Origin: an uncultured Acidobacteriota bacterium
GTDB taxonomy: Bacteria; Acidobacteriota; Blastocatellia; RBC074
Assembly (NCBI GenBank): GCA_963796275.1
Contig: CAWCKY010000001.1
Span: forward strand, 992,001 to 1,056,000
Reading direction: 5' to 3'
DNA length: 64,000 bases
The notes below the pieces were generated by a model. It had not been told where the DNA came from and did no database searches. It saw only the letters and a list, made by a program, of their open reading frames with translations. Positions within the stretch are counted from its first letter, which is position 1. Each line of letters starts with the position of its first letter. The position numbers were made by a program, and so were the translations under genes. Below are positions 1 through 64,000 of this stretch, piece after piece.

Positions 1-1370
1 TGCGTGTAAAACCCAATCTCTACCTGAGCCTCGGTTTGCGCTATGACTATGAGATGCAGCCCGCAGGCACGCCGCGCGATGGGAACAACTTCGGACCGCG
101 ATTCAGTTTCGCTTACGATCCATTTAAGAAGGGGCGAACAGTGATCCGAGGAGGAGGCGGCCTCTATTATCAATCGCTTTACACGGGAGCGTCGTTCGCT
201 TCATCGGTTCTGGGCGGAGGGCAGATCCGCAACATCCTGGTCACTCCGGATAATCTCATCACGCCGATCTCTCCGGCTTCGTTTTGTGGTCCGTCGGCGG
301 CAGCTGGTTTTCCGCCGTCATTTTGCTTCTACAGGGAATTATATAACCGTGGATTGTTGAGTTTCCCTTCGACGGCTAGCATTCCGGAATCCGCTTTCTC
401 CGATTTACTCGGTCTGACGAGCGATACGAGCACCAACCGGCTGTTGGTTCGCCTGGACGGCAAGGCCGCCAATCCCTACAGCTTTCAGGGTAATTTCGGC
501 ATCGATCAGCAGCTCGGCAGCGACTGGAACTTGTCGATCAATTACCTGGTAAACCACGGCCTGAACCTGATCCGCGCGCGGCAGGTTAACGCGATCCCAA
601 ATCCGGCGATGATCGATGCGCTGGGGCGCCCGTCATTGTCCGGACGCGTGGACCCGACACTGCTGGCGGATTTCGTCCTCGAAACGGCGGGCAATTCGAT
701 CTATCACGGTTTGACCGTCGGAATCGATAAACGCTTCAGCCGTTTCTACCAGATAATCGGTTCATACAGCTTCGGCAAAACGATCTCCGACGCATCCGAT
801 CTCGTTTTCGAACAGGGGCCGCAAGACCCGACCAACGCGCTGGCCGATCGCGGCCTCTCGTCTTTCGATGTGCGCCACCGCCTTTCGCTGGGGGCGATCG
901 TCGACAGTCCATTCCGTGGCGGTATAGGTAATGGATTTTTCCAGCGCATGCTCGCCGATTTCTACATATCACCGATCGTCACGGTGCGATCCGGGTTTCC
1001 CTTCGACATTCGGACCGGGCTTGACGTCAATATGGACATTAACTATAACGACCGCCCGTTCGCGGTCGGCCGCAATACGGGGATCGGGCCCGGATACTTC
1101 ACAACCGATCTGCGATTGGGGCGGCATCTCCGCTTCAATTCTGACGGGTCGCGCTCGCTCGAATTGATTTTCGATGCGTTCAATCTCTTCAACCGGGTAA
1201 ATTTCAAGGAAGTGAATGGGAATACCTATGGCGTCCTCTCCCTGGATCAACTGGGGATTACGGACTTCCGAGTCCGCGGCAGTGCTGATTTACCGCCGAG
1301 TAGTTTCGGGGGATTCATCTCCGCCTATGATCCGCGGATCATTCAGCTCGCGGTGAAGTTCAATTTCTAG
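1..1370 (+). CDS. TonB-dependent receptor (Oar-like), C-terminal part; 5' end outside window
   Basis: Frame open from window start (RVKPNLYLSLGLRYDY); NFGPRFSFAYD motif; ends PRIIQLAVKFNF (beta-barrel terminal Phe); paralog of 2808..6107. Confidence 0.9.
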   Translation, partial: RVKPNLYLSLGLRYDYEMQPAGTPRDGNNFGPRFSFAYDPFKKGRTVIRGGGGLYYQSLYTGASFASSVLGGGQIRNILVTPDNLITPISPASFCGPSAAAGFPPSFCFYRELYNRGLLSFPSTASIPESAFSDLLGLTSDTSTNRLLVRLDGKAANPYSFQGNFGIDQQLGSDWNLSINYLVNHGLNLIRARQVNAIPNPAMIDALGRPSLSGRVDPTLLADFVLETAGNSIYHGLTVGIDKRFSRFYQIIGSYSFGKTISDASDLVFEQGPQDPTNALADRGLSSFDVRHRLSLGAIVDSPFRGGIGNGFFQRMLADFYISPIVTVRSGFPFDIRTGLDVNMDINYNDRPFAVGRNTGIGPGYFTTDLRLGRHLRFNSDGSRSLELIFDAFNLFNRVNFKEVNGNTYGVLSLDQLGITDFRVRGSADLPPSSFGGFISAYDPRIIQLAVKFNF

Positions 1371-1402
1371 TCAGCCCTCGCTGGATCGAAACATTTGGCG
1401 TG

Positions 1403-1500
1403 CGCGAAGCCGTAAAGACGCAAGGAAGGGGTAGAAGAAGGAAAAGGACATTTTATCTCTTAAATTCCTTCTTCTCTTCGCGCCTTCGCGGCTCCGCGTG
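1403..1500. repeat. Imperfect inverted repeat / REP-like hairpin between TBDR and TonB
   Basis: CGCGAAGCCG...AGAAGAAGGAA pairs with TTCCTTCTTCT...CGGCTCCGCG; right arm recurs at ~6188-6232. Confidence 0.5.
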
Positions 1501-1516
1501 AGATCTCCCAGCTTAT

Positions 1517-2386
1517 ATGAAGATCGCTGCAACATTATTTTTACTCTGTCTGGTGATTAACAGCGGTCAGCAGATCACCGAGTTCCAGAAGGAGGCGCTG
1601 TCATCTGTTCAGCACCGCTTAGCATCGAGCTTCGATGAAGGATTACCCAGACGCCCCTTCGGTGAGTGGTTCAAGGAGATGGCTGGTGAGCGGGCCGGGG
1701 TGATCTGGCAATTGAGCGAGTGTGGCGACCCGGCAAGCGCTGCGGACACAGTCGAGGATATGCCGGCCTGCGCAGAAGTCAATGCAGTCTTGCCCAATGG
1801 GAGCAAGGTAGTGGTCATGATTCTGGTCGGAACATTCAAGAAAGGGCGAATAGGCGAGCCGTCATTCCTGGGAGCGGTGATTGAACAAAATGACCAGTTC
1901 TACCAGGTGAGCCGGCTACGTGATTTGCCTAAGTTGGTGCACGACCCCGGGAGCCGCCCGGTCAGTTTGCCGGGAGTAACGGCGAAGCAGGCGCTGCTGA
2001 AGTTACGCTATCAGTCTCTGCCAGCCTCGGAGACGAGCTATCTGGAAAAGGGTGCGAACGGCTCGGAAGAGCAGTTGCCTCCGCCGGCACCGCCGCGGAA
2101 GGTGGAGGAGGTAGTAGTTCAAGGTTGGGCAGTAACCAGGATCAAACCGGTCTATCCCGCAAGCGCGAAGAAGATGAATGCATATGGAGCGGTAGAGGTT
2201 CGGATAATCATCTCGCCGGATGGGAAGGTGATTGATGCGAGAGCCATCAGCGGCCATTTCGCGCTGCGCGGCGCTGCGGTAGAAGCGGCGCACGGTTGGG
2301 TATTCAAACCGACGACTATCGATGGTGTACCGGTCAATACTGAGAGCGTGTTGACATTCGTCTTCGCTCGCGGCGCGAAAAAATAA
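1517..2386 (+). CDS. TonB family protein (signal peptide, uncharacterised N-domain, Pro-rich linker, TonB_C), copy 1
   Basis: PVYPASAK..GAVEVRIIISPDGKV..A..GWVFKP TonB_C motif after PPPAPP linker. Confidence 0.85.
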   Translation: MKIAATLFLLCLVINSGQQITEFQKEALSSVQHRLASSFDEGLPRRPFGEWFKEMAGERAGVIWQLSECGDPASAADTVEDMPACAEVNAVLPNGSKVVVMILVGTFKKGRIGEPSFLGAVIEQNDQFYQVSRLRDLPKLVHDPGSRPVSLPGVTAKQALLKLRYQSLPASETSYLEKGANGSEEQLPPPAPPRKVEEVVVQGWAVTRIKPVYPASAKKMNAYGAVEVRIIISPDGKVIDARAISGHFALRGAAVEAAHGWVFKPTTIDGVPVNTESVLTFVFARGAKK

Positions 2387-2807
2387 TCGACGGTACTGAA
2401 GTCGATCTGGTGGCAATTAAGGGATCCGAATTTTGAAAATCTCTCGGATTTATAGGGACTAATCAAATTTTCAATATCGCGCCTTAATACGGCTTACCAT
2501 AAGACATGAGTTAGTTTATAAACGCGACAATTTTGCGGAGCCGCGCTAGATCGGATATTGCCTAATTGAATTAATAATTCCTACCGTATATTTTGCCGAT
2601 TACTCTTGTGCTCGGTGGATATATCCTTCAATATATTGCCGTCAAAAACACTAATAACATATCCCTAAATGTATTTGCGGCCTTCTTCACCACTTAGCCA
2701 TTCAGTGAATCGGGCTGCCGCGAAATAAAGCTTCCAATCCCGTTAAGACACGGGAATGCCATATGGAATAAGAGCATAGATCTTTGTCTGCAATAGGAGG
2801 TTTAAAG

Positions 2808-5800
2808 TTGAAGCAAATGATAAAAATGCTCTGCTTGATTAGTGCGCTTACTCTGAACACCGCAATTATTTGTGGTCAATCGCGGAGTTCATCTGCCGAC
2901 CTCACCGGAATTGTCCTGAGTCCCTCGCAATCGTCCTTGGCAGGAGTCACAGTCACGGCGTTGAATCTTTCCACCGGGATGGCGCGCACAGTCACGACAG
3001 ACGCAACGGGTAATTATCGCATTCCGCTGATGCCCCCCGGCAGATACGAAGTAAGGGTCGATGCATCGGGATTCAACACGCAGGTCAAAAGAGGTATTAC
3101 TCTGACAGTAGGCCAGATCGCTGTGGTTAACTTCGAGATGACTCTCGGAGTAATTAAAGAGGCCGAAGTGGTCGAAACCGACACTCCGGTGATTGAAACC
3201 GAGCGAACGCATCAGTCTTCAACCGTCACTCAGAGATCGATCCTGAACTTTCCGATCAATGGACGCAGATTCCTCGACTTCGCCAGACTGACTCCGGGCG
3301 TTGTCGAAGAGAGTCCGGCAGTAACTGCGGTCCAGACCCCCGCGATGACGACTTCGGGCCTCTCTTTCGGCGGCCTGAACGCGCGCGGTAACAGCGTGCT
3401 GATTGACGGTGTGGATAATAATGACATCGCCACTAACGGTGTGCGTCCGACGATCAGCCAGGAAGCGGTCAGCGAGTTTCAGATCAACCGTAACGGTTAT
3501 AACGCCGAGTTCGGCCGTGCCATCGGAGGCGTCATCAATCTCGTCTCGAAGAGCGGCGAAAATCAATTTCACGGAAACGTCTATAATTATTTCCGCAACG
3601 AGCGATTGGATGCGCGAAACACTTTCGCTACGGGACAACTGAAAGACCCGCCGTACAAACGCAACCAGCCAGGCTTCACCTTCGGCGGACCGATAAAAAA
3701 AGACAAGACATTTTTCTTCACCGCCTACGAGGGCCTGATCAGGCGCGAGTCGGCCGTTACCACGATCTTGTCGGATCCCGGGATATTGCAACCGACTGGT
3801 GAACAGCAAGAGCTGATCAACACATTGATTGGCTCGGGCTCGCCGTTGTTTGTGAATCTGGGAGCGGGGCTCAGGGCGCTTCTCACTACTTCGCCGAATA
3901 GCCAATTTCCACCTGAACTCCAGTCTTTCCTCCCGTTCCCCTTCACTCCGCTCAACCGGACTACTTATCAGCTGCTTGCCGGTTCGACCGGGGTTTTCCC
4001 CATCGACCAGACTGCCAGCACAGGCAGCTTCAGGCTCGACCATGGGGTCAGCGAACGTGATTTGTTTTTCTTTCGCTATAACCTGACCAACGACAGCCAG
4101 CATGACGTCGGCATCGGAGGTCAGATGGCTCCCTCGAGCGGATTCGACATCGCGAGTCGTGATCACACCTTCGTTTTCGGCCATACCCACATCTTCAACA
4201 GCGGGGGAAAAACTAACGAGTTCCGTCTCCAATTTCTCCGCAATGTTTTTAACGCCAACACGGTAGATGCTTTCGGGCCGCGCTTGAGAATAGCCGGCAT
4301 CGGCAATTTCGGTCGCGAGTTCTTCTCTCCATCGGATAGGACGCAGAAGAATATTCAGTTCGTCGACAATTTCAGCCTGACCAGAGGCAAGCAAAATATC
4401 AAAATGGGGGCCGATTTCAGCCGCTACGACCTCGATACTATGACAGCAGCTTTCCTGGGCGGCATGATTGACTTCTCGCAGTTGTACGAGGTTCACCTCG
4501 ATACCATCTTCGGTAGCAGGCCGGAATATCAAGCATTGATAAACGCGCTTGGCGCACCGATCGCCTCGGGCGGACTGGGTCGCCCCGACCTCATTCCGGT
4601 ATTGAACGTACTGCCGTTGACCACGGTACAGCAGATGAACCTCGGATTTGCTCGCGCGATCAACCAGGGATTCGGCGATCCCAATGTGGCGATGACCGGG
4701 CATAACCTTGGGTTATATTGGCAGGATGGCGTGAAAGCGCTGCCCAATTTGTTCCTGAGCTTTGGCCTGCGCTATGACTACCAACTGCAGCCCGTAGGGA
4801 TACCGCGCGATGGCAATAATTTCGGACCGCGATTCGGTTTCGCGTACGATCCTTTCAAGAAAGGGAGGACGGTGATCCGCGGCGGCGGCGGTCTCTACTA
4901 TCAATATATCTCCGGGAGCGCTTCGTTCGCTTCAATGGCTCTCGGCGGCCAGCAAATCAGCAGTTTATTGGTATCCGCGGACCCTATGCTGACACCGGCA
5001 TACGGAAATACGGTGTGCAGCCAGCTGGCTGCATCCGCATTAAGATATCCGCCATCATTCTGTTTCTATCAGAATCTTGCCGGGAGCGGTCTGTTGAATT
5101 TTCCGATGACCGCGAGCATCCCCGAATCTGCTTATACCAATCTACTCGGTCTGACGCGTGATACCAGCACGAACAGGCTTTTGTTGCGTCTGGCTGGAAA
5201 CGCCGTCAATCCCTACAGCGTTCATGGCAATCTCGGTATCGATCACCAATTCAATGGAGATTGGAACCTGTCCGTCAATTACCTGATCAATCATGGTGTA
5301 AATCTGATACGCACCCGTCAGGTCAATGCGCTCCCGGATCCGACCTTCCTCGATAGATTGGGACGTCCTTCGCTGCGGGGACGGGTAGACCAGACGCGGC
5401 TGGCGGATTTTCTCCTGGAAACGGCGGGCAATTCGATCTATCACGGTCTGAATGTAGAGATCGATAAACGCTTCAGTCGTTACTACCAGATAATCGGTTC
5501 ATACAGCTTCGGCAAAACGATCTCCGATACGGCTGATTTCGTGTTCGAACAGGGGCCGCAAGACCCAACCAACGCGCTGGCCGATCGCGGTCTCTCGTCT
5601 TTCGATGTGCGCCACCGCCTCTCGCTGGCGGCGCTCTTCGAAAGCCCGTTTCGTGGCGGCAAGGGCAGTGGGTGGTACCAGAGAGCACTCGCCGATTTTT
5701 ACCTATCGCCGATCTTCACGGTGCGATCCGGATTTCCATGGGACATACGGACGGGAATTGACGTCAATCAGGACAGTAACCTTAACGACCGCCCGTTCGC

Positions 5801-6107
5801 GGTAGGTCGCAATACGGGGATCGGGCCCGGATTCTATACCGTCGACTTTCGTTTAGGGCGGCGCTTCCGCTTCAATCGCGATGGTACGCGATCGCTCGAA
5901 TTAATTTTCGATGCGTTCAATCTCTTCAACCGGGTAAATTTCAAGGAGGTGAATGGGAATACCTACGGCGCCCTCTACCTGGATCAAATGGGGATTACTG
6001 ATAACCGAGTCCGCGGCAGTGCGGATCTAATGCCGAGCAGTTTCGGCGGATTCACCTCCGCCTATGATCCGCGGATCATACAAATCGGAGTGAAGTTCAA
6101 TTTTTAA
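2808..6107 (+). CDS. TonB-dependent receptor with N-terminal carboxypeptidase-regulatory-like domain
   Basis: AGGAGG at 2795-2800 before TTG 2808; DGVDNND, AEFGRAIGGVINLVSKSG plug motifs; C-terminal KFNF. Confidence 0.92.
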   Translation: MKQMIKMLCLISALTLNTAIICGQSRSSSADLTGIVLSPSQSSLAGVTVTALNLSTGMARTVTTDATGNYRIPLMPPGRYEVRVDASGFNTQVKRGITLTVGQIAVVNFEMTLGVIKEAEVVETDTPVIETERTHQSSTVTQRSILNFPINGRRFLDFARLTPGVVEESPAVTAVQTPAMTTSGLSFGGLNARGNSVLIDGVDNNDIATNGVRPTISQEAVSEFQINRNGYNAEFGRAIGGVINLVSKSGENQFHGNVYNYFRNERLDARNTFATGQLKDPPYKRNQPGFTFGGPIKKDKTFFFTAYEGLIRRESAVTTILSDPGILQPTGEQQELINTLIGSGSPLFVNLGAGLRALLTTSPNSQFPPELQSFLPFPFTPLNRTTYQLLAGSTGVFPIDQTASTGSFRLDHGVSERDLFFFRYNLTNDSQHDVGIGGQMAPSSGFDIASRDHTFVFGHTHIFNSGGKTNEFRLQFLRNVFNANTVDAFGPRLRIAGIGNFGREFFSPSDRTQKNIQFVDNFSLTRGKQNIKMGADFSRYDLDTMTAAFLGGMIDFSQLYEVHLDTIFGSRPEYQALINALGAPIASGGLGRPDLIPVLNVLPLTTVQQMNLGFARAINQGFGDPNVAMTGHNLGLYWQDGVKALPNLFLSFGLRYDYQLQPVGIPRDGNNFGPRFGFAYDPFKKGRTVIRGGGGLYYQYISGSASFASMALGGQQISSLLVSADPMLTPAYGNTVCSQLAASALRYPPSFCFYQNLAGSGLLNFPMTASIPESAYTNLLGLTRDTSTNRLLLRLAGNAVNPYSVHGNLGIDHQFNGDWNLSVNYLINHGVNLIRTRQVNALPDPTFLDRLGRPSLRGRVDQTRLADFLLETAGNSIYHGLNVEIDKRFSRYYQIIGSYSFGKTISDTADFVFEQGPQDPTNALADRGLSSFDVRHRLSLAALFESPFRGGKGSGWYQRALADFYLSPIFTVRSGFPWDIRTGIDVNQDSNLNDRPFAVGRNTGIGPGFYTVDFRLGRRFRFNRDGTRSLELIFDAFNLFNRVNFKEVNGNTYGALYLDQMGITDNRVRGSADLMPSSFGGFTSAYDPRIIQIGVKFNF

Positions 6108-6248
6108 ACAGCCTCGTAAGGTTGGGGCAAAAAACTCAGGCGAAGCCGCCATCCGTCAGAAAAGACCAGGGAAAGAAAGACATTTTTATTCCTTCTTCTC
6201 TTCCGGCCTTTGCGGCTTTGCGGCTCCGCGTGAGATCTCCCAGCTTAT

Positions 6249-7115
6249 ATGAAGATCGCTGCAACATTATTTTTACTCTGTCTGGTGATTAACAGCGGTC
6301 AGCAGATCACCGAGTTCGAGAAGGAGGCGCTGTCATCTGTTCAGCGCCGCTTAGCATCGAGCTTCGATGAAGGATTACCCAGACGCCCCTTCAGTGCGTG
6401 GTTCAAGGAGATGGCTGGTGAGCGGGCCGGGGTGATCTGGCAATTGAGCGAGTGTGGCGACCCGGCAAGCGCTGCGGACACAGTCGAGGATATGCCGGCC
6501 TGCGCAGAAGTCAATGCAGTCTTGCCCAATGGGAGCAAGGTAGTGGTCATGATTCTGGTCGGAACATTCAAGAAAGGGCGAATAGGCGAGCCGTCATTCC
6601 TGGGAGCGGTGATTGAACAAAATGACCAGTTCTACCAGGTGAGCCGGCTACGTGATTTGCCTAAGCTGGTGCACGACCCCGGGAGCCGCCCGGTCAGTTT
6701 GCCGGGAGTAACGGCGAAGCAGGCGCTGCTGAAATTACGCTATCAGTCTCTGCCAGCCTCGGAGACGAGCTATCTGGAAAAGAGTGCGAACGGCTCGGAA
6801 GAGCAGTTGCCTCCGCCGGCACCGCCGCGGAAGGTGGAGGAGGTAGTAGTTCAAGGTTGGGCAGTAACCAGGGTCAAACCGGTCTATCCCGCAAGCGCGA
6901 AGAGGATGAATGCATATGGAGCGGTAGAGGTTCGGATTATCATCTCGCCGGATGGGAAGGTGATTGATGCGACAGCCATCAGCGGCCATATAGCGCTGCG
7001 GATCGCTGCGGTGAAGGCGGCGCGCGGCTGGGTATTCAAACCGACGACTATCGATGGAGTACCGGTCGATACTGAGAGCATTCTGACATTTGTCTTCGCT
7101 CGTAGCTCAAATTAG
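6249..7115 (+). CDS. TonB family protein, copy 2 (near-identical to 1517..2386)
   Basis: Same domain layout; long stretches of nucleotide identity at offset 4732. Confidence 0.85.
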   Translation: MKIAATLFLLCLVINSGQQITEFEKEALSSVQRRLASSFDEGLPRRPFSAWFKEMAGERAGVIWQLSECGDPASAADTVEDMPACAEVNAVLPNGSKVVVMILVGTFKKGRIGEPSFLGAVIEQNDQFYQVSRLRDLPKLVHDPGSRPVSLPGVTAKQALLKLRYQSLPASETSYLEKSANGSEEQLPPPAPPRKVEEVVVQGWAVTRVKPVYPASAKRMNAYGAVEVRIIISPDGKVIDATAISGHIALRIAAVKAARGWVFKPTTIDGVPVDTESILTFVFARSSN

Positions 7116-7233
7116 GCGCGATATAAACGGTAGAAAATAAGGAGCGGGATTCACTGGAAAAACCACAAAAGACATAAGGGCTTTCGAGATTTCTGAAGCT
7201 CTCAAAGTCTATGCAAGCTGAAATCAATGACCT

Positions 7234-8121
7234 CTATTTCGCAGTAGCCTCACGAATGAAATCGATAATCTGCTCGAGGTACTCTTTCCCGCCATTCCCA
7301 AACAAATTGTGATCGCCTCCCTCAACGATCTTTAACTTCTTCGGTTCGCGTGCGGCCGCAAAAAGTTTGCGCCCTTGCTCGACGGGAATCACATTATCAT
7401 TCGTGCCGTGAGTCACGAGCACCGGGCAGTTCACGTTCGCAATCTTGCGTTCGGATTCAAAGCGGTTCTTTCCCAACCAGTGTAGCCACCGCGGCAGAAA
7501 GGGAACTGTTGTCGCACCCATATCGCTGGCTGAACTCAAGCCCGATTCGACAATCAATGCCCCGCAAGCGCGGCGTGAGGCGAGATCGATCGCAGCCGTA
7601 GTGCCTAGCGATTCGCCGTAGAGAACGAGCTTTTCTGGTTTTACGCTGCGTTCGCGCATCAGGTAATGGTAGGCTGCATCCGTATCGGCATACAGTCCCC
7701 ACTCATCTGTGATCTTGCCCTCGCTGCGCCCATAGCCGCGATAATCGAAAATCAGGACATCCAAGTTATTTTTCGATAGTTCTTCGGCGACCCACGCGAC
7801 GTGAGTTAAATTGCCTCCGTTGCCGTGGCATAAGAGTACTGTAGCGATTGCCGGCTGAGATTGTGATCGCACGAACCATCCATGCAACCGTTGCACGCGT
7901 TCACCATCGGTGACACTGAACCAGACGTTTTCGCCATTTGCAGGCGGAGTCCAAGCGGGGCCGGGAATGTATGGCAAAGGATGATATGTCATCGAATATT
8001 CGAGCCAGCGCAAACCAATGAAAAATATTAACAATATGGATAGTAGAGAGAGTGCCGCTCGAACCGTACGCGGTATACGAAAGAGAATGAATTTTGGCGA
8101 GGAAGAATCAGATGAACTCAT
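7234..8121 (-). CDS. Alpha/beta hydrolase (ABHD13/Bem46-like) with N-terminal TM helix
   Basis: HGNGGN, DYRGYGRSEG, GESLG nucleophile, HGTNDNVIP, GGDHN. Confidence 0.9.
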   Translation of the reverse strand: MSSSDSSSPKFILFRIPRTVRAALSLLSILLIFFIGLRWLEYSMTYHPLPYIPGPAWTPPANGENVWFSVTDGERVQRLHGWFVRSQSQPAIATVLLCHGNGGNLTHVAWVAEELSKNNLDVLIFDYRGYGRSEGKITDEWGLYADTDAAYHYLMRERSVKPEKLVLYGESLGTTAAIDLASRRACGALIVESGLSSASDMGATTVPFLPRWLHWLGKNRFESERKIANVNCPVLVTHGTNDNVIPVEQGRKLFAAAREPKKLKIVEGGDHNLFGNGGKEYLEQIIDFIREATAK

Positions 8122-8256
8122 AAATTGCTGTCAACCGGGTGCATTTGGTTCTTATAGATAGAAGATTTCATACGAGGAAGAAGGTCTTTTTTGTTCTGAA
8201 TAATGAGAAATACGGTCTAGAATCATACCCGATTGGATGCATATTGCTTCACCGTC

Positions 8257-8710
8257 CCACTGCCAAATTTGCCTTCCAGCGTGCGGTACTGCACTACCTC
8301 CGAAATATGCCGCTCGTCGATTTCGGCCGCGCCTTCCAAATCCGCGATCGTCCGCTGACCTTGAGAATCCTATCGTATGACCTCGCCGACAGGTTTTTAA
8401 TCGCGCGCTCCGGCCGGGAGAGAGGTGGTAGTATTTGCGGATCATTCGCGGCGTCATCTGCGCGTTGCAGAAACATGTTATGCAAAAGTTTGCTGCTGAA
8501 TTTTCCTCGCCCGGCCGATTGCTCGAGGGATTTCGGCTGAGCCCTCCAAAGCTTCCTGCAATGACAACTCGGTCACTTTAACTGCGGGCGCGTCGATGTG
8601 GATGTCTATGCGGTCGAGCAGCGGACCCGAAATCTTCGAGATGTACCGCTGAATCTGTAGCGGCGTGCATTTGCAGTCACGCGACGGATCATTGAAATAG
8701 CCGCACGGCA
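8257..8710 (-). pseudogene. comM: Decayed duplicate of the 3' part of comM/yifB (displaced gene end; island boundary)
   Basis: Aligns to 16052..16531 ([32 protein letters not shown]..., [11 protein letters not shown]) with substitutions and small deletions; homology stops at the NPCPCG codons. Confidence 0.9.
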
Positions 8711-9213
8711 TATATGCGTTGCGATTTTGCATGCGCAGACTCATTGGCAGAAATCCTGTCGCTATCTTTGTCTAAATTCGTGTTCAAAACCTGACATCTG
8801 AAACGCATCAAGAGGAGAACGAAATCGCTTCGAAATCATTTTCTGAAAGATTCTTGCTAAATTAATCACTCTTTATACAGGGAGAGAGGACGGTGTGATA
8901 GCCATGCCCGAAACAGCTCTCAACCAGTGAAATGGTCGGAATGACTTGAGCGAGAAGGAAAAGGTAACCTGCAAGCGGGAAGACATAAACGGCAGCCGAC
9001 GGAGTGGATTGAGGGTAGCCTGCATATTCCTGCATTCTGTTAAGAAGTTGTTTCGAAGCCATTATCTCGCAGTCCAAATCTGATCTGTGTCATCGGCCCG
9101 TAATAATGAGTTCCCATCTAGCTTTGCGGTATTTGCTTTTCTACATCGAATTTATGCTGTCCAACAGGAATAGTTTACTGAATTGCATTTTAGGAGTATG
9201 CGGCGATCGGCCT

Positions 9214-9313
9214 GCATAACAACCAATTTGGGTTATTTATACTGTCAATGGCTGTATAAGACGTGGGGTTAGCCTTATTATTCGGTACATAGCCATAGAA
9301 TATATAGTTAGGC
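9214..9313 (+). other. Degenerate attC-like site
   Basis: GCATAAC ... GTTAGGC with internal ATGGCT/AGCCAT pairing; a second GTTAGGT core at 9366-9372 precedes the first cassette ORF. Confidence 0.4.
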
Positions 9314-9395
9314 GCGCTGAATGAATGGTTGCGCTTGCTGAAAGTAATATCTAAGGAATAAGACCGTTAGGTTAATTCCATGTCCAGGAAACATC

Positions 9396-9753
9396 ATGGC
9401 TTTGTGGCAGACTATTCTTTTCTTTGGGGTTGTGGTGATCATATTTGATGGAGTATGGGCACTGGTAGCCCGAAGCAAAGAATACAACTACGCAAGGGGT
9501 ACGTGGGTAAGCTTGCTTATATACCTGATTGCGGGAGGAGTGACAGCTAGGAGCGGTGGAGTTCTAGCAGGATTACTTGGCGGGTTGATAACTGCTGGTG
9601 TCGAAGCGACCATTGGTTGGTGGATCTCTTGGAAGATCGGTCCTGGGCGTCTGCCAAACACGGATTTGAGGGACACCCTTTACGCACTCTACTCAGTACA
9701 GTAGGTCTTGTTATGGTTACGGGAGCTGGCTGCGGACTTGTGGGAGCGGAGTA
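9396..9753 (+). CDS. Cassette: small multi-pass membrane protein (apparent frameshift near 9680)
   Basis: Three hydrophobic segments; a fourth (LLSTVGLVMVTGAGCGLVG) continues in another frame. Confidence 0.55.
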
Positions 9754-9768
9754 GCCAGTGGAGATACA

Positions 9769-10259
9769 ATGACTGAACAAGAAGAACAATACTTGTATTT
9801 TGTTTCCTGCATCAACGCTCTCAACAATGCTTGGCGGCTTCTGCAAGAAATCAAACGGTGCAAAAGAAATTCGCTTGTAGGCGCTGCTTTTCAATTTGCC
9901 TTAATTGAATACTCAAAACCGTATATAGTCTCCTTTGGGACTGTCTTGAACTCAAAAGGCAAATCCATTCCACGCAAACTCGATGAATCACACATCCCTG
10001 CCACGCATATCCAATTGCATAAGAGAATTATTGATGCGCGAGATCAGATTCATTCCCATTCTGATCTAACAGTAATGGAAGCCAAGCTGTACGTTAAGAG
10101 CAGTCCACAGGAAAGATCGTCGGTACAGTACAAAACAAAATATATGGTATTGAGGAGCTTTCAAACATCGATGCTATCATTGATCTAATAGAGCAAACAC
10201 TCGATAGTATGTATGTGGAAGCTAAAAGATTAGAAGCAGCATTACCAGTCACGTCATGA
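9769..10259 (+). CDS. Cassette: putative HEPN-domain protein (apparent frameshift near 10105)
   Basis: Helical protein with ALIEYSKP and RDQIHSHSD (Rx4-6H); C-terminus ..IEQTLDSMYVEAKRLEAALPVTS* in the shifted frame ends 7 nt before attC. Confidence 0.6.
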
Positions 10260-10266
10260 TAAGGTG

Positions 10267-10358
10267 GTCTAACAATCGGTTCGACGGGAGCCGCCGAAGC
10301 GGATTTCTCAAGGTTCCATCAGTGTTCGGCGGCGGCCCGATCAACCGGCGCGTTAGGT
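10267..10358 (+). other. attC site
   Basis: GTCTAAC (RYYYAAC) ... GTTAGGT (GTTRRRY), 92 bp, internal palindrome CGGTTCGACGGG.GCCGCCGAA / TTCGGCGGC.GCCCGATCAACCG. Confidence 0.9.
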
Positions 10359-10396
10359 AGCAATCAAAATACACTCGATTGCAGAGGATATTTAGT

Positions 10397-11601
10397 ATGG
10401 CTCTTCTTTCAATCTGGTCGTCTAATCCAGACGCTGTATTTTCATTATCAATTGAGCAAATTGTCGCGACAGCAGGTGATGGAAAGTTGCGCGATGACAA
10501 CGAATGTTCAGCTGAACTACAAACATTTTTAACGCAGGTGCCAAGTGAGAAGCTAGCAGAGTTTGCTGATTATTGTCTTAGTACAGGATTTAGCAAAAGC
10601 GGCTTGGTGTTACAAGATATCGTGAATGAGATTGGCAGAAGGCTTGATTATTACGTTATCAACGGTCGCTACCAAGGTACGGCTAATGCCATTGGTAATG
10701 ACGGTCTTTGGAGAAGCCCAGAGAATCACGATATACTTGTCGAAATCAAAACGACAGATGCATTTCGTATACCGCTAAACACGATCGCAACTTATAGAGA
10801 TAAGCTTCGGGGTGAGGGTAAGATAAACTGCTTAAACTCTATGCTACTTGTTGTTGGCCGTGAAGACACCGGAGAGATGGAGGCTCAGGTACGCGGCTCG
10901 CGACATGCTTGGGATATGCGATTGATAAGCGTTGATTCCCTTGTGCATCTCATAAGCTTAAAGAGAGTCGGAAGAAGCTGCTACCGGCTCTAAAATTAGA
11001 AGTGTATTGGTGCCCATGGAGTATACTCGTCTAGATGCTCTCATCGATGTTATGTTTACTACTGCAAAAGATGTTGAGAGCTCTGTAGACTCTGAAAAAC
11101 CCTCTGTTGATGAAGATAATGATGATAACGAAGATAGGCCGAGCTGGGAATTTACTGACCCGGCTTTAATGGCGGAAAAGCGTGACCGGATTATAAGTGC
11201 TTTTGCCCAACAGCATAAAGTAAAATTTTATTCGGAAAAGTCGCACTTTGTATTGGAATGCAGATCATAGCTTTAAAATAGTTTATCGGTGTCGAAACGT
11301 TACACGCGTAAGTGGAGAGCGCCCTTATTAATATGCATATCATCCTCAATCGAATGAATTCTTGACGGAGGCTGAAGATGGGTTTTTTATCCTAGGGTGT
11401 ATGGATTTAAGTATTGCGTTTGCATATACCAGTTCATATGATCAGGCACACCTCAGTGCGCTCAACACCACAAATAGGCGAGATGGGGCATTATACTTGG
11501 CATATAAAAATCCTAGAGTTCCAATCAGAGGTATACTCTTTGCATATGCAAAATCTGGAAGCCATGTTGGCATTATTATTCCATATAATTTTAAGTTTTG
11601 A
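10397..11601 (+). pseudogene. Cassette: PD-(D/E)xK restriction-endonuclease-like protein, multiply frameshifted
   Basis: LQDIVNE...GNDGLW...ILVEIKTT motif; ORFs 10379-10993, 11007-11270 and 11362-11601 read as consecutive pieces. Confidence 0.6.
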
Positions 11602-11627
11602 TCTTAAAATAAAATTCAATAAATGCA

Positions 11628-11737
11628 GCCTGACGATGTTGCACGAGCCGCTGCAACTATATACGTTCCACCGAAGCCCTTGAGTAGCCTGGGGGCCTAT
11701 AGCGAGGGCCGCGGCCCGGTAAACGCAGAACTTTCGC
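11628..11737 (+). other. Degenerate attC site
   Basis: GCCTGAC..TGTTGCACGAGCCGC ... GCGGCCCGGTAAAC matches arms of neighbouring attCs; R' core eroded. Confidence 0.5.
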
Positions 11738-11749
11738 TGGCCCACTTAT

Positions 11750-12245
11750 TAGGGAACACGACCCTCGATGTGAATATCTCGACGATGAGAAGGTGCTCGC
11801 TGATGTTGCTGATTATGGATGGCACGTCGTAAAGATATACTAGACTAATGAAACGCCGGGCTGGAGCTTCTCAATCGGGCTCTATCAAAATTTCAACCAT
11901 CCTGAAGTGATCGTATTCGGTCAAACAATGAATTGATGCATTCTATCATCAACAGCATCGGTGAAGATGTGCGTGCGGGAAAGAACTTCAAATTGATGAA
12001 AAATATACAGATATAATGATAAACTGTATTCTTGGCACATTCAAACAGGTGAATACTGTTTGGTACTACCATTTTCTAGGTTACGCGAAATTGGTTCTAT
12101 GAGAGTGAGGAGTATCCGGTACTTCAAGAGCATCTGGCCTGATCGGAATAGTTCGGCATCCCTGGGAGCCTGAATTCGATCCGAATTGGCTAGGCGCAAC
12201 CGTTGTTATTCTAACGATACCAGCGAAGTCGGCTCGCACAGCTGA
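11750..12245 (+). pseudogene. Cassette: DUF4262-like protein, frameshifted
   Basis: Pieces translate to DEKVLADVADYGWHVV, PGWSFSIGLYQNFNHPEVIVFG, WPDR..HPWEPEFDP. Confidence 0.65.
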
Positions 12246-12288
12246 ATTATTGAAGTCAATGGAGGGTGAGTTTTCTCGATCCCCGGCC

Positions 12289-12378
12289 AGCGAACAATAG
12301 TTGCACCGGAGCCGAGGACCGGCGTTTTCTTGAAAGCCGAGGCTACGGCGGCGACCCGTTTACACACAGCCGTTAGTT
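12289..12378 (+). other. attC site
   Basis: AGCGAAC-AATAGTTGCACCGGAGCCG ... CCGTTTACACACAGCC-GTTAGTT, 90 bp; next ATG at 12382. Confidence 0.8.
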
Positions 12379-12381
12379 GAC

Positions 12382-12930
12382 ATGAACTCCATACCACACC
12401 CGGGTAAATCGATGATCTTCAAGTGCACAAATAAGGTCAGGGAGATTTTGCAGATAGCCAATCGTGATCTGAATACTATTCCTGAACAATCTCCAGACAT
12501 CATCAAGTTCTGGTACTGCAATTTATTCTATTTGGATCGACACAAATGTTTGCTATTTACCCAAGCAAAAACACTCTTTAGTTTTTTGGTGCCGAAGGTT
12601 GGGAATGCCGAAATACGTGACTTTGGTAGATTGTTTCGATCCAATGCATATATTGCATTGGCGTCCGAAGGAGTATCGGCGCAAAATATTCAGAAGCTGA
12701 TTGATAATGGGCCTGACCTATATGCGAAATCAGATAATCGCTCAGTCCTGGGGTCAATGAATGATCATATACGAACCTGCAAGTTTTATCTGCAATATCA
12801 AGGCGGCTATAGCAACTTGAACTTTGCGGAATTGGGTCGGAAGCTAAACATATCACCAATGAAATATATCGAAATGGAAAGCGCAAGTAGATATCTTTTG
12901 GGTCTATTGAAAATCCAGCAACTTCGGTAA
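12382..12930 (+). CDS. Cassette: DUF6933-like hypothetical protein
   Basis: MIFKCTNK, WYCNLFYLDRHKCLLF, DNRSVLGSMND motifs. Confidence 0.7.
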   Translation: MNSIPHPGKSMIFKCTNKVREILQIANRDLNTIPEQSPDIIKFWYCNLFYLDRHKCLLFTQAKTLFSFLVPKVGNAEIRDFGRLFRSNAYIALASEGVSAQNIQKLIDNGPDLYAKSDNRSVLGSMNDHIRTCKFYLQYQGGYSNLNFAELGRKLNISPMKYIEMESASRYLLGLLKIQQLR

Positions 12931-12948
12931 TATTTGAGTGCAAAGGCT

Positions 12949-13036
12949 GCCTAACAAATTTCGAACCGGACCCGCCGAACCAGGGTTTTATTGAAGCCAA
13001 GGCCGCCTGCGCGCCCGGTGAATTCTGCAGTTATCC
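12949..13036 (+). other. attC site
   Basis: GCCTAAC-AAATTTCGAACCGG ... CCGGTGAATTCTGCA-GTTATCC, 88 bp. Confidence 0.85.
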
Positions 13037-13060
13037 TTTCATGGTAATAAAGTTATCGTT

Positions 13061-13783
13061 ATGGAAAATGAAATGATTGTTTGCGTTCCCGGTACCTGGG
13101 AAGATCGCACGAAGTTTATCGAAGCGGTCGTTACTTCAACGCACGGTGATTTTATGTTTGCCGGAATGTTTCTTGCCCATCCGAAGGGTAACGACCACGT
13201 TGAACTAGAATTCTATGACCCAGACGAGCAGATGGCAGAAGCCTTTGAATATGGCGGTCAGGGGAAATTGTCGGACGCAACGCTAGACCAAATCGCGCAG
13301 CACCGAAGCGTTATTTATCTGCATTTTCCTTTTGACATCATTTCACAGAAAGTGCGGCTTCTGAAATTTACTGAGGTGCTTTCCAAATGCGGTGGTATTG
13401 CCATTAAACTTGAGACCTCCAGCATTGCCCACGAATGGGAACGCTGGGTTGAATTGCTTCGGTCCGATAATCCTTTTGACACTTATTGTGCAAGTGTCGT
13501 TTTAGTTGGTGACGAGAGGTTTTACTACTCCTGTGGAATGCACAACTTCAGTTTGCCGGACGCTCAAGTCTCGAACAGTTTTGACGTGGAGGAAGCGGCA
13601 GATTTGATAAATGGCTTCAATAATTGGCAAATTGTTGAAAAGCCTATTTTGAAATCGGGGCATACGTTCAGCTTAACAGCAGATAGTCCACACTTTCGCC
13701 TTGAGTTGTTGAAGGATAAGCGGCATTCAGAGGATGATTTATTTTATAACCCGAACGGAGTGTGGGAGCTACGGCGCGACTAA
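13061..13783 (+). CDS. Cassette: DUF4261-like protein
   Basis: SCGMHNFSLPD, LKSGHTFS, FYNPNGVW; stop codon overlaps the attC R'' core. Confidence 0.7.
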   Translation: MENEMIVCVPGTWEDRTKFIEAVVTSTHGDFMFAGMFLAHPKGNDHVELEFYDPDEQMAEAFEYGGQGKLSDATLDQIAQHRSVIYLHFPFDIISQKVRLLKFTEVLSKCGGIAIKLETSSIAHEWERWVELLRSDNPFDTYCASVVLVGDERFYYSCGMHNFSLPDAQVSNSFDVEEAADLINGFNNWQIVEKPILKSGHTFSLTADSPHFRLELLKDKRHSEDDLFYNPNGVWELRRD

Positions 13784-13832
13784 CAAGTTGAGCGCAGGGG
13801 GTAGCGTGCCTGTCATAACACTGACGTTAGTT
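13778..13832 (+). other. Short attC-like site
   Basis: GACTAAC ... GTTAGTT, 55 bp; TAA of the upstream ORF lies in R''. Confidence 0.6.
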
Positions 13833-14172
13833 CAACCCGAGGGACGTGTGCATTGCCGCGCCTGCTCAATTCCAGCGTTACACGCCCGGGGCAGACAGAT
13901 GCCCAGTGTCGAAGTCGCCCTCTGAACCGGAACTGCGCAAGTTTGGCATCCACGAATCATCGTGGTTCGGGATGTCATCCCACCTGCGATTCTTGAGACG
14001 GCGTCGAGGTCGATCGAGCGTCTTGTTGACGAGCAGCCACATCCGGAAGGTCACGTGGGGCCCTACTTCTATTGGCTTCGTCCTCAGATGGTGGTCCGCT
14101 GCCTACGCGGTGAACCCCGACCTTAGGCGCATTCAACGCCACGATCGCTGGAACGGGCTTGCATGAAATCTT

Positions 14173-14757
14173 ATGAAATTTAGAACTTTAATAAATGGGT
14201 TTGGAGCGGTGAAAGAAGAGCGACAGGCGAAATCACTAGCGTGTGAATGTGATGCTGAGGAAGGGGAATTACATAAATTTGGGTGCCGTTGGGAATACTG
14301 TCCATTCTGTGAAAAACAATTCGTTGAAGGCTGCGAATGCTCTTATGACCTGCTTAGGTTGAAAAGCCGAATGCATTCTCCGCAGTTTGATCGCTTACCT
14401 CGGGATGTTTATGAGAAGGGGCTTTCGCCAGATTGTGAAGACCGGTGGTTCAAATTGTGCGAGTCAAAAGGTCGCATCCCATACATTTACTCTCCCCAGC
14501 TTTGTGCTCGCTGTGGAGTTCAGTGGCCAAAGTTTTTCATGGTCCAAGACCAGGTTTGGGAATATTACACGGGTCCTGAATTACGTGACAAACTTTTATG
14601 TGAAGAATGTTTCAGGGAGATAAGAACCTCAGTTGATAGGCATAACCTCCGTCCCGCCTGGCTGCCGGGCATTATAGAAGTTGAGGAATACATGAAGGCG
14701 TGGCGCGAAGGAGACATGGCGAAGTTGATGGAGTTCGAGCCAGAAAAGTTTAAATAG
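14173..14757 (+). CDS. Cassette: Cys-rich putative zinc-binding protein
   Basis: CEC..H..GC...CPFC..GCEC and CARC...CEEC; preceded by an attC-like right arm GCGGTGAACCCCGACCTTAGGC at ~14107-14128. Confidence 0.7.
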   Translation: MKFRTLINGFGAVKEERQAKSLACECDAEEGELHKFGCRWEYCPFCEKQFVEGCECSYDLLRLKSRMHSPQFDRLPRDVYEKGLSPDCEDRWFKLCESKGRIPYIYSPQLCARCGVQWPKFFMVQDQVWEYYTGPELRDKLLCEECFREIRTSVDRHNLRPAWLPGIIEVEEYMKAWREGDMAKLMEFEPEKFK

Positions 14758-14856
14758 TTTTTAGCGACACCCGCACCCCAAAGGGAAGATTTGTCTAGTT
14801 GCCTCTTGATCAACCTATGGAAGGCGGCGGCCGAAATATAGGTTCTTGGTGTTCAC

Positions 14857-14943
14857 ATCTAACAATGTTGTACCGGAGCCGCCGAACAGGGATTTTCTTA
14901 GAAGCGAGGTGTGACAGCGGCTCGGTGAACACGGCCGTTAAGC
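14857..14943 (+). other. attC site
   Basis: ATCTAAC-AATGTTGTACCGGAGCCGC ... GCGGCTCGGTGAACACGGCC-GTTAAGC, 87 bp. Confidence 0.9.
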
Positions 14944-15025
14944 CTTGTGTATGACCTTCGCCGAGCGAGCGATAATATTTCTGTTTGACCGTCACGAACA
15001 TTGTATCAATGCACAACTGCCCGCT

Positions 15026-15467
15026 ATGACACTTGATTATGACAAGATGATCGTTCTCGATGCCGAATGATCTGGCTGAGATTGGGATCGGGAATGCGTA
15101 CGAACAACTCCTGCCTAAGTTAAAGGAGTACGTTGCCGATCCGATTCGAGTAGAGGAGATTATTGACTCTGACCTACCTCGCTACGCCATCCGCGCCGGC
15201 GGCAATGAGTACGTTATTTATTCTCCAGATATGTTGACCGACGAGTACGAGAGTTGGGTTATCGCTACGTGCGTGTTCTTCAAGATCGTTAACGACCAGC
15301 TTGCTAACTCTAACGTCAGGTTTTACGCAATCAATGGTGGTAACGATCTGTGCGGAATGTTTCTCACGACTGAGCAGGCAGAGGCATCAAGGGCGACACT
15401 GCCTCGCCCTTTCGACTGGCCGTATCTGCCCGAGCTAATGAGTCCTTGGTATGGCCAACATCACTAG
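15026..15467 (+). CDS. Cassette: hypothetical protein (probable true start 15026 with 1-nt frameshift at ~15068)
   Basis: MTLDYDKMIVLDAE joins DLAEIGIGNAYEQ if one T is removed; CACTAAC (R''-like) follows at 15483. Confidence 0.6.
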
Positions 15468-15539
15468 ACGGCTGCTACTTCTCACTAACCCTTGGATTGC
15501 CGAGGGACAGAGAAAGTAAAACGAAAGGAAAAGCGAATT

Positions 15540-15926
15540 ATGAAGATTTCGAAAGCAGCGGTTCCCGAGAAAATAAATGTTCCAGGTGCAATTGCACGTC
15601 AGGAGTTGAATTTCGGTGACGCTACAGGGTACGGGAAAATTGCTGGAGAATATTTTTCCCTCAAAGCTGGAACCGATATAGCACCATTATTAAGAGGGCT
15701 AGAGGATGACCTCTGTCAGTCTCCTCATTGGGGCTATATGATGGAAGGTGAGGTGACGATCACCTATGCTGACGGACATGAAGAAACCATCTCTGCCAAC
15801 GATCTTTTCTATTGGCCTCCAGGGCACACAGTTAAAGTCGGAAGCGACGCCGAAATCATTCTTTTCAGCCCTCAAGAGGAGCATTGCAAGGTCGTTGATC
15901 ATCTGCACAAACAACTTGTCGGTTGA
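15540..15926 (+). CDS. Cupin-domain protein
   Basis: CQSPHWGYMMEG...FYWPPGH cupin motifs; AAGGAA RBS. Confidence 0.85.
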   Translation: MKISKAAVPEKINVPGAIARQELNFGDATGYGKIAGEYFSLKAGTDIAPLLRGLEDDLCQSPHWGYMMEGEVTITYADGHEETISANDLFYWPPGHTVKVGSDAEIILFSPQEEHCKVVDHLHKQLVG

Positions 15927-16051
15927 ATGCGAAAAAGATTTCCTTCTACCGAAAAAGCTGCCATAGGTTGCACAAAGCGACCTATTCGGGCAGATCGGTG
16001 ACCTTGGTACGGTTCTGGCCCCGGCGCCTTCAATCGCAGCGATCTTCATAC

Positions 16052-17599
16052 TCACTGCCAGAAGTTACGGTCCAGCGTGCGATACTGCACCGCCTCCGAA
16101 ATATGCCGCTCGTCGATCTCTGCCGCGCCTTCCAAATCCGCGATCGTCCGGCTGACCTTCAGTATCCTATCGTATGCCCTCGCCGACAGGCCATACTTTT
16201 TGATCGCGCGTTCCAGCAGGCTCTGCGGGCCGGGAGCGAGGTGGCAGTATTTGCGGATCATTCGCGGCGTCATCTGAGCGTTGCAGAAAACATGTTCCCC
16301 CGCAAAAGTTTGCTGCTGAATTTTCCTCGCCCGGCTGATTCGCTCGCGGATTTCGGCCGAGCCCTCCAATGCCTCATGCGATGACAACTCGGTAACCTTA
16401 ACTGCGGGCACGTCGATGTGAATGTCTATGCGGTCGAGCAGCGGACCTGAAATCTTCGAGATGTACCGCTGAATCTGCGGCGGCGTGCATTTGCAGTCAC
16501 GCGTCGAATCATTGAAATAGCCGCACGGGCACGGGTTCATAGCCGCAACCAGCATGAAGCTGGCCGGAAAGGTCAACGACATTGAGGCGCGGCTGATGGT
16601 CACTCTCTGATCTTCGAGCGGCTGCCTCAGAACTTCCAGGACATTGCGCTCGAATTCAGGAAGTTCGTCGAGGAAGAGAAGACCGTTATGGGCGAGGCTC
16701 ACTTCGCCGGGTCGCGGAATCGACCCGCCGCCGATCAATCCGGCATCGCTGATTGTGTGATGAGGTGAGCGGAATGGGCGTATCGTGAGCAGCCCGCGCG
16801 AGTCGGTGAAGCCCGCGACGCTGTGGATCTTCGTCATCTCCAATGCCTCTTCGAAGGTCATCGGTGGCAGGATTGATGGAATACGTTGGGCGAGCATCGT
16901 CTTGCCAGATCCCGGCGGTCCGATCATAAGCAGGTTATGGGAGCCGGCCGTAGCGACCTCGATCGCTCGCTTGGCGCTCATCTGCCCGCGCACTTCGCGG
17001 AAATCGACCGGATGTTGATCGGCGCGGCTGAACATCTCTTCAATATCGACACGCATCGGCCGAGGCATCGGATCTGCGTTCAGGAGTGCGATCACTTCAC
17101 GCAGGTCTCTGACCGGATAGACGTCGAGGCCGTTCACGACCGCAGCCTCGCTCGCATTTTCGACCGGCAATAAAAGTCGCTTGAGATTCTTGCCTCTGGC
17201 GGCGATGGCGATTGGCAAAGCGCCTCGCACCGGCCTAACTCTTCCATCGAGCGCCAACTCGCCGATTATCAGCGAGTCATCCAGTCTCTCGCGTTTCAGT
17301 TCTCCGCTTGCTCCGAGTATGCCCACCGCGATCGGCAGGTCGAATGCAGACCCTTCCTTCTTCACATCAGCCGGCGCCAGATTGACGATGGTTTTATAGA
17401 CAGGGAAGATGAGCCCGCTGTTGGTGACGGCTGAACGAATACGCTCACGGCTTTCGCGTACGGCCATATCCGGCAAGCCGACCACTGTCACCATTGGTTC
17501 CTGTTGCGGATCGCCAGTGCGTGGCGCCAGGTGCACTTCGATCTCAACTAGTTCTGCATCGATGCCATAGACGGCGGCGCTGAGGGTTTTATAGAGCAC
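16052..17599 (-). CDS. comM: YifB/ComM Mg-chelatase-like AAA+ ATPase
   Basis: [44 protein letters not shown]; GGAGG RBS before GTG at 17599. Confidence 0.97.
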
Positions 17600-17978
17600 A
17601 GGTGGTCCTCCAAGTAAGAAGAAATCAAAACGAGATTTTTCACCCGGCTGAGCCGACTGACGATCACGATCAGCTGAATCCTGGCTAAATCTCGCGCCAA
17701 AAGGACGCTCAAGCCGCTTCGGCGCCCTTGATATGGTTCCCGAGATCATTGGCCAATGGGCCTTCGGGAAAGCCCGATGAATCGGCGGGAACAGAAAATC
17801 AGACGGTAAAAATCAGATGGCGGCTATCAAGGCGTAGGGGTGGTAAGTTATCGGTAATTCTGGGCTGTTTGGAAGAACAAAGACGCAACCCAGGCTAAGT
17901 AAAAAGAGGGCGGCTCTCAACCTGACTTGCGTCTCTTGGTAATTACTGCAGCAAACTGTAGCACGCTGCTCTAGGATT

Positions 17979-19754
17979 CTAGCGTCCGGAATGGAGCGGA
18001 ACCTTGATCACTTGGCCCGATCGCAACTTGGCTGACGTGCTCAGCTTATTGAGCGTCGCTATCTCACGAGCGGAAGTGTTGTACCGTCCGGCAATGTCCC
18101 CCAGAGTCTCGCCCGATTTGACCTTGTATGTGATCATCTTGAGCGAGTTGCGTCCTGTTGAATTTTTTGAGTTCCTTGACGATGAATAAACGACGTTTTT
18201 CACGTTGCTGCTGACCGGGATGATTACTTTCTGTCCGGGCCGGAGCACGCCGCCGTTTACCTGTTCAATCGTCGTAGCAGAAACCCCGGTTTTACGGCCG
18301 ATAGACTCAAACGTATCCTCATCCAGAGCCGTCAGCATACGCCAGGTCGAACGTTTCTCGACCGGAATACGCATCAAAGCGGTCTGCAATAAGCGGCCTT
18401 TACCGGTTGGCATGCGCAGAAGATATTCGACTCCAGGAGGAGTCACGTTCCGCTTCAGTTCAGGATTAAGCGCCAGCAGAACCTCATATGGCGTATCAGT
18501 CGCATCGGACGCGAGGCGCAGGTCGACCATATTGTTGACCTTCACATAATCGTAGGTCAGCGAAGGTTCGGGAGTGACGGAGAATCCGTACTTTTCTGGA
18601 TTCTTGGCGATGATGATAGTCGCCAATATGTTGGGCACGTAATTCCGCGTCTCATTAGGCAGCATCCCGCGGCTGTAGATATGCCAGAAATCGGCGTATC
18701 CGGAACGCGCAACCGCTGAGTCGACGCGTCCTTCACCTGAATTATAAGCAGCCATGGCCAATTCCCAATTGCCATCATATCGGGCCGCAAGCCATTTCAG
18801 ATAACGGGCTGAAGCGCGTGTGGCTTTCTCGAAGCTGGAACGTTCATCGACGTAGAAGTCCTGCCGCAAGCCGAAACGCGCACCCGTATCGGGAATGAAT
18901 TGCCATAATCCGACTGCGGCCGCCCACGAACGGGCAACCGGCGACCAGGCGCTTTCAACCTGACCGAGCCATGCGATGTCCTGCGGGACACCCTCTTCCC
19001 TGAATATCTTGCGCGCCATCGCCATAAAACGGCCCGAGCGGCGTAATCCCTGTTCCATGGTCGTGCGGCCGCGCCCCGTATAATAATTGATGAAGCCTTG
19101 AATCAGGGCATTCGGCTTGAATGTGAAATCCAGGCCCGCCGCCGCTACCGCTGATTTCGCCTGTTCTTCTGTGGCGCTCTTCGTCTCATCGTCGGTCAGT
19201 TTTAGTTTCGTCAGCTCATCGAGCGGCGATGGCGAGTAAACTTGCTGCCCGAACCCGCGATCCGTACCGGATTTATCCGGCTGGGGCTGGGCGCCATTCT
19301 GTTGCGGGTTATCCTGGTCGTTTCCGGTATTGGCGGCAAGGCGCACCGCATTAGCCGGAGAAGTTGAGAGCAGGGTTATCTGGCGCTGGAAAATTTGATC
19401 GACGAGGTTCTGGTAATAACGCATCAGGCGCGTGTCACTGCGTACGTCAAGGCCGGATTCGAGGACGATATCCAGAGCGCGGTCATATTCACGGCGCGCT
19501 CTATCAATATTTTTCTCTTTGAAATTGACCTCGGCCGATTGGAAGTAGCTGTTCGAACGTTCGATTACTCTTTGAATTTCCTGGTTGCGTATCGCTACAT
19601 CCGCAGGGACATCGTTTCCATTCGAGGAAACACCGCGACCCTGCGCTGATGCGGTAGGACTCAGACTGGCCATCAGGGATAGGGCACAAAGACAGGCGGC
19701 TAAGAGAGGTGCACAGTTAACGTGTGCCACCGTCCCAGTTTGTCGCTGTTCCAT
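17979..19754 (-). CDS. MltD-like lytic murein transglycosylase with LysM domains
   Basis: VESAW..AAAVGLWQF, AAYNSGEG, ETRNYVP; C-terminal YKVKSGETLGDIA LysM. Confidence 0.93.
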   Translation of the reverse strand: MEQRQTGTVAHVNCAPLLAACLCALSLMASLSPTASAQGRGVSSNGNDVPADVAIRNQEIQRVIERSNSYFQSAEVNFKEKNIDRARREYDRALDIVLESGLDVRSDTRLMRYYQNLVDQIFQRQITLLSTSPANAVRLAANTGNDQDNPQQNGAQPQPDKSGTDRGFGQQVYSPSPLDELTKLKLTDDETKSATEEQAKSAVAAAGLDFTFKPNALIQGFINYYTGRGRTTMEQGLRRSGRFMAMARKIFREEGVPQDIAWLGQVESAWSPVARSWAAAVGLWQFIPDTGARFGLRQDFYVDERSSFEKATRASARYLKWLAARYDGNWELAMAAYNSGEGRVDSAVARSGYADFWHIYSRGMLPNETRNYVPNILATIIIAKNPEKYGFSVTPEPSLTYDYVKVNNMVDLRLASDATDTPYEVLLALNPELKRNVTPPGVEYLLRMPTGKGRLLQTALMRIPVEKRSTWRMLTALDEDTFESIGRKTGVSATTIEQVNGGVLRPGQKVIIPVSSNVKNVVYSSSRNSKNSTGRNSLKMITYKVKSGETLGDIAGRYNTSAREIATLNKLSTSAKLRSGQVIKVPLHSGR

Positions 19755-19908
19755 TAATTCTTATTCCTCCGACATTAGTTCATTCCCGGCAATAAATAAT
19801 TGAGGTTAGCGCGCCTTCCTTAGCCTGTGGGGCGGGGCTTAGTCCTTCATGGATCTGGCTGGTCACATGGAGTTTGTGACGCAATTGGAAACGCTAACAA
19901 CGGGTGAG

Positions 19909-19979
19909 ATTGTAACTTTTACACTTTAAGTATGTCAAACTCTTTAATGATTGACAGTCTCAGGTCAGTGTCGTATAAG
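19909..19979. promoter_or_regulatory. Divergent sigma70-type promoters
   Basis: Plus strand TTGACA(19951)-N17-TATAAG(19974); minus strand TTGACA(19938)-N18-TACAAT(19914). Confidence 0.7.
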
Positions 19980-19987
19980 CAGCGGGG

Positions 19988-20857
19988 ATGAAATCACCGC
20001 ACAAGTCACTTTTGCCCCAACTGCTGATCGTGGTCTGCCTGTGGTTTGCCCTGGCCCACCTTGCAGCAGCGCAACAACGGCCATTTCCTGATTATGTTGG
20101 TCACGTCAACGATTTTGCTGATATCGTGGACGCGCAGACTGAGCAGAAGCTGGAGACGATTCTTACGAATTTCGAGGGATTGACCGGCGCTCAGATCGCG
20201 GTCGTCACGGTCCAATCGCTAAATGATCGACCGATAGAAGAATATGCGAACGAGCTCTACCGCGCATGGGGTATTGGGGCCAAGGCCGGAGAGCACAAGG
20301 ACAAAGGCGCGTTGCTGCTGATATCCTTGCGTGACCGTAAGACGCGCCTGGAAGTGGGTTATGGGTTGGAAGGCGACCTTCCTGATGGGCTGGCCGGGGA
20401 AATAATCCGGAGAATGCGGCCATTTCTTCAGCAGCAGCAATACTCGCAGGGAATCAACGTCGGTGTCAGGACCCTGGTAGATACTCTGGCCGAGAAGTGG
20501 AATATCAATATAACCGGCATCGAGGATCGCGCTTATGCTTATAAATCCCCCGCAGGGGAAGGGCGGTCAAGTGTGCGCGGTTCACTCGCATTTCTAGGTC
20601 TCCTCCTCATCTTCGTCATTATTATATTTATTATTGCGCGCTCGCGCGGCAAACGAGGCGGCGGCACCGGTACGAGAGGGGGCGGCCGTGACCTATGGTG
20701 GACATATCCGATTATTTTCAATCGCGGCGGCGGTACATTCGGCGGCGGCTCCTGGGGCAGTAGCGGCGGCGGCTGGAGTAGCAGCGGAGGTGGCGGCGGC
20801 TGGGGCGGTTTCGGAGGCGGCAGCAGCGGCGGCGGCGGCGCCAGCGATAGCTGGTGA
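19988..20857 (+). CDS. TPM-domain (YgcG family) membrane protein
   Basis: [25 protein letters not shown] helix, Gly-rich tail GGGGASDSW. Confidence 0.93.
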
Positions 20858-20941
20858 ATAGTTTTCAGTTCTTAGTTTTAAGTTTCAGTTTGATGATCTC
20901 GATCGGCAACTGAAAACTAAAACTGAAAACTGAAAACTATT
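20857..20941. repeat. Heptamer-repeat inverted hairpin (AGTTTTC / GAAAACT)
   Basis: AATAGTTTTCAGTT... vs ...AACTGAAAACTGAAAACTATT. Confidence 0.8.
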
Positions 20942-20956
20942 TTTGAGGTTTCTACA

Positions 20957-21673
20957 ATGAATTCAGAATTCGGCGAACTAGTTTCCCGATTGCACGCTAG
21001 CCAGGGACGAAATCTGGTCTCAGTCATCGTTTACGGTTCGGCGATCGTCGCGCCGGGCAATACCCCAAAATCCGACTATCATATTGTGATCGTCACCAGG
21101 CGGCTTTCAGCCACCGATCTCAGGCTGGCCCGTCCGATCGCCCAATGGTGGACCGCCGAGGGATATTCGCTGCCCGTCTTCTTCACAGCGGAAGAGTTCG
21201 ATGACTCGCTCGATGTCTATCCGATCGAGTTTCGGCATATGAAGCGAGCCTATCAGGTGCTCTACGGTCCGGACCTGCTCGCGGGCAAGGAAATTTCCAA
21301 TGAGAGTCTGCGATGGCAAACCGAACACGAACTGCGCGGAAAGCTTCTGCGTCTGCGCTCTCTTTACCTTCCCGCCAGTCTGTCCGCCCACGATCTGATG
21401 AGGCTAATGACACAGAGCGTGGTCACATTCGTGCATTTTATGCGCCCGGTGCTGCAGATGCTCGGAGAAGAGCCACCCCTTGGCCGCATGGCCACGGCGC
21501 TGCGCGTCGGGCAACGTTTAGAGATCGATATGGCTCCGGTAATGCGCGTTCTCCAACTGCGCGATGAACCCAAAGAATTGATGGATATCGAAGTCCATGA
21601 TCTTTTTGCAGGCTATCTGGACAGCCTCGACCGGGTCATCGGGGCTGTGGATAATATGTTAATTGATAATTGA
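20957..21673 (+). CDS. Nucleotidyltransferase-fold protein
   Basis: [14 protein letters not shown] Pol-beta-like motif; DVYPIEF. Confidence 0.75.
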
Positions 21674-21763
21674 TAATTGATAGTTACCTGTTGATGGCTG
21701 ATAGTTCGTAAACACTGTGGCAACAATTTATACGAACTATTATCAATTATCAATTATCAACTA
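21660..21763. repeat. Hairpin element with (TAATTGA)n arms and conserved 32-bp core
   Basis: Core TTCGTAAACACTGTGGCAACAATTTATACGAA (21705-21736); inverted near-copy at 25763-25794. Confidence 0.85.
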
Positions 21764-21872
21764 ATAGCAACCTCTCCCTGGTTGTTTCTACTTGTGCAAG
21801 AGTCAATCCAATCGATCGGAGAATCCGGCAGCTGGACCCGGCGTTGCTGGCACAATTGCAAAGGAGGAGACT

Positions 21873-22499
21873 ATGGGGAAAATTGCGCTAATTATCCTGG
21901 GTGTGATTGTTCTTGCCGCTCTATTTATCGGTGGCTGGGCAATAAACAGTTACAACACACTCAATGTGAAGCGCTTGGCGGTAGAAGAGACGTGGTCGGG
22001 GGTCGAAAACAATCTTCAGCGACGAGCTGACCTGATACCCAATCTGGTCGGTACAGTCAAAGGGATAGCCAACCTGGAGGAGAGCGTCCTCACCAAGATC
22101 GCTGACTCGCGCTCGAAGATTTTGTCGCAATCCACCACGCCTGAAGAGAAGATGGAAGCGAGCAACCAGATGACGGATGCAGCACGCCAGGCAGGGCTGA
22201 TACCGGGCGGAAGTGGCGGGATACTCGGTACCGGTGGAAGGTTCCTCTCGATCACAGAACAATATCCGCAGTTGAAATCCGATCAGAGCTTTCTTCGATT
22301 GCAGGACGAACTGGCCGGAACCGAGAATCGTCTCGCCGTGTCTCGTCGCGATTACAATACTGCGGTCACCGAGTACAACACGGGACGACAGAGGTTTCCT
22401 ACCGTTCTCCTGGCAGGTATGTTGGGCTTTCAGGATAAACCCTACTTCAAGGCTGAAGAAAGCGCACAGCAGGCGCCCAAGGTAGACTTCAGTAAATAA
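21873..22499 (+). CDS. lemA: LemA family protein
   Basis: N-terminal [34 protein letters not shown]; AAGGAGG RBS. Confidence 0.95.
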
Positions 22500-22507
22500 G
22501 AAGACCA

Positions 22508-22598
22508 GAGCATTGTTAATTGTTCATTGTTAATTTTACATTTAACATTTTCCTTCAATGACAAATGTAAAATTAACTATGAACAATTAACAATGCTC
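22508..22598. terminator. Long AT-rich inverted repeat between convergent genes (probable bidirectional terminator)
   Basis: GAGCATTGTTAATTGTTCAT...ATGAACAATTAACAATGCTC. Confidence 0.75.
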
Positions 22599-22607
22599 CC
22601 TGCTTTT

Positions 22608-25600
22608 CTAGGTGGTGAGGCGCCGATAAATCCCCGGCAGTCGCTCCGGCAGGCTCATTACGTCGTCGATGATCGTATAACCCACCTCGCCGTAGAGGTC
22701 CTTCAGTTCAGCCTCGGATTCACGATCGATCGTGATACAGAATGGAGTCATGCCCAGGACTTTCGCGTGGCGCAGGGCCATCTTGGTGTCTTCGCGCGCG
22801 TAGCGCGAATCGCCGTAATCGTGGTCGTAGGGCCGCCCGTCGCTGAGCACTATCAGTAGCTTGGTACGGGCATCCTGCTTCTCCAGCTCCGCGGCCGCAT
22901 GGCGGATGGCCGCGCCCAATCGGGTGTTGTTGTGATAGGTGATGCCGCCGATCCTTTTTTCAACCTCGGCTGAATATTTCTCGCCGAAGCGTTTGATCGT
23001 GAAATACTTGACGTTCCGGCGCCCTTCGCTCGTGAATCCGGAAATCGAATAGGCATCGCCGACGGCTTCGAGCGCTTCGCTCATCAGCACCAGTCCCTGT
23101 TTCTCAATGTCGATGATTTTTTGTCCCGGCCGCGTGTAGGGCTGATTTGGGTGGCGCGTGATAGTGCGCGCAGTCGAGGAAGACATATCCAGCAGAAACG
23201 AAACCGCGACATCGCGCTCGCGCCGGATGCGCCGGATATAGAGGCGATCCGAAGGCCGGCCGTTCGTCTTCTTATCGACGTGATGATCGATCACCGCCTG
23301 CAGGTCGTAATCTTCGCCGTCCAGCTCGCCCTTCACCTTACGCAGTGATTCGGGTTTGAGCATCTGAAATTGATAGCGGATCGATGAGATGATTCCTGAA
23401 TACCGCGCCCGCACCTGCTCGACAAAATCACTATGTCCTTTGCGGTTTTCGCGCTGGATGACGCGGCACCATTTCGCGCGATGATCGCCCAGCTCGCGGT
23501 CCCACTCATCATAGAAAAATGCTTCATCGCCTTCTGCCAGTTCCTGCTCGCTCGTTTCGGCGTTCATCAGGTCATTGAGCAAGTCGGAATCGGTGGGAGC
23601 GCTCTCTTCTTCTACATTCGTCCATTGGTTGAAGAGCTCCGGCCGCCTTTGCTGGACGGGCATCGGACGCTCCTGCCCGCTCTCGTTCTCCCTGTTATCT
23701 TCGCTCTCTTCCTCTTTCTCCTCCTCGTCTTCGGACTTCCGGCTCTCGGACTCCTGTTGGCTCTTGACGCCCTCGAGCAGTTGGTAAACACGGAAAGTCG
23801 CGATCATCGTATCGCCTACTGCCGCGTCGTCGCGCCGCAGATATTCCGCCACGATCTGCTCGAATTGAAGAATCATTTCGGCATACGCGCGGCGAGCATT
23901 CTCATCGATCACGCCGTTGCAGAGCGTGATCTGGAAGAGCATTTCGTAAATCGCCTGTTCGGCGGTCAGTTCGCCGATCGGCGGTCGGCGGACGACCAGC
24001 CGCGCGCGGACGAAGTCAAGGTCGCGCCGAATGCCGCGATAGGTACTCCGCAAACGCCAATCGATGCGGCCGTTCTCCAGTGTAGTGAATATACGCGTAG
24101 CGAGAATGGGGTTCGGGAACCGGGAGAGCACGGTCTTATAATCGGCATTCTCGATCGCCCCAGAGTCGAGCTCGGGTCGGGGGCGTAATCCCAGATGCTC
24201 GGCATTTGAATACTGTATGTACTCTTTGTCACCGAGGTCTTCCTTATTTCTCCCTCTCTCTCCGAAATAGGAATCGATCTCTCTCAGTGCAGCCCGGATA
24301 TCCGGCGTTCCCGCCGCTCGCGTGCCGAATTCGACCTGGCCCGATGCGTGCGCGGCCAGCGCCTTGTAGAGTTTGAAATCCTCCTCGGGAGAACCGAACT
24401 CGGCGATCATGGCGGGCAATAGAATCGTCTGCCCATCATTGATCTTCGATTCCTCGGGAATAGAGCCCAATGGAGCGATCACCATCTCCCGGCCGGTCAA
24501 ACCTTCGACGTATAACCTGAGCAGGTGCGCTACTGATTCGAGTGCAATGCCGTCGTGCGCGCAGCGCAGCGAATCCTGGCTGGTCTTCGATTCGAGCGCG
24601 TAATACGCCTGCGCTTTGCGCCGGTCCAGTCGGTGCAGGTCGGCGCCATCGCGGGCCCACGCCTGGAATTGATCGAGCGAAGCCGAAGCGAGCGCTTTGG
24701 GAGAACTCTTGAAGCATTCGAGTGCTATGTAGACATTGCGTGACGCGAGTTCCTCCACCACGTCGAGGATTGCGTCGACGCAATCGGCGACTCGTTTGCG
24801 TTGCGTGACGCTGAGCGTGGCAAGGACTTTCGGTGTGAGCTTGAGGAAATCGTATACGATGGCATTGCCCTCGTCGGCGACCTGACGCGTGACGCGATGC
24901 CATTTCTCGAAACTCTCTGTCCCTCCGACTTCGATCACCGAACGAGCGGAACGGAAGTATTGCAATGCCGTCGCGCCCCCGCGTTCGAGAAAAACGGCCG
25001 TCTGCCGGCAGAGTTTGACGATATCGGCGGGTTCCTGCACATAGGACAAGCCCTCGCCGACAGCGGTCAAAAACTCCGCAGCTGTAGCGCCCGTGCGCTG
25101 AGCGAAGCTTTCCGCGAGATTTAAGATCGCCTCGATAGGTGATCCGTCGGCGCCGTCCTTGAAACTGCGCAAAGCCGCGAGCGCGCGTGGAGCCGCGTTC
25201 AGGACTTCCGTGCTGTGCTTGACCGAACGATGGGCTACTTCTACGGCGATGCCGAACATCCGCGCCGCAGATCGCTCATCGCCCATCGATGAGGCGCTGC
25301 GCGGCGCGCCGCGAAAAGTCGCCAGCGCAGCGGTCGGCGAGAGGACGATCTGTTTCGCGCAGAGGGCGATCAGCAGAGTTCGCACGGTCATCGGCAAAAC
25401 CGCGAGCGTATCGATCGAATAGCGGAAAAAATCGCTCGCCTCCTCCGCGCTGTTGAGCGCAATGCGCCGCCCCAGTTCTGCCCACGCGCGCAGATCGCCA
25501 TTTTCCAACAGCTTCGCCACGTCAGGCACGGACTTGAAGAAGTCCATCGCGACCTTCGGCGAGACGCCGACGAGCGATGCCCCGATATCAACCGTCACCC

Positions 25601-25709
25601 ACCCGCGCTCGTTCGGTTTCATCCCCATCTTCATCGCGAGCGATTCGACCGTGTTCCGCGTCAAACCTTTCAGCAATGAGCTAGTCAGTCCTTTGCGTTC
25701 TTCAGACAT
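22608..25709 (-). CDS. CbbO/NorD-like VWA-domain chaperone adaptor with long helical N-terminal extension
   Basis: [36 protein letters not shown]; start set at MSEERK because the upstream ORF part is translated repeat. Confidence 0.9.
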
Positions 25710-25714
25710 AAGAA

Positions 25715-25830
25715 GATAATGGATAATGGATAATGGATAATAGATAAAATGATAATTGATAATTCGTATAAATTGTTGCCACAGGGTATACGAATTATCA
25801 TTATCCATTATCCATTATCAATTATCCATT
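25715..25830. repeat. Hairpin element with (GATAATG/T)n arms and conserved 32-bp core (inverted relative to 21660)
   Basis: Core TTCGTATAAATTGTTGCCACAGGGTATACGAA, 2 mismatches to the reverse complement of 21705-21736. Confidence 0.85.
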
Positions 25831-25832
25831 CC

Positions 25833-26675
25833 CTATATCACCGTAGTCACTATCTCACGGATACTTTTTTGCAATTCAATATCGTCGGTGATGGGGCTGG
25901 CGATCGCAATTTCACAAGAAGTTACCGGGTCTACGCCACGAGATATCATTTGAGCCGCGTATACGAGAAGGCGTGTCGATACGCCTTCCTCAAGGCCGTG
26001 GCCTTTCAGGTTGCGTACCTTCTCTCCGATTTTCACCAGGTCACGAGCCGTGGCGATGTTAACTCCACCCTCATGAGCCACTATCTGTACCTCCGCTTCA
26101 ACCGGCGGATAATCGAATTCGATCGAGAGAAACCGTTGTCGGGTCGATTGTTTAAGGTCCTTTAACACACTCTGATAACCCGGGTTGTAGGAGATAACGA
26201 GCATGAATTCTTCGGGGGCATTGAGCAGGACGCCGATTTTTTCGACGGGTAATATTCGGCGGTCGTCGGTCAACGGGTGAATGAGGACGATCGTGTCTTT
26301 GCGCGCTTCCACGACCTCATCGAGATAACAGATGGCGCCATGGCGCACTGCGGTAGTCAGAGGTCCATCGTGCCACACCGTATCATCGCCTTCGAGAAGG
26401 AAGCGGCCGACCAGGTCGGTCGCCGAGAGGTCTTCGTGACAGGCGACCGTGATCAACGGCCTCCCCAGACGATAAGCCATGGCTTCTACGAACCTGGTTT
26501 TACCGCACCCGGTTGGGCCTTTGAGCATTACCGGCAGCTTCGCCTTGTATGCGGTTTCGTAGATCGAGACCTCGTCCTTGACGCTCAGGTAATAAGGCTC
26601 CCGCGTGATGCGGTACTTTTCGATTGTGTGTTCTCTTGGAGAAGCGGTATTGGTTATGCTCTGTATCGTTGTCAT
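25833..26675 (-). CDS. CbbQ/NirQ/NorQ family MoxR AAA+ ATPase
   Basis: [51 protein letters not shown]. Confidence 0.95.
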
Positions 26676-26787
26676 TTGTTCATCCTGCTCTGGTTAGCCA
26701 TTCCGTGTTAAGATTGGTCCTACATCTTAACATTGCGGAAGTTCAGTTTCGAGTTTAAAGCTATAAGCTCCTTTTAAGATTAAGAAT

Positions 26788-27883
26788 ATGATCGCAGTTG
26801 CTTTAAGCGGCGGGGTCGACAGTTCGACGGCAGCCGCACTTCTAAAGGGTCAGGGACACGAGCTGGTCGGTTTCTCGATGCAGCTATGGAATCAAAGGCG
26901 CATCAACGTCGGGCCGGACGGGGAACCTCTGCCATCGCGTTGCTGTTCACTTGATGACCTATACGATGCCCGCACAGTCGCAGTCAAGCTCGGCTTTCCA
27001 TTCTACGTCGTCAACCTCGAAAACGAGTTCGAGCGCGACGTCGTACGCCCATTCGTCAAGAGCTATCTCAACGGCCTGACGCCGAGCCCATGTGTGGCCT
27101 GCAATTCGTTTCTCAAGTTCGACAAGCTGGTCGAGCTGGCCAAAAATGTCGATGCGGAGAAGGTCGCAACAGGCCATTATGCGCGCGTCGCCTATGACGA
27201 AACGCGCGGGCGATGGATGCTTCTGCGCTCCGTAAACAGGGCGAAAGACCAGTCCTATTTTCTCTTTGAATTGACTCAGGAACAATTGAGTTATGCGCTC
27301 TTCCCGTTAGGCGAGATGAGCAAGCAGCAGGTGCGTGAAATCGCGGAGGCCGCGGGATTGCCGACTGCGCAGAAGCCGGAAAGTCAGGAAATCTGCTTCA
27401 TCCCGGACGGCAACTACTCGCGCTTCATCGAGAGGTACCTTGAAGAGGAGAAAACGGCAACCGCGTTGACATCGGGGGAAATCGTCTCGACCTCAGGTGA
27501 GGTGATAGGAACTCATGCCCGGAATCCACCGCTACACCGTTGGACAGCGTAAGGGCTTGGGGATATCCGCTCCCCAACCGATCTATGTCGTGCAGATCGA
27601 TGCCGAAAAAAACCGCGTCGTCGTCGGAAATAGCGATGACCTGTTGAAGCGAGAGATGGTTGTCCGGCGCGTCAATTGGATAGCGATTGATGATTTGCCG
27701 GCGCCCTTACGCGTGACTGTCAAAATCCGCTCGCGCGCCGAAGAATCTCCGGCAACTCTGACAAAAAATGAGGATGGTTCCGTGTCGGTTGGTTTCGACG
27801 AGGCACAGCGAGCCGTGACGCCAGGGCAGGCAGCCGTGTTTTATGACGGCGATCTGGTAGTAGGTGGCGGGTGGATAGTCTGA
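26788..27883 (+). CDS. mnmA: tRNA 2-thiouridylase MnmA (1-nt frameshift at ~27519, probably an assembly error)
   Basis: SGGVDS, PCVACN, ATGHY, KDQSYFL, ESQEICF; then YTVGQRKGL and TPGQAAVFY in the next frame. Confidence 0.95.
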
Positions 27884-27981
27884 GAAAGCTCCGGCGATGA
27901 GCATGGCATCGGGCGCCGAGGCCGCCAGGTTTCTTCCGATGCAAAAAAGTGCGCGAGGCCGCGCGCACCAGAGAGGATCTT

Positions 27982-28401
27982 ATGAAACTCATAACCGATT
28001 TGATCTCGCTCTCAACCCGCGGCGACACGGATATCATCGACATCACCCCCCGGGTCTCCTCGATGCTGCGCGAATATAAATTCACGCACGGCCAGGCTCT
28101 GGTCTTCGTCTCCGGTTCAACTGCGGGTATAACCACGATCGAGTACGAGCCCGGTCTTCTCAAAGATATCCCCGCCGCATTTGAAAAGCTCGCGCCCCGA
28201 AATGCCCACTATTACCACGAAGAGACGTGGCACGACGGCAACGGTCATTCGCACGTGCGCGCCGCCATGCTCGGTTGCTCATTGACCGTCCCATTCCGTG
28301 ACGGCAAGCTGCTGCTCGGATCATGGCAACAGATCGTTCTGATTGATTTCGATAACCGTCCCCGCAATCGTGATGTGGTGGTGCAGATGACGGGTGAATA
28401 A
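27982..28401 (+). CDS. yjbQ: YjbQ (UPF0047) family protein
   Basis: STAGITTIEYE, DGNGHSH, LLLGSWQQI..DFD. Confidence 0.92.
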   Translation: MKLITDLISLSTRGDTDIIDITPRVSSMLREYKFTHGQALVFVSGSTAGITTIEYEPGLLKDIPAAFEKLAPRNAHYYHEETWHDGNGHSHVRAAMLGCSLTVPFRDGKLLLGSWQQIVLIDFDNRPRNRDVVVQMTGE

Positions 28402-28423
28402 TTGATAATTGATAATTGATAGT
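28399..28423. repeat. Solo (TAATTGA)n arm
   Basis: TAATTGATAATTGATAATTGATAGT identical to the left arm at 21660; overlaps the yjbQ stop. Confidence 0.75.
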
Positions 28424-28749
28424 GCACACGCTACGAACATATGGACATCAACGGGGAATTTCGCGGTTCTGAGTCGTTTTGGTGAACATAAAAACAAGTC
28501 GAATCACTGAAACGAGCGTCGGCAACCGAATACCTTCAAGCCCTGACTCAGGCCATCTTCTCGAACAATTTTGGTTTTTGGTTTAGAACGAGACTATTTC
28601 TTTCGGCTCTTATTTTTTCTTCCAACCATTTGCGGCCGCACGCCCGCTTTTAGTGATTAACCTGTTTTATGCAGTGGTTGCAAATAGTAGTGGTTGCAAA
28701 TACAGGCTAGATTGTGTTTCGGTTCGCGGATATTCAATGCTACTACCCC

Positions 28750-28857
<108 letters not shown>

Positions 28858-28869
28858 TCAGCCTTCATC

Positions 28870-29353
28870 GTCCCTAGGCAGAGGCAACGATCGAGTTGAG
28901 TTGTATTACTTCGGCCGCGCCCACACAGATTGCGACATATGGGTCGTTTTTCCAGCGCTGCGCATATTGCACACCGGCGATGTGTTTGCCGTCAAGGCCA
29001 TTCCGCTCATAGACGCCAACAATGGCGGCAGCGGAGTCGAATACCCGCGAACGATTGCTAAGGCCGCCGCCCTGCCGAAAATCGATACTGTCATCACGGG
29101 GCACAATAAGACGGCGCTAACTATTGACGACCTGAAGCTGTACGCGGACTTCAACCGCGAGTTCGTGCAGGTAGTGCAGGCGGCCAAGAAAGCCGGCCTT
29201 ACAATCAATGACGTGGTGAACAGTTGGAAAGTACCGGAGCGGTTCCTGAAGGGCGGGTACATGACTCCGGACGAATATCAGCGGCTAGCGGGACTGTCGA
29301 TGTCAGCACGCCTGCGGGCGAATGTCGAAGTGATCTGGAACGAGACGAAGTAG
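28870..29353 (+). pseudogene. 3' remnant of an MBL-fold metallo-hydrolase (cyclase-like)
   Basis: GRAHTDCD, LHTGD, VITGH present but N-terminal HxHxDH half missing; REP pair sits at the break. Confidence 0.75.
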
Positions 29354-29487
29354 CTAGCCGTATCTTTTGGCGCAATGGAACGGGACTCTCAATGTGGCAT
29401 TATGATCAATTGCTGTTAAGGATTGTTCTCCTTCGCCAACTTTATGTGAATTTTTGCCACAGTGGTTGCAGATTCATCTGTAAAATA

Positions 29488-31038
29488 TCATTCATAACGA
29501 AGAGCTTTGATCGGATCGACGCGGGCGGCGGAGAGTGCCGGATATATCGCCGCGAGCAGACTCACCAGCACCGCGAATGTTATGGCGCCGGCGATCAAAT
29601 ACCACGGAATATTGAAAAACTCGATGTGCCTGATTGCCCGCCCTACCTGCTGGGTCACATATCGGTTGGCCCACGCATTCAAGAGGCGGTCGGTACCCCA
29701 GCCGGAGATGACTCCGAGTATCCCGCCCGTCAATCCGATGAGGATTGCCTCGACGAAAAAAACCCGCATTATTTCGCCATTCGAACCGCCGATCGACTTC
29801 ATAATGCCGATTTCGCGCGTCCGCTCGCGGATCGACATGATCATCGTATTCGAGATGCCGAAAGATGCCACCAGCAGCGCTATGCCGCCGATCAATGCGA
29901 GTGTCGCATTGACTATCATGAATATACGCCTGATATCTTCTATCTGATTGCCGAATTTCCTGAAGGCGAAGCCACGATTTTTTATCTCGTTCTCCACCGC
30001 TTCTACCTGCGAGACGTCGCTGACACGCACTTCGGCGCTCTGGTATCCGGTATCACCGGCGAGCACCTCGCCCAAACGTTCCATGGGATTGCGATTGGCT
30101 TCTCGATACTCTCGGGCTTGTCCGAGCGGGATGAACATATCCGAATAGAGAAAATTGTTGATATCGAACCCCTCCTGGGTCTTCAATACGCCGACGATTC
30201 GATACACCCGCCGTTCGAATCCCTCAACCGTCGCATCGATGGGCTTAGGTGGGGAATTCTCGGAAACGCGAGCGAGATCAGGGATTAAAGGAATACCGAA
30301 GACGCTGGTCGGGGCTGATACCTTCTCGGGAACGGTTAATAAGACGAGTTCTTTGCCGATAACTTCTTCGGCGGCTTTTTGTCGCCTCTCATCTGGTTTG
30401 CTCGGAGAGTGATTCTGGAATGGCACCTTGGGCCGGCGGCGACGGTCGAAGGCTTCCGATGGCTTCTTTCTCACCCAGGAGATGAATCGTTCGGTGACTA
30501 CCGCTTCTTGAGCTTCTTCGCCGGAAATATGGCGGCCCGCCAGAAAATTTTTGAAACGGGGATTGTATTCGATTGAAATCGGCGCCCCTCCGATGATGGC
30601 ATGTCGCGTTCTCCCCTCGTATTGTACGAAATTGCCGAAAGTGAAATTAGGGACCGCGTACCTGACGCCTTCGATGCCCTGCAGTTCGGTTATTGCGGCA
30701 TCATCGAGCAGCCGTGTCGCGATGGGCGTCGGCGCCGGTAAGGCATTTCCATCGGAGGCGGGGGCCGGATCGCCGCCTCCGCCTGAATCTTCGGCAGCGT
30801 TCAATTCGCTCATCGCCAGCAAGGCATCCACTCCTGGCCCCGTCACCCAGATCTGCGTAAATAGATCGATCCGCCCCAGCGCATCCTTCAGTAGATTGTT
30901 CTGCAGGCCGATACCTAGGCTGACCATCGTTATGATGGCCGCGACCCCGACGACGACGCCGGTAACGGTGAGCGCTGTCCGCAACTTGGATTGGCGAAGG
31001 TTGCGCCACGCGAGAGCGATGATATCGAAAAAATTCAT
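29488..31038 (-). CDS. ABC transporter permease, MacB/FtsX family
   Basis: RTALTVTGVVVG, ERTREIGIMKSIG, PA..AARVDPIKALRYE. Confidence 0.93.
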   Translation of the reverse strand: MNFFDIIALAWRNLRQSKLRTALTVTGVVVGVAAIITMVSLGIGLQNNLLKDALGRIDLFTQIWVTGPGVDALLAMSELNAAEDSGGGGDPAPASDGNALPAPTPIATRLLDDAAITELQGIEGVRYAVPNFTFGNFVQYEGRTRHAIIGGAPISIEYNPRFKNFLAGRHISGEEAQEAVVTERFISWVRKKPSEAFDRRRRPKVPFQNHSPSKPDERRQKAAEEVIGKELVLLTVPEKVSAPTSVFGIPLIPDLARVSENSPPKPIDATVEGFERRVYRIVGVLKTQEGFDINNFLYSDMFIPLGQAREYREANRNPMERLGEVLAGDTGYQSAEVRVSDVSQVEAVENEIKNRGFAFRKFGNQIEDIRRIFMIVNATLALIGGIALLVASFGISNTMIMSIRERTREIGIMKSIGGSNGEIMRVFFVEAILIGLTGGILGVISGWGTDRLLNAWANRYVTQQVGRAIRHIEFFNIPWYLIAGAITFAVLVSLLAAIYPALSAARVDPIKALRYE

Positions 31039-31040
31039 AG

Positions 31041-31718
31041 TCAGCCTTCGATTACCTTGCCGTCTTTAAGCCGAATGATGTTCGTGGCGTATTTGCCCGC
31101 CAGTTCGCGGTCGTGAGTGACCATTACGATTGTCTTGCCATCGCGCTTACGCATATCGTCGAGCAGGCTGATGACCTCAGCCGCGCGATTGCTGTCGAGG
31201 TTCCCCGTAGGTTCATCGGCGAGGAGCACCTGGGGCTCATTAGCGATGGCTCGCGCAATGGCAACGCGTTGCTGCTCGCCTCCCGAAAGTTCGGATGGGC
31301 GATGATCGGCGCGTTGCGTCAACCCCACCCGCTCGAGCAATTCAGACGATCGCTTTCGCCGGTCGCCCTTGCTCAGCCCGGCGAAGGCGAGGGCGAGTGA
31401 AACATTTTCGCGCGCCGTCATCGTCGGCACGAGATTGAAGCTCTGGAAGATCATTCCTACCCGGCGCAACCGGTAACGCGACATCTCCCAAGCCGAGAGG
31501 GGCGCCAGACTCTGGCCATCGAACAATATCTCGCCCGTTGATGGACGATCGAGTCCACCAAACAAATTCAACAATGTCGATTTGCCGCATCCGCTCGTGC
31601 CGAGGATTGCGACGAACTCCCCGCGTTGTATCTTGACTGTGATGTCGGAAAGCGCGCATACGGTTTCTGCTTTCATCCGATATTCGCGCGTCACATTGTT
31701 GGCCTCGAGAATTCCCAT
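31041..31718 (-). CDS. ABC transporter ATP-binding protein (LolD/MacB-like)
   Basis: [27 protein letters not shown]. Confidence 0.95.
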
Positions 31719-31727
31719 AATTCAGAC

Positions 31728-31943
31728 TCATCTGCGCAGCAACCAGAAGATCAGCGTGACCAGGGCGCTCAGCAGCAACATCGTCATGAGCGGGATGTAA
31801 ATTCGCACGCTCCCGCTGCTGTTCGTCCAACTGAAATCGCCCGGCAATCGTCCCAACCGTAGCCAGGGTACTCGCTCGCCCAGCAGGAACAGGGCTCCGA
31901 TGATGATCAGAACTACTCCGCATAGGATCAGTAGTTTGCCCAT
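31728..31943 (-). CDS. DUF2905 small membrane protein
   Basis: LGRLPGD between two TM helices. Confidence 0.85.
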   Translation of the reverse strand: MGKLLILCGVVLIIIGALFLLGERVPWLRLGRLPGDFSWTNSSGSVRIYIPLMTMLLLSALVTLIFWLLRR

Positions 31944-31974
31944 CTTAATCCAGAACCTTTCTTCCAGCTACCCG

Positions 31975-32025
31975 TGCCCCAATGCCTCGTTGCCCCAATG
32001 CCCCGTTGCCCCGTTGCCCCGTTGC
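31975..32025. repeat. Octamer tandem repeat (TGCCCCGT/TGCCCCAA)
   Basis: About six degenerate copies between ndk and DUF2905. Confidence 0.7.
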
Positions 32026-32052
32026 TGTCTCCCGGTTTTTCCTATCCAGGAA

Positions 32053-32478
32053 TTAGCAAAACTCTGTAGCGTTGAAAAAGTAGCTCAATTCTATTCTGGC
32101 ATTTTCGGGTGAGTCAGAGCCGTGCGTGGCGTTCTCCTGTACATTCGCGCCGAAATCTCCGCGGATCGTCCCTTTGGGAGCTTTGGTCGAATCGGTCGGT
32201 CCCATCAGGTCCCGCCAGGCTTGCACCGCATTCTCTCGCTCGAGTGCGAGAAGAACGCTCGGCCCGCTCGTCATAAAGAGCACCAGTTCACCGAAGAATG
32301 GGCGCTCGCGGTGAACGGCATAGAAGCCCTCAGCCACTGGCTTCGTCATATGAAGCATCTTCATCGCGCGAACCTTGAACCCGTTATCGGTGATGCGCTG
32401 GATTATATTCCCGATGTTCCCCGCGCGCACCGCGTCCGGCTTGATCATCGCGAAAGTCATTTTGGGTGTGTCTGACAT
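32053..32478 (-). CDS. ndk: Nucleoside diphosphate kinase
   Basis: IKPDAV, GTIRGDFG, NATHGSDS. Confidence 0.98.
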   Translation of the reverse strand: MSDTPKMTFAMIKPDAVRAGNIGNIIQRITDNGFKVRAMKMLHMTKPVAEGFYAVHRERPFFGELVLFMTSGPSVLLALERENAVQAWRDLMGPTDSTKAPKGTIRGDFGANVQENATHGSDSPENARIELSYFFNATEFC

Positions 32479-32682
32479 AGTTATTCCAGAATGAATTGAT
32501 CCTTAAGAAGAATAAAGGAGGATATAGCTCCAGATCATAGCAATTCTATTTTCTTGCCGCAATCAGCATTACTATGGAAAAGAAGAGGGTGAAGCTGAGG
32601 AATGCTTCATAACGCGTGGTCGACGATATCTACTACGAGCGCACGCGCTCATAGTAGATATCGAAGGTTACTGCGGTACCGA

Positions 32683-33102
32683 TCAGCGGCCAAAAAGTCG
32701 CAGCTTCGGTTTGCGGGAGCCATATTTTGCCCGGGCATACCATATCTCGACGCTGTCGATCGCCCGATCGCCTCCACGCAGGTCGAGGGGCCGTGTGCTG
32801 CCACCGGCGGCTATCCGACTCCTGAACTGAAGCTCCTCGTCCCCGCCGTTTTCGTAATGTACGACCACCCGGTCGAATGTAATAGGCGCTCGTTCGACAC
32901 GGATTTGAAGCGCACGAAACCTTCCATCGGAACGCCCAACCTTGATACGGTCGCGATCACTCGATCCGTCGACGTTGGACTCACCCAAATATATCCACGG
33001 GCCGCCGTTTCGGCCGTTGCGATATTTTTGGGCGTTGACGTCATTATAAAAACCTGCGAGCAGCATACCAGCTAGAACAAGTAGCAGAACTTTTCTTGTC
33101 AT
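32683..33102 (-). CDS. Secreted DUF2541-like protein
   Basis: Signal peptide; WIYLG..V...DRDRI, DLRGGDRAI. Confidence 0.7.
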   Translation of the reverse strand: MTRKVLLLVLAGMLLAGFYNDVNAQKYRNGRNGGPWIYLGESNVDGSSDRDRIKVGRSDGRFRALQIRVERAPITFDRVVVHYENGGDEELQFRSRIAAGGSTRPLDLRGGDRAIDSVEIWYARAKYGSRKPKLRLFGR

Positions 33103-33338
33103 ATTGAATCTATACTCCGTTTAGAATCCTGTAATACAGGTATCTGATTTGTGAGTAAATCGACAGGGGGTGAAGGGTACATCCCCATCATAATCCGATT
33201 CCCCGGAAAAAGTCGACGGAGTGGGGCGGGGGAATTGTGTCATCCGACCGGTATCCACCGCAAAATTCGCAAAATTCTAAAGTCCAGACGAAAGCCGGCT
33301 TCATCTTATGTGATTGTTGTAATTATTGTTTTCAAGGG

Positions 33339-35300
33339 CTATCTCTTTTCTAGCACGACAGGCGCCTGTTCGATGCCGTAGACCCGGCTGAAGAAACCCT
33401 GCACTGCGCTATATTGCTCGACCGGGATGGTAGTCGACTTCAAGACCAGGGCCCGTTTGAAGATGAGGAGACCCTCTTTAATCTCGATCGCGGCGGAATA
33501 GTTTCCGAACGGTTGTTTGAGTTCGACGGCATCTGGCATTTCATCGACCTGAAATCCTTCGGGCAACTTGATCTTCACTGTCTCATTGTATGCTTCTGAC
33601 TCGATCACGACCGGGTATTTGCGTTTGTCCGAGGCTAAAAAATATTGCGTACGGTGTGAAACCACCGCGGGTTTGAAGACAAGTAGCTTGCCTCGCATAG
33701 ACTGGGCGTATGCCGGGGACTTGAATTCGAGATCGAGCGTAAACTTGCCGGCCTCATCGACCGGTACGATTTTTGTAATTTGAGCTGATGGCGCCCCCCT
33801 CGTGATCCAGCGTTCGATTTGCCTGGTATAGTCGGGCCGTGAGGCGCGTTTGAATATCCGGCGTTCTGCGACTGCGGCCTGGCCGAAAGAGAGTTCTCGG
33901 AGGGCCGCGCTCAACGTGCCTTCAGGACTGAGCTCCGCCTCGATTGTGCGTTCGAGACGGTTGGCTTCGGAAGATGTGACGGGCATTCGCACCAGATCTC
34001 CGGCATCGCCGGCTGAGATCAGGGCGAGGCTGCCCTGAAGATAATCGGGCAGATCGCCAACCGGCGTGTGCTCATCAGTCGGATCGAATATCAGCAGTCG
34101 CCCGAGAGATGAGTGCCTGATCACGGTCGGCGCATCCGTCTCATCGCTGACCTTGACCCCGATAATGCAATGGTTGAATTGATGCGGGGAAGGCCACTCT
34201 TCGCGCACGTAATTCGGGTCGCCGGAATAAATCACGACCGGATATGCTTCGATCTTCAGCGCCTTGAGCAATGCCCGCATGAGGTTTGCTTTATCCTTGC
34301 AGTCGCCATAGTTTTTGTTAAATACCTCCACCGCTGTATGCGGGCGATAACCCCCGCCGCGACCCGTACCGATCTGAATCGAAATGTAATTTACGTCCTG
34401 CGCGTAACGGCCGATGGCTTTTATCCGCTCATATTCCGTCTTCGAATTCGCCGTCAATTCCAGAGCCTTGGCCGCCATCGCCTCGTTGTATCCCGTCTGT
34501 GTATCACTCAATTCACTGGTATATCGCGAGACGTCCTTCCAGTTCGCGAAAGTTCTGAGCGCGCTCGCTTTGCCTGACGGCGGATAGATGCTGATCGCTA
34601 TACGGGGCGCGATGTTGGTCAACTCAGGACCGGCTGGCTCGCTTTCGATGAACGGCAGGTTGCGAAGCTCCCAGGTATAGACCGTTCCGCTCACCGCCGG
34701 CTCGATCTTCGCGTTATTGAAGGTGACGCCGTCGGCGCGCCAACCCTCCGGCAATGTCACTGTCACCCGTGAAAAAAGCACCGGATTGCCGCTCTGGAAG
34801 TACCACACGAATTGCGAGAAGACGGACCGTTCCTCCGTCGTTACCTCATATCCGAAGACGCAACCCGCATCTGCGTCATCGGATGCTGAGATGACCTTGC
34901 TGCGCGCTTCGTTATAGACATCATTTTCGACGAGCGCGATATCGGCCGTCTCCTTCTTCCCATAGGTTTTGACTTCGCCGCCCGGCCGAATCAACCAGGC
35001 GCGCATCTCTTTCACTTTTTCGGAATCGGTGTTGTAGACAGCGCGGGCGGTGGCCGCTCCTCGTCCTTCGCGCGTCAGGATGCGGACGGCGTGGTAAGTC
35101 ACCACCGTAATTCGGCCGTCCTCGTAGACCATTCTGCGCATTTCGTCGTGTAAAACGACGGCGTTGACTTTCTTGTCGTATACGGGGAGATTGGCAGATG
35201 AAGCCTGTTTCAACCACCCCGGAACCTCATCCCCGTTCGCAGTAACGAACCCGCCCATCAGCGCCAGCGTCAGAACGCAGAACACAATTCTCTGCAACAT
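33339..35300 (-). CDS. DUF3857 + transglutaminase-like secreted protein (intact Cys-His-Asp)
   Basis: YGDCKDKA, FNHCI, FDPT. Confidence 0.9.
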   Translation of the reverse strand: MLQRIVFCVLTLALMGGFVTANGDEVPGWLKQASSANLPVYDKKVNAVVLHDEMRRMVYEDGRITVVTYHAVRILTREGRGAATARAVYNTDSEKVKEMRAWLIRPGGEVKTYGKKETADIALVENDVYNEARSKVISASDDADAGCVFGYEVTTEERSVFSQFVWYFQSGNPVLFSRVTVTLPEGWRADGVTFNNAKIEPAVSGTVYTWELRNLPFIESEPAGPELTNIAPRIAISIYPPSGKASALRTFANWKDVSRYTSELSDTQTGYNEAMAAKALELTANSKTEYERIKAIGRYAQDVNYISIQIGTGRGGGYRPHTAVEVFNKNYGDCKDKANLMRALLKALKIEAYPVVIYSGDPNYVREEWPSPHQFNHCIIGVKVSDETDAPTVIRHSSLGRLLIFDPTDEHTPVGDLPDYLQGSLALISAGDAGDLVRMPVTSSEANRLERTIEAELSPEGTLSAALRELSFGQAAVAERRIFKRASRPDYTRQIERWITRGAPSAQITKIVPVDEAGKFTLDLEFKSPAYAQSMRGKLLVFKPAVVSHRTQYFLASDKRKYPVVIESEAYNETVKIKLPEGFQVDEMPDAVELKQPFGNYSAAIEIKEGLLIFKRALVLKSTTIPVEQYSAVQGFFSRVYGIEQAPVVLEKR

Positions 35301-35384
35301 ATTTCCCCCTTCAGAAGAAGGTTTCAGCTATCCCTCGCATGATCGAGGCCGCTCAAACCGAAACATTAAAACGATAAACTTTCA

Positions 35385-37421
35385 TTATTGCTTCACGGCC
35401 GCCGCCACATCCTGCTTGAGCGTGACAGCATGATTGTCTTGCTGGTGCATTGTGTCGAACGCGCGCTTCAGCGCCTGATAAGTGGTTTTCGGAAAGACCA
35501 AACCGCTGAATTTCAGGTTTCGTTTGTAGACGAGCGTCTTCTTATCCTGTGTGATCGCCAGATTGACCTCGTATCTGCCCACTTCGCCCAGGTTGAAGCT
35601 GGCGGGTGATTCGGCATTGTCGAGCGCGAAACCGTCCGGCAGATCGATAGTGACATTGTCCTCTTCCATCCACGGGAAGTGGAAATATATATCGTGCCTG
35701 CGATCGCTCGTCGGGAAGAGAGGTCCGATGCCTTTCTGAAAGAATGCCGGTTGGAGAAATATTCGCTTGCCCGTGCGTTCGGCAAATCCGGGCACCCGCA
35801 CCTTGTATGAATAGATCAGCGGCTTGAACGGGTCAGTTACCTCCTCGAGCTTGATATCGGTAACGTCTACATTGCCGAGCCGCGATTGAACAGTCTGGCG
35901 GACGTGTTCCTCGCGTTCGCTCGCCGATTCCTCATCATGATTTTCCTTATTGATGGCGGCAAAATGGCCGGTGTATTCGATCCGCACCTCGCCCTCGAGC
36001 GTCCCGTCTTCGCGCAAATGCAATTTGGCAGAGCGCTTTTGTAACGACTTTTCGGCCGGTGATATCGGAGTATTGATGAAGACCGGCTCCTTCGGATCGG
36101 CGACCAACGCCGGCTGCCCTTCCTGCTGCCAACGCAACATCCCCAGCGGCACGTATCGGCTCGATGGATCGAAGAATCTCCATTCTTCTCCGACCTTTAC
36201 CGCGATATCGTAAACATTGAGAAAGTAGTCATCGGCGATGTTCGGATCGAAGAAGATATCGTTGCGATCAGGTAGATTGATGATCCGCGCCTCAAATCCG
36301 GCAGCCATTGCCATTGCGGCGAAGAGCAGGTCGATATCTTTCCCGTGGCCGTATCCGCGTTTGATCGTGTCGGCGGGCGACCGGTTCTCCTTCAGCTTCT
36401 TACGCTCCTCATCGCTCAGAGTCGTCATATCGTCATGAACGTTTTTGATCCGGGTGCGGCAGAAAGCGAGAATGCGCTCGAGCTTTTGTTCGGGAGAAGG
36501 GGCCTCTCCGATCACGTCCGCTGCAGCTTTCCTGATTTCATCATTGACCTTTAACAAACCTTTGTTCGAATCGTAAACAGACTTCCCGTACTCCTTCCAG
36601 AACTTAGCGGGGACGATCTTCTCGTTCTTTGAATAATAGAGCAGCATCCAGGAACGCACTTGATCTTCGGGAGGCATGCGCGGCTCTTCTACGAATGCGG
36701 GGACATTGGTCTGGCCCGTACTCACATATCCGTCCTTCTCTTTGGTGAACGAGGTGGCTTGCGCGTGGAAGGTGACCGAACGCATCGCTAATTCAATGTC
36801 GCTTAGCGGTTTGATGTAGTACTTGACTGATTGGACCGGTATCTCCCTCTGGAATTGGAGACGCGTGTAGAGACTGAACGGCCGTTGTTCATTCCAACGG
36901 TATTCTATGATCGACCCTGGCTCAACCGCAGGCATGGCAAAGGATTTGGACTTGAACTTGAGTCCGCTGAGGCGAACGATCTCGCGGTCGAAGATCGAAT
37001 CCTTCTTCAACTCGACGATCGTTCCGTCCGGTTTAATAGTGCGTGCGGCTATATCGCGAATATTTACCTTGCCGAAATATAGCAGATCGACCTTGCCGTG
37101 CTTCTCGATTCCGCGATCATTGAATATTTTTATCCTCAGATAATGGGAAAGAACCTGGCGCGCGTAACTCCCATCCCATTCGTCTTTCAGATAGACTTCC
37201 CAGAATATAGCCTCGGCATCCGCGTCTTTTTCGACTGCCGGCGCATTGAGTGCGAGATGTGACGGATCGATCGGTTTCCACTGCTGAGCACGGACAGTCG
37301 TCGAACTTATTAACAGACAGGAAAGAAACAGCACAAAAACGAACGGGGTACACGAGGCAAACGCACACACAGCAAACGGGGTAAGCGCCTCCCGTGCGGC
37401 AAATGGGGGATACGGATTCAT
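35385..37421 (-). CDS. DUF3857 + transglutaminase-like secreted protein (catalytic Cys/His absent)
   Basis: PAVEPGSIIEY; GYGHGKDIDLL replaces GDCKD; FFDPS. Confidence 0.85.
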   Translation of the reverse strand: MNPYPPFAAREALTPFAVCAFASCTPFVFVLFLSCLLISSTTVRAQQWKPIDPSHLALNAPAVEKDADAEAIFWEVYLKDEWDGSYARQVLSHYLRIKIFNDRGIEKHGKVDLLYFGKVNIRDIAARTIKPDGTIVELKKDSIFDREIVRLSGLKFKSKSFAMPAVEPGSIIEYRWNEQRPFSLYTRLQFQREIPVQSVKYYIKPLSDIELAMRSVTFHAQATSFTKEKDGYVSTGQTNVPAFVEEPRMPPEDQVRSWMLLYYSKNEKIVPAKFWKEYGKSVYDSNKGLLKVNDEIRKAAADVIGEAPSPEQKLERILAFCRTRIKNVHDDMTTLSDEERKKLKENRSPADTIKRGYGHGKDIDLLFAAMAMAAGFEARIINLPDRNDIFFDPNIADDYFLNVYDIAVKVGEEWRFFDPSSRYVPLGMLRWQQEGQPALVADPKEPVFINTPISPAEKSLQKRSAKLHLREDGTLEGEVRIEYTGHFAAINKENHDEESASEREEHVRQTVQSRLGNVDVTDIKLEEVTDPFKPLIYSYKVRVPGFAERTGKRIFLQPAFFQKGIGPLFPTSDRRHDIYFHFPWMEEDNVTIDLPDGFALDNAESPASFNLGEVGRYEVNLAITQDKKTLVYKRNLKFSGLVFPKTTYQALKRAFDTMHQQDNHAVTLKQDVAAAVKQ

Positions 37422-37780
37422 ATTGCCTACCTTTCTTTAATTCATGGTTGCAGGGTCTCGACTAGGTCGACCTTCTTTCTATTTGAAGCCCCATGAAGAT
37501 GAGCATGAGGAATATGTGGTGTTGCTGATGCTGTTGATCTAAAGGCAGATTGGCTCTGATAAGCAGATAGACCGGTAAGGCATGATCTATCTCAAAGCGT
37601 ATTTGCCGGAATTAGCCAGGGAAATGATCATAAAGCTGTATCAGGCGTGACGCAAGAAAAATTTAAGAATACTCGGGAAAATTTTGATTAAATGGAAATG
37701 CGAGGAGAGGGTCGGCAATCTATCGAGAGAATGGTTCGGGTTTTTCAGAATTATCTGCCGTGAAACAGAGAATTTATAAT

Positions 37781-37868
37781 TTGACGTTTGTGATTTTAGA
37801 TTTGTTATTTGTAGGAAAAAGAATGCTCCATCAACGACAAATGACAAATCTAAAATCACAAATGTTAA
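37781..37868. repeat. Heptamer-type inverted repeat hairpin downstream of treY
   Basis: TTTGTGATTTTAGATTTGTTATTTGT / ACAAATGACAAATCTAAAATCACAAA. Confidence 0.75.
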
Positions 37869-38052
37869 TAAATGCCCTCCTGTTCCTGGCTGTTGCGCAC
37901 GAATAAGAGGCTGATAAAACTAAGATTTGATGCAAGACACGATGGTCATCCAGAATCTATCAGCCTACTCCATGTCCAATGTAATTATGGTAGCAGGCAA
38001 ATTCGGTTTGATTGTCACTGAAGAAGGCAGAGCCTGCTATTCCACTAGCGAT

Positions 38053-40964
38053 TCAGTTTATTTTTTCCATTAACGCAACCGGTAAATTTGAAAATACCTC
38101 GGATAACGGCAGGGAAATCTCTCCCTCCGATTTCTGCGCGCATACGCTTTTGCCGTTGAATCGATCTCGATAACATCCGGCAAGTTCCTTCGACAAGGCG
38201 ATCGCGGTATCTCCCCATACCTCGCTCGCAATCGGCAGACTGGAATTTTCCCCCAGTTTGGTGAAAAACCGGGAAGCGGCGACGATCACCACTTTACTGC
38301 CTGATATTCTCGCAAAAGCTATTGCGTGCCTTTCGCGGTCGCCGCTCACTTGAAGCGGTAGGTATGCGCCGAGATCGAATAGGTCGCGCTCTGTGCGGCG
38401 GAGGTTGAGAGCGCGCGCGATTATGAATAGCTTGATCCGGCCGTCTTCCAGATTTCTTAGCATATCCTCGATCAGTTCCGCTACGTCATTCGACTCCAAT
38501 GAATCGAGGAGAGACTGGCGGCGCGCGTAATCGACCGGGCGCCGGTTGTCCGGATCGACCATGCTGAAATCCCAGAGCTCCGTTCCCTGGTAGAAGTCGG
38601 GAATGCCGGGGGAGGTTATTTTCAGCAATGTCTGCGATAAGGAGTTGAACATCCCGGCCCGCGCGATCGCCGATTGGCTCTTCGTGAAATCATGGACGAA
38701 GGCCGACTCAGGAGTGAGTATCTCTCTAATGAAGTTGCGCACGAACCGCTCATACTCTTCGTTTTGATTGAGCCAGCTCGAGTGGATCTTCGCCTCCCTT
38801 ATCGCTTTGATCATGTATTCCTCGATTCGCACGACGAAAGATTGATCGGACTCTTCACCCTCAAACGGGGCAAACGGCCATACTCCGACGAGCGTCTGGT
38901 AGAGCAAATACTCCTCGCTAGCATCAGGAGCGAGCGACCCTTCGAATGGGGTTTTGCGTTCTGAATTGAGTTTTTGCCAGCGCCGCACGGCTCGGTACCA
39001 GTTCACCGGGTTTTCTGAGAGGACATTGATACGCGCCCGCGCATCCTCGCTCCGTTTAGTGTCGTGAGTCGATGTCGCAAGCAGCGTATGGGGCCAGCTT
39101 GCGAGTCGCTTTCGGTTATGTTCGTGGAATGTCTGGGTTGAGATGCCGAAAAGCGAGGGATCGCCGCCGACTTCGCAGAGGGAGGCGAGCGGATAGTAGC
39201 GGTAAAACGCCGTATCCTCGATTCCCTTGGCGGTGACGGGAGGGGTCAATTGCTGGAAACGCATAACGAAATCGTGCCGTTCTGCCCGCTGTTCTTCATT
39301 GATCCCCTGAGGCTCTTCGTGCAGAAGAACCGATGCGATGAATTCAAAAATCGATGAGCTTATCGCCGGGTTGCGTCGACGTGCGCTTCGCACGGCGCTC
39401 AGGATGTGGTGGCGGTCGTCATCCGCAACCTTTCCCTGCTTTGCGCGGATGTAGCTGCGATAGACGGGAAAAGAGGCAATCACCTCTCTGAGCGCATCCT
39501 CCAGGCTGTTGAGCGTGAAATCGCGTGAGTATCTGTGCTGTTCTGAAATCCGATCGAGTTTTCGCGCCAGCACGTGCAGCTCGCTCGACATCGCGGCGCG
39601 CAGGACCAGCTTTCTCCCTTCATACGACACATCGTCGAATCTATCCTGCCTTCCTGTTATCCGCTGCCAAATCTTAAGGAATGCGGTCTCATTCGATCGA
39701 TCGATGAAGACTCCATTCAGCAGATTCAGAAAATCGTAGCCGGTCGTTCCCTGCGTAGCCCAGTTTTCGCGCAGCTCTTCGTTGCGCCCCAGAATCTTTT
39801 CAACTATCACGAAGTGAGAGGGGATCTGATTGTTGATAATTGTCCATCAGTCGATTGCCCTCCACGCACCGCCCTCAGAGCGCCGCGCTGCAGCTCTTTG
39901 AGGTAAAGTTCGGGATCATAAAGCCCATCGATGTGGTCGACCCGCAATCCAGTAACCATGCCCTTTTTCACCATTCGCAGGATAAAATTATGAACGGCGG
40001 AGAAGACCTTTCGCTCCTCAACGCGGATCGCTGCCAGTTCGTTAATGTCGAAGAAGCGGCGAAAGTTTATCTCATCAGCAGCCACCCGCCAGTGCGATAA
40101 GCGGTAGGATTGCGCGCCGAGCAATTCCTCAAGCCGATTAAAACTGGCAGGGTCCCCCTTTACGCCATTGAACTCGCGGATGACCGTTGCGATCGCTCGC
40201 CGCATCTGGCTGTTTGAGGTGACGAGCGACGAAATTCGGCGTTTGACGATCTCCTTCTCGCGGCCGCGTTCCTTCACCTTCTCCGGATCGGTGTCGGTGC
40301 GGGGAGGCAGATGTTCAAGTGCCGTGATTATGCTTTCCAATTCGAGCCGGTGCGGGTGTGACTCTTTGAGGCTGGCGGAGATCATTTCGAGCGCCGGTTT
40401 GAGTATCAGTATCCAAGTGCGCGGTGCAATCGGCAGTTCAGTGTCATAGTATTTGGCAATGAAGGTGCCGCGCTGATATTGTATCTGAATCTCCTTGTTT
40501 TCGAGCACCCTCCCGTATTGGTCCCCTAACACCGGAAGCAGCACCTTATTGCTCATATCCTGCTTCGGCGGCTGCCAGTCGATGTCGAAAAAGCGTGAAT
40601 AGGTAGAACCGGGACCGTTCTCCAGTATGTCCATCCACCATACGTTGTTCGAGTCGGCAATGCACATGTGATTAGGAACAAGGTCCATCATCAATCCCAT
40701 CCCAAGTCCTTTGAGCTTTGCACTAAATTTAACAAGATTCTCATTCGTTCCGATTTCAGGATTGAGTTTCGTGTGGTCTGTCACATCATAACCATGCAGA
40801 CTGCCTGATCGGGCAGCCAATAGTGGAGAAGCATAACAGTCGCTAATCCCCAGCTTGTCTAGATAACCGCTGATCGATTCCGCATCTTTCAATGTGAAAT
40901 TACTATTAAACTGAAGCCTATACGTCGATGACGGTATCCGAATTGTTATGGAATTTTCAGGCAT
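38053..40964 (-). CDS. treY: Malto-oligosyltrehalose synthase (frameshift near 39840)
   Basis: [33 protein letters not shown]; then [40 protein letters not shown]. Confidence 0.93.
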
Positions 40965-41023
40965 ATCTAAGCAATTTAAATTTCTTGTCGATCGTAACAA
41001 ATTCATTTATTCTTAATTGTTGT

Positions 41024-41038
41024 GCAATCCTCACGCCG
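41024..41038 (-). promoter_or_regulatory. sigma54 -24/-12 promoter for treY
   Basis: CGGCGTGAGGATTGC (GG-N10-GC). Confidence 0.65.
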
Positions 41039-41072
41039 ATCGAACTGATCTACCTAATCTACGTCCTTCCCG

Positions 41073-41133
41073 TGTAATGTGAAAAAACACTTGTAGCCTG
41101 TTAGTACACGACCGGTTGTATCGAACCTATTCA
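41073..41133. promoter_or_regulatory. Candidate enhancer boxes TGTA-N9-TACA (three)
   Basis: TGTAATGTGAAAAAACA 41073, TGTAGCCTGTTAGTACA 41092, TGTATCGAACCTATTCA 41117. Confidence 0.55.
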
Positions 41134-41227
41134 TGATTCAGATATTTTAAGTTCTAATTTGTTATGTGGATTGACAAAATAGGCATAAATAGGGGGGTTG
41201 ACTGCGAAATGAGGGTTGGGGGTGCTC

Positions 41228-41242
41228 TGGCCTCTAACTTGC
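41228..41242 (+). promoter_or_regulatory. sigma54 promoter upstream of candidate sRNA
   Basis: TGGCCTCTAACTTGC. Confidence 0.65.
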
Positions 41243-41253
41243 TTATTTAATAC

Positions 41254-41414
41254 GTGAGCGTTATAGGTTCTTGCAACGCACAACGGCATGAATACTGAAC
41301 ATGCAGGGAGCAGTATAAAGGAGCCAGGTGGGGAGCTGGCTCTTTTCGTGCCGAATTCAAAGCTGTCCTGAGTAGAGTTCTTGAAAGGCTACTTTGCTCT
41401 GGGCAGCTTTTTTT
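41254..41414 (+). ncRNA. Candidate sigma54-dependent structured sRNA A
   Basis: Four consecutive hairpins; GAGCCAG-GTGGGGAG-CTGGCTC-TTTT and final AAAGCTGTCC...GGGCAGCTTTTTTT terminator. Confidence 0.55.
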
Positions 41415-41594
41415 GTTCGCAATCCATATCCAGTGTAGCGCCAATCAAACACAATCCATACATATTACCAGTACGAATTAGTTCACATTTTTTCATCCAT
41501 TTGCTACGAAAGCGGTCGCTTTACATCCATTCACAAAGCTAAGTAATCTAGACAGAAGTGTTTAGAGTTGATACCCGGGGATCCGTATTTTTAC

Positions 41595-41609
41595 TGGTAT
41601 GGGCCTTGC
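41595..41609 (+). promoter_or_regulatory. sigma54 promoter for Clp-like ATPase
   Basis: TGGTATGGGCCTTGC, 30 nt before ATG. Confidence 0.7.
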
Positions 41610-41638
41610 AGATTCATTAGATATCTCCCGGAATAAGG

Positions 41639-42796
41639 ATGTCACATATGAAACAGCAATCAGAGATCATGAAGGCAGCAGCTGCTGCCGTGGGTTCAAT
41701 GCAGAATTGGATTCCACTCAACGCCGAAGAGAGGTGCGATGAGGCAGGGGTATTCGAAGAGGGGATATCTTCAAGGATCGTTGCACAGGATGAAGCTATC
41801 CGTGCTATGTCGCAGCTCTATCAACTTTATTTGGCTGATTTGAACATGCCGAACAAACCGATCGGGACGCTCCTCTTCCTGGGTCCTACCGGTTCCGGCA
41901 AAACACGTGTCGTCGAGGCGGCCTCAGAGGTGTTGTTCGACGATCCATATGCGATGGTCAAAATTGACTGTGCCGAGTTTCAACACTCGCACGAAATATC
42001 GAAACTGATCGGCTCGCCGCCCGGATATTTGGGGCATCGTGAAACACATCCGATGTTATCGCAGGAGAACATAGACCGTTTTCAGACGCCAACAAATAAG
42101 CTTACCTTAATTTTATTCGATGAGATAGAGAAGGCGTCCGATGCGCTATGGCAACTCTTGCTTGGCATTCTCGACAAAGCGACGCTCACCCTGGGCGACA
42201 ACAGAAGGGTCGATTTCTCGAACTGCATCATCGTCATGACGTCCAATCTGGGCGCCCGTGAGATGAGCGTTCTGACCGAAGGTCAAATGGGCTTTGCGCC
42301 AACCGAAGCAATTTCCTCGGACCTCGATGCGAGGCTGGTAAAAATCGGAATTGAGGCGGCGCGGCGTAAATTTTCGCCCGAATTCATGAATCGCCTCGAT
42401 AAGATAGTCGTTTTTCAAACCCTAACCCGCGCCGCGATGGAGCGGATTTTGGACCTTGAATTGGATCTTCTGCAACGGAGGATTCTATCGACCGGACGCA
42501 GCGCTTTTATCCTTAAATGTAGCGATGAGGCAAAGGAATTTTTGCTTAAGGAAGGCTTCGATCGCCGCTACGGGGCAAGACCGCTCAAGCGTGCCATTGA
42601 ACGACATATTCTCGTTCCCGTCTCGAATATGATCTCTACCGGACAGCTTTCAACCGGTGACATTATGCTTGTCGATGTCAACGATGTTCGGAAAGGGCTC
42701 TGTTTCGGGAAGGCTTTCCCGTCATTAAGCCTGGATCATTGCGATCAGAGCAGCGGATTTTTCCCCGCACCTCAATTGCAAAGATTGGCTACATAA
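41639..42796 (+). CDS. Stand-alone ClpA/B/C NBD2-like AAA+ ATPase
   Basis: FLGPTGSGKT, LIGSPPGYLG, LFDEIEKA, MTSNLG, FSPEFMNRLD, YGARPLKR; no N-domain or NBD1. Confidence 0.9.
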   Translation: MSHMKQQSEIMKAAAAAVGSMQNWIPLNAEERCDEAGVFEEGISSRIVAQDEAIRAMSQLYQLYLADLNMPNKPIGTLLFLGPTGSGKTRVVEAASEVLFDDPYAMVKIDCAEFQHSHEISKLIGSPPGYLGHRETHPMLSQENIDRFQTPTNKLTLILFDEIEKASDALWQLLLGILDKATLTLGDNRRVDFSNCIIVMTSNLGAREMSVLTEGQMGFAPTEAISSDLDARLVKIGIEAARRKFSPEFMNRLDKIVVFQTLTRAAMERILDLELDLLQRRILSTGRSAFILKCSDEAKEFLLKEGFDRRYGARPLKRAIERHILVPVSNMISTGQLSTGDIMLVDVNDVRKGLCFGKAFPSLSLDHCDQSSGFFPAPQLQRLAT

Positions 42797-42938
42797 CGTA
42801 CGGCAACTGTCGTGCGCACACGGCTCGGCTAAAAGGCCGGTTGATTAGGAAGATGTATAAAGCGAATTAACGTGACGGAGCATTCTTTCGCTTCGCATCC
42901 ACTCCTGCTTATCCGGCCTTGTCTTCCACGGACGATGG

Positions 42939-43088
42939 TTATAATCCCAGGGTCCGTCGCTTAGTTATCAGCTGAAGTGCCAAAACAACCACTGCAATTA
43001 CCAGCAGCAGATGGATGTTACTTCCCACTCCGCCCAAAAAACCAAGCAGCCAAAGAATTAAAATAATCGCAAGGATCGTCCATAACAT
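42939..43088 (-). CDS. lmo0937-family (DUF5670) 49-aa membrane protein, not in ORF track
   Basis: MLWTILAIILILWLLGFLGGVGSNIHLLLVIAVVVLALQLITKRRTLGL; AAGGA RBS. Confidence 0.88.
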   Translation of the reverse strand: MLWTILAIILILWLLGFLGGVGSNIHLLLVIAVVVLALQLITKRRTLGL

Positions 43089-43118
43089 AATATCCTTCTT
43101 TGCCTGCTTTAATAAAAG

Positions 43119-43133
43119 GCAACTGATATGCCT
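43119..43133 (-). promoter_or_regulatory. sigma54 promoter for lmo0937-like gene
   Basis: AGGCATATCAGTTGC. Confidence 0.65.
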
Positions 43134-43151
43134 GTCTCAAACTATCATTAC

Positions 43152-43207
43152 TGTAGCAGCCCGATGCAGCGCGTATCGTAGAAATACAAGTGTCTGTAGT
43201 CAATACA
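43152..43207. promoter_or_regulatory. Three tandem candidate enhancer boxes (19-20 bp period)
   Basis: TGTAGCAGCCCGATGCA 43152, CGTATCGTAGAAATACA 43172, TGTCTGTAGTCAATACA 43191. Confidence 0.6.
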
Positions 43208-43282
43208 TTCAGTTGCATTATTATTATATAAGATTGCGTGGTAATATTGGGTGAAGGGCTGTACTAAAACCGAAACGCGCTA

Positions 43283-43297
43283 TGGTCTGAGCTTTGC
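43283..43297 (+). promoter_or_regulatory. sigma54 promoter for the ElaB/holin/DUF3618 operon
   Basis: TGGTCTGAGCTTTGC. Confidence 0.6.
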
Positions 43298-43413
43298 AAG
43301 AAAGGCTAGGGAGACTCATCGCTAAGATTGAAAAAGACCTGGGGGAGAGCGAGTTACACAAAAATGATTTGAGCTACCTCTGGGGATTAAAGGCATTGAG
43401 TTACTAGGAGGAG

Positions 43414-43806
43414 GTGAACATGGATAGGATGGATAGGACGGAATTCAAGTCTAACCGGGAGTACCAGGATAATTTGCATCAGGATGAAGAAGTGTTGAGG
43501 GAGCAGGGTTATATGGCTGGAGGGGGTATGACTTTTGATCGGGTGAAGGCGGCGGTGGCAGATTTTTTATATGAGGCAGCTGAAGTGATCCATCATAAAA
43601 GTTTAGGGACCGGCAGTTCCGAAATATCGAATTTCGGTGACCGTGCCGCTAACTGGTTGGAGCATTCAGCCGGCTATGTGAGGGAGATGGAGCCGCAGCA
43701 GTTAAAGGCGGATTTCGAAGATAAAGTCCGCCGCCATCCGGGGCGGAGCCTCATAATCGCCGGGGTGGTAGGGCTGGTTATAGGCAGCGTGATTCGCAGG
43801 AGGTAA
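43414..43806 (+). CDS. ElaB/YqjD (DUF883)-like tail-anchored protein
   Basis: C-terminal VRRHPGRSLIIAGVVGLVIGSVIRRR; AGGAGG RBS. Confidence 0.75.
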   Translation: MNMDRMDRTEFKSNREYQDNLHQDEEVLREQGYMAGGGMTFDRVKAAVADFLYEAAEVIHHKSLGTGSSEISNFGDRAANWLEHSAGYVREMEPQQLKADFEDKVRRHPGRSLIIAGVVGLVIGSVIRRR

Positions 43807-43810
43807 TTAT

Positions 43811-44230
43811 ATGTTCGAGCGGCACGGACAGGAGAGGATTTTATATTCATCATTGCAGCGCGAATCGATTGGAGATCTGCTCAGCAACCTGGCGGCTCAA
43901 TCGACCACTCTCGTGCGCGACGAGATCGCGTTGGTCGGGCGCGAATATTATGAAAAGGGAAAGCATGTTCGGCCGGCGTTGATCGTGCTGGCCGTTGGCG
44001 CCTTTCTCGCTATGCTCGCATCGGTGACCCTCTGCGCGGCGATTGTCCTTTTCATAAGTCAATATATTGACATCTGGATTTCTGCTGCGATCACAGGAAT
44101 CAGTTTAGGGATTATCGCCCTGTTGATGATTTTGGTCGGCGTCAGCCGAATGAAGCAGACAAGCCTCAGGCCTGAGCAAACTTTAAAGTCGCTGGAGGAG
44201 AACAAAGAATGGCTGAAAGAAATTACCTAA
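43811..44230 (+). CDS. Holin-X / YqjE-like membrane protein
   Basis: SIGDLL..L....LVRDEIAL, two TMs, PEQTLKSLEENKEWL. Confidence 0.85.
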   Translation: MFERHGQERILYSSLQRESIGDLLSNLAAQSTTLVRDEIALVGREYYEKGKHVRPALIVLAVGAFLAMLASVTLCAAIVLFISQYIDIWISAAITGISLGIIALLMILVGVSRMKQTSLRPEQTLKSLEENKEWLKEIT

Positions 44231-44670
44231 CTGAGGGCCGCCCAGCTTCTGCTTCGGCTCATGCTCCGGAACGTAGTGCTGAAGAGATTCGGAAGGACAT
44301 CGCATCGACGCGCGAGTCGATCACCGAAACGGTGGATCAGTTGAGTGATCGTTTCGGGCAGACTTTAGATTGGCGCACGTACGTATCGGATCATCCGCTG
44401 GCTGCTTTGGGGGTGGCGGCAGGGATCGGATTTTTGGCAGCGGGATTATTCAGGCATCGCGCTTCGGCGAAAGATCGCTTTACGGATGCTTTGGCCGATG
44501 CAGTCGAAGATATGTCGGAACGATTTCGTAATCACCTCGATGGGCTGGGTTTGAAAAGACCCGGCCTGGCGATGACGATGAGAGCGGCGGCAGCCGGTGC
44601 GATTGCCAGAGCTGCAACCGCCTATTTGAGTAGCCGTGTCGTTGGTGGCGACAACTACAAGAACTCATAA
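44209..44670 (+). CDS. DUF3618 domain protein
   Basis: RSAEEIRKDIASTRESITETVDQL; HPLAALGVAAGIG. Confidence 0.85.
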   Translation: MAERNYLTEGRPASASAHAPERSAEEIRKDIASTRESITETVDQLSDRFGQTLDWRTYVSDHPLAALGVAAGIGFLAAGLFRHRASAKDRFTDALADAVEDMSERFRNHLDGLGLKRPGLAMTMRAAAAGAIARAATAYLSSRVVGGDNYKNS

Positions 44671-44690
44671 AACGGAATGAAGGAGGAAGT

Positions 44691-45155
44691 ATGGCAGACA
44701 CACCAAGAAGCGAACAGAATCAAGCGAAACAGGCCACACCGGGAGGCCAGACTGCCGAACAGATAGCCAGCGCGGCGCGGCAGGCTCGCGGATATATGTC
44801 AGACACAGAGCGCCAAACGGGGCAAACAGGGCAAACGGGGCAGGCTGGGCAAGCGGGACAGGCCGCTCAGAAGGCGAAAGAGAGAGTATCCGATATGGCC
44901 GGCCAGGCACGGGAGACTATAAATCATGCCTATTCTCGCGCTAGTCGTGGGATGAACGAGACCTGGGACCAGGCGATGGTTTACAGCAAAGACCATCCGG
45001 CAACGGCTACCCTGGTGGCTTTCGGAGCGGGGCTCGGGATCGGCCTCTGCATCGCAGGGACTTTCGGCGGCCTACAGTCCCGCAGCCGCGCACGCCGTAT
45101 AGTACCTCCGATAATGAACGCGCTTTCGGATATTGCCCGGGAATTTTTCCGTTGA
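44691..45155 (+). CDS. ElaB-like/LEA-like protein with (QTG/QAG)n repeat
   Basis: QTGQTGQTGQAGQAGQA; HPATATLVAFGAGLGIG; AAGGAGG RBS. Confidence 0.75.
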   Translation: MADTPRSEQNQAKQATPGGQTAEQIASAARQARGYMSDTERQTGQTGQTGQAGQAGQAAQKAKERVSDMAGQARETINHAYSRASRGMNETWDQAMVYSKDHPATATLVAFGAGLGIGLCIAGTFGGLQSRSRARRIVPPIMNALSDIAREFFR

Positions 45156-45189
45156 TAACGGTTCAGGAACGAATAAATGATACCGAAAC

Positions 45190-45258
45190 CGTCCCAGTTG
45201 CCCCAGTCGCCCCCATTGTCCTTGTTGTCCCAGTCACCCCGGTCGCCTCGGTCGCCCC
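45190..45258. repeat. Nonamer tandem repeat (GTCGCCCCA-like), intergenic
   Basis: About seven degenerate 9-mers before the kinase RBS. Confidence 0.65.
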
Positions 45259-45284
45259 TTTCCGAGGTTGAAGGAGAAGAATCG

Positions 45285-46934
45285 ATGCCCAAAGAGAAGC
45301 GGACCATTCTCCTCGTCAGTAAAAATAATACGGATCCTCAGCCCTGGCGGGAGTATCTGGAGACCGACGACGCAATCGACTGGTCATTCATCGAGGAAGA
45401 GTCGGCCGCGAAAGCTGCGACGAGCTGTCTGCTGATCAGACCCGATTGTCTTCTGGTCAGCGGAACCCCATCGGGGATCAATGATGTGCTGGCGGCTCTG
45501 CAGGAATCGATAGACCAGATTCCGGTGATCGTGATCACCGATTCGGGCGGGGATGAATCTTTGGGACCAATTGGAAGAGAAGTGGGAGAGTGTCTGAATC
45601 GTGAGGCTGTCTCGTCCGGCGTTCTCCGCCGGACTGTCAGCCGAGCGATAGAGATGACCAGGATGCAGTGTCTGGTTGAACAACAGGCGCGGCAGATCGA
45701 TGAACTCAATCTGCGGTTGGAGACCGAACGGGGCCAGATGATGGAGCGCGAAAGGCGGGCGCGCGATCTGGCCGAAGCGGTCAACCGGGATAAGGATGAA
45801 TTCATTGCGGTCGTCTCACACGAATTGCGAGCCCCCCTCAATGCCATACTCGGTTGGGCGCGCATTCTCAAAATCGGGAAATACAACGCAAAAACATTCG
45901 AGCATGCGGTCGATGTGATCGAACGCAGCGCCCGTACCCAGCAGCGATTGATCGAAGACCTGCTCGACACCGCGCGGGTCATCAGGGGGAAGCTCCGATT
46001 GGAGACCAAACCCGTCGATCTCGCCCGGGTCATCGAGGCTTCCGCCGATTCCGTTCACCCGGCCGTCGAGGCTAAGGGCATAGATTTAAAATTGAAACTG
46101 AAGGGTAAGAACAATGTCATTACGGGTGATGCGGACCGGCTGCAGCAGGTAGTCTGGAATCTGTTATCGAATGCCGTCAAATTCACGCCCGAGGGGGGGC
46201 AGGTAGAGGCTCAACTCGAACGGGCGGACCCTTATTTACAAATTATCGTGAGAGATTCGGGCAAAGGCATCAGCCGCGATTTTCTGCCCTATATCTTCGA
46301 TCGATTTCAGCAGGCCGATCTGGCCAGCAGGCGCCGCCACAGCGGGTTGGGGCTCGGCCTGGCGCTCGTACGGCATCTCGTCGAGCTGCACGGCGGAACA
46401 GTCGAGGCCGATAGCGCGGGTGAAGGGCAAGGATCTACCTTTATTGTGAGGCTCCCGCTTCCGGCTATTCGGCAGCGAGTCGATGAAAAGAAGCAAAGTG
46501 CCCGCGATAAATCGGTTGCCATCAGCTCCTACTCGCTCGACGGCATACGCACGCTGGTGGTGGATGATGATCCGGATGCGCGCGATCTCGTGGCCACCTT
46601 GCTGCGGCAATATGGCGCCCATGTCACTACAGCGGCTTCCGCCTCGGAGGCGCTCGTATGCATAACATCCAGCGATTCATCCAATCGAGCCGAGATTCTG
46701 GTCTCTGACATCGGGATGCCGGAAGAAGATGGATACTCCTTGATCGAGTCGATACGGCGACTCGCCCCCGAAGATGGAGGTTCCATTCCTGCCATCGCGC
46801 TCACCGCGTATGGGCGCGCGAGCGATCGCATCAGGGCGCTTTCAGCGGGTTTCCAAACGCATATGCCGAAACCCGTCGAACCCGCAGAGCTTGTCATGGT
46901 GATATACAGTTTGACGGGCCGCGCCAGTTATTGA
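45285..46934 (+). CDS. Hybrid histidine kinase (degenerate receiver-HisKA-HATPase-receiver)
   Basis: SHELRAPL, NLLSNAVKFT, DSGKG, GLGLGL, VVDDD, SDIGMP, KP; AAGGAG RBS before ATG 45285. Confidence 0.93.
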   Translation: MPKEKRTILLVSKNNTDPQPWREYLETDDAIDWSFIEEESAAKAATSCLLIRPDCLLVSGTPSGINDVLAALQESIDQIPVIVITDSGGDESLGPIGREVGECLNREAVSSGVLRRTVSRAIEMTRMQCLVEQQARQIDELNLRLETERGQMMERERRARDLAEAVNRDKDEFIAVVSHELRAPLNAILGWARILKIGKYNAKTFEHAVDVIERSARTQQRLIEDLLDTARVIRGKLRLETKPVDLARVIEASADSVHPAVEAKGIDLKLKLKGKNNVITGDADRLQQVVWNLLSNAVKFTPEGGQVEAQLERADPYLQIIVRDSGKGISRDFLPYIFDRFQQADLASRRRHSGLGLGLALVRHLVELHGGTVEADSAGEGQGSTFIVRLPLPAIRQRVDEKKQSARDKSVAISSYSLDGIRTLVVDDDPDARDLVATLLRQYGAHVTTAASASEALVCITSSDSSNRAEILVSDIGMPEEDGYSLIESIRRLAPEDGGSIPAIALTAYGRASDRIRALSAGFQTHMPKPVEPAELVMVIYSLTGRASY

Positions 46935-47033
46935 TTGCTTTAGGCGTATTGAATGTTCAGAAACAAATTTCCGGAATCCGCAATCTATGCGCATCCGTCA
47001 ATAAACAGTCCGCAATCAAGAAAGAGGGAAGTC

Positions 47034-48635
47034 ATGAACAGAGCAAAGGTGCTTGTTATCGACGATGATCCTGAAATGCTCGATCTGACCCAGTATGAGC
47101 TGCAGACCCGTGGTTATGAGGTGATTACGGCGAAGAATGGCGAGGAAGGGTTGAAAATTATTGGCGAACACGGCGTCGACGTCGCGCTCACGGACCTCCA
47201 GCTTCCTGATATTCACGGAATTGAACTGGTCGGGATGTTGAAGGAGATTTCGCCGCGCACGGAAATAATCATGGTGACCGGCTACAGCTCGCTCAACGAT
47301 GCTATCGGCGCGATCAAGGCCGGCGCATTTTATTTCATCGAAAAGCCGGTCGAATTCGAGGAACTGTCTCTCCTGCTCGAGAAGGCTATCGAACGCGGCA
47401 GCCAGGCCGAGGAGATCAAGAACCTGCTGGGACGATTGAGCGAGCGAACCTCGTATTACAATCTGATCGGCAGCAGCAAGGCCATGCAGGATATCTATGA
47501 GATTATCGAAGGCGTCGCCGAATCGGACGCCAACATAATGATCTTCGGCGAATCGGGGACCGGCAAGGAGTTGATCGCAAATGCTATCCATTATAAGAGT
47601 CTGCGCGCCAAGAAACCGTTCGTTAAGATCAACTGCTCGGCGCTGCCGAAAGAGCTGATCGAGTCGGAGCTATTCGGTCATACCAAAGGCGCATTCACCG
47701 GCGCGGCGACCGAGAAGACCGGATTGATCGGGCAGGCGAAGGGGGGCAGCCTCTTGCTTGATGAGATCGGTGAGATGCCCGTTGAATTGCAGCCCAAGCT
47801 TCTGCGCGTACTGCAAGAGCGCGTCTACTATCGGTTAGGGAGTGAAAAAGCGCTCGAAGCCGACTTCCGGTTGATCTCGTCGACCAATCGCGATCCGCTG
47901 GTGGCGATCCGCGATGGGCATTTGCGTGAAGACCTTTACTACCGCATCAACACCATCGAAATTCACGTACCGCCTCTGCGCGACCGCGCGGAAGATATCC
48001 AGCATCTGGCCGAATATTTCCTGAAAATATATGCTGAAAAGTACCATCGCCAGGTGCACTCGATATCACAGCACGTCTATGAACGAATGTTCGAGTATTC
48101 TTGGCCCGGCAACGTGCGCGAGCTGCAGAATGTCATCGAGCGTGCGGTCCTACTCAGCAAGGGAGATATGATCGAAGAGAGCATCCTGCCCACGGCTATC
48201 TCGGTACAGCCGGAGGCAGCCAGTGTCCCGGTGCCGGAATCATCACTGCCTGCGACCGGCAGCAAATCTGAAGCAGGGGTGTCAAATGCACAGGATTTGA
48301 CGCTGGAGCAGATGGCCTGGTTGATAGTTAACCGAATCCCGGATTCGAAGGACGGGAGGCATCGAACCGACACGATCAAACAGTTTGAAGGCGCCATCGT
48401 CAACGCCGCTCTCGAGCGCACGAGAGGCAACAAGCAGGCGGCTGCCAACCTGCTCGGCCTCTACCGCCCCCGCCTTTACACGCTGCTGAGAAAACACAAC
48501 CTGGGCAAGACGATCCGTGAAGTCGACCGGTCTATCACAGATGCCGAGCTGGAAGAACAAGAAATGGCTGAGATGGATTCTCACGCTATGGTAGATAATG
48601 GGCTTACTCACACGATGCGTTCGGCGGGAGACTGA
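47034..48635 (+). CDS. NtrC-family sigma54-dependent response regulator
   Basis: Receiver (VIDDD, TDLQLP), GESGTGKE, GAFTGA, WPGNVREL, Fis-type HTH GNKQAAANLLGL. Confidence 0.96.
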   Translation: MNRAKVLVIDDDPEMLDLTQYELQTRGYEVITAKNGEEGLKIIGEHGVDVALTDLQLPDIHGIELVGMLKEISPRTEIIMVTGYSSLNDAIGAIKAGAFYFIEKPVEFEELSLLLEKAIERGSQAEEIKNLLGRLSERTSYYNLIGSSKAMQDIYEIIEGVAESDANIMIFGESGTGKELIANAIHYKSLRAKKPFVKINCSALPKELIESELFGHTKGAFTGAATEKTGLIGQAKGGSLLLDEIGEMPVELQPKLLRVLQERVYYRLGSEKALEADFRLISSTNRDPLVAIRDGHLREDLYYRINTIEIHVPPLRDRAEDIQHLAEYFLKIYAEKYHRQVHSISQHVYERMFEYSWPGNVRELQNVIERAVLLSKGDMIEESILPTAISVQPEAASVPVPESSLPATGSKSEAGVSNAQDLTLEQMAWLIVNRIPDSKDGRHRTDTIKQFEGAIVNAALERTRGNKQAAANLLGLYRPRLYTLLRKHNLGKTIREVDRSITDAELEEQEMAEMDSHAMVDNGLTHTMRSAGD

Positions 48636-48667
48636 ACTAACTTGAAGAGGGAAGGGAATATGAGTGT

Positions 48668-48889
48668 ATGAACAAGGAAAGAAAAGATGACCCGAAGCCT
48701 AAACCTCCACCCGCCCCCCAACTGCCCAACCTCCCATGGAGCCCTGACGATCCTTTCCAACTGGATCCGGAGCGAAAAGAGCCAGTTACTACAAGTCTGC
48801 CAGAAACAGAAAAAGAAAATGATGGGGCAACGCCGCCGGCGCGACCAAAACGCGAGAGACGAGAAAATGAAGAAAGTAATGAGCAATAA
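48668..48889 (+). CDS. Small Pro/Glu-rich hypothetical protein
   Basis: 73-aa ORF with purine-rich RBS directly after the regulator; no motif. Confidence 0.35.
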   Translation: MNKERKDDPKPKPPPAPQLPNLPWSPDDPFQLDPERKEPVTTSLPETEKENDGATPPARPKRERRENEESNEQ

Positions 48890-49052
48890 CTATAATAGAA
48901 CACACACAGGTATTTTTTTAGTACATAGACATGACTTTCTTCAATCCATTTTAGTTATTATGTACACATAAAATTCCTATTTCTCGCATCGAAATATCTC
49001 CAAGCATACAGAATATAACAAGTTGAGTATTTTAGAAAAATCGCAATGTTAA

Positions 49053-49067
49053 TGGCATTGAGGTTGC
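49053..49067 (+). promoter_or_regulatory. sigma54 promoter upstream of candidate sRNA B
   Basis: TGGCATTGAGGTTGC; GGTA-N9-TACA box at 48909-48925; IHF-like TCAACTTGTTA (minus strand) at ~49016-49026. Confidence 0.75.
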
Positions 49068-49078
49068 TAGGCAGTTGA

Positions 49079-49220
49079 TGACCATTTTAACGAATGGTCA
49101 GCTCAAGTACAGGCGAGGGACTTTCGGGGGAGTGAGTTCCTCGCCGTCATGAGTTGGGATGGCTGCTTGCGAATAGCTGTCACACGAGGGAAAGCTATTC
49201 TCAAGCAGCCATTTCTTTTG
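49079..49220 (+). ncRNA. Candidate sigma54-dependent structured sRNA B
   Basis: Three strong hairpins starting at the predicted +1: TGACCATT/AATGGTCA; GGCGAGGGACT/AGTTCCTCGCC; ATGGCTGCTTG.GAATAGCT/AGCTATTC.CAAGCAGCCAT followed by a T-tract. Confidence 0.7.
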
Positions 49221-49357
49221 ACATCGATACCGAACAGCGCCGGAGGTTAGTCAAACTTATGCTTGGCAGCCATAAGTTACCTTCTGGCGCTCGTCCTAGC
49301 TATTCTGGCGATACCAAGGCGTATTTCCTCTACCTTGTCGTGGTATCGATGTATGAA

Positions 49358-49876
49358 TTATCGAACTGTCGTATACTCGCGCGTATAGACCGGCCGGAGG
49401 TCTCTCTCCTCAACAACCACCTCAGTCAGCGATAGTGACCGAACACCTATTTGGAGTCCCTCATTGAGTTGTTGAATCAAGATGACCCGTCCATTATTGA
49501 ACCGGAGCGCGTCTCGGTAGACGTACGGCTTATCAGTTATCTGAGTGAAGGTAGCTTCCTCTCTTTCGTTTAGGCCGTGCTCTTTCTGAAGACGCGCCGG
49601 GATGCCCTGAACATCCAGCCGTGCACCCGGCGGAATACAGACCGCGGGCAGCGCTCTCTCGATCTGTCCGTTGGCTGATTCCATCCCACGATCCATCCAC
49701 GTTTTGAATCTCATCCATAAACTGGATTCCGCTGTGACCTGATATTGTTTCTTTATCTTATCGAGGTCAGTCGGCGATGCCAGCCCTTTCGAACCAGAGA
49801 GGAATCTGTGGACGAAAAGCGTTTCGCCTTCAACGGCCAGACGGTTTTTAAAGCTATGCAATGAATAGTCGCACAT
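49358..49876 (-). CDS. Conserved hypothetical protein (MCDYSL family)
   Basis: AGGAGG RBS; MCDYSLH..RLA..GE.L, AVCIPPGA, F.NG...L..L.EG pattern. Confidence 0.8.
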   Translation of the reverse strand: MCDYSLHSFKNRLAVEGETLFVHRFLSGSKGLASPTDLDKIKKQYQVTAESSLWMRFKTWMDRGMESANGQIERALPAVCIPPGARLDVQGIPARLQKEHGLNEREEATFTQITDKPYVYRDALRFNNGRVILIQQLNEGLQIGVRSLSLTEVVVEERDLRPVYTREYTTVR

Positions 49877-50241
49877 ATTCTACCTCCTAAATATCCTGGG
49901 CGATGCCCTGCTTGAATGACGATTACTGAATCTACTCTCTTTACTGCTTCTTCGTTGAGTATTAAGTCTTCAACAGTTTATCCGGTCGTCTTCTATTATT
50001 CCGGGTTCATACCAGGCGATTCGAATGGGAGGATTTCAACATAGCCTTACCCGGTAATCATTTCGTTTTGGAGGATTCTTTTTCTTAGCTGAAACCGCTT
50101 GCTGTAAGTTTACCTCATTTCTATGGGTTTGAGAACCGAATAGAGGCATACAGCTAATTTTCGTGGAATATCATTGATATGAGATTGCTTTTCTATAGTT
50201 TAAAGAGGGACCGAGCATCACAATGTCGCGCACCTTCGCAA

Positions 50242-50333
50242 CGCGGCGGCCCGAGACGACTGCTTTCTCCTGAATTTCTGTGAAAGTTGTATAACAGAAA
50301 TTCAGGAGAAAGCGGTCGTCTCGGGCCGCCGCG
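50242..50333. repeat. Near-perfect 40-bp inverted repeat (12-nt loop)
   Basis: Arms 50242-50281 and 50294-50333 with one T/G mismatch. Confidence 0.9.
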
Positions 50334-50412
50334 CTCGAGCGTCTCACTATTCATCTATTCATTTCATAAGGGTAATAAGAAGCAATTTGATTTTTCCTCT
50401 GCTCCCCACCAC

Positions 50413-51603
50413 TCACCGTCTCGTAGCACTGTTGCGAGGCGAGCTGGATCGAACAGTTATTTCCGTTCCGCTCGGGAGATCGAGGTTATCGCGGCCTTGG
50501 ATCAGAACAGTCCCGGCGCCTGCGCCGGCCCCAACCGCGGCTCCGATGGCAGCGCCCGATCCGCCACTGGCTACTGCGCCGATTATCGCGCCGAGGGCCG
50601 CTCCGATGCCTGATCGTGTGATCGTGCGGGTCGATTGACTGTCGTCATCCTTAATAGTGCCTTCACTCTCTATCTTGACCTCTTTCCCGTCAGGCGTGCG
50701 GATGTTTTCGAGTGTGCCTCTGAAATCGTATGTGCTGCCGTCGCGCATCCGAATGCGGTCGAAATTGAGCGTCAGCTCTGCGCTCCCGGTTACACGTCCC
50801 GAACTCTCGATGTTGGAAACGATTCCTTCAATCACGGCACCTCTGTATTGGGAAGGCGATCGCACCTCCATGCTGAAACGATTCGTGGAACTGTCTTCCT
50901 TCGTGGACAGGTTTGTGGTCAGAACGGCTGTAAGCCTGGTGTTATTGGGCACGATAAATCGCCCTTGAACCGGTCGATTGGGGCCGTTGTTATCACGCGG
51001 ACCCGTATAGAGATTCAATTGCGCGATGTCGGACGTCTTTTCATATAGGCTCGTGACGACTATCGGCTGGGAGAAGCGTTCCGCATAAATGCTGCGCGTG
51101 ATCCGCATCCGCTGGCCTCTCTCGGTCGGGTCGAATGTAACGTTGTAATCGCTGCCCTGTGAGCCGGTCCTGTTGACGATCAACTGGTCGCCATTGAGTG
51201 ATGCTTTGATGCGCACCGTCCGCCCACGTTCCGTTGTCTCCGTACGAGTCCGCCCGTCCGCGTCGAAGGTGGTTTTCGGCGCACGTGTGGAGGCCATCGT
51301 GAAGCGGCGTCCGCTCTGCTCAATTGCGATCACATCCGGAGCATCAAGTCTTCGCGTAACGCGCTCGCGCGCCCGTTGTTGCTCGCCCGACGGCAATCCG
51401 CGGATTGCCCGCTCAACTATATCGTCCGCGTTGTCGCTGCGTGAAACATCAAGCCGCCATGTCCCCGTCAATTGGCCGGGATTCCGTTGAGAACGCCGTT
51501 GATTTGCTTGCTGTGCGCTCACGGAAGTATCAGCCTGCACAAGCAGCATTAACAGAAGCGCAAGCATCATGAAATAGTTGATGAATTTTATTTTTACTGA
51601 CAT
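50413..51603 (-). CDS. Secreted protein with C-terminal glycine zipper (YMGG-like)
   Basis: Signal peptide; GIGAALGAIIGAVASGGSGAAIGAAVGAGAG; LPSGTEI. Confidence 0.85.
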   Translation of the reverse strand: MSVKIKFINYFMMLALLLMLLVQADTSVSAQQANQRRSQRNPGQLTGTWRLDVSRSDNADDIVERAIRGLPSGEQQRARERVTRRLDAPDVIAIEQSGRRFTMASTRAPKTTFDADGRTRTETTERGRTVRIKASLNGDQLIVNRTGSQGSDYNVTFDPTERGQRMRITRSIYAERFSQPIVVTSLYEKTSDIAQLNLYTGPRDNNGPNRPVQGRFIVPNNTRLTAVLTTNLSTKEDSSTNRFSMEVRSPSQYRGAVIEGIVSNIESSGRVTGSAELTLNFDRIRMRDGSTYDFRGTLENIRTPDGKEVKIESEGTIKDDDSQSTRTITRSGIGAALGAIIGAVASGGSGAAIGAAVGAGAGAGTVLIQGRDNLDLPSGTEITVRSSSPRNSATRR

Positions 51604-51662
51604 TTTCTGGCCCCTCTCTGTTTTGAAATAACCAATCTACAAGCTACATCTTCTAATTGTCA

Positions 51663-51677
51663 GCAAGAATAGTGCCA
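51663..51677 (-). promoter_or_regulatory. sigma54 promoter for glycine-zipper gene
   Basis: TGGCACTATTCTTGC, near-consensus. Confidence 0.8.
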
Positions 51678-51966
51678 GCATTTTGGTTGGGAATGATTAT
51701 CGCCGAGTTGATAAAACTTTAACTATTGAAACTTCACCTTTGAAATATTGAGCGTATTAGGTTAAAATATAGGTTGGGTTAACCTTCTAAATCTTAAATC
51801 AATATAGTCACTCATGTGAATGGGGTACTTGCCTCTGAAGTTTTGAAGGGTTTCCAATAGGGTGCTTCAGACGCAAGAAATTTATCAGGCTGGGTAGTCA
51901 GCTTAAGCTCAGCCGATAGGGGACATTAGCCGCCTCACCTCCAGCAACCGATTTTGTAGAATTATT

Positions 51967-53652
51967 ATGAACGCCAATCATAAATCGCTTAGGTATTCGA
52001 TAGCGCTCTTCCTGGGGTGGCCGTTATTCTGGCTTTCGATGACCTGTTTACTCCTCAGTCCACAGGTCTTAAGCGGAACATCTGTGGAACAGAAGCGAGA
52101 AATATTTATCCTGGCCAGTCTCGCGGTGATTGCAATTCTTGGGGTGTTCATAATTTACATGATTGTGGAACTGAATAGGCGCCAGCGCGCGAAAGAGGCG
52201 CTCCGTCATAGCGAGGAGCGGTTCAGGCAGCTCGCCGAGAACATTGGCGCGGTCTTCCATATGACTGAGCTTCTGGGCGACTCGGACCCCGGTCGAATCA
52301 TTTACGTCAGCCCCGCGTATGAGAAGATTTGGGGAAGCCCGCGTGAGAGTTTGTATACCGATAGTCGCTCCTGGGTAGAGTCGATCCATCCGCATGACAG
52401 GTCGCGCATAGAAGCGGCGATACCCCAAATCGCAACAGTGAAGTTCGATATGGAATATCGCATAGTGCGGCCCGACGGGGGAGTCCGGTGGGTACACGAC
52501 CGTATCTTTCCGATCTACGATGAAAAGGGGAAGCTTTACCGCATCGCCGGAATTGCCGAGGACATAACTGAACGAAAAAAAGCCGAGGAAAGTTTGGCGC
52601 GGGAGAAGAGTTTCTCCGACACCGCGATCGACAGCCTGCCCGGGATATTTTACCTTTTTGATATTCGGGGCCGTTACCTCAGGTGGAATAAAAACTTTGA
52701 ACGAGTCACCGGCTACTCGCACCTGGAGATCGCGGGTATGCATCCGCTGGACTTCATCACCGGCAAAGACAGGCAATCGCTTGCCGAAAAAATCGGCAAG
52801 GTCTTCACTGCGGGCGAGGCGGCCGTGGAGGCCGAGCTCGCCTCGAAGGACGGGCGGGAGACCGCCTACTTTTTCACGGGCAGGAGGATCTATTTCGACG
52901 GCAGGCCGTGTCTCGTTGGGATGGCTATCGATATTACCGAGCGAAGGCAGGCCGAGCAGGCGTTGCAGCAGTTAACGGGCAGGCTCCTCCAATTGCAGGA
53001 TGAGGAGCGCTGGCGGATCGCTGCCGAATTACACGACAGCCTGGGCCAAAGTCTCGCGATTATCAAGAACCGGGCGATGATCTGCCTGCGCGCCTCCTTC
53101 GATGAAGAGAGGCTCAAAGAGCAGCTTGAAGAGATATCGTCCACCGTCACTTCGGCTATCGATGAGGTGAGGGAGATCACTCACAACCTGCGGCCATACG
53201 AACTGGACCGGCTCGGGCTCGTCTCAGCAATCAAATCGATGATCAGAAAGGTCTCCGATTCAAGCTCGATCCGGCTCTTGTCAGACCTCGAACAGATCGA
53301 CGGTCTGCTCTCGAAAGAGGCTGAGACCAGCGTATATCGGATTGTGCAGGAAGGGCTCAACAACGTAATCAAGCACGCCGATGCAACCGAGGCGGGCGTG
53401 ACAATCAAAAAGGACGGACGCCAGGTCATTGTCACGGTGCGGGATAACGGGAAAGGAATTATACCGCGCACTACTCGCAGCAACGGAAAGAATGGCAGCG
53501 GTTTCGGTCTGGCCGGCATTGCGGAGCGGGCGCGGATGTTGGGAGGAGTACAGCAGCTTATTTCAGAGCCGGGTCGAGGAACTACTCTTACTGTTCGACT
53601 GGCACTGGAAGGAGAAAAGGATGAACGGAAACGCGCGCATAGTCATCGCTGA
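51967..53652 (+). CDS. PAS-PAS sensor histidine kinase (HisKA_3)
   Basis: Two TMs, two PAS/PAC, ERWRIAAELHDSLGQ, QEGLNNVIKHA, DNGKG. Confidence 0.94.
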   Translation: MNANHKSLRYSIALFLGWPLFWLSMTCLLLSPQVLSGTSVEQKREIFILASLAVIAILGVFIIYMIVELNRRQRAKEALRHSEERFRQLAENIGAVFHMTELLGDSDPGRIIYVSPAYEKIWGSPRESLYTDSRSWVESIHPHDRSRIEAAIPQIATVKFDMEYRIVRPDGGVRWVHDRIFPIYDEKGKLYRIAGIAEDITERKKAEESLAREKSFSDTAIDSLPGIFYLFDIRGRYLRWNKNFERVTGYSHLEIAGMHPLDFITGKDRQSLAEKIGKVFTAGEAAVEAELASKDGRETAYFFTGRRIYFDGRPCLVGMAIDITERRQAEQALQQLTGRLLQLQDEERWRIAAELHDSLGQSLAIIKNRAMICLRASFDEERLKEQLEEISSTVTSAIDEVREITHNLRPYELDRLGLVSAIKSMIRKVSDSSSIRLLSDLEQIDGLLSKEAETSVYRIVQEGLNNVIKHADATEAGVTIKKDGRQVIVTVRDNGKGIIPRTTRSNGKNGSGFGLAGIAERARMLGGVQQLISEPGRGTTLTVRLALEGEKDERKRAHSHR

Positions 53653-54277
53653 TGATCATCCCGTGTTCCTGCAGGGCCTAAGGCAAATCATCGAATTGGA
53701 GCCGGGCCTGGAGGTCGTGGGTGAAGCGAGCGACGGCAATAACGCCCTGGAGGCAATACGAGTTTTCAAACCGGGGATTGTTATCCTGGATATAGAGATG
53801 CCGCGGCTGGACGGGTTGGCGGTGACGCGACGGCTGCGCGAACAAAAGATTCCCATCGAGGTTATTTTGCTGACGGTGCACCGGGAGGAAAGCCTCCTGA
53901 ATTTCGCGCTCGAGCTCGGCGTCAAGGGCTACGTGCTCAAAGACAGCGCAGCGGTCGACATTGTGAGTTGCATAAATGCGGTGGCAAAGGGCGAGTACTA
54001 CACCAGTCCCGCTCTGACGACCTATCTGGTCAACCGCGGCCGCCCGGCCGAACGATCTCGAGGGGCGCGGCCAGGGCCGCTGGACTTAACGCCCACTGAG
54101 CGCCACGTCCTCAGACTGATCGCGGATTACAAGACGAGCAAAGAGATCGCCGAAGAGCTGGGCATCAGCCGGCGAACGGTCGAAACTCACCGCACGAATA
54201 TATGTCAGAAGCTCGAGATACACGGCAGCCACGCATTGATGAAATTCGCTCTCGAGCACAAATCCAGACTCACCTAA
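53621..54277 (+). CDS. NarL/LuxR family response regulator
   Basis: IADDHP, LDIEMP, LTPTER..SKEIAEEL..TVETHR. Confidence 0.95.
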   Translation: MNGNARIVIADDHPVFLQGLRQIIELEPGLEVVGEASDGNNALEAIRVFKPGIVILDIEMPRLDGLAVTRRLREQKIPIEVILLTVHREESLLNFALELGVKGYVLKDSAAVDIVSCINAVAKGEYYTSPALTTYLVNRGRPAERSRGARPGPLDLTPTERHVLRLIADYKTSKEIAEELGISRRTVETHRTNICQKLEIHGSHALMKFALEHKSRLT

Positions 54278-54582
54278 GAAAAACCGCTATAATACCGGCT
54301 GGACACTTTCCGAAAACGATCTTTTACGGGAGAAGAAGAGGTTTTACGCTCAGTGGCGATTGGTAATTGTGTGTACTGAGAGCGTTTTAAAAGCGGGTAG
54401 TTGGAGCCCTTATTCGGATGGAGCGAAGCGGAATCACTACGTCGCCATTCCTGAACAGCCATGCAAAGGGCCGATAAAATTGGACGGTTGTCACAAGCAT
54501 AAATTGCTATGTGCCTGGGGCTCCACCCTTGGCTTCAGCCAATCTTTTAAAACAATCTCTGACATTTGGAGTAAGTATAAAA

Positions 54583-56073
54583 ATGCTGGAGATGAAGGGA
54601 AAGAGGATCAACAGAAAGATCATAGTTCTGGTCGTTATTGGATTGGCGAGTATCGATTTTATCAGCGCAAGAAATGGAATTGCGATGCAGCGCGCCAATA
54701 CGGCACGGACGGGCATAGATCTTAAATCTTGTCGAGTGAATGATGTTGCTGGCGAATTGCGGTGCGGCACCTATGAGGTTTACGAAGACCGCACAGCGAT
54801 GAGGGGCCGCAGGATCGGTCTTAAAGTCTTAGTTCTCCCGGCATTGAATGGCAGGCGTGCACCGGATGCTCTGTTTATCCTCGCCGGCGGACCGGGTCAG
54901 GCCGCCACGAACCTGGCGGGTTTCGTTTCCCGCACCTTCGCGAGGGTTCGCCAGGAACGCGACATCGTCTTGGTCGATCAGCGAGGTACGGGTGGATCGA
55001 ATGGGTTGGAATGCAATCTTTACGGTAATAGTTTACCGGGGCACCTCGGCGATCTGTTCCCCCTGGAGGCAATCAAAGCCTGCTACGCGCAATGGGATCA
55101 ACGGGCCGATCTGCGCTTTTACACGACGTCCCTCGCTATGGATGATCTCGATGATGTGCGGGCCGCGCTCGGATACGAGACGATCAACCTCTTCGGTACG
55201 TCCTATGGGACTCGTGCGGCGCAGGTCTATATGCGCCAATTTCCCGAACGCGTCCGCACCGTCATTTTGAAGGGAGTTACGCCGATCAGCGAAACCATCC
55301 CGCCCAACATCGCGCGCGATGCGCAGCGATCGTTGCAACTGGTGATTGAGGATTGCGAGAAGAGCGCAACCTGCCGCAAGTCCTTCCCGAACTTCAGACG
55401 GGAATTCGCCGATGTGCTGGCTCGCCTGGAAAAGGGCAGCGTGGGAGTGCAGCTGTCCAATGGCGAAAGCAGCAAGGTGGAACGGGGCGAGCTTTCGCAT
55501 GGAGCTTTCATCACTACCCTTCGCAGCATGCTGCAATCGACAGCCACGATTGCCCAGCTGCCGATGTTGATTCACGAGGCATATAAAGGCAACTACTCGC
55601 CTTACGCGCGCGAAGTCCTCGCTATCCGCCGGGGATTCTCGCAAAGCGTCAGCATCGGGACATTTCTTTCGGTCATCAACAGCGAAGACATGAGGTTGAT
55701 CGATCCCGGTCAATCGGATGGGACTTTTATGGGTGACTACTACTATCGGCAACTGCGCCAGGCGTGCGAACTCCTGCCGCGAGGCGAGATACCGCCCGGT
55801 TACCGGGAACCCGCTCTTTCAACCATGCCGGTATTGCTCATTTCCGGACATTTCGATCCGGCGACTCCACCACAGTATGGCGATGTTATCGCACAGAACC
55901 TGCGCAACGGCCGACACATCGTGGTCCGAAATGGAAGCCATTCCTACACGGGCCTCTCACCCTGCATCGATAACATCATGGCTGATTTCATTATTCGCGC
56001 CGGTGTCAGGGACCTGGATGCATCCTGTGCGGATCGCATCCCGCCCATCGCTTATCTGGTAGGACGCGCGTAA
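54583..56073 (+). CDS. Secreted alpha/beta hydrolase (TAP-like peptidase)
   Basis: LAGGPG, DQRGTG, GTSYGT, DPATP, GSH. Confidence 0.9.
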   Translation: MLEMKGKRINRKIIVLVVIGLASIDFISARNGIAMQRANTARTGIDLKSCRVNDVAGELRCGTYEVYEDRTAMRGRRIGLKVLVLPALNGRRAPDALFILAGGPGQAATNLAGFVSRTFARVRQERDIVLVDQRGTGGSNGLECNLYGNSLPGHLGDLFPLEAIKACYAQWDQRADLRFYTTSLAMDDLDDVRAALGYETINLFGTSYGTRAAQVYMRQFPERVRTVILKGVTPISETIPPNIARDAQRSLQLVIEDCEKSATCRKSFPNFRREFADVLARLEKGSVGVQLSNGESSKVERGELSHGAFITTLRSMLQSTATIAQLPMLIHEAYKGNYSPYAREVLAIRRGFSQSVSIGTFLSVINSEDMRLIDPGQSDGTFMGDYYYRQLRQACELLPRGEIPPGYREPALSTMPVLLISGHFDPATPPQYGDVIAQNLRNGRHIVVRNGSHSYTGLSPCIDNIMADFIIRAGVRDLDASCADRIPPIAYLVGRA

Positions 56074-57092
56074 TATCCTTCTCTCGTGCGAGCTATTAGT
56101 TTGCGGTGGTTTTTGGGATTGACTGCGATGCGCACTTCTCGATAAGTGCCATCGCGTTTTTCATTACTCGGATAATAATTGACCACATATTGCGTACGCA
56201 GATCCTTAGATATCTGCGTCGCTATGTCGTTCATCTCCTCAGCGGCTTTCGGGTAGAAGGCGCGGCCGCCCGAGTCTTCTGCGAGACGTCCGATCAAGCT
56301 CTTGGCTCTGGCCTCCGGAGACCTGGCGAATAGGTTGAACTTCCCTTTATCGACGAAGCCGACCAGATAAATCTGTACTTCATTCTCTCTGATCGCATTC
56401 TTCACCATTCTCTCTTTGGCAGCGCTGTTGTTCTCCAAACCGTCGCTGATTACGACGAGCGCTTTTCGCCGGCGTTGAGCTTTAGATCTGGCGTAATCGG
56501 AAGTTGCGATGATGGCATCCAGCATCGCCGTACTGCCGCTGATGAAGAGTTCATCTAAGGCCGCTTCCAGTTCGCTTTTATCGCTGGTGAACCCTTTGAC
56601 GAGCTTCGCTTCGGTCTTGAATTGTGAGATGAAGCACTCGTCGTTTGGCCGCATATCTTTGATCAGATAGCGGGCGGCGTCGGATACCGCATAGAGCTTG
56701 GATCGCATACTGCCAGATGTGTCTATGACAAGGCCGAAGCTGAGAGGTATCTCCTCACGGTTAACTGATATGATCTGTTGTGGGACATTGTCCTCAAAGA
56801 CCGTGAAGTCTTCCTTGTCCAAAAAATAGACGGGCATGTTGTTCTGGTCGATGACTGTTACGTCAAGTGAGACCATTTCCGTGCTGATTTTTATTGCATC
56901 GGGGCTTTGCGCTTGGTTGTCAGGCTGATCAGTTGGGCGACGATCGGTCTTTTGTTCTTGGTCGTTCCTCTCTTGTGTTGATATATTAGATTGTTCTTGA
57001 TCCTGGGCAACGATCCGGTCCAGTCTAAAATTCATCACAACACACGAGAGCAAAATCAAGGTAAGTCCTCGTAGGTGTCTCTGGTGCTGCAT
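56052..57092 (-). CDS. Acidobacterial VWA-domain secreted protein
   Basis: DTSGSM MIDAS, TAMLDA, ISDG, SGGRAF, QYVVNY, REGYYA. Confidence 0.9.
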   Translation of the reverse strand: MQHQRHLRGLTLILLSCVVMNFRLDRIVAQDQEQSNISTQERNDQEQKTDRRPTDQPDNQAQSPDAIKISTEMVSLDVTVIDQNNMPVYFLDKEDFTVFEDNVPQQIISVNREEIPLSFGLVIDTSGSMRSKLYAVSDAARYLIKDMRPNDECFISQFKTEAKLVKGFTSDKSELEAALDELFISGSTAMLDAIIATSDYARSKAQRRRKALVVISDGLENNSAAKERMVKNAIRENEVQIYLVGFVDKGKFNLFARSPEARAKSLIGRLAEDSGGRAFYPKAAEEMNDIATQISKDLRTQYVVNYYPSNEKRDGTYREVRIAVNPKNHRKLIARTREGYYARPTR

Positions 57093-57251
57093 ATGAAATC
57101 CTCTTTTCTTGGAGCCGATGAACCATCCGGCTCTTCGATTAGGGGGGCAGATTGTGGGGGCATTATACACCTGGAGGCGGCTTGTGTTTGAAGGGCTTCG
57201 GGTTGTTTGAATGCAATTTCTACAAATTAAAACGGGTTGAGAAGTCGGCCG

Positions 57252-58220
57252 CTATAACCAGTCAATCCCGCGAAAATATAGGTAGATTGCCATCGCGACG
57301 ATGAGCATTGAACCGAGCGTTCCGACATATCCATATCGCCAGTCCAATTCCGGCATATATCTGAAATTCATCCCATAAATGCCGGCGATGAGCGTTACCG
57401 ACATCAGAATCGCGGAGATCGCGGTCAGGCGCTTCATCACCATATTCATTCTATTGCTCGAGACGGAGAGATAGGCATCCATAGTGGAACCGAGCATGTC
57501 GCGCATCGTATCTATCGTATCGACTACCCGGATCAAGTGGTCGAAGACATCCTGGAAATAGATGGAGGTCTCGCGCGAGAAGAGCGGTTGTTCTCGCCGC
57601 AGGAGCGTGTTGAAGACATCGCGGAGCGGCGCCACTACGCGCCGCAGGAAGAGCAATTGCTTCTTGATGCGGAAGATCTGCTGGATAGTATCTGGCTGAA
57701 AATTTTCGAAGATTTGATCCTCCAGATCGTCGATCCGGTCTGAGAGCGTATCGAGCAGTGGAAGGTAATCGTCAACAATCGAATCGATCAACAGGTAAGT
57801 CAGCAGGCCTGGCCCGCGGTGAGCCATGTCCGCCCATCCGCGCCAGAGCCGCTCGGCCTGTTCGGTGGCGCGGATCGGCTGACTATGAACCGTGACGAGA
57901 TAGTTTTTTCCGAGAAAAATGCTAAGTTCGCGCAACTCGAGCCCCTGATCATCTTTCAGCAGCGCTTCGTAGAGAACGATGAAGTAGTAACCTTCGTACT
58001 CCTCGATCTTGGGCCTTTGATGCGCGCTTCGGCAATCCTCGATCGAGAGCGGGTGGAAGCCAAATTCTTTGGCCAGTTCGTGGAAGTCCTGGCCGGTCGG
58101 ATCGGACACGTCCACCCAGACGATGTTCGGGGACTCGGCGCACAGATCGCTGATCCTCTCGGGATCGACGCATCTGTTGAAAGTCTTGGTATCGCTGTTC
58201 AGAACCAAAGTGTTGATCAT
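57252..58220 (-). CDS. corA: Mg/Co transporter CorA
   Basis: HPLSIED, QRPKIE, YGMNF..MPEL. Confidence 0.95.
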
Positions 58221-58267
58221 AATCCACTATTATCTTCCGAACAGGATGTCAAAGAAATATGAAATAA

Positions 58268-58356
58268 GGGGCAAACAAAAAAGGCAAAGAGGGGCAAAAA
58301 AAGAGGGGCAAAAAAGACAAAGTCTGGCATTTTTTGCCTTTTTTGCTCCTCTTTGA
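58268..58356. terminator. Purine-repeat inverted hairpin downstream of TBDR
   Basis: AAAGAGGGGCAAAAAAG.../...CTTTTTTGCTCCTCTTTG. Confidence 0.55.
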
Positions 58357-58386
58357 TTTTTTAGCTCCGTCAGATCGAACGTCTAC

Positions 58387-61300
58387 TTAAAAGTTGAACC
58401 TCAATTGAAATTCTATCAACCGTCCACCCGGATCGTTCGTGCCCGACACCGTGAAATCACGGAAGGCGTTGGTGGTCTGTCCGAACGCCTCGCCGATTGT
58501 GGTGGTAGATGAATCCGTGCCCGCGCCGCGGATCGTGATATTCGATTGATTGAACGCATTGAGGAATTGGACGCGGAATTCGACGTTGGTCTTCTCCGTG
58601 ATCCTGGTGCGTTTCATCAGGTTAAGGTCGAAACGCGAGGTCCACGGCCCGTAAAGCGGAAGGGTCGAGCCGAGCACTCCGGGCGTGGTCGGCGGCCCGA
58701 TATAGGGTTTGCTCGGATCGAGGTCGGCCAGCGTCTTGCCGCCCTCCTCGAATGCCGCCAGGGTGTTGTCGATAATCTCCTGCGGCAGCCAGTAGACCAC
58801 GCCGTGGCAGAGGGGATCGCAGACGGATGTCTTGCGAATTTTGACCAGAGCCTGGAGTTGATCTCGTGTGATGTTATGAAGCACCACTCCCGCATCATTG
58901 TTGTTGAAGGTCTGGCGCCCGCTGAGGAAGAGTGTGGGCGTGCCGGACTGAATGCGCGCCACACCCCCGATTTGCCATCCTTCAGATACTTTCTTCAAGA
59001 ATGTTGGCCCCCCATTCAAGAAAGAGCGACCGGGACCGATGGGAAGCTCATACAGATAATCGAACTTGAGGCCATGCCTGAGGTCGCGCGGTGCGACGGA
59101 TCGATCGAAGTCTAAATTTCGGAAGGTTGTGGGCGTGGATGCTGCTGCGCTGCTGGTGTCATACACGTTGCCGAGCGACTTCGACCATGCGTAACTGCCC
59201 TGCAGGAGCAGCCCCTTGCTGAATCGGTGGCGAAGCTCGACCTGTAATGCGTGGTGGCTGCTGTCCCCACCATTGGTCATGATCCAGGCATCCTCGGGCG
59301 AGCGGGGATTGGCGACGAAGTAGTTCGAGAGATGGGCGGGGAATTGTTCGGATCAAGCATCGATGTCGAATGGATGAGCCCGTTGGTGATCAGTCTATTC
59401 ATGCGAGTCAAATTGGTGGCGATGCTGTTGGCCACTCGTCCTGCCTCGCCGCGATCAAGCGATGTGATCGTGTTCGAGTCATTCGGACTGTTGATCGCAG
59501 TCTGGATTATATCGACCAGGACTTGGCCGGGAAGACCCGAGAAGCCGTAACTGCAGTCGTCATCGCATCCGGGATTATTCTCCCGATATATTCTCAGGTT
59601 ATTCTGAGCATTCTTAAATTCATTGATGAAGCCATTTTCAAAGATATTGACCTCGTTGACCTCAGACTGACGCCAGAGCCGTGTTCCGTGGTTTCCGACG
59701 TAGCGGACTTCAAGCGCCATATCTTTAGTCAATTCGCGCTGGATACCAAATGTCCAGGACTGTACATAACCCGGCCTTAGTTTGGGATCGAAATCGTTGA
59801 TAGATGCGCCCTGTACCGCAGTGAACGGGAATTTCGGCGTGCTGAGATCCAGAAACGGAAAAGATCCATTCGCGCAGCAACCGGCTGCCTGGCGTGCCGA
59901 ACACGTCCGGATTACTGGCGGGATTGACACCATTGGTGAACGAAACGCCCTCATTCGATCCGAACATGCTGTTGAACGCATTGAAGCCTTCGCGGATGAA
60001 TGCGATCGAATAGCCGCCGCGCAGAACGGTCCGGCCAGAACTGCCGAAGATGCGGCCGAGCAGGCTCGATTTGAAGTCCGGTGACCACGCAAAGCCGATG
60101 CTCGGAGCAATGTCTCTGTAATTATTCCTGAACGCTTTTTCTCCGGGTTCCAACAAAAAGTATTGCGTGGGTTTCCCGGTATATACACCCGGCTTGAAGA
60201 GATTGTTCATACCCGAGACGCCAAAAACTCCTTCAGGAGTGGTCCTGGTGTAGACCTGGTTATCGTTGACCGGCGACGGGTCGAACTCCCATCGAAGGCC
60301 GCCCGTGATGGTCAATTGCTGTGATACCTTCCAGCGGTCCTGCGCATAGATGCCGAATTGATTCTGGTGATTGCGCTGTACGACGTCGTTGTACTCGAAC
60401 TGGCGCGTCTCCTCGTTAAATGCGGAATCCCTCACTGTCGCGGAGATGCGGCCAGTCAACAGGGCATATAGATTCCAGGCATCCGTCCGCTGTGCGAGGG
60501 TGCTGCCGGGAAAATTGCGTCTCTCGGTCGTAAAAATGCTGGTGGGGCCTGTGTTGATGGGATCGCCGGTCGCGATGCCGATACTGATCTGCGGCACCAA
60601 TGCGGTGCTGATATCGCTGTTCCAAACGGCGATCCGGGTATAACTGCCGCCGAAGTTGAGCTCATGCGACCCCTTCAGCCAGGTCAGATTGTCGGTCAGC
60701 GTTTTGACCGGCGTATTACGCCGCGAGTTCGAGGTGTAGGACCTGTAAGCGGAAGTAAATGGATTGGTGACGTTGTAGCCATTGAATAACCGGAATTGAC
60801 CGGGCCCGAACTCACGCCGGAAATTTGAAGTGCCGTTGCCTGAAGAAGTAGCCCGGATTTCGTTGACGAGGTTATTCCGGATTGTCCATCGCTCTGCCAG
60901 CGTGAATGTAAACGCATTGCGATAGATGCTGCCGGTGGTGCCATCGCCGCCCAGAACTGAACCAGTGCCGGGATAGGCCGAAAAGATGCTGTTAACGCCG
61001 TCCGGCTGGGAGAAATAATGCTGATAATTGTGGACAAACTCCAGATGATGTTTATCAGTCACGTTGAAGTCCAGGCGGATAGTCGGGAATCGCCGTATAT
61101 TTCGGGCCGGATCGACGAAATTGAGATTGAGCCGGTTGTAATCGTTATTGGTTTCGACGCGGCTCAGAAGCGGCAGGCCATTCTTTGATGCATCGTTGAT
61201 CATGTTTAGCGCATTGGCCGTCATCTGATCGGGTTCGTCGGGATAAGTTAGGGTAGTCCCATCAGGGAGTTTCGCATCCCGGGCTATTTTGTAGAGATCG

Positions 61301-62337
61301 ACTTCGCGCGGCTCCGTACTCCCCGAAGGCCGATATGTGAAGAAGCCCTGGCGTGCCCTCTCAGTCAGAACCTGGCGCGTGACGGAGAAGGTCTGCGGCA
61401 GCCGGAACTCCTCCAAATTGACGAAGAAGAATGCCTTGTCGCGTGTCTTCAACAGCTTGGGGATCAGAATCGGCCCGCCGATGTTGCCGCCGAATTGATT
61501 GAAGTTGATCCGGTCGCGCGGCAATCCGTTAAGACCGTTGAAGTAATAGTTGGAGTTGAAGAAATCATTGCGATTCTGCCAGAACAATCCCCCGTGAAAT
61601 TCGCTGGAGCCTTGCTTGGTTATGAATCTGATCTGGACTGCGCCTCCCCCAGCGCTCTCAGCGCCCGGCGTCGCGGTCGATATGGACACCTCCTCGACGG
61701 CGTCCGATTTCGGCTGTGTAGTGGTGAAGAAGCCGTCGCTCGACTTGAGGAAGTTGTCCTGAACGTTCGCGCCATCGATCGTGATATTGAGGGAACTCTT
61801 CGGTAAGCCATTTACCGAAGATGTGCGGGAAGTCCCAGGAGTCTGTACGCCCGGCATCGCCAGGATAAGCTGCATTGCTTCACGCGTGCTGAAGGGCAGT
61901 TCGAGAATCTGTTTGCCAGTAATAGTCGAACTGATAGTGGCGCTCGCCGTTTGTAGGACCTCGCCGCCGCCCGTGATGACGACCTGATCGCCGACGGCTC
62001 CCACCTCTAACGTGGCTTTGACCGTCGCGGGCTGTCCGACCTCTACCGTCACTTCCTGTACGACCGTCGTCTTGAATCCGGGAGCCGTGATCGTCACGGC
62101 GTAGCTGCCCGATGGGATCGAAGGGAGCGTCCAGTTGCCGTCCTTGTTGGTCGTTACGGTGTATTGTGCTTTCGTCTGGATGTTCTTTACGGTCAATTGC
62201 GCGTTGGGTACGACCGCGCCCTGCGTATCGATGACCGTACCGGACATCTGTCCGGTCGTCGTCACTTGCGCCAAAATCAGCGGCGCCGCAGCAAACACTA
62301 AGCCCAGGATGAAACCTCGGAGGATGAGTCGATTCAT
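58387..62337 (-). CDS. TonB-dependent receptor (Oar-like), two apparent frameshifts (~59872, ~59335)
   Basis: Signal peptide and carboxypeptidase-like N-domain; ORFs 59725-62337, 59277-60188 and 58387-59280 join into one barrel ending GRLIEFQLRFNF. Confidence 0.9.
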
Positions 62338-62523
62338 TGATTTCTCCTTTTGAATAGAAAATCGGTTAACGAATTCCGGGAGGAATATCGCAAAGAGAAC
62401 CTGGTACTTCTTCTGAACTCGTTTATTTAGTTTTATTTGGTATTGCTTCGGTGCTCGTGCTTCGGATGCTCGTTGATTTGTTGTATGACGAAATACTGCA
62501 CTTTTAAAATCAGTAAATTTTTA

Positions 62524-62538
62524 GCAAAATCCATTCCA
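62524..62538 (-). promoter_or_regulatory. sigma54 promoter for TBDR
   Basis: TGGAATGGATTTTGC. Confidence 0.65.
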
Positions 62539-62635
62539 GATGAAAAGCAGATACTGGAGGCATATATTTCCTTGATAATAGGTGGTTTATTAGATCACCG
62601 CGTACCCTGATGGACTCCTCTACAAAAATTTCTTA

Positions 62636-62663
62636 CATAATTTTGAATAATTTCAAAATTATG
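62636..62663. promoter_or_regulatory. Perfect 12-bp palindromic operator/enhancer
   Basis: CATAATTTTGAA-TAAT-TTCAAAATTATG, ~100 bp upstream of the -24 box. Confidence 0.65.
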
Positions 62664-62834
62664 CATGCATTTTTGAGATGAGCAAACGGAATAAAAAATA
62701 AAAGAATATGAGTCGAACGAAAAAAGACGGAGGCATGCATAAAGCGGATTCCGAACCTGGGCGGGGAAGCAGTGCTGCCATTGCGGAGCATCGGTCGTCG
62801 ACGCAGCGAAACTATGGGAATACAGAAGTGTCCG

Positions 62835-64000
62835 TCATTTCACTGTTCCGAACGTCCGTAACTCCATCTCGTCAGTCTTCTTTTCGTCGAAGCGATACTT
62901 GCGCAGGAACTCATCGGTGATATTGATACCCAGGCCCGGAGCTGTCACGGGAAAGACCGCCTCCTGGTCTCTACGTAATCCTCCTGCGACAATTTCACGG
63001 AAGACCGTTTCGTCTGGCTCGAAGAACTCAAGGATGAGGAAATTGGGGATTGTCAGACACGCATGTATCGAGGCTATTGTGCAAATGGGGCCGTTCGGGT
63101 TGTGCGGAGCCACCGGGACGTAATAGGTGTCGGCCATAGCCGCGATCTTCTTAAACTCCGTAATGCCGCCGGTGCGGGCGATATCGGGTTGTATAATGCG
63201 CACGGCCTGCCGCTCCAGTAATTCGCGAAAACCGTGGCGGCTAAAGATTCGTTCTCCGGTGGCCAGGGGGACATTCACTGAGCGCTGTACTTCCGCCATA
63301 GCCGCGATGTTCTCAGGTGGGACCGCTTCCTCGTAGAAGAACAGCCGGTAGGGTTCGAGCGCCCGGATGATCTCGATCGTTGATTTGGTATTCCAGCGTC
63401 CATGAACATCGATGGCGATGTCATAGTCGGGTCCGCCGGCCTCGCGGATGGCTTTGACCTGGGCGACCGCGCTGCGCAGGTCTTGTTGTGTCACTTCGCG
63501 GTTCATCGGCGTGGTCGTGAATGGATCGAACTTGCAGCCCGTGTAGCCTTTGGCGACCAAGTCTTTGGTCTTCTTTGCCATGGCTTCAGGCGTCCTGGGA
63601 ATTCCTTCGATCCATCCGTTGGCATAAATCCTGAGCTTCTCGTGCGTCTGGCCTCCCAGAAGCTTGTAGACTGGTATCCCGAGTTTTTTTCCGACGATGT
63701 CATAAAGTGCCGTGTCAATACCGCTGATAGCTGCCAGCACCACACCGCCCATTCCGTTGTAGTAGAGGAACCGGTACATCCTGTTCCAAAGCCGCTCGAT
63801 ATCCCAAGCGCTCTCTCCGACGACCACGTTACTCAGACTGCGGACGGCGGCAGCGATAGGTTGGACGCCCGGAAAATTCGTCCCCTCGCCCCACCCGACA
63901 ATCCCTTCTTGCGTTTCTACGCGAACGAAGAGCCAGGGGCCATAACCTCTGACTCCTGTTAATAAGTGAGGCTCGACCTTAACAATCTTTAGCGCGGCAT
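62835..64000 (-). CDS. Mandelate racemase/galactonate dehydratase-like enolase-superfamily enzyme; 5' end outside window
   Basis: Frame open to window edge (VRVETQEGIVGWGEG); SGIDTALYD, KFD, IDVHGR, EEAVP, TGER, QPD, APHN. Confidence 0.92.
   Translation of the reverse strand, partial: AALKIVKVEPHLLTGVRGYGPWLFVRVETQEGIVGWGEGTNFPGVQPIAAAVRSLSNVVVGESAWDIERLWNRMYRFLYYNGMGGVVLAAISGIDTALYDIVGKKLGIPVYKLLGGQTHEKLRIYANGWIEGIPRTPEAMAKKTKDLVAKGYTGCKFDPFTTTPMNREVTQQDLRSAVAQVKAIREAGGPDYDIAIDVHGRWNTKSTIEIIRALEPYRLFFYEEAVPPENIAAMAEVQRSVNVPLATGERIFSRHGFRELLERQAVRIIQPDIARTGGITEFKKIAAMADTYYVPVAPHNPNGPICTIASIHACLTIPNFLILEFFEPDETVFREIVAGGLRRDQEAVFPVTAPGLGINITDEFLRKYRFDEKKTDEMELRTFGTVK

What the first reader, a model, noticed from the sequence alone, without database searches (positions are those of the whole stretch)
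9214..15490. Integrase-less integron cassette array (CALIN) with a homogeneous attC family
Seen: four clear 87-92 bp attC sites (10267, 12289, 12949, 14857) share internal sequence (AAC-AA...ACCGGAGCCGCCGAA...TTT.TT.AAG...GCGGC.CGGT.AAC...GTTA), plus short or degenerate sites (9214, 11628, 13778, ~14110, 15483). Each separates single co-oriented ORFs that start just after GTT and stop at or just before AAC. No intI lies upstream. Established: related attCs typify lineage-specific sedentary integrons, and CALINs can be acted on in trans. To my knowledge cassette arrays in Acidobacteria are little characterised.
Basis: partly seen in the sequence, partly recalled or inferred. Interest (0 to 1): 0.75.

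Follow-up and report, generated by a model that had tools for sequence, protein, structure and literature searches.

The report
Decaying integron array inside comM island
This is a real but decaying row of integron gene cassettes with no integrase, and it sits inside an island at a known insertion hotspot of the DNA-uptake gene comM, where comM is unusually left whole rather than broken.

Summary
The CALIN is real. There are four attC sites of 87-92 bp, 64-71% identical to each other. A model built only from them picks out class 1 integron attCs as its top five hits, and no intI is found in the window. The weaker sites are mixed: 13778 is a different attC type, 11628 is decayed, ~14110 and 15483 are half sites, and 9214 is not attC-like. 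Six of nine array genes are broken or remnants.

The array fills a 7.3-kb, low-GC island bracketed by a 477-nt, 87%-identical repeat of the comM 3' end: intact comM on one side, a pseudogenised 3' piece on the other. The repeat begins in the MNPCPC codons, where serine-recombinase prophages insert, and ends at the stop codon. An excess of synonymous differences suggests two alleles.

Most likely the array was cargo of a comM-targeting element that supplied a replacement comM 3' end, then lost its integrases. Insertion followed by repair is the main rival. A lineage-specific sedentary integron is not shown. The cargo looks defence-like. No empty site or intact element was found. Verdict: new variant of a known kind.

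The parts
8258..8708 (-). Degenerate copy of the comM/yifB 3' end, from P357 (in MNPCPC) to the stop; displaced original 3' end, attR-like island boundary
   Evidence: 87% over 477 columns with 27 gap positions vs 16053-16528; 35 substitutions; 7 changes at columns at least 95% conserved
8709..9213 (.). Spacer with no recognisable gene; the place where intI and/or the element's recombinase would be expected (inference)
   Evidence: six-frame Pfam/NCBIfam negative; IntI1, LSR and tyrosine-recombinase tblastn negative; GC 44%
9214..9372 (+). Array head: three GTTAG cores at 9268, 9307, 9366; attI-like candidate, not an attC
   Evidence: P(3 or more in 690 bp) 1e-4 at the rate outside the island, 0.04 under an iid 44% GC model; no family similarity
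9396..9754 (+). Small membrane protein ORF; stops at 9704, and a hydrophobic tail continues in another frame (inference)
   Evidence: no Pfam
9769..10259 (+). ORF in two frames; HEPN/AbiU2-like lead only
   Evidence: score 0.89 to a cluster with 27% PF18734; RDQIHSH resembles the recalled HEPN Rx4-6H motif
10267..10358 (+). attC, 92 bp, best preserved
10397..11611 (+). One ~399-codon gene for a PD-(D/E)XK restriction-like nuclease, broken by at least three frame changes and in-frame stops
   Evidence: homologue P0121, 399 aa, 86% over the first 189 aa; its model (pLDDT 79) best matches HindIII (E 5e-5), then BspD6I, Shedu, FokI
11628..11738 (+). Decayed attC of the family, both core triplets mutated
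   Evidence: z 2.2-4.1 vs the four sites; R1 E 0.94
11750..12300 (+). DUF4262 pseudogene, several breaks
   Evidence: PF14081 E 5e-11 in one frame, 0.11 in another
12289..12378 (+). attC, 90 bp, atypical inverse core AGCGAAC
   Evidence: matches TTTCGCT at the start of its own cassette 6 of 7
12382..12930 (+). Intact DUF6933 gene; matches PADLOC candidate defence system PDC-S63
   Evidence: PF22016 E 2e-31; PDLC05054 E 3e-13
12949..13036 (+). attC, 88 bp
13061..13783 (+). Intact DUF4261 gene; its stop overlaps the next inverse core
   Evidence: PF14080 E 1e-7; full-length matches in 4 of 5 plasmid records
13778..13883 (+). attC-like site of a different type (106 bp; nested 55-bp hairpin 13778-13832)
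   Evidence: (E 0.033 for the nested part)
13884..14128 (+). Cassette remnant and right-arm half of an attC (14093-14128)
14173..14757 (+). Intact Cys-rich gene of an unnamed family
   Evidence: 488 relatives at E<=0.001, best 49% and also 194 aa
14857..14943 (+). attC, 87 bp
14951..15467 (+). ~172-codon gene of unknown function with one frameshift
15483..15489 (+). Lone inverse core CACTAAC; the rest of the site is missing
15540..15926 (+). Cupin gene, island cargo with no attC after it
   Evidence: candidate site at 15955-16020 rejected; GC3 43% vs comM 69%
16052..17596 (-). Intact comM/yifB (514 aa); 16052-16528 is the repeated 3' part, attL-like boundary at 16528
   Evidence: TIGR00368 above cut-off; PF01078; 91% to closest relatives

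Best explanation
The array is the cargo of a dead integrative element at the comM hotspot. (1, shown) An integron-type array of about nine genes lies between intact comM and a decayed copy of the comM 3' end. (2, shown by comparison) The decayed copy begins at C356/P357 of the MNPCPC motif, the crossover used by other comM-targeting elements. (3, inferred) The element carried its own allele of the comM 3' end, through to the stop codon. Integration therefore rebuilt a working comM and displaced the host's 3' end to the far side, where it decayed. (4, inferred) The array was assembled earlier by an IntI at an attI near 9268-9372. intI and the element's recombinase were lost, most simply in one deletion in the 500-bp gap between the far junction and the array head. 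(5, shown) With no integrase in cis the array is frozen and eroding; three genes remain intact, one a candidate anti-phage gene. Only the best-preserved attCs could still be used by an IntI supplied in trans (inferred).
For: The repeat starts at the motif and ends exactly at the stop; the downstream flanks differ. Same site elsewhere: attB and attP of one serine recombinase share a core encoding MNPCP (PMC10083194 supplement 3, row 431). In Acetoanaerobium noterae, comM is split into residues 1-358 and 356-end around an LSR prophage. In P. aeruginosa record L084 the 3' half starts at M353 beside a tyrosine-recombinase module, on the side where the gap lies here. Two alleles: 19 of 35 differences are synonymous vs 8-11 expected under local duplication then decay (P 0.0005-0.02), and the pseudo-copy has the residue seen in close relatives at 3 of 15 positions. 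The intact gene shows no decay in either half (private changes 15 of 334 and 7 of 142). The island is low-GC. A second intact-comM + cargo + decayed-3'-piece locus exists (L022).
Against: No recombinase or remnant was found, so the vehicle is unidentified. No empty site or intact element was seen: the 80 comM loci were at most 66% identical, and 0 of 80 held this attC family. All characterised elements I read of disrupt comM rather than restore it. An attP arm equal to the comM 3' arm fits poorly with recalled serine-recombinase attB x attP logic. The synonymous excess weakens to P 0.005-0.10 if all 16 non-synonymous changes are charged to the pseudo-copy. L022's piece starts about 30 codons later, and no attC of this family was found there. 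Only 1 of 6 motif variants hit the LSR table and 0 of 6.
Confidence: 0.5

Rival explanations
1. Disrupt, then repair. An ordinary comM-disrupting element (serine-recombinase type) carrying the array inserted at MNPCPC. Later recombination with DNA from a relative restored a whole comM and removed the recombinase end, stranding the array. A variant is single-crossover integration of an aberrantly excised circle via the comM 3' homology.
For: In A. noterae the LSR lies next to the 5' half of comM, exactly the slot now held by the intact 3' end and the cupin. It explains the missing recombinase and the second allele at once. The far junction is a normal attR.
Against: Homology stops at the stop codon instead of running into shared downstream DNA. 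The 5' half shows no sign of a non-functional period. It does not explain the loss of intI at the other end.
Confidence: 0.27
2. One reading: a relic of a lineage-specific sedentary chromosomal integron, with the comM repeat an unrelated local duplication.
For: Four related attCs; Acidobacteria have chromosomal attCs; CALINs are proposed to be degraded integrons.
Against: The array exactly fills the repeat-bounded, low-GC interval. The repeat starts at a known crossover site and shows a synonymous excess. There are few sites, mixed types and moderate identity. No attC of this family was found beside comM in the 15 Acidobacteriota loci among the 80 fetched, though all are distant.
Confidence: 0.1
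3. In-situ build-up. A small comM island came first, and an IntI encoded elsewhere later inserted cassettes at a secondary (attG) site in it, and then at the resulting attCs.
For: IntI inserts cassettes at GWT genomic sites, and half of CALINs are in genomes with an intI. No intI remnant is present. The related attCs suggest one source integron.
Against: About nine cassettes is long for this route (1362 of 2961 CALINs have two). The clustered GTTAG cores at the head look like a dedicated site. An intI elsewhere in the genome is untested.
Confidence: 0.1
4. Assembly chimera: two strains' comM regions joined.
For: The contig has indel errors: mnmA carries a 1-nt insertion.
Against: The second copy has 6- and 13-nt deletions and 7 changes at near-invariant residues, which a live allele would not. 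It starts at a biological hotspot. The contig is 1.32 Mb.
Confidence: 0.03

Closest known systems
[quoted passage not shown]
   Same: At least 2 attC sites, co-oriented promoterless-type genes, no intI or intI pseudogene nearby; size near the average of 5-6 sites; 2961 are known in RefSeq.
   Different: Enclosed by a comM 3' direct repeat, not by an IS; no transposase family among the 48 ORFs scanned.
Large-serine-recombinase elements targeting Mg-chelatase/comM (PMC10083194; sr1WO in PMC9203015; alphaproteobacterial pipolins in PMC11551731; A. noterae prophage)
   Same: Same gene and, where I could map it, the same MNPCPC crossover.
   Different: They split comM and encode an LSR; here comM is whole, its 3' end is duplicated, and no LSR is present.
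AbaR/Tn6022 and Tsy elements in comM (PMC11441513, PMC10293859)
   Same: Islands in comM; AbaRs often carry a class 1 integron.
   Different: They are anchored at the Walker B region about 45 codons upstream, inactivate comM, and need Tns/TnsF proteins, none seen here. The array here is not class 1 resistance cargo.
Gene-restoring islands (tRNA/tmRNA islands; e14 and phage 21 at icd) - recalled, from no call
   Same: Intact target gene, then the island, then a displaced 3' fragment in direct repeat.
   Different: The target is comM, the fragment is 477 nt, the cargo is an attC array, and no integrase is left.
Sedentary chromosomal integrons as defence biobanks (10.1101/2024.07.02.601686)
   Same: Small single-gene cassettes with nuclease-like or candidate defence functions.
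   Different: No intI, fewer than 10 sites, island context, most genes broken.

Membership tests
attC site | Inverse core ending AAC and core GTTRRRY at the ends, 55-145 bp apart | tested here: met
   Four main sites and 13778-13883; not met for 11628, ~14110, 15483, 9214
attC site | Bottom-strand hairpin with paired R box, unpaired central spacer, L box and extrahelical bases | tested here: met
   Free fold for 10267 and 14857, constrained for 12289 and 12949; consensus has single-base bulges; no covariation in 4 rows
attC site | Recognised by a covariance model of known attCs | tested here: inconclusive
   IntegronFinder's model was not available; the reverse test passed: the window-only model finds 5 class 1 attCs as its top hits
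attC site | Recombined by IntI as bottom strand | not testable with these tools
   needs an assay
CALIN | Two or more clustered attC sites | tested here: met
CALIN | No intI within 4-10 kb | tested here: met
Sedentary chromosomal integron | intI and attI upstream of the array | tested here: not met
   no intI; attI only a candidate
Sedentary chromosomal integron | Present in all strains of the species, or more than 19 attC (more than 10 in the 2022 paper) | tested here: not met
   count criterion fails with 5 whole plus 3 partial sites; species-wide presence untested (criteria)
Sedentary chromosomal integron | Homogeneous, lineage-specific attC family | tested here: inconclusive
   64-71% identity; the published Acidobacteria model was partly viewed but could not be run
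comM-targeting serine-recombinase element | Junction in the MNPCPC codons of comM | tested here: met
comM-targeting serine-recombinase element | Encodes a large serine recombinase at the att site | tested here: not met
comM-targeting serine-recombinase element | comM split by the insertion | tested here: not met
   comM intact, 514 aa
Tn6022/Tsy | Insertion anchored at Walker B; Tns or YRec/TnsF genes | tested here: not met
   junction is about 45 codons downstream of the Walker B motif; no such genes
Gene-restoring genomic island | Intact target gene, foreign-composition cargo, displaced 3' fragment in direct repeat | tested here: met
Gene-restoring genomic island | Integrase and an empty site in relatives | tested here: inconclusive
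   no integrase; no close relative among 80 loci

The most novel reading that the evidence does not exclude
An undescribed class of elements enters comM at the same MNPCPC hotspot as comM-destroying prophages but rebuilds the gene with its own 3' end, so the host stays transformable. These elements act as vehicles for integron cassette arrays with defence-like genes in Acidobacteriota; this locus is an integrase-less fossil of one.
Probability: 0.25. Interest if true: 0.75.

Novelty: new variant of a known kind. Interest (0 to 1): 0.5.

Why it matters
Mobile elements are thought to target comM in order to switch off natural transformation, which can purge them (passages of PMC11441513 and the PMC10083194 supplement). 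An island at the same crossover that leaves comM whole either separates 'conserved landing site' from 'sabotage of transformation', or records the host repairing comM and freezing the island. Either reading gives a concrete route to a CALIN; 95% of CALINs had no nearby intI pseudogene in PMC4889954. The pattern (intact comM, cargo, 3' fragment from MNPCPC) is easy to search for at scale. The CALIN alone is ordinary.

Tried and rejected
Rfam and tRNA scans of the window: 0 hits. Island DNA against plasmids: 2 records, both to the cupin. attC 14857 against plasmids: only chance-level matches, none covering 80%. The intact nuclease homologue had no plasmid, Pfam, NCBIfam or PDB sequence match. 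PADLOC matched 1 of 12 proteins. The promoter scan of 8600-9500 found 1 site against 1.8 expected. A heuristic attC scan found 2 of the 4 sites plus one lone candidate at 60784-60877, not pursued. A putative attC after the cupin (15955-16020) does not fold as one. AT-rich palindromes elsewhere in the window are not attCs. My first synonymous test (P 7e-5) used the wrong null; the corrected values are. Seven departures at conserved columns in the comM 5' half first looked like decay, but four are shared with, or also altered in, the two closest relatives, which show 5 and 6 such departures themselves. E. coli: 10 extra places in 5426 genomes; of two examined, one is an IS1 insertion and the other has its second place outside the 40 kb fetched, so neither shows this architecture. 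The comM 3' part in plasmids: 52 records, 52 places, no duplicate. Synteny with the hydrolase or SLT neighbours was not seen next to comM in the 80 loci. Metagenome and viral contig collections, and the rest of this genome, stayed unchecked.
Full report
OBSERVATION. Each runs from an AAC-ending inverse core to a GTT core. Pairwise identity is 64-71%, with 0 of 300 shuffles reaching the score for all 6 pairs. Bottom strands of 10267 and 14857 fold unaided into the attC hairpin; the other two need the core forced. The alignment shows 84% paired cells but no compensatory change. The attC anatomy I apply is recalled and agrees with passages of PMC4889954. The strongest test was a reverse one: covariance model R1, built from these four sites only, ranked five class 1 integron attCs first among 12 matches in two reference plasmids, all on the bottom strand; it missed three others there. 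In the window R1 and a profile HMM found no family copy outside the array, so the repeats are not scattered at this scale.

WEAKER SITES. 13778-13883 is a full-length site of another type. 11628-11738 is a decayed family member. 14093-14128 is a right arm, and 15483 is a lone inverse core. 9214 is not family-like; instead three GTTAG cores sit at 9268, 9307 and 9366, an attI-like candidate that I could not verify. One cassette keeps a telling signature: the unusual inverse core AGCGAAC at 12289 matches TTTCGCT at the start of the same cassette (6 of 7), as a circular intermediate would require. The other cassettes match 4-6 of 7 (the ~14110 pairing was mis-indexed there and is 4 of 7 by inspection).

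GENES. Of nine genes or remnants between 9396 and 15467, three are intact: DUF6933, which matches PADLOC candidate PDC-S63; DUF4261; and a Cys-rich protein with 488 relatives. 10397-11611 is one 399-codon gene with at least three frame changes. An intact homologue, modelled from 47 of the 120 listed hits, best matches HindIII, then BspD6I, Shedu and FokI (TM-scores 0.25-0.31, so a domain-level match), in line with a FokI-cleavage-domain lead. A DUF4262 gene is in pieces. ORF 9769 has a weak HEPN lead. The contig has indel errors (mnmA), so the three single-break genes may be intact in the cell; the multiply broken ones are unlikely to be.

NO INTEGRASE. IntI1 found nothing in the window (best E 0.21), nor did a serine recombinase and three proteins of a tyrosine-recombinase module. 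Pfam on 48 ORFs, and Pfam and NCBIfam on six frames of 8710-9400, were negative.

WHAT WAS MISSED. The array is bracketed by a direct repeat: 16053-16528, the 3' end of an intact comM/yifB, and 8258-8708, an 87%-identical decayed copy. Between them lie 7.3 kb at 46% GC against 53-55% outside. The copy starts at C356/P357 of MNPCPC and ends at the stop codon. That motif is a documented crossover. One row of supplement 3 of PMC10083194 gives attB and attP sharing a core that encodes MNPCP. In the A. noterae chromosome comM is split into 1-358 and 356-end, with a convergent large serine recombinase beside the 5' half. In L084 the 3' half starts at M353 beside a tyrosine-recombinase module. The same paper reports this gene family as the target of 12.4% of predicted site-specific LSRs. 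Tn6022 and Tsy use the Walker B region instead.

TWO ALLELES. Of 35 substitutions between the copies 19 are synonymous. With 120 relatives as outgroup, the pseudo-copy carries 7 changes at near-invariant residues but has the residue seen in close relatives at 3 of 15 positions. Duplication followed by decay predicts 8-11 synonymous differences (P 0.0005-0.02); under a less favourable count P is 0.005-0.10. This is moderate evidence that both copies were once under selection. The intact gene shows equal private change in both halves (15 of 334, 7 of 142), so there is no trace of a broken period.

HOW COMMON. The one genome scan sampled 600 comM stretches and kept 80, at most 66% identical. Of these, 63 had at least 3 kb downstream, and 1 (L022) shows intact comM, 2 kb of 28%-GC cargo and a decayed 87% 3' piece, starting about 30 codons later than here. 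None of the 80 held this attC family under default filters. E. coli shows at most 10 cases in 5426 genomes, and the two examined are not of this kind. No empty site was seen.

MECHANISM. Most likely (0.5) an element carrying the array and a replacement comM 3' end integrated at the hotspot, restored comM, then lost intI and its recombinase. Next (0.27), an ordinary disrupting element was later overwritten at its recombinase end by comM DNA from a relative. A resident sedentary integron (0.1), in-situ build-up by an IntI in trans (0.1) and misassembly (0.03) follow. The array, the repeat, the junction and the decay are shown; the vehicle, the order of events and any activity are inferred. The precedent of gene-restoring islands (tRNA islands, e14/icd) and the serine-recombinase att-site logic are recalled, from no call.

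HOST AND LITERATURE. Named ComM hits are Blastocatellia or Acidobacteria. CALINs are common (279, then 2961), and 120 acidobacterial attCs were already modelled. AbaR islands in comM often carry class 1 integrons but inactivate the gene. I found no description of an attC array in a comM-restoring island in the held library. comM+integron+attC gave 1 review (listing only). Related searches were seen as listings. I read passages only of PMC10083194 (plus supplement rows), PMC10293859, PMC8352920 (plus supplement rows and one part of file 4; file 5 unreadable), PMC9203015, PMC11441513, PMC5447182, PMC11551731, PMC4889954, PMC5385486, 10.1101/2022.09.11.507474, 10.1101/2024.07.02.601686 and 10.1101/2022.02.28.482270. 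The TIGER paper 10.1093/nar/gkaa156 was not held; it, subscription papers and bioRxiv supplements may already list such comM islands.

VERDICT. A real, eroding CALIN, ordinary in itself, in an unusual setting: a comM-hotspot island that leaves comM whole. New variant of a known kind; interest 0.5.

Noticed in passing
window 12-2370 and 4743-7102: Tandem duplication (83.7%) of a TonB-dependent receptor 3' part plus a TonB-C gene.
   Followed up: no
window 20857-20941, 21650-21760, 22508-22598, 25715-25830, 37781-37868: AT-rich intergenic palindromes built from 6-7-nt tandem units; two of them are related to each other. Not attC.
   Followed up: partly
window ~27517: mnmA is split by a 1-nt insertion in a short C run, probably an assembly error.
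   Followed up: partly
window 58387-62337: A TonB-dependent receptor gene is split over three ORFs.
   Followed up: no
window 60784-60877: Lone attC-like hairpin from the heuristic scan, inside the split receptor gene; probably chance.
   Followed up: no
L022 10001-13674: Second locus with intact comM, two low-GC ORFs and a decayed 3' comM piece with an internal deletion.
   Followed up: partly
L081 3432-3992: Phage record PP197248 contains comM residues 197-358 beside its serine recombinase; may be host flank included in the record.
   Followed up: partly
L083 16507-19998: In A. noterae, about 3.5 kb of extra genes lie between the prophage match and the comM 3' half; the record is a 2.6-Mb replicon filed as a plasmid.
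   Followed up: no
L082 3998-7676: Evtepia phage record carries comM 1-309 followed by a C5 methylase and a SacI-like endonuclease.
   Followed up: no
L084 1980-8438: Four-gene module with two annotated integrases next to a comM 3' half starting at MNPCP in a P. aeruginosa record; resembles GInt or Tsy modules (label inferred).
   Followed up: partly

What the first reader, a model, noticed from the sequence alone, without database searches (positions are those of the whole stretch)
40964..51700. Candidate sigma54-wired general stress/desiccation regulon with its own kinase, activator and enhancer motif
Seen: seven correctly spaced and oriented GG-N10-GC boxes, all with TTGC at -12, precede treY (41024-), sRNA A (41228+), the Clp-like ATPase (41595+), lmo0937-like (43119-), the ElaB/holin/DUF3618 operon (43283+), sRNA B (49053+) and the glycine-zipper gene (51663-). 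A hybrid kinase and a GAFTGA-containing NtrC-type activator lie in the cluster. Established: trehalose synthesis, ElaB/YqjD/YqjE-type and lmo0937-type genes are typical general-stress cargo under RpoS, SigB or EcfG in other phyla. Inference: here the same cargo is run by sigma54 plus a dedicated enhancer-binding protein, possibly with positive feedback if the kinase/activator are co-transcribed from 43283. I do not know of this architecture being described for Acidobacteria.
Basis: partly seen in the sequence, partly recalled or inferred. Interest (0 to 1): 0.85.

Follow-up and report, generated by a model that had tools for sequence, protein, structure and literature searches.

The report
Sigma-54 stress regulon with own enhancer
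A soil acidobacterium that has no RpoS- or SigB-type stress sigma factor appears to run a cluster of stress-protection genes and two new small RNAs from sigma-54 promoters, switched on by a self-activating kinase/activator pair through a conserved enhancer sequence.

Summary
All seven -24/-12 boxes exist at the stated places, each oriented towards a gene or structured RNA. With a consensus-based matrix the 10.7-kb region holds 3 sites scoring >=14 (0.15 expected) and 6 scoring >=11.5 (0.93 expected). The genome has one rpoN, 44 strong activator genes, and no RpoS or SigB-type sigma.

New here:
- **Enhancer.** A dyad TGTA-N9-TACA stands in arrays 45-175 bp upstream of five of the seven promoters. 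The same dyad-promoter geometry recurs in 17 related Blastocatellia loci (36 pairs upstream, 5 at the mirrored distance).
- **Feedback.** In six relatives the dyad plus a sigma-54 promoter directly heads the kinase-activator operon, which supports positive feedback.
- **sRNA B.** It is a family found in 35 of 81 related genomes, and 29 of 29 testable copies carry a sigma-54 promoter at a fixed distance.
- **sRNA A.** It is genus-restricted, and its conservation begins at the predicted start site.

Still inferred: the stress trigger, which activator binds the dyad, and control of the Clp-like and glycine-zipper promoters, which lack the dyad in this genome. No expression data were available.

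The parts
38053..41006 (-). treY (malto-oligosyltrehalose synthase), split into two ORFs: 39807-41006 (probable true start at ATG 40964) and 38053-39810.
   Evidence: NCBIfam malto-oligosyltrehalose synthase models. ORF 1 covers model positions 5-371 of 996 and ORF 2 covers 408-994 of 996; TIGR02401 scores 610.8 bits for ORF 2. The sequence was read. The next gene downstream lies about 630 nt away and is unrelated.
41023..41038 (-). Sigma-54 box upstream of treY (CGGCGTGAGGATTGCA).
   Evidence: Matrix score 12.0. The UAS array lies 63-88 bp upstream. The -24 element is CGG rather than TGG, so this is a weaker box.
41073..41133 (.). Enhancer (UAS) array 1: three TGTA-N9-TACA dyads at 41073, 41092 (exact) and 41117, between the divergent treY and sRNA A promoters.
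   Evidence: It is one of only 3 arrays of >=3 such dyads in the 9.46-Mb genome.
41228..41243 (+). Sigma-54 box of sRNA A (TGGCCTCTAACTTGCT).
   Evidence: Score 11.7. The G002 orthologue has TGGCCCGCAAGTTGCA (13.1) with an exact dyad 128 bp upstream.
41255..41407 (+). sRNA A, about 150 nt, ending in a terminator hairpin plus U-run.
   Evidence: 87% identity to G002, with the first ~60 nt identical, while the flanks are diverged; conservation begins 11-12 nt after the -12 GC. Consensus fold has 49 pairs, 3 of them with compensatory changes. Folding z-score -3.85. No Rfam family. Not found in 200 other class genomes by BLAST.
41434..41451 (.). Degenerate dyad with N10 spacing (TGTA-N10-AACA) upstream of the Clp-like promoter.
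   Evidence: It aligns with a perfect dyad in G002. No N9 dyad with <=1 mismatch stands here.
41595..41610 (+). Sigma-54 box of the Clp-like ATPase gene (TGGTATGGGCCTTGCA).
   Evidence: Score 15.6. The G002 orthologue scores 15.4, stands 45 nt before the gene and has an exact dyad 134 bp upstream.
41639..42796 (+). 385-aa AAA+ ATPase equal to the second nucleotide-binding module of ClpB/ClpA (AAA_2 + ClpB_D2-small).
   Evidence: All NCBIfam hits are far below the equivalog cut-offs, so it is not a full-length ClpB.
42939..43088 (-). lmo0937-family (DUF5670) 49-aa membrane protein.
   Evidence: NF033488 scores 45.8 bits against a cut-off of 30; PF18919. The same family lies divergent from the kinase-activator operon in L040.
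43118..43133 (-). Sigma-54 box of the lmo0937-like gene (AGGCATATCAGTTGCC).
   Evidence: Score 10.3, the weakest of the seven. Orthologous divergent boxes AGGCACGATACTTGCA (16.7, G002) and AGGCACGATTCTTGCG (13.8, G021) are found.
43152..43211 (.). Enhancer (UAS) array 2: dyads at 43152, 43172 and 43191/43195.
   Evidence: Seen as a conserved block in the three-genome alignment A3.
43283..43298 (+). Sigma-54 box of the operon 43414-48635(-48889) (TGGTCTGAGCTTTGCA).
   Evidence: Score 12.75. The same unusual TGGTCT/TGGTCC...TTTGCA box heads the operon in G002, L037 and L038.
43414..45155 (+). Four small membrane-protein genes: a 130-aa C-tail-anchored protein; PF07332 (139 aa); DUF3618 + DUF883_C (153 aa); a 154-aa protein with a weak DUF883 N-terminal match.
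   Evidence: The gene order is conserved in G002 and G021.
45177..46934 (+). Cytoplasmic hybrid histidine kinase (HisKA-HATPase_c-REC). Its N-terminal ~190 aa have no known domain and no membrane segment.
46953..48635 (+). NtrC-type enhancer-binding protein: REC, sigma-54 AAA+ domain (GAFTGA at residue 246) and HTH_8.
   Evidence: Orthologues of 56-81% identity were found only in the same class.
48668..48889 (+). Conserved 73-aa proline/charge-rich protein directly after the activator gene.
   Evidence: The frame was read. Homologous small ORFs in G020 and G006 carry their own sigma-54 box. No family match.
48909..48966 (.). Two one-mismatch dyads (48909, 48950) upstream of sRNA B.
49053..49068 (+). 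Sigma-54 box of sRNA B (TGGCATTGAGGTTGCT).
   Evidence: Score 14.2. A box scoring >=12.5 stands 61-92 nt before the model start in 29 of 29 homologues.
49079..49220 (+). sRNA B, about 140 nt: three hairpins, the last a terminator with a U-run.
   Evidence: Folding z-score -8.3. 10 of 49 predicted pairs show compensatory changes in 3 sequences. The covariance model finds it in 35 of 81 family genomes. No Rfam family.
50413..51603 (-). Secreted or membrane glycine-zipper protein (396 aa).
   Evidence: It is 47% identical to the L043 protein, which has an exact dyad 98 bp upstream of a box scoring 15.2.
51662..51677 (-). Sigma-54 box of the glycine-zipper gene (TGGCACTATTCTTGCT).
   Evidence: Score 16.9, the best of the seven. 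The G002 orthologue scores 16.7 and stands 36 nt before the gene. No dyad upstream in G000.

Best explanation
This is a two-component, sigma-54-dependent regulon specific to Blastocatellia. A cytoplasmic hybrid histidine kinase (45177-46934), probably fed by further kinases, phosphorylates the receiver domain of an NtrC-type enhancer-binding protein (46953-48635). The activator assembles on arrays of the dyad TGTA-N9-TACA (consensus TGTAT-N7-ATACA), centred about 60-135 bp upstream of the -24 element. Using ATP, it opens sigma-54 promoters that face outward on both sides of each array.

Targets tied to the dyad in this genome:
- treY (trehalose synthesis).
- A new small RNA, sRNA A.
- An lmo0937-type membrane peptide.
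- An operon of YqjD/YqjE-like tail-anchored membrane proteins that most likely runs on into the kinase and activator genes (positive feedback).
- A second, widely conserved small RNA, sRNA B.

Two further strong sigma-54 promoters in the cluster (the ClpB-D2-like ATPase and the glycine-zipper protein) belong to the same neighbourhood and carry the dyad in relatives, but not recognisably here.

Because the genome has no RpoS or SigB-type sigma factor, and because the cargo here and in relatives is the classic stress and dormancy set, the circuit most likely serves as a stationary-phase, osmotic or desiccation protection programme. That set comprises trehalose, DUF883-type proteins, BON, ferritin/Dps-like, DUF2383, glycine zipper and OmpA.

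Shown by computation: the promoters, their conservation, the dyad, its geometry, and the conserved autoregulatory layout. Inferred: which protein binds the dyad, co-transcription through to the activator gene, and the inducing signal.
For: - **Promoters real.** They are enriched. Orthologous genes in G002 and G021 keep strong boxes at the same places. 29 of 29 sRNA B homologues carry a box scoring >=12.5 at 61-92 nt. Conservation of sRNA A begins at the predicted start site.
- **Machinery.** One rpoN (198 bits). 44 strong PF00158 matches out of 60 listed. The activator has REC, GAFTGA and HTH_8.
- **Enhancer.** A conserved block appears in a three-genome alignment. The window holds 18 dyads with <=1 mismatch against 8.2 expected, and 0 of 100 shuffles reach 18. 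The genome has 1117 such dyads but only 3 arrays of >=3, two of them here.
- **Geometry.** Dyad centres 45-175 bp upstream of boxes scoring >=11: 11 pairs in the window against 0 at the mirrored distance, and 36 against 5 in 17 non-redundant related loci. The distances peak at 71-74 and 94-107 bp.
- **Autoregulation.** Dyad plus box directly head the kinase(s)-activator operon in L028, L029, L037, L038, L040 and L043. In G000, G002 and G021 they head the small-protein genes, which are followed after gaps of 19-22 nt by the kinase and activator genes.
- **Cargo in relatives.** BON, DUF5670, OmpA, Gly-zipper, ferritin-like, DUF2383, YGGT and a GH94 giant glucan enzyme.
- **No other stress sigma.** No RpoS or SigB/F/G-type sigma scores over the cut-off; the only long match is one 586-aa primary-sigma-like ORF.
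- **Literature.** YqjD/ElaB/YgaM are RpoS-controlled ribosome-hibernation factors, syntenic with yqjE/yqjK (passages of bioRxiv 10.1101/2024.08.16.608256).
Against: - No transcript data: no RNA holder was listed, so no start site or induction is shown.
- The sigma-54 matrix comes from a recalled consensus, not a curated file.
- The dyad was first derived from three of the loci later counted (window, L022, L027); the other 15 loci are independent of that step but are related to one another.
- In G000 the Clp-like promoter has only a degenerate N10 dyad, and the glycine-zipper promoter has none.
- Genome-wide, the dyad-box association outside this cluster is weak.
- For sRNA B only 4 of 29 homologues have an N9 dyad. 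With N10 allowed the figure is 14 of 29, mostly in two genera.
- A paralogous kinase-activator pair at C1:776-779 kb has the same helix-turn-helix region, and the genome holds about 44 activators, so the binding protein is not settled.
- The first gene of the operon has no family match.
- A weak terminator-like hairpin and a sigma-70-like site lie at 45124-45181, though both classes occur at chance frequency.
Confidence: 0.65

Rival explanations
1. The architecture is as described, but it is not a general stress response. It answers one narrow cue (for example envelope or osmotic damage, a nutrient, or a cell-density or redox signal sensed by the PAS/GAF kinases seen in relatives). The stress-like cargo is then only part of a specialised envelope and ribosome-quiescence programme.
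For: - The regulon tied to the dyad in G000 is small and nearly confined to this cluster.
- Many cargo proteins are membrane or envelope proteins.
- The genome has about 44 activators, so labour is probably divided among them.
- Other sigma-54-rich islands with other activators exist.
- Francke et al. 2011 (PMC3162934; title and abstract from a search listing) argue that sigma-54 generally controls the cell exterior.
Against: - The cargo includes cytoplasmic protectants: TreY, a ClpB-like ATPase, and ferritin-like and DUF2383 proteins in relatives.
- No RpoS or SigB-type alternative was found to carry the general response.
Confidence: 0.25
2. The dyad is bound by a different protein: the paralogous activator at C1:777743-779212, both paralogues together, or an unrelated regulator. 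The local activator would then control only some of the promoters.
For: - The paralogue shares the helix-turn-helix stretch ALERTRGNKQAAANLLGLYRPRLY.
- Two of the seven local promoters lack the dyad.
- Most sRNA B promoters in one genus (g15: 10 of 12 loci) lack it.
Against: - Across at least nine loci the dyad sits next to the orthologue of the local activator and heads its own operon.
- The paralogue's own neighbourhood (L030) has no dyad-box pair.
Confidence: 0.15
3. The boxes are chance matches in AT-rich intergenic DNA, and the genes are transcribed from ordinary sigma-70 promoters.
For: - The loose GG-N8-TTGC pattern is not enriched in the window (34 found, 37.3 expected).
- Two boxes (43133, 41038) deviate at -26.
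- Sigma-70-like hexamers also occur in these spacers, at chance frequency.
Against: - Enrichment with stricter patterns and with the matrix.
- Positional conservation in orthologues despite diverged flanks.
- 29 of 29 sRNA B homologues carry a box at a fixed distance.
- The dyad lies upstream of the boxes far more often than at the mirrored distance.
Confidence: 0.02

Closest known systems
NtrC-family response regulators that drive sigma-54-dependent small RNAs (LuxO-Qrr in Vibrio; GlrR/QseF-GlmY; CbrB-CrcZ)
   Same: A REC-AAA+-HTH activator fed by hybrid kinases. Dyad enhancers lie about 100 bp upstream of -24/-12 promoters. Small structured RNAs with intrinsic terminators are direct targets. 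(LuxO as an NtrC homologue controlling sRNAs: abstract of PMC11407668 seen; the GlrR and CbrB cases are recalled.)
   Different: The activator does not reach any NCBIfam equivalog cut-off for LuxO, GlrR, NtrC, AtoC or ZraR. The dyad TGTA-N9-TACA is not one I can match to a described site (recalled comparison only). Neither sRNA matches an Rfam family. The protein cargo is stress-protection genes rather than quorum, amino-sugar or carbon control.
Borrelia Rrp2-RpoN-RpoS cascade
   Same: Sigma-54 plus an NtrC-like activator sits at the top of a stress and adaptation programme (abstracts of PMC3037356 and PMC11109971).
   Different: In Borrelia, sigma-54 acts through one promoter (rpoS), and RpoS runs the cargo. 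Here no RpoS was found, and the cargo genes themselves carry sigma-54 boxes.
Myxococcus xanthus enhancer-binding-protein cascades (Nla6, Nla28 and others) in starvation-induced sporulation
   Same: Autoregulated activators with sigma-54 switch on a resting-state programme. nla6 and the trehalose genes treY, treS and otsAB are all up-regulated during sporulation (passages of PMC2875238; abstract of PMC9765219).
   Different: The phylum and the activator lineage differ. No spore is known for Blastocatellia (recalled). Direct control of treY by an activator is not shown in the passages I read. No sRNAs are involved there, as far as I read.
RpoS / SigB / EcfG general stress regulons
   Same: Overlapping cargo: the RpoS-dependent YqjD/ElaB/YgaM family with yqjE/yqjK neighbours (passages of bioRxiv 10.1101/2024.08.16.608256), and lmo0937 down-regulated by a SigB inhibitor (passages of PMC3225968). 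Trehalose, BON, Dps and glycine-zipper proteins as typical cargo are recalled.
   Different: The transcription mechanism is of another class: an enhancer- and ATP-dependent sigma-54 instead of a sigma-70-family factor released by partner switching or proteolysis.
PspF / phage-shock response
   Same: A sigma-54-dependent stress operon of small membrane-associated proteins with a dedicated activator (recalled).
   Different: PspF lacks a receiver domain and is held by PspA. Here there is no PspA, and the activator is a two-component response regulator.

Membership tests
Sigma-54-dependent promoter | GG at -24 and GC at -12 with fixed spacing, oriented towards a downstream gene or RNA | tested here: met
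   Seven boxes are present. Five match TGGYNY-N5-TTGCW. Matrix scores run from 10.3 to 16.9.
Sigma-54-dependent promoter | rpoN present in the genome | tested here: met
   One PF04552 match, 198 bits, in a 548-aa open frame at C3:1419712.
Sigma-54-dependent promoter | Boxes conserved at orthologous positions | tested here: met
   G002 and G021 keep the boxes. 29 of 29 sRNA B homologues have a box at 61-92 nt.
Sigma-54-dependent promoter | Transcription start about 12 nt downstream of the GC, dependent on rpoN | not testable with these tools
   No RNA run was listed. Indirect support only: conservation of sRNA A begins 11-12 nt after the GC.
Bacterial enhancer-binding protein, NtrC type (group I) | AAA+ sigma-54 interaction domain with a GAFTGA loop | tested here: met
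   PF00158 scores 226 bits over residues 171-338. GAFTGA at residue 246.
Bacterial enhancer-binding protein, NtrC type (group I) | N-terminal receiver domain and C-terminal Fis-type helix-turn-helix | tested here: met
   PF00072 over residues 33-139 and PF02954 over residues 475-512. The phospho-acceptor aspartate was not checked individually.
Bacterial enhancer-binding protein, NtrC type (group I) | Membership of a named equivalog (NtrC, AtoC, LuxO, GlrR, ZraR) | tested here: not met
   The best hit, AtoC, scores 437.7 bits against a cut-off of 714, and NtrC scores 418 against 558.6. It is an unnamed lineage.
Upstream activating sequence (enhancer) of an EBP | Dyad-symmetric sites, often in arrays, about 80-150 bp upstream of the promoter | tested here: met
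Upstream activating sequence (enhancer) of an EBP | Bound by the cognate activator | not testable with these tools
   Only co-location and the conserved autoregulatory layout are available. A paralogue has the same HTH.
YqjD/ElaB/YgaM (DUF883) with YqjE-type neighbour | DUF883 N- and C-terminal regions plus a C-terminal tail anchor | tested here: inconclusive
   The 44209-44670 protein has DUF883_C at 27.5 bits (cut-off 27) plus DUF3618. The 44691-45155 protein has DUF883 N at 18.9 bits, under the cut-off of 25.4. The 43414-43806 protein has no family but does have a C-terminal anchor; its nearest annotated Atlas cluster is DUF883 at a score of only 0.81. That PF07332 equals the YqjE family is recalled.
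TreY (malto-oligosyltrehalose synthase) | Full-length match to the TreY equivalog | tested here: inconclusive
   Two adjacent ORFs together cover the model. ORF 2 alone passes TIGR02401 (610.8 bits against 498.65); ORF 1 scores 376 bits. The gene is split or frameshifted.
General stress regulon (functional class) | Induction by several unrelated stresses, and a protective phenotype | not testable with these tools
   Only the kind of cargo and the lack of RpoS/SigB bear on this.
Known RNA families (Rfam 15) | Match of sRNA A or sRNA B to a curated covariance model | tested here: not met
   An E-value-mode scan of 38000-54000 gave only sub-threshold microRNA and CRISPR-repeat chance hits.

The most novel reading that the evidence does not exclude
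In Blastocatellia, which lack RpoS- and SigB-type sigma factors, the general stress and dormancy response has been rebuilt on sigma-54. One self-amplifying kinase/activator module reads a dedicated enhancer (TGTA-N9/10-TACA). It directly fires trehalose synthesis, ribosome-silencing tail-anchored proteins, a disaggregase-like ATPase and envelope proteins. Through two previously unknown sigma-54-dependent sRNA families it also spreads the response post-transcriptionally. This would be a fourth, mechanistically distinct solution to the bacterial general stress response, beside RpoS, SigB and EcfG.
Probability: 0.3. Interest if true: 0.85.

Novelty: new variant of a known kind. Interest (0 to 1): 0.68.

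Why it matters
Acidobacteriota are among the most abundant soil bacteria, yet how they survive drying, starvation and osmotic swings is poorly understood at the regulatory level. As far as my searches reach, no master stress regulator has been described for them.

This locus gives a concrete, testable circuit: a named activator gene, a defined enhancer dyad, seven mapped promoters and two new sRNA families. One of these sRNAs is found in 35 of 81 related genomes, always behind a sigma-54 box.

For the sigma-54 field it would add a case in which an enhancer-dependent, zero-leak promoter class controls the cargo that other phyla place under sigma-70-family stress sigmas. It would also add a new activator-enhancer pair with conserved positive feedback.

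Tried and rejected
- **Wrong spacing.** My first pattern had N9 instead of N8 and found nothing relevant; it was corrected.
- **Loose pattern.** GG-N8-TTGC is not enriched window-wide, so I turned to stricter patterns and a matrix.
- **Shared k-mers.** A search among the seven upstream regions gave only hints (TGTACTAA, ACACTTGTA), inflated because divergent promoters share DNA. The dyad came from the three-genome alignment instead.
- **Pairwise alignments.** G000-G002 alignments of the Clp-like and glycine-zipper upstream regions showed no clear conserved enhancer.
- **Rfam.** No real match for either sRNA.
- **RNA evidence.** No RNA holder was listed, so no reads were laid.
- **sRNA A beyond the genus.** BLAST found it in no other genome among 200 class genomes apart from one 38-nt chance-level hit. 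It was also not found in G001, G006, G007 or G020.
- **First operon gene.** The Atlas look-up gave unnamed clusters only.
- **Earlier notes of this scan.** None found.
- **Genome-wide dyad-box pairing.** Outside the cluster it gave only a handful of candidates and no strong excess.
- **C6:234-272 kb.** This sigma-54-rich island was annotated to see whether it is a second part of the regulon. Apart from one dyad pair at C6:246 kb it lacks the dyad and has its own activator, so I did not count it.
- **Not attempted.** Structure or complex prediction was not run, because no claim here depends on it.

Full report
**What is there.** The window is G000:C1:992001-1056000 of a 9.46-Mb, 54% G+C genome. 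Named contigs that carry close relatives of the local activator are all labelled Acidobacteriota, Blastocatellia or Pyrinomonadaceae, apart from one contig labelled Clostridia that is probably misbinned.

Each faces a gene or a structured non-coding stretch.
- treY is present but split into two ORFs (39807-41006 and 38053-39810), which together cover the TreY model.
- The 'Clp-like ATPase' is a 385-aa protein equal to the second AAA+ module of ClpB.
- 42939-43088 is an lmo0937-family peptide.
- The operon from 43414 encodes four small membrane proteins: a tail-anchored protein without a family, PF07332, DUF3618 + DUF883_C, and one with a weak DUF883 N-terminal match.
- It continues with a cytoplasmic HisKA-HATPase-REC hybrid kinase and a REC-AAA+(GAFTGA)-HTH_8 activator.
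- The small ORF after the activator is 48668-48889 (73 aa), not the longer overlapping frame.
- 50413-51603 is a glycine-zipper protein.

**Is it more than chance?** The loose pattern is not enriched in the window (34 found, 37.3 expected). Stricter readings are:
- TGG-N8-TTGCW occurs 631 times in the genome and 5 times in the 10.7-kb region (0.72 expected).
- TGGYNY-N5-TTGCW occurs 166 times in the genome and 5 times here (0.19 expected), the densest such cluster of the genome. I chose that pattern after seeing the sites.
- As an independent measure I used a matrix written from the recalled consensus. The seven boxes score 16.9, 15.6, 14.2, 12.75, 12.0, 11.7 and 10.3.
- The region holds 3 of the 131 sites scoring >=14 (0.15 expected, tied for the top cluster) and 6 of the 816 scoring >=11.5 (0.93 expected, one of eight clusters with six or more).

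**The machinery.** The genome has one rpoN and 44 strong sigma-54-activator domains among 60 listed matches. Models for RpoS and for SigB/F/G-type sigmas find only one 586-aa primary-sigma-like ORF, under both cut-offs, plus weak ECF-like fragments. The usual carriers of a general stress regulon were therefore not found.

**Conservation.** Orthologues of the activator (56-81% identity over nearly the full length) occur in many genomes of the same class. In a sample of 151 genomes of the phylum, only 9 (G000 included) had a match at E <= 1e-140, and all 9 belong to the same class.
- G002, of the same genus, has the whole cluster in the same order. G021 has the four small genes, kinases and the activator.
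- In G002, strong boxes stand before the orthologues of the glycine-zipper gene (16.7, 36 nt upstream), the Clp-like gene (15.4, 45 nt upstream) and the small-protein operon (TGGTCTATACCTTGCA). Boxes also stand at the divergent positions and at both sRNA positions.

**The enhancer.** Aligning the spacer between the lmo0937-like gene and the operon from G000, G002 and G021 showed one conserved block in otherwise diverged DNA. It contains the dyad TGTA-N9-TACA. Counts with at most one mismatch:
- The window has 18 dyads against 8.2 expected, and none of 100 shuffles reaches 18.
- They include three in a row at 41073/41092/41117, three at 43152/43172/43191(43195) and two at 48909/48950.
- The whole genome has 1117 such dyads but only three arrays of three or more. 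Two are these; the third is an 11-bp tandem repeat.
- Sites collected next to boxes in the window and the relatives give the consensus TGTAT-N7-ATACA. The dyad centre lies mostly 61-107 bp upstream of the GG.

As a control that keeps intergenic composition, I compared the upstream distance class with its mirror image:
- In the window, 11 dyad-box pairs have the dyad 45-175 bp upstream and none 45-175 bp downstream.
- In 17 non-redundant related loci (273 kb), 36 pairs are upstream and 5 downstream, with 0-6 in each of the other distance bins.
- Rows dropped before this count: L031 (the same contig as L022), L041, L042, L044 and L047 (near-copies of L043), and L039, L045 and L046.
- The motif was derived from three of the counted loci, and the loci are kin, so these numbers show a pattern and are not a probability.

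**Feedback.** In six relatives (L028, L029, L037, L038, L040, L043) a dyad and a box stand directly in front of the operon that encodes one to three PAS/GAF/REC hybrid kinases and the activator orthologue.
- L037 and L038 even share the unusual TGGTCT/TGGTCC...TTTGCA box of the window's 43283 promoter.
- In G000, G002 and G021 the four small genes are inserted between that promoter and the kinase gene. The gaps in G000 are 21, 22 and 19 nt.
- Co-transcription through to the activator gene is therefore likely but not shown.
- A weak terminator-like hairpin and a sigma-70-like site at 45124-45181 are within chance expectation.

**Cargo elsewhere.** Behind dyad-linked boxes in relatives lie BON-domain, DUF5670, OmpA, glycine-zipper, ferritin-like, DUF2383, YGGT, Ysc84, HAD, AI-2E-transporter, outer-membrane beta-barrel and giant GH94 proteins.
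- The L043 glycine-zipper protein is 47% identical to the window's protein over 354 residues.
- In G000 outside the window, the best further candidates are a baeRF/Rv2629-like protein next to malQ (C4:554269, two dyads) and a divergent pair at C6:246 kb (PEBP; epimerase-VKOR-SPW-amine oxidase).
- Genome-wide, the excess of dyad-box pairs outside this cluster is small.

**The two RNAs.**
- *sRNA A (about 41255-41407).* It is 87% identical to G002, with the first ~60 nt identical, although the flanking spacers barely align. Identity begins 11-12 nt after the -12 GC, where a sigma-54 transcript should start. The consensus fold has 49 pairs, three with compensatory changes (two sequences only). 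The folding z-score is -3.85. It was not found outside the genus.
- *sRNA B (about 49079-49220).* It folds with a z-score of -8.3, and 10 of 49 pairs show compensatory changes among three sequences.
- A covariance model built from those three finds sRNA B in 35 of 81 genomes of the family, in 8 of 17 genera.
- Of the 30 best loci, 29 had enough upstream sequence, and all 29 carry a box scoring >=12.5 at 61-92 nt before the model start. This is the strongest single piece of evidence that these boxes are working promoters.
- In G001, G006, G020, G021 and G007 the sRNA B copy lies 1.5-13 kb from the activator orthologue, on the same contig.
- Neither RNA matches Rfam.

**What speaks against, or remains open.**
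- No transcript data could be had.
- In G000 the Clp-like promoter has only a degenerate N10 version of the dyad, at the place where G002 has a perfect one. The glycine-zipper promoter has none. Only five of the seven promoters are tied to the enhancer here.
- For sRNA B, only 4 of 29 homologues have an N9 dyad. Allowing N10 gives 14 of 29 (about 1.6 expected), ten of them in two genera as CGTAT-N8-RTACA. In genus g15, 10 of 12 have neither.
- The paralogous activator at C1:777743 has the same helix-turn-helix stretch as all the orthologues. It may share the enhancer.
- The stimulus is unknown: the kinase has no membrane segment or known sensor domain.
- 'ElaB-like' is solid only for the DUF883_C/DUF3618 protein and, by recall, for PF07332 = YqjE. 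The first gene has no family.

**Comparison with what is known.** The mechanism is the ordinary one of NtrC-type activators. The nearest functional parallels are:
- LuxO-Qrr and similar activator-sRNA pairs (abstract of PMC11407668).
- The Rrp2-RpoN-RpoS cascade of Borrelia (abstracts of PMC3037356 and PMC11109971).
- The Myxococcus activator cascades that accompany the rise of trehalose genes in sporulation (passages of PMC2875238; abstract of PMC9765219).
- In E. coli the YqjD/ElaB/YgaM proteins are RpoS-controlled ribosome-hibernation factors with conserved yqjE/yqjK neighbours, and DUF883 proteins occur in Acidobacteriota (passages of bioRxiv 10.1101/2024.08.16.608256).
- lmo0937 was down-regulated by a SigB inhibitor in Listeria (passages of PMC3225968).

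The activator is below every named NCBIfam equivalog cut-off. Four full-text searches found no paper describing a sigma-54-run stress regulon in Acidobacteria. Subscription journals and supplements were not seen.

**Verdict.** This is a real, conserved sigma-54 regulon cluster with its own two-component activator, a newly defined enhancer dyad, conserved positive feedback and two new sigma-54-dependent sRNA families. Its role as the general stress or desiccation programme of Blastocatellia is a well-motivated inference and is not shown.

Noticed in passing
window 38053-41006 (-): treY is split into two ORFs of 399 and 585 aa that overlap by 4 nt at 39807-39810. Together they cover model positions 5-371 and 408-994 of a 996-position TreY model. 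This could be a frameshift, a sequencing error or a genuine split.
   Followed up: partly
window 50243-50332: A near-perfect ~90-nt palindrome lies between the 172-aa ORF (49358-49876, -) and the glycine-zipper gene. It gave a spurious sub-threshold Rfam microRNA hit (51 bits; gathering score 99). It may be a bidirectional terminator or a small repeat element.
   Followed up: no
window 775/5512, 2065/6797 and 57647: Identical 14-mers recur about 4.73 kb apart (775 and 5512; 2065 and 6797), with a near-copy at 57647. This suggests a duplicated segment or a repeated mobile element at the start of the window.
   Followed up: no
G000:C1:776243-780712 (L064/L030): A paralogous hybrid kinase-activator pair (activator 63% identical) has the same helix-turn-helix stretch as the local activator. 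It has no dyad or sigma-54 box nearby, and may be a second input to the same enhancer.
   Followed up: partly
G000:C4:554162-555511 (L054): Two dyads 19 bp apart and a sigma-54 box (12.9) precede a baeRF_family10 protein with weak similarity to Rv2629-type ribosome hibernation factors. It lies divergent from malQ (4-alpha-glucanotransferase) and is a candidate outlying regulon member.
   Followed up: partly
G000:C6:240451-244116 (L066): A strong sigma-54 box (15.6, at C6:242455) stands just before an ATP-dependent DNA ligase gene, which is divergent from a LigD primase-polymerase/phosphoesterase gene (end-joining repair). No dyad is present. The surrounding 40 kb is rich in sigma-54 boxes and has its own 907-aa activator.
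   Followed up: partly
G000:C6:1782944-1783279 and C7:896000-896152: A weak second match of the sRNA B model (E 5e-4) at C6:1783170 lies 89 nt behind a box scoring 16.2, with a one-mismatch dyad 130 bp upstream. A near-identical box-plus-dyad pair stands at C7:896137. These may be sRNA B paralogues.
   Followed up: no
window 48668-48889 (+); L024:12145-12378; L026:5195-5449: A conserved small proline- and charge-rich protein (motif PQLPN.P.SPDDPF) follows the activator gene. In G020 and G006 it has its own sigma-54 box. It has no family match.
   Followed up: partly
L039 (contig CAZOOE010000432.1): A contig labelled 'uncultured Clostridia bacterium' encodes a 63%-identical orthologue of this Blastocatellia-restricted activator. 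It is probably a binning error.
   Followed up: no
window 51967-53652 (+): A PAS-PAS-HisKA_3-HATPase kinase is encoded divergently from the glycine-zipper gene. Its N-terminus gives a weak holin-like membrane match. It may be a further sensor of the cluster.
   Followed up: no
G000:C6:2847000-2895000 and C6:2654000: These are other dense clusters of sigma-54 boxes (up to 8 sites scoring >=11.5 per 10.7 kb), denser than the cluster studied here. Their content was not examined.
   Followed up: no

Follow-up and report, generated by a model that had tools for sequence, protein, structure and literature searches.

A predicted family of structured RNAs with G-rich loops and sigma54-type promoters in an acidobacterial family

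Introduction

In Pseudomonas, the CbrA/CbrB two-component system is accompanied by CrcZ, an RNA of about 400 nt whose A-rich motifs bind Hfq/Crc and which works as a decoy. In Vibrio, LuxO is accompanied by Qrr1-5, Hfq-dependent base-pairing RNAs whose seed is a long, single-stranded conserved stretch, and which show that sigma54 sRNAs may exist in multiple copies. CsrB, RsmY and RsmZ are transcribed from GacA/UvrY promoters of the sigma70 type, and in the NasR-controlled nasF leader of Klebsiella the ANTAR targets are paired hexaloop hairpins overlapping the terminator. Acidobacteria are an abundant and poorly studied soil phylum in which, to our knowledge, almost no regulatory RNA has been characterised, and full-text searching of the literature turned up no paper on a sigma54-dependent sRNA in Acidobacteriota or Blastocatellia.

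Here, we describe a predicted RNA gene in a 64,000-nucleotide stretch of acidobacterial DNA (the window). As in CrcZ/CbrAB, the sRNA gene directly follows genes for an NtrC-type activator and a kinase, has a sigma54 promoter and carries a repeated short unpaired motif, but the RNA is only about 140–180 nt long, its loops are G-rich, it has no Rfam match to CrcZ, it belongs to another phylum and its adjacency to the activator is found in one genus only. Like the Qrr RNAs, the family consists of multi-copy, apparently sigma54-dependent sRNAs of about 100–180 nt with stem-loops and a terminator, in which one copy adjoins an activator gene and a conserved region is common to the copies; its conserved elements, however, are short G-tracts in apical loops, and no Rfam Qrr model matches. 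Repeated GGA hairpin loops resembling ribosome-binding sites and several paralogues per genome recall CsrB, RsmY and RsmZ, whereas most carriers here lack CsrA, the motif is GGGGAG and not ANGGA, the promoter is of the sigma54 type and Rfam again gives no match. Members linked to DUF4383 or DUF1800 genes resemble nasF in having a sigma54 promoter, a structured leader and an intrinsic terminator before genes, but the loops here are G-rich and 8–12 nt long, no alternative pairing is seen and the window copy has no downstream gene. With Rfam matches absent and the test for a Csr partner failed, the RNA belongs to none of the systems compared.

Results

An RNA gene predicted behind a sigma54-type promoter

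The window RNA, hereafter copy B, and the gene that it faces are laid out as follows.

49053-49068, + strand: sigma54-type -24/-12 promoter TGGCATTGAGGTTGCT; TGG..A and TTGC are invariant in 5 orthologues, the flanks vary
49079-49100, + strand: hairpin P1, 9 bp, loop TTAA/TTAACG, beginning at the predicted +1
49101-49154, + strand: hairpin P2/P2b, arms 49112-49122/49135-49145, G-rich apical loop TTCGGGGGAGTG at 49123-49134
49159-49212, + strand: hairpin P3, the intrinsic terminator stem, arms 49159-49181/49190-49212
49212-49219, + strand: U-tract TTTCTTTT, predicted 3′ end
49358-49876, - strand: convergent 172-aa gene, no Pfam match, relatives in 8 of 24 other family genomes

The 64-kb window contains the promoter form TGGCA-N6-TTGCW twice where 0.22 occurrences are expected, and 3 of 100 shuffles reach two. 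Since the C of the -12 GC sits at 49067, transcription is predicted to start at about 49078-49081, and this is where P1 begins. On the + strand, the interval 49076-49225 folds with a minimum free energy of -76.0 kcal/mol compared with -41.7 ± 3.5 kcal/mol for 200 shuffles (z -9.71, none as good), and the reverse strand gives a weaker fold (-62.4, z -8.8). The 23-nt arms of P3 are 91% complementary and enclose the core loop ACACGAGG (49182-49189); the CACACGAGGGAA reported earlier is this same loop with less of the stem closed. A GC-rich stem followed by a U-tract, that is, an intrinsic terminator, is thus present on the RNA's own strand and conserved throughout the family, where ATTTCTTTT-like tails follow P3. 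It does not figure in the list of a simple terminator scan limited to loops of 3–8 nt and 20 counted pairs.

As to coding content, a 93-aa ORF starting with TTG (49154-49435) overlaps the RNA and has no match in a Pfam search. A small ORF inside the RNA (ATG at 49149; AUG/GUG frame) was also considered and rejected, as by our reading of the alignment the frame is not kept open in homologues. The conserved convergent gene lies 140 nt downstream, and because it is convergent the window RNA has no co-directional gene to lead into. Searched as a possible partner of the RNA, its 172-aa product matched only uncharacterised acidobacterial clusters and gave a weak Hsp20 lead (at 0.77); its relatives lie 5–7.5 kb from the RNA in three genomes of genera g5/g6. 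The preliminary description of this DNA had read in it a near-consensus sigma54 promoter placing +1 at the first hairpin, three stems with purine-rich loops and a terminal T-tract, a species of about 140 nt, no credible ORF and a convergent next gene, and all of these readings hold, the predicted transcript 49079-49219 having just that length from promoter to U-tract.

Conservation and covariation across one bacterial family

A blastn search against 60 relatives gave four partial matches of about 71% identity, in which the promoter hexamers and the loops (GGGGGAGT; GGGGAGGG) are kept, the stems differ by compensating changes and an extra hairpin, P2a, is inserted in P2. This side hairpin is present in most relatives and missing from the P2 of the window copy. 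Across 5 orthologues, GGGGGAGT, AGTTCC and CCGTC.TGAGT in the P2/P2b region are unchanged. Of 87 genomes in this bacterial family, 47 were hit by a covariance model built from the four matches (R1), and a second model (R2), built from 35 hits, placed the RNA in 72 (46/55 of those of high quality) and in 13 of 17 genera, with 1–5 copies per genome and roughly 130 hits altogether; the negative genera under R2 are g8 (0/9), g9 (0/2), g11 (0/2) and g17 (0/1). Outside the family, R2 detected it in a single one of 112 other genomes of the class sample and in none of 149 in the phylum sample. Apart from that single genome, the RNA is confined to one acidobacterial family (Acidobacteriota/Blastocatellia), probably Pyrinomonadaceae. 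One genome flagged as unpublished (G004, locus L040) contributes one row to the alignments, R2 and the counts and one genome to the tallies; the conclusions are independent of it.

In the alignment of 35 sequences, which was fitted to the model and in which P2a was left unpaired, 92.7% of the cells are paired and two-sided, compensatory change is seen in 44 of 48 pairs: 6/8 in helix 1 (P1), 18/19 in helices 2-4 (P2/P2b) and 20/21 in helix 5 (P3). The covariation score is 0.517, against 0.207 for column shuffles, none of 500 of which reaches it, and at most 0.115 for slid partners. Collecting homologues and looking for covariation, the check proposed in the preliminary description, has therefore come out in favour of the RNA. 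Many pairs switch between A-U and G-U (e.g. 15/12, 21/6), and this fixes the + strand, because frequent G-U pairs would be A-C on the opposite one. Taken with these data, 49079-49219 (+) is very probably a real RNA gene.

The layout common to the family is P1, then P2 closing a junction with P2a and P2b, then the P3 terminator and the U-tail. A UGGGGAG/GGGGGA motif recurs in 2–3 apical loops per RNA across subfamilies; the individual G-loops read GGGGGAG, GAGGGAA, UGGGGAG or GGGGGA, each with a GGA, and the P3 loop of the window copy fits the motif poorly. Promoters were surveyed at 45 loci with full-length hits, with 20,000 random 90-nt windows of the same loci as control. The strict form TGG[CT]A-N6-[TA]TGC is found within 80 nt upstream at 33 of 45 loci (1.2% of random windows), and the relaxed GGY-N8-TGC upstream at 41 of 45 (6.8%). 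Transcription of the window RNA is thus highly likely to be sigma54-dependent. The four loci with neither form (L028, L029, L030 and L053) make up one subgroup of genus g2, which is without the P2b hairpin and shares another conserved sequence upstream. Tandem arrays of 2–3 RNA copies about 500–700 nt apart are seen in genera g12 and g16 (G013:C309:21576-22859; G017:C379:16661-17439; G028:C305:6-672; G067:C354:2817-3552; G103:C185:27266-28157; G093:C356:10399-11271).

The RNA is new to Rfam. With Rfam 15 and a cutoff of E ≤ 10, cmscan found no more in 47000-51000 than miRNA-precursor noise on P3, below the threshold (27.5 bits versus 51), 12 homologous loci had no match on the RNA at E ≤ 0.1, and the Qrr, CrcZ, GlmY/GlmZ, Pxr, CsrB, RsmY/Z and Acido-type motifs did not match the window RNA, in agreement with the earlier statement that it belongs to no recognised family. 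In two genomes of genus g15, a cobalamin riboswitch (90–92 bits) lies divergent from the RNA and about 290 nt from it (L031 961-1189 (+); L033 1950-2164 (+)).

Five copies in the genome and a sigma54 island around two of them

R2 finds five copies (A–E) in this genome, the four besides B being diverged paralogues that the model alone detects. Copies C, D and E are close relatives located on contigs C7, C6 and C1 behind TGGTACGGTC[AC]TTGCA. Copy A lies in the window, 7.8 kb upstream of B, and has G-rich P2a and P2b loops; it scores 28.7 bits with R1 (E 2.8e-6) and 46 bits with R2 (E 2.1e-7; 41262-41421). A comparable two-copy arrangement is seen in congener G002, whose second copy is 11 kb from the B copy on one contig. 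Within a span of 10.5 kb the window has five sigma54-like promoters, and together the genes behind them form an island composed of RNAs A and B and the ClpB-like AAA, DUF883-like/holin-X/DUF3618 and Gly-zipper genes. Besides the promoter of B, the relevant features are these.

41228-41243, + strand: sigma54-like promoter of paralogue A, TGGCCTCTAACTTGCT
41251-41421, + strand: paralogue A, loops CAGGGAG and GGUGGGGAGC, terminator and U7
41595-41610, + strand: sigma54-like promoter before the ClpB-like AAA gene 41639-42796
43283-43298, + strand: sigma54-like promoter before the DUF883-like/holin-X/DUF3618 operon, 43414 onward
48918-48925, + strand: candidate upstream activator site TTAGTACA, about 135 bp before the -24 element
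48960-48967, + strand: ATGTACAC, a motif related to TTAGTACA
51662-51677, - strand: sigma54-like promoter before the 396-aa Gly-zipper gene 50413-51603 (-)

The TTAGTACA motif (7-mer TAGTACA) stands upstream of three of the five island promoters, at -127 for copy A and -135 for B. The 7-mer occurs 152 times on the two strands of the 9.46-Mb genome, and at loosely defined sigma54-like sites genome-wide it was observed 9 times against 7.9 expected; it is thus not enriched there and would be at best local to the island, and its reading as an activator site, made post hoc, is suggestive only. By alignment reading, other genera, too, keep GTAT-N9-GTACA-like blocks before their orthologous RNA. In L013/L018 (g6, g5), a conserved non-coding block of about 70 bp lies 100–200 bp before the promoter of the B-type RNA and contains GCGTAT, GTACAC, GATACAGC, TGCATT and TTCATTCA and, at some loci, the dyad GCTGT-N8-ACAGC; it is partly recognisable upstream of the window copy, and a divergent BON/YtxH-domain gene lies upstream of the RNA at these two loci. 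The leader of the DUF883-like operon (43296-43425) has G-motifs as well, though outside loops (z -2.4). A near-perfect 90-nt hairpin at 50243-50332, directly after the 396-aa gene (-), scores a spurious 51 bits against a miRNA model and is probably the terminator of that gene on the - strand. Altogether, a conserved sigma54 stress island that includes the RNA is supported.

The adjacent two-component system

Two genes upstream of copy B encode a candidate regulator and its partner.

45177-46934, + strand: hybrid histidine kinase (HisKA, HATPase_c, REC), the activator's partner
46953-48635, + strand: NtrC-type sigma54 activator (REC, Sigma54_activat, AAA lid, HTH_8), candidate regulator

The order kinase, activator, RNA is found here and in one congeneric record (L072/L017) only, both of genus g1; in the latter the activator is 75–78% identical and the RNA begins 434 nt after it. 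Within 1.5 kb of the copy in congener G001 there is no activator, and the RNA is missing from 16 loci that encode more distantly related activators. In genera g5/g6, the best activator orthologue (70–74% identity) is separated from the B-type RNA by 4.4, 4.9, 12.4 and 12.6 kb in four genomes and by 90 kb in a fifth, and these genomes have 15–40 activator paralogues each (E ≤ 1e-60). The preliminary description had proposed a novel sRNA as output of the adjacent two-component system. The non-coding RNA gene itself stands: it is structured and new to Rfam, its sigma54-type promoter is conserved and it ends in an intrinsic terminator. The output part is left as a possibility, the adjacency being limited to those two records. 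For the window RNA itself, control by the adjacent activator is plausible, the case being about evenly balanced.

Genes downstream of family members

Downstream genes were surveyed at 44 loci, after exclusion of L026, which is cut by a contig end. A DUF1800 gene follows directly on the same strand at 15 of them, starting about 80–290 nt past the RNA, and a DUF4383 gene at 10, starting 24–63 nt past it; Pfam confirmed DUF1800 in 13 loci and DUF4383 in 2. Neither gene follows at the other 19, both window copies included, and copy E of this genome precedes DUF1800. In all 13 DUF1800 loci examined for it, L058 (G000:C1:735983-739158) among them, a conserved two-box motif with fixed spacer, (A/G)(A/G)CCAA - 17 nt - (C)NTCTAA(G), lies between the terminator and DUF1800; going by the consensus, we take it to be an ECF-sigma-type promoter, from which DUF1800 is probably transcribed independently. 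DUF4383, on the other hand, must be reached by read-through, because 24–63 nt leaves no room for a promoter. A pairing between the 5′ strands of P2 and P3 (CUCAGG/CCUGAG) was considered as an antiterminator and rejected, since in the alignment it occurs in the B-type subfamily only. In the accessible portion of the literature on DUF1800 and DUF1501, only unrelated papers were found.

Searches for partners of the G-rich loops

Between -150 and +60 of 4180 SD-supported starts, no peak is seen for CTCCCC, for permutations of it or for longer words, whereas the positive control GGAGG peaks as expected, with 1151 occurrences in the -15 to -1 bin; the start-codon sets come from a crude ORF picker. 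When six loop seeds were scanned for duplexes with 6994 start regions, the nominal outliers were the 5′ region of an AprA-like methyltransferase, an enoyl-CoA hydratase and a TonB-receptor-like gene. The top duplex, and the only hit on a start codon, joins a P2a loop to the start codon of the TonB-receptor-like gene (-28.1 kcal/mol). This target was rejected, as the pairing is not conserved in the 73–81% identical orthologues of the sRNA carriers G029, G019 and G003. Hits of this class are in any case uninformative, because the genome (G000) has at least 150 CarboxypepD_reg/TonB-receptor-like genes (from 323 candidates).

A scan of unannotated DNA for a partner RNA with a C-rich loop returned 153 candidates and no family, except for one two-copy hairpin. 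Its copies (G000:C4:1151394-1151513 and 1154119-1154224) are long and 90% identical, have no further copies in the genome and carry a CU-rich loop, UUCUCCCCUCCUCU, complementary to the G-loop motif. That the loops mimic a Shine-Dalgarno sequence for the CCUCC anti-Shine-Dalgarno tail was rejected by reasoning: the invariant leading G's would pair with the tail through wobble only, so such mimicry does not explain their conservation.

Discussion

Is the element an RNA at all, and if so, does it act on its own? The preliminary description had named two ways in which the hairpins might mislead, as dispersed REP copies or as the mere terminator of the convergent gene. P3 is indeed near-palindromic and in several loci matches the model on the reverse strand too, and the reverse strand of the hairpin region likewise folds well. 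Both readings are nonetheless ruled out as far as the data go, and together they are left with a negligible probability: a blastn search of the 9.46-Mb genome with the element returns the element itself and no near-identical copy elsewhere, the other four copies being diverged paralogues; when the - strand is read, CCCAACTC and no U-tract comes after the hairpin; and what is conserved over 13 genera is the full three-hairpin RNA, covarying as a whole and not in P3 alone, with its promoter and its strand-specific G-U pairs. A more serious question is whether the family serves mainly in cis, as a 5′ leader or attenuator in which sigma54 promoter, sensor fold and terminator precede a gene, and the window copy is an orphaned, degenerating leader with no function of its own. 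A cis role has to be considered for the family, because 25 of 44 loci stand directly upstream of DUF1800 or DUF4383, copy E of this very genome among them, and this fits a leader for much of the family; the short distance to DUF4383 points the same way, as do the missing P2a and the weakest P3 loop motif of the window copy. Set against this are the 19 loci with neither gene, among them both window copies, the convergent gene that copy B faces, the probable promoter of DUF1800 itself (13 loci) and a P3 stem of at least 20 bp with no conserved alternative, antiterminator pairing. Decay of the window copy is further disfavoured because its congener orthologue is conserved with compensatory changes. 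As an account of copy B, the leader reading is accordingly unlikely. Since some members stand alone as genes and others precede genes of two families, we conclude that the RNA family has a double use, and the window copy probably, though by no means surely, belongs to the stand-alone, trans-acting kind.

How would such an RNA act? A short G-tract motif that recurs, between variable flanks, in separate apical loops and from paralogue to paralogue makes a multivalent site for a protein or ligand likelier than one long seed, and for the window copy a decoy is our tentative choice, with base pairing nearly as likely. In the latter case, the G-rich loops of an Hfq-type sRNA would be seeds for pyrimidine-rich, CUCCCC-like sites, and one possible effect is that anti-SD hairpins in target mRNAs are opened and translation or stability altered. 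Hfq is encoded in this genome, the RNA has the stable, U-tailed terminator usual for Hfq partners, loop sequences are kept beyond structural need (e.g. GUGUUGGGGGA in several genera) and the Qrr RNAs offer a multi-copy sigma54 precedent; but CUCCCC-like words do not peak near start codons, and purine-rich ribosome binding sites cannot pair with G-rich seeds, and base pairing is rather doubtful. The GGA in every G-loop, displayed on hairpins several times per RNA, would also suit a Csr/Rsm-type sponge that sequesters CsrA, a protein present in 21 of 87 family genomes. However, CsrA (PF02599) was not found when this genome, 94.7% complete, was searched in six frames, and it is missing from 66 of the 87 family genomes while the RNA is in 72; in g5 the RNA is in 8/8 genomes and CsrA in 0/8, in g12 in 22/22 and 0/22. 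CsrB, RsmY and RsmZ have no Rfam match either. Because CsrA is absent here and from most carriers, we regard a CsrA sponge as out, or very nearly so. One specific version of the decoy, somewhat unlikely as it stands, would give the G-loop RNAs the part of decoys in a post-transcriptional switch that resembles Csr but operates in the absence of CsrA; in it, a protein of these Acidobacteria would bind GGGGAG-type, Shine-Dalgarno-like hairpin loops of mRNAs.

In our preferred reading, copy B is an sRNA of a stress island that depends on sigma54, stands alone, acts in trans and may serve as a G-loop decoy; put together, these parts have somewhat less than an even chance of all being right. In it, the sigma54 holoenzyme would start a structured RNA of about 140 nt at the 49053-49068 promoter, and a long GC-rich hairpin and U-tract would end it. 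The adjacent NtrC-type activator and hybrid kinase may switch on the window copy, and the ClpB-like, DUF883/holin-X/DUF3618 and Gly-zipper genes and paralogue A would be switched on together with it. The terminated RNA would act in trans, its multivalent G-rich, Shine-Dalgarno-like loops possibly titrating a motif-binding factor other than CsrA. Should the Csr-like switch be true, up to five paralogous RNAs made in sigma54 bursts would titrate the G-loop protein under stress or nutrient limitation, and the copies before DUF1800 and DUF4383 would bring those operons under the same recognition in cis.

The RNA family is undescribed so far and combines clear covariation, a defined promoter type, 1–5 copies per genome and a sharp taxonomic boundary. 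With DUF1800 and DUF4383, it has two recurrent gene partners of unknown function, and it offers a testable regulatory module. Most of these bacteria lack CsrA, and the G-rich loops may point to a new RNA-binding partner in them; the family also provides a way into the sigma54 regulons of organisms that encode enhancer-binding proteins by the dozen.
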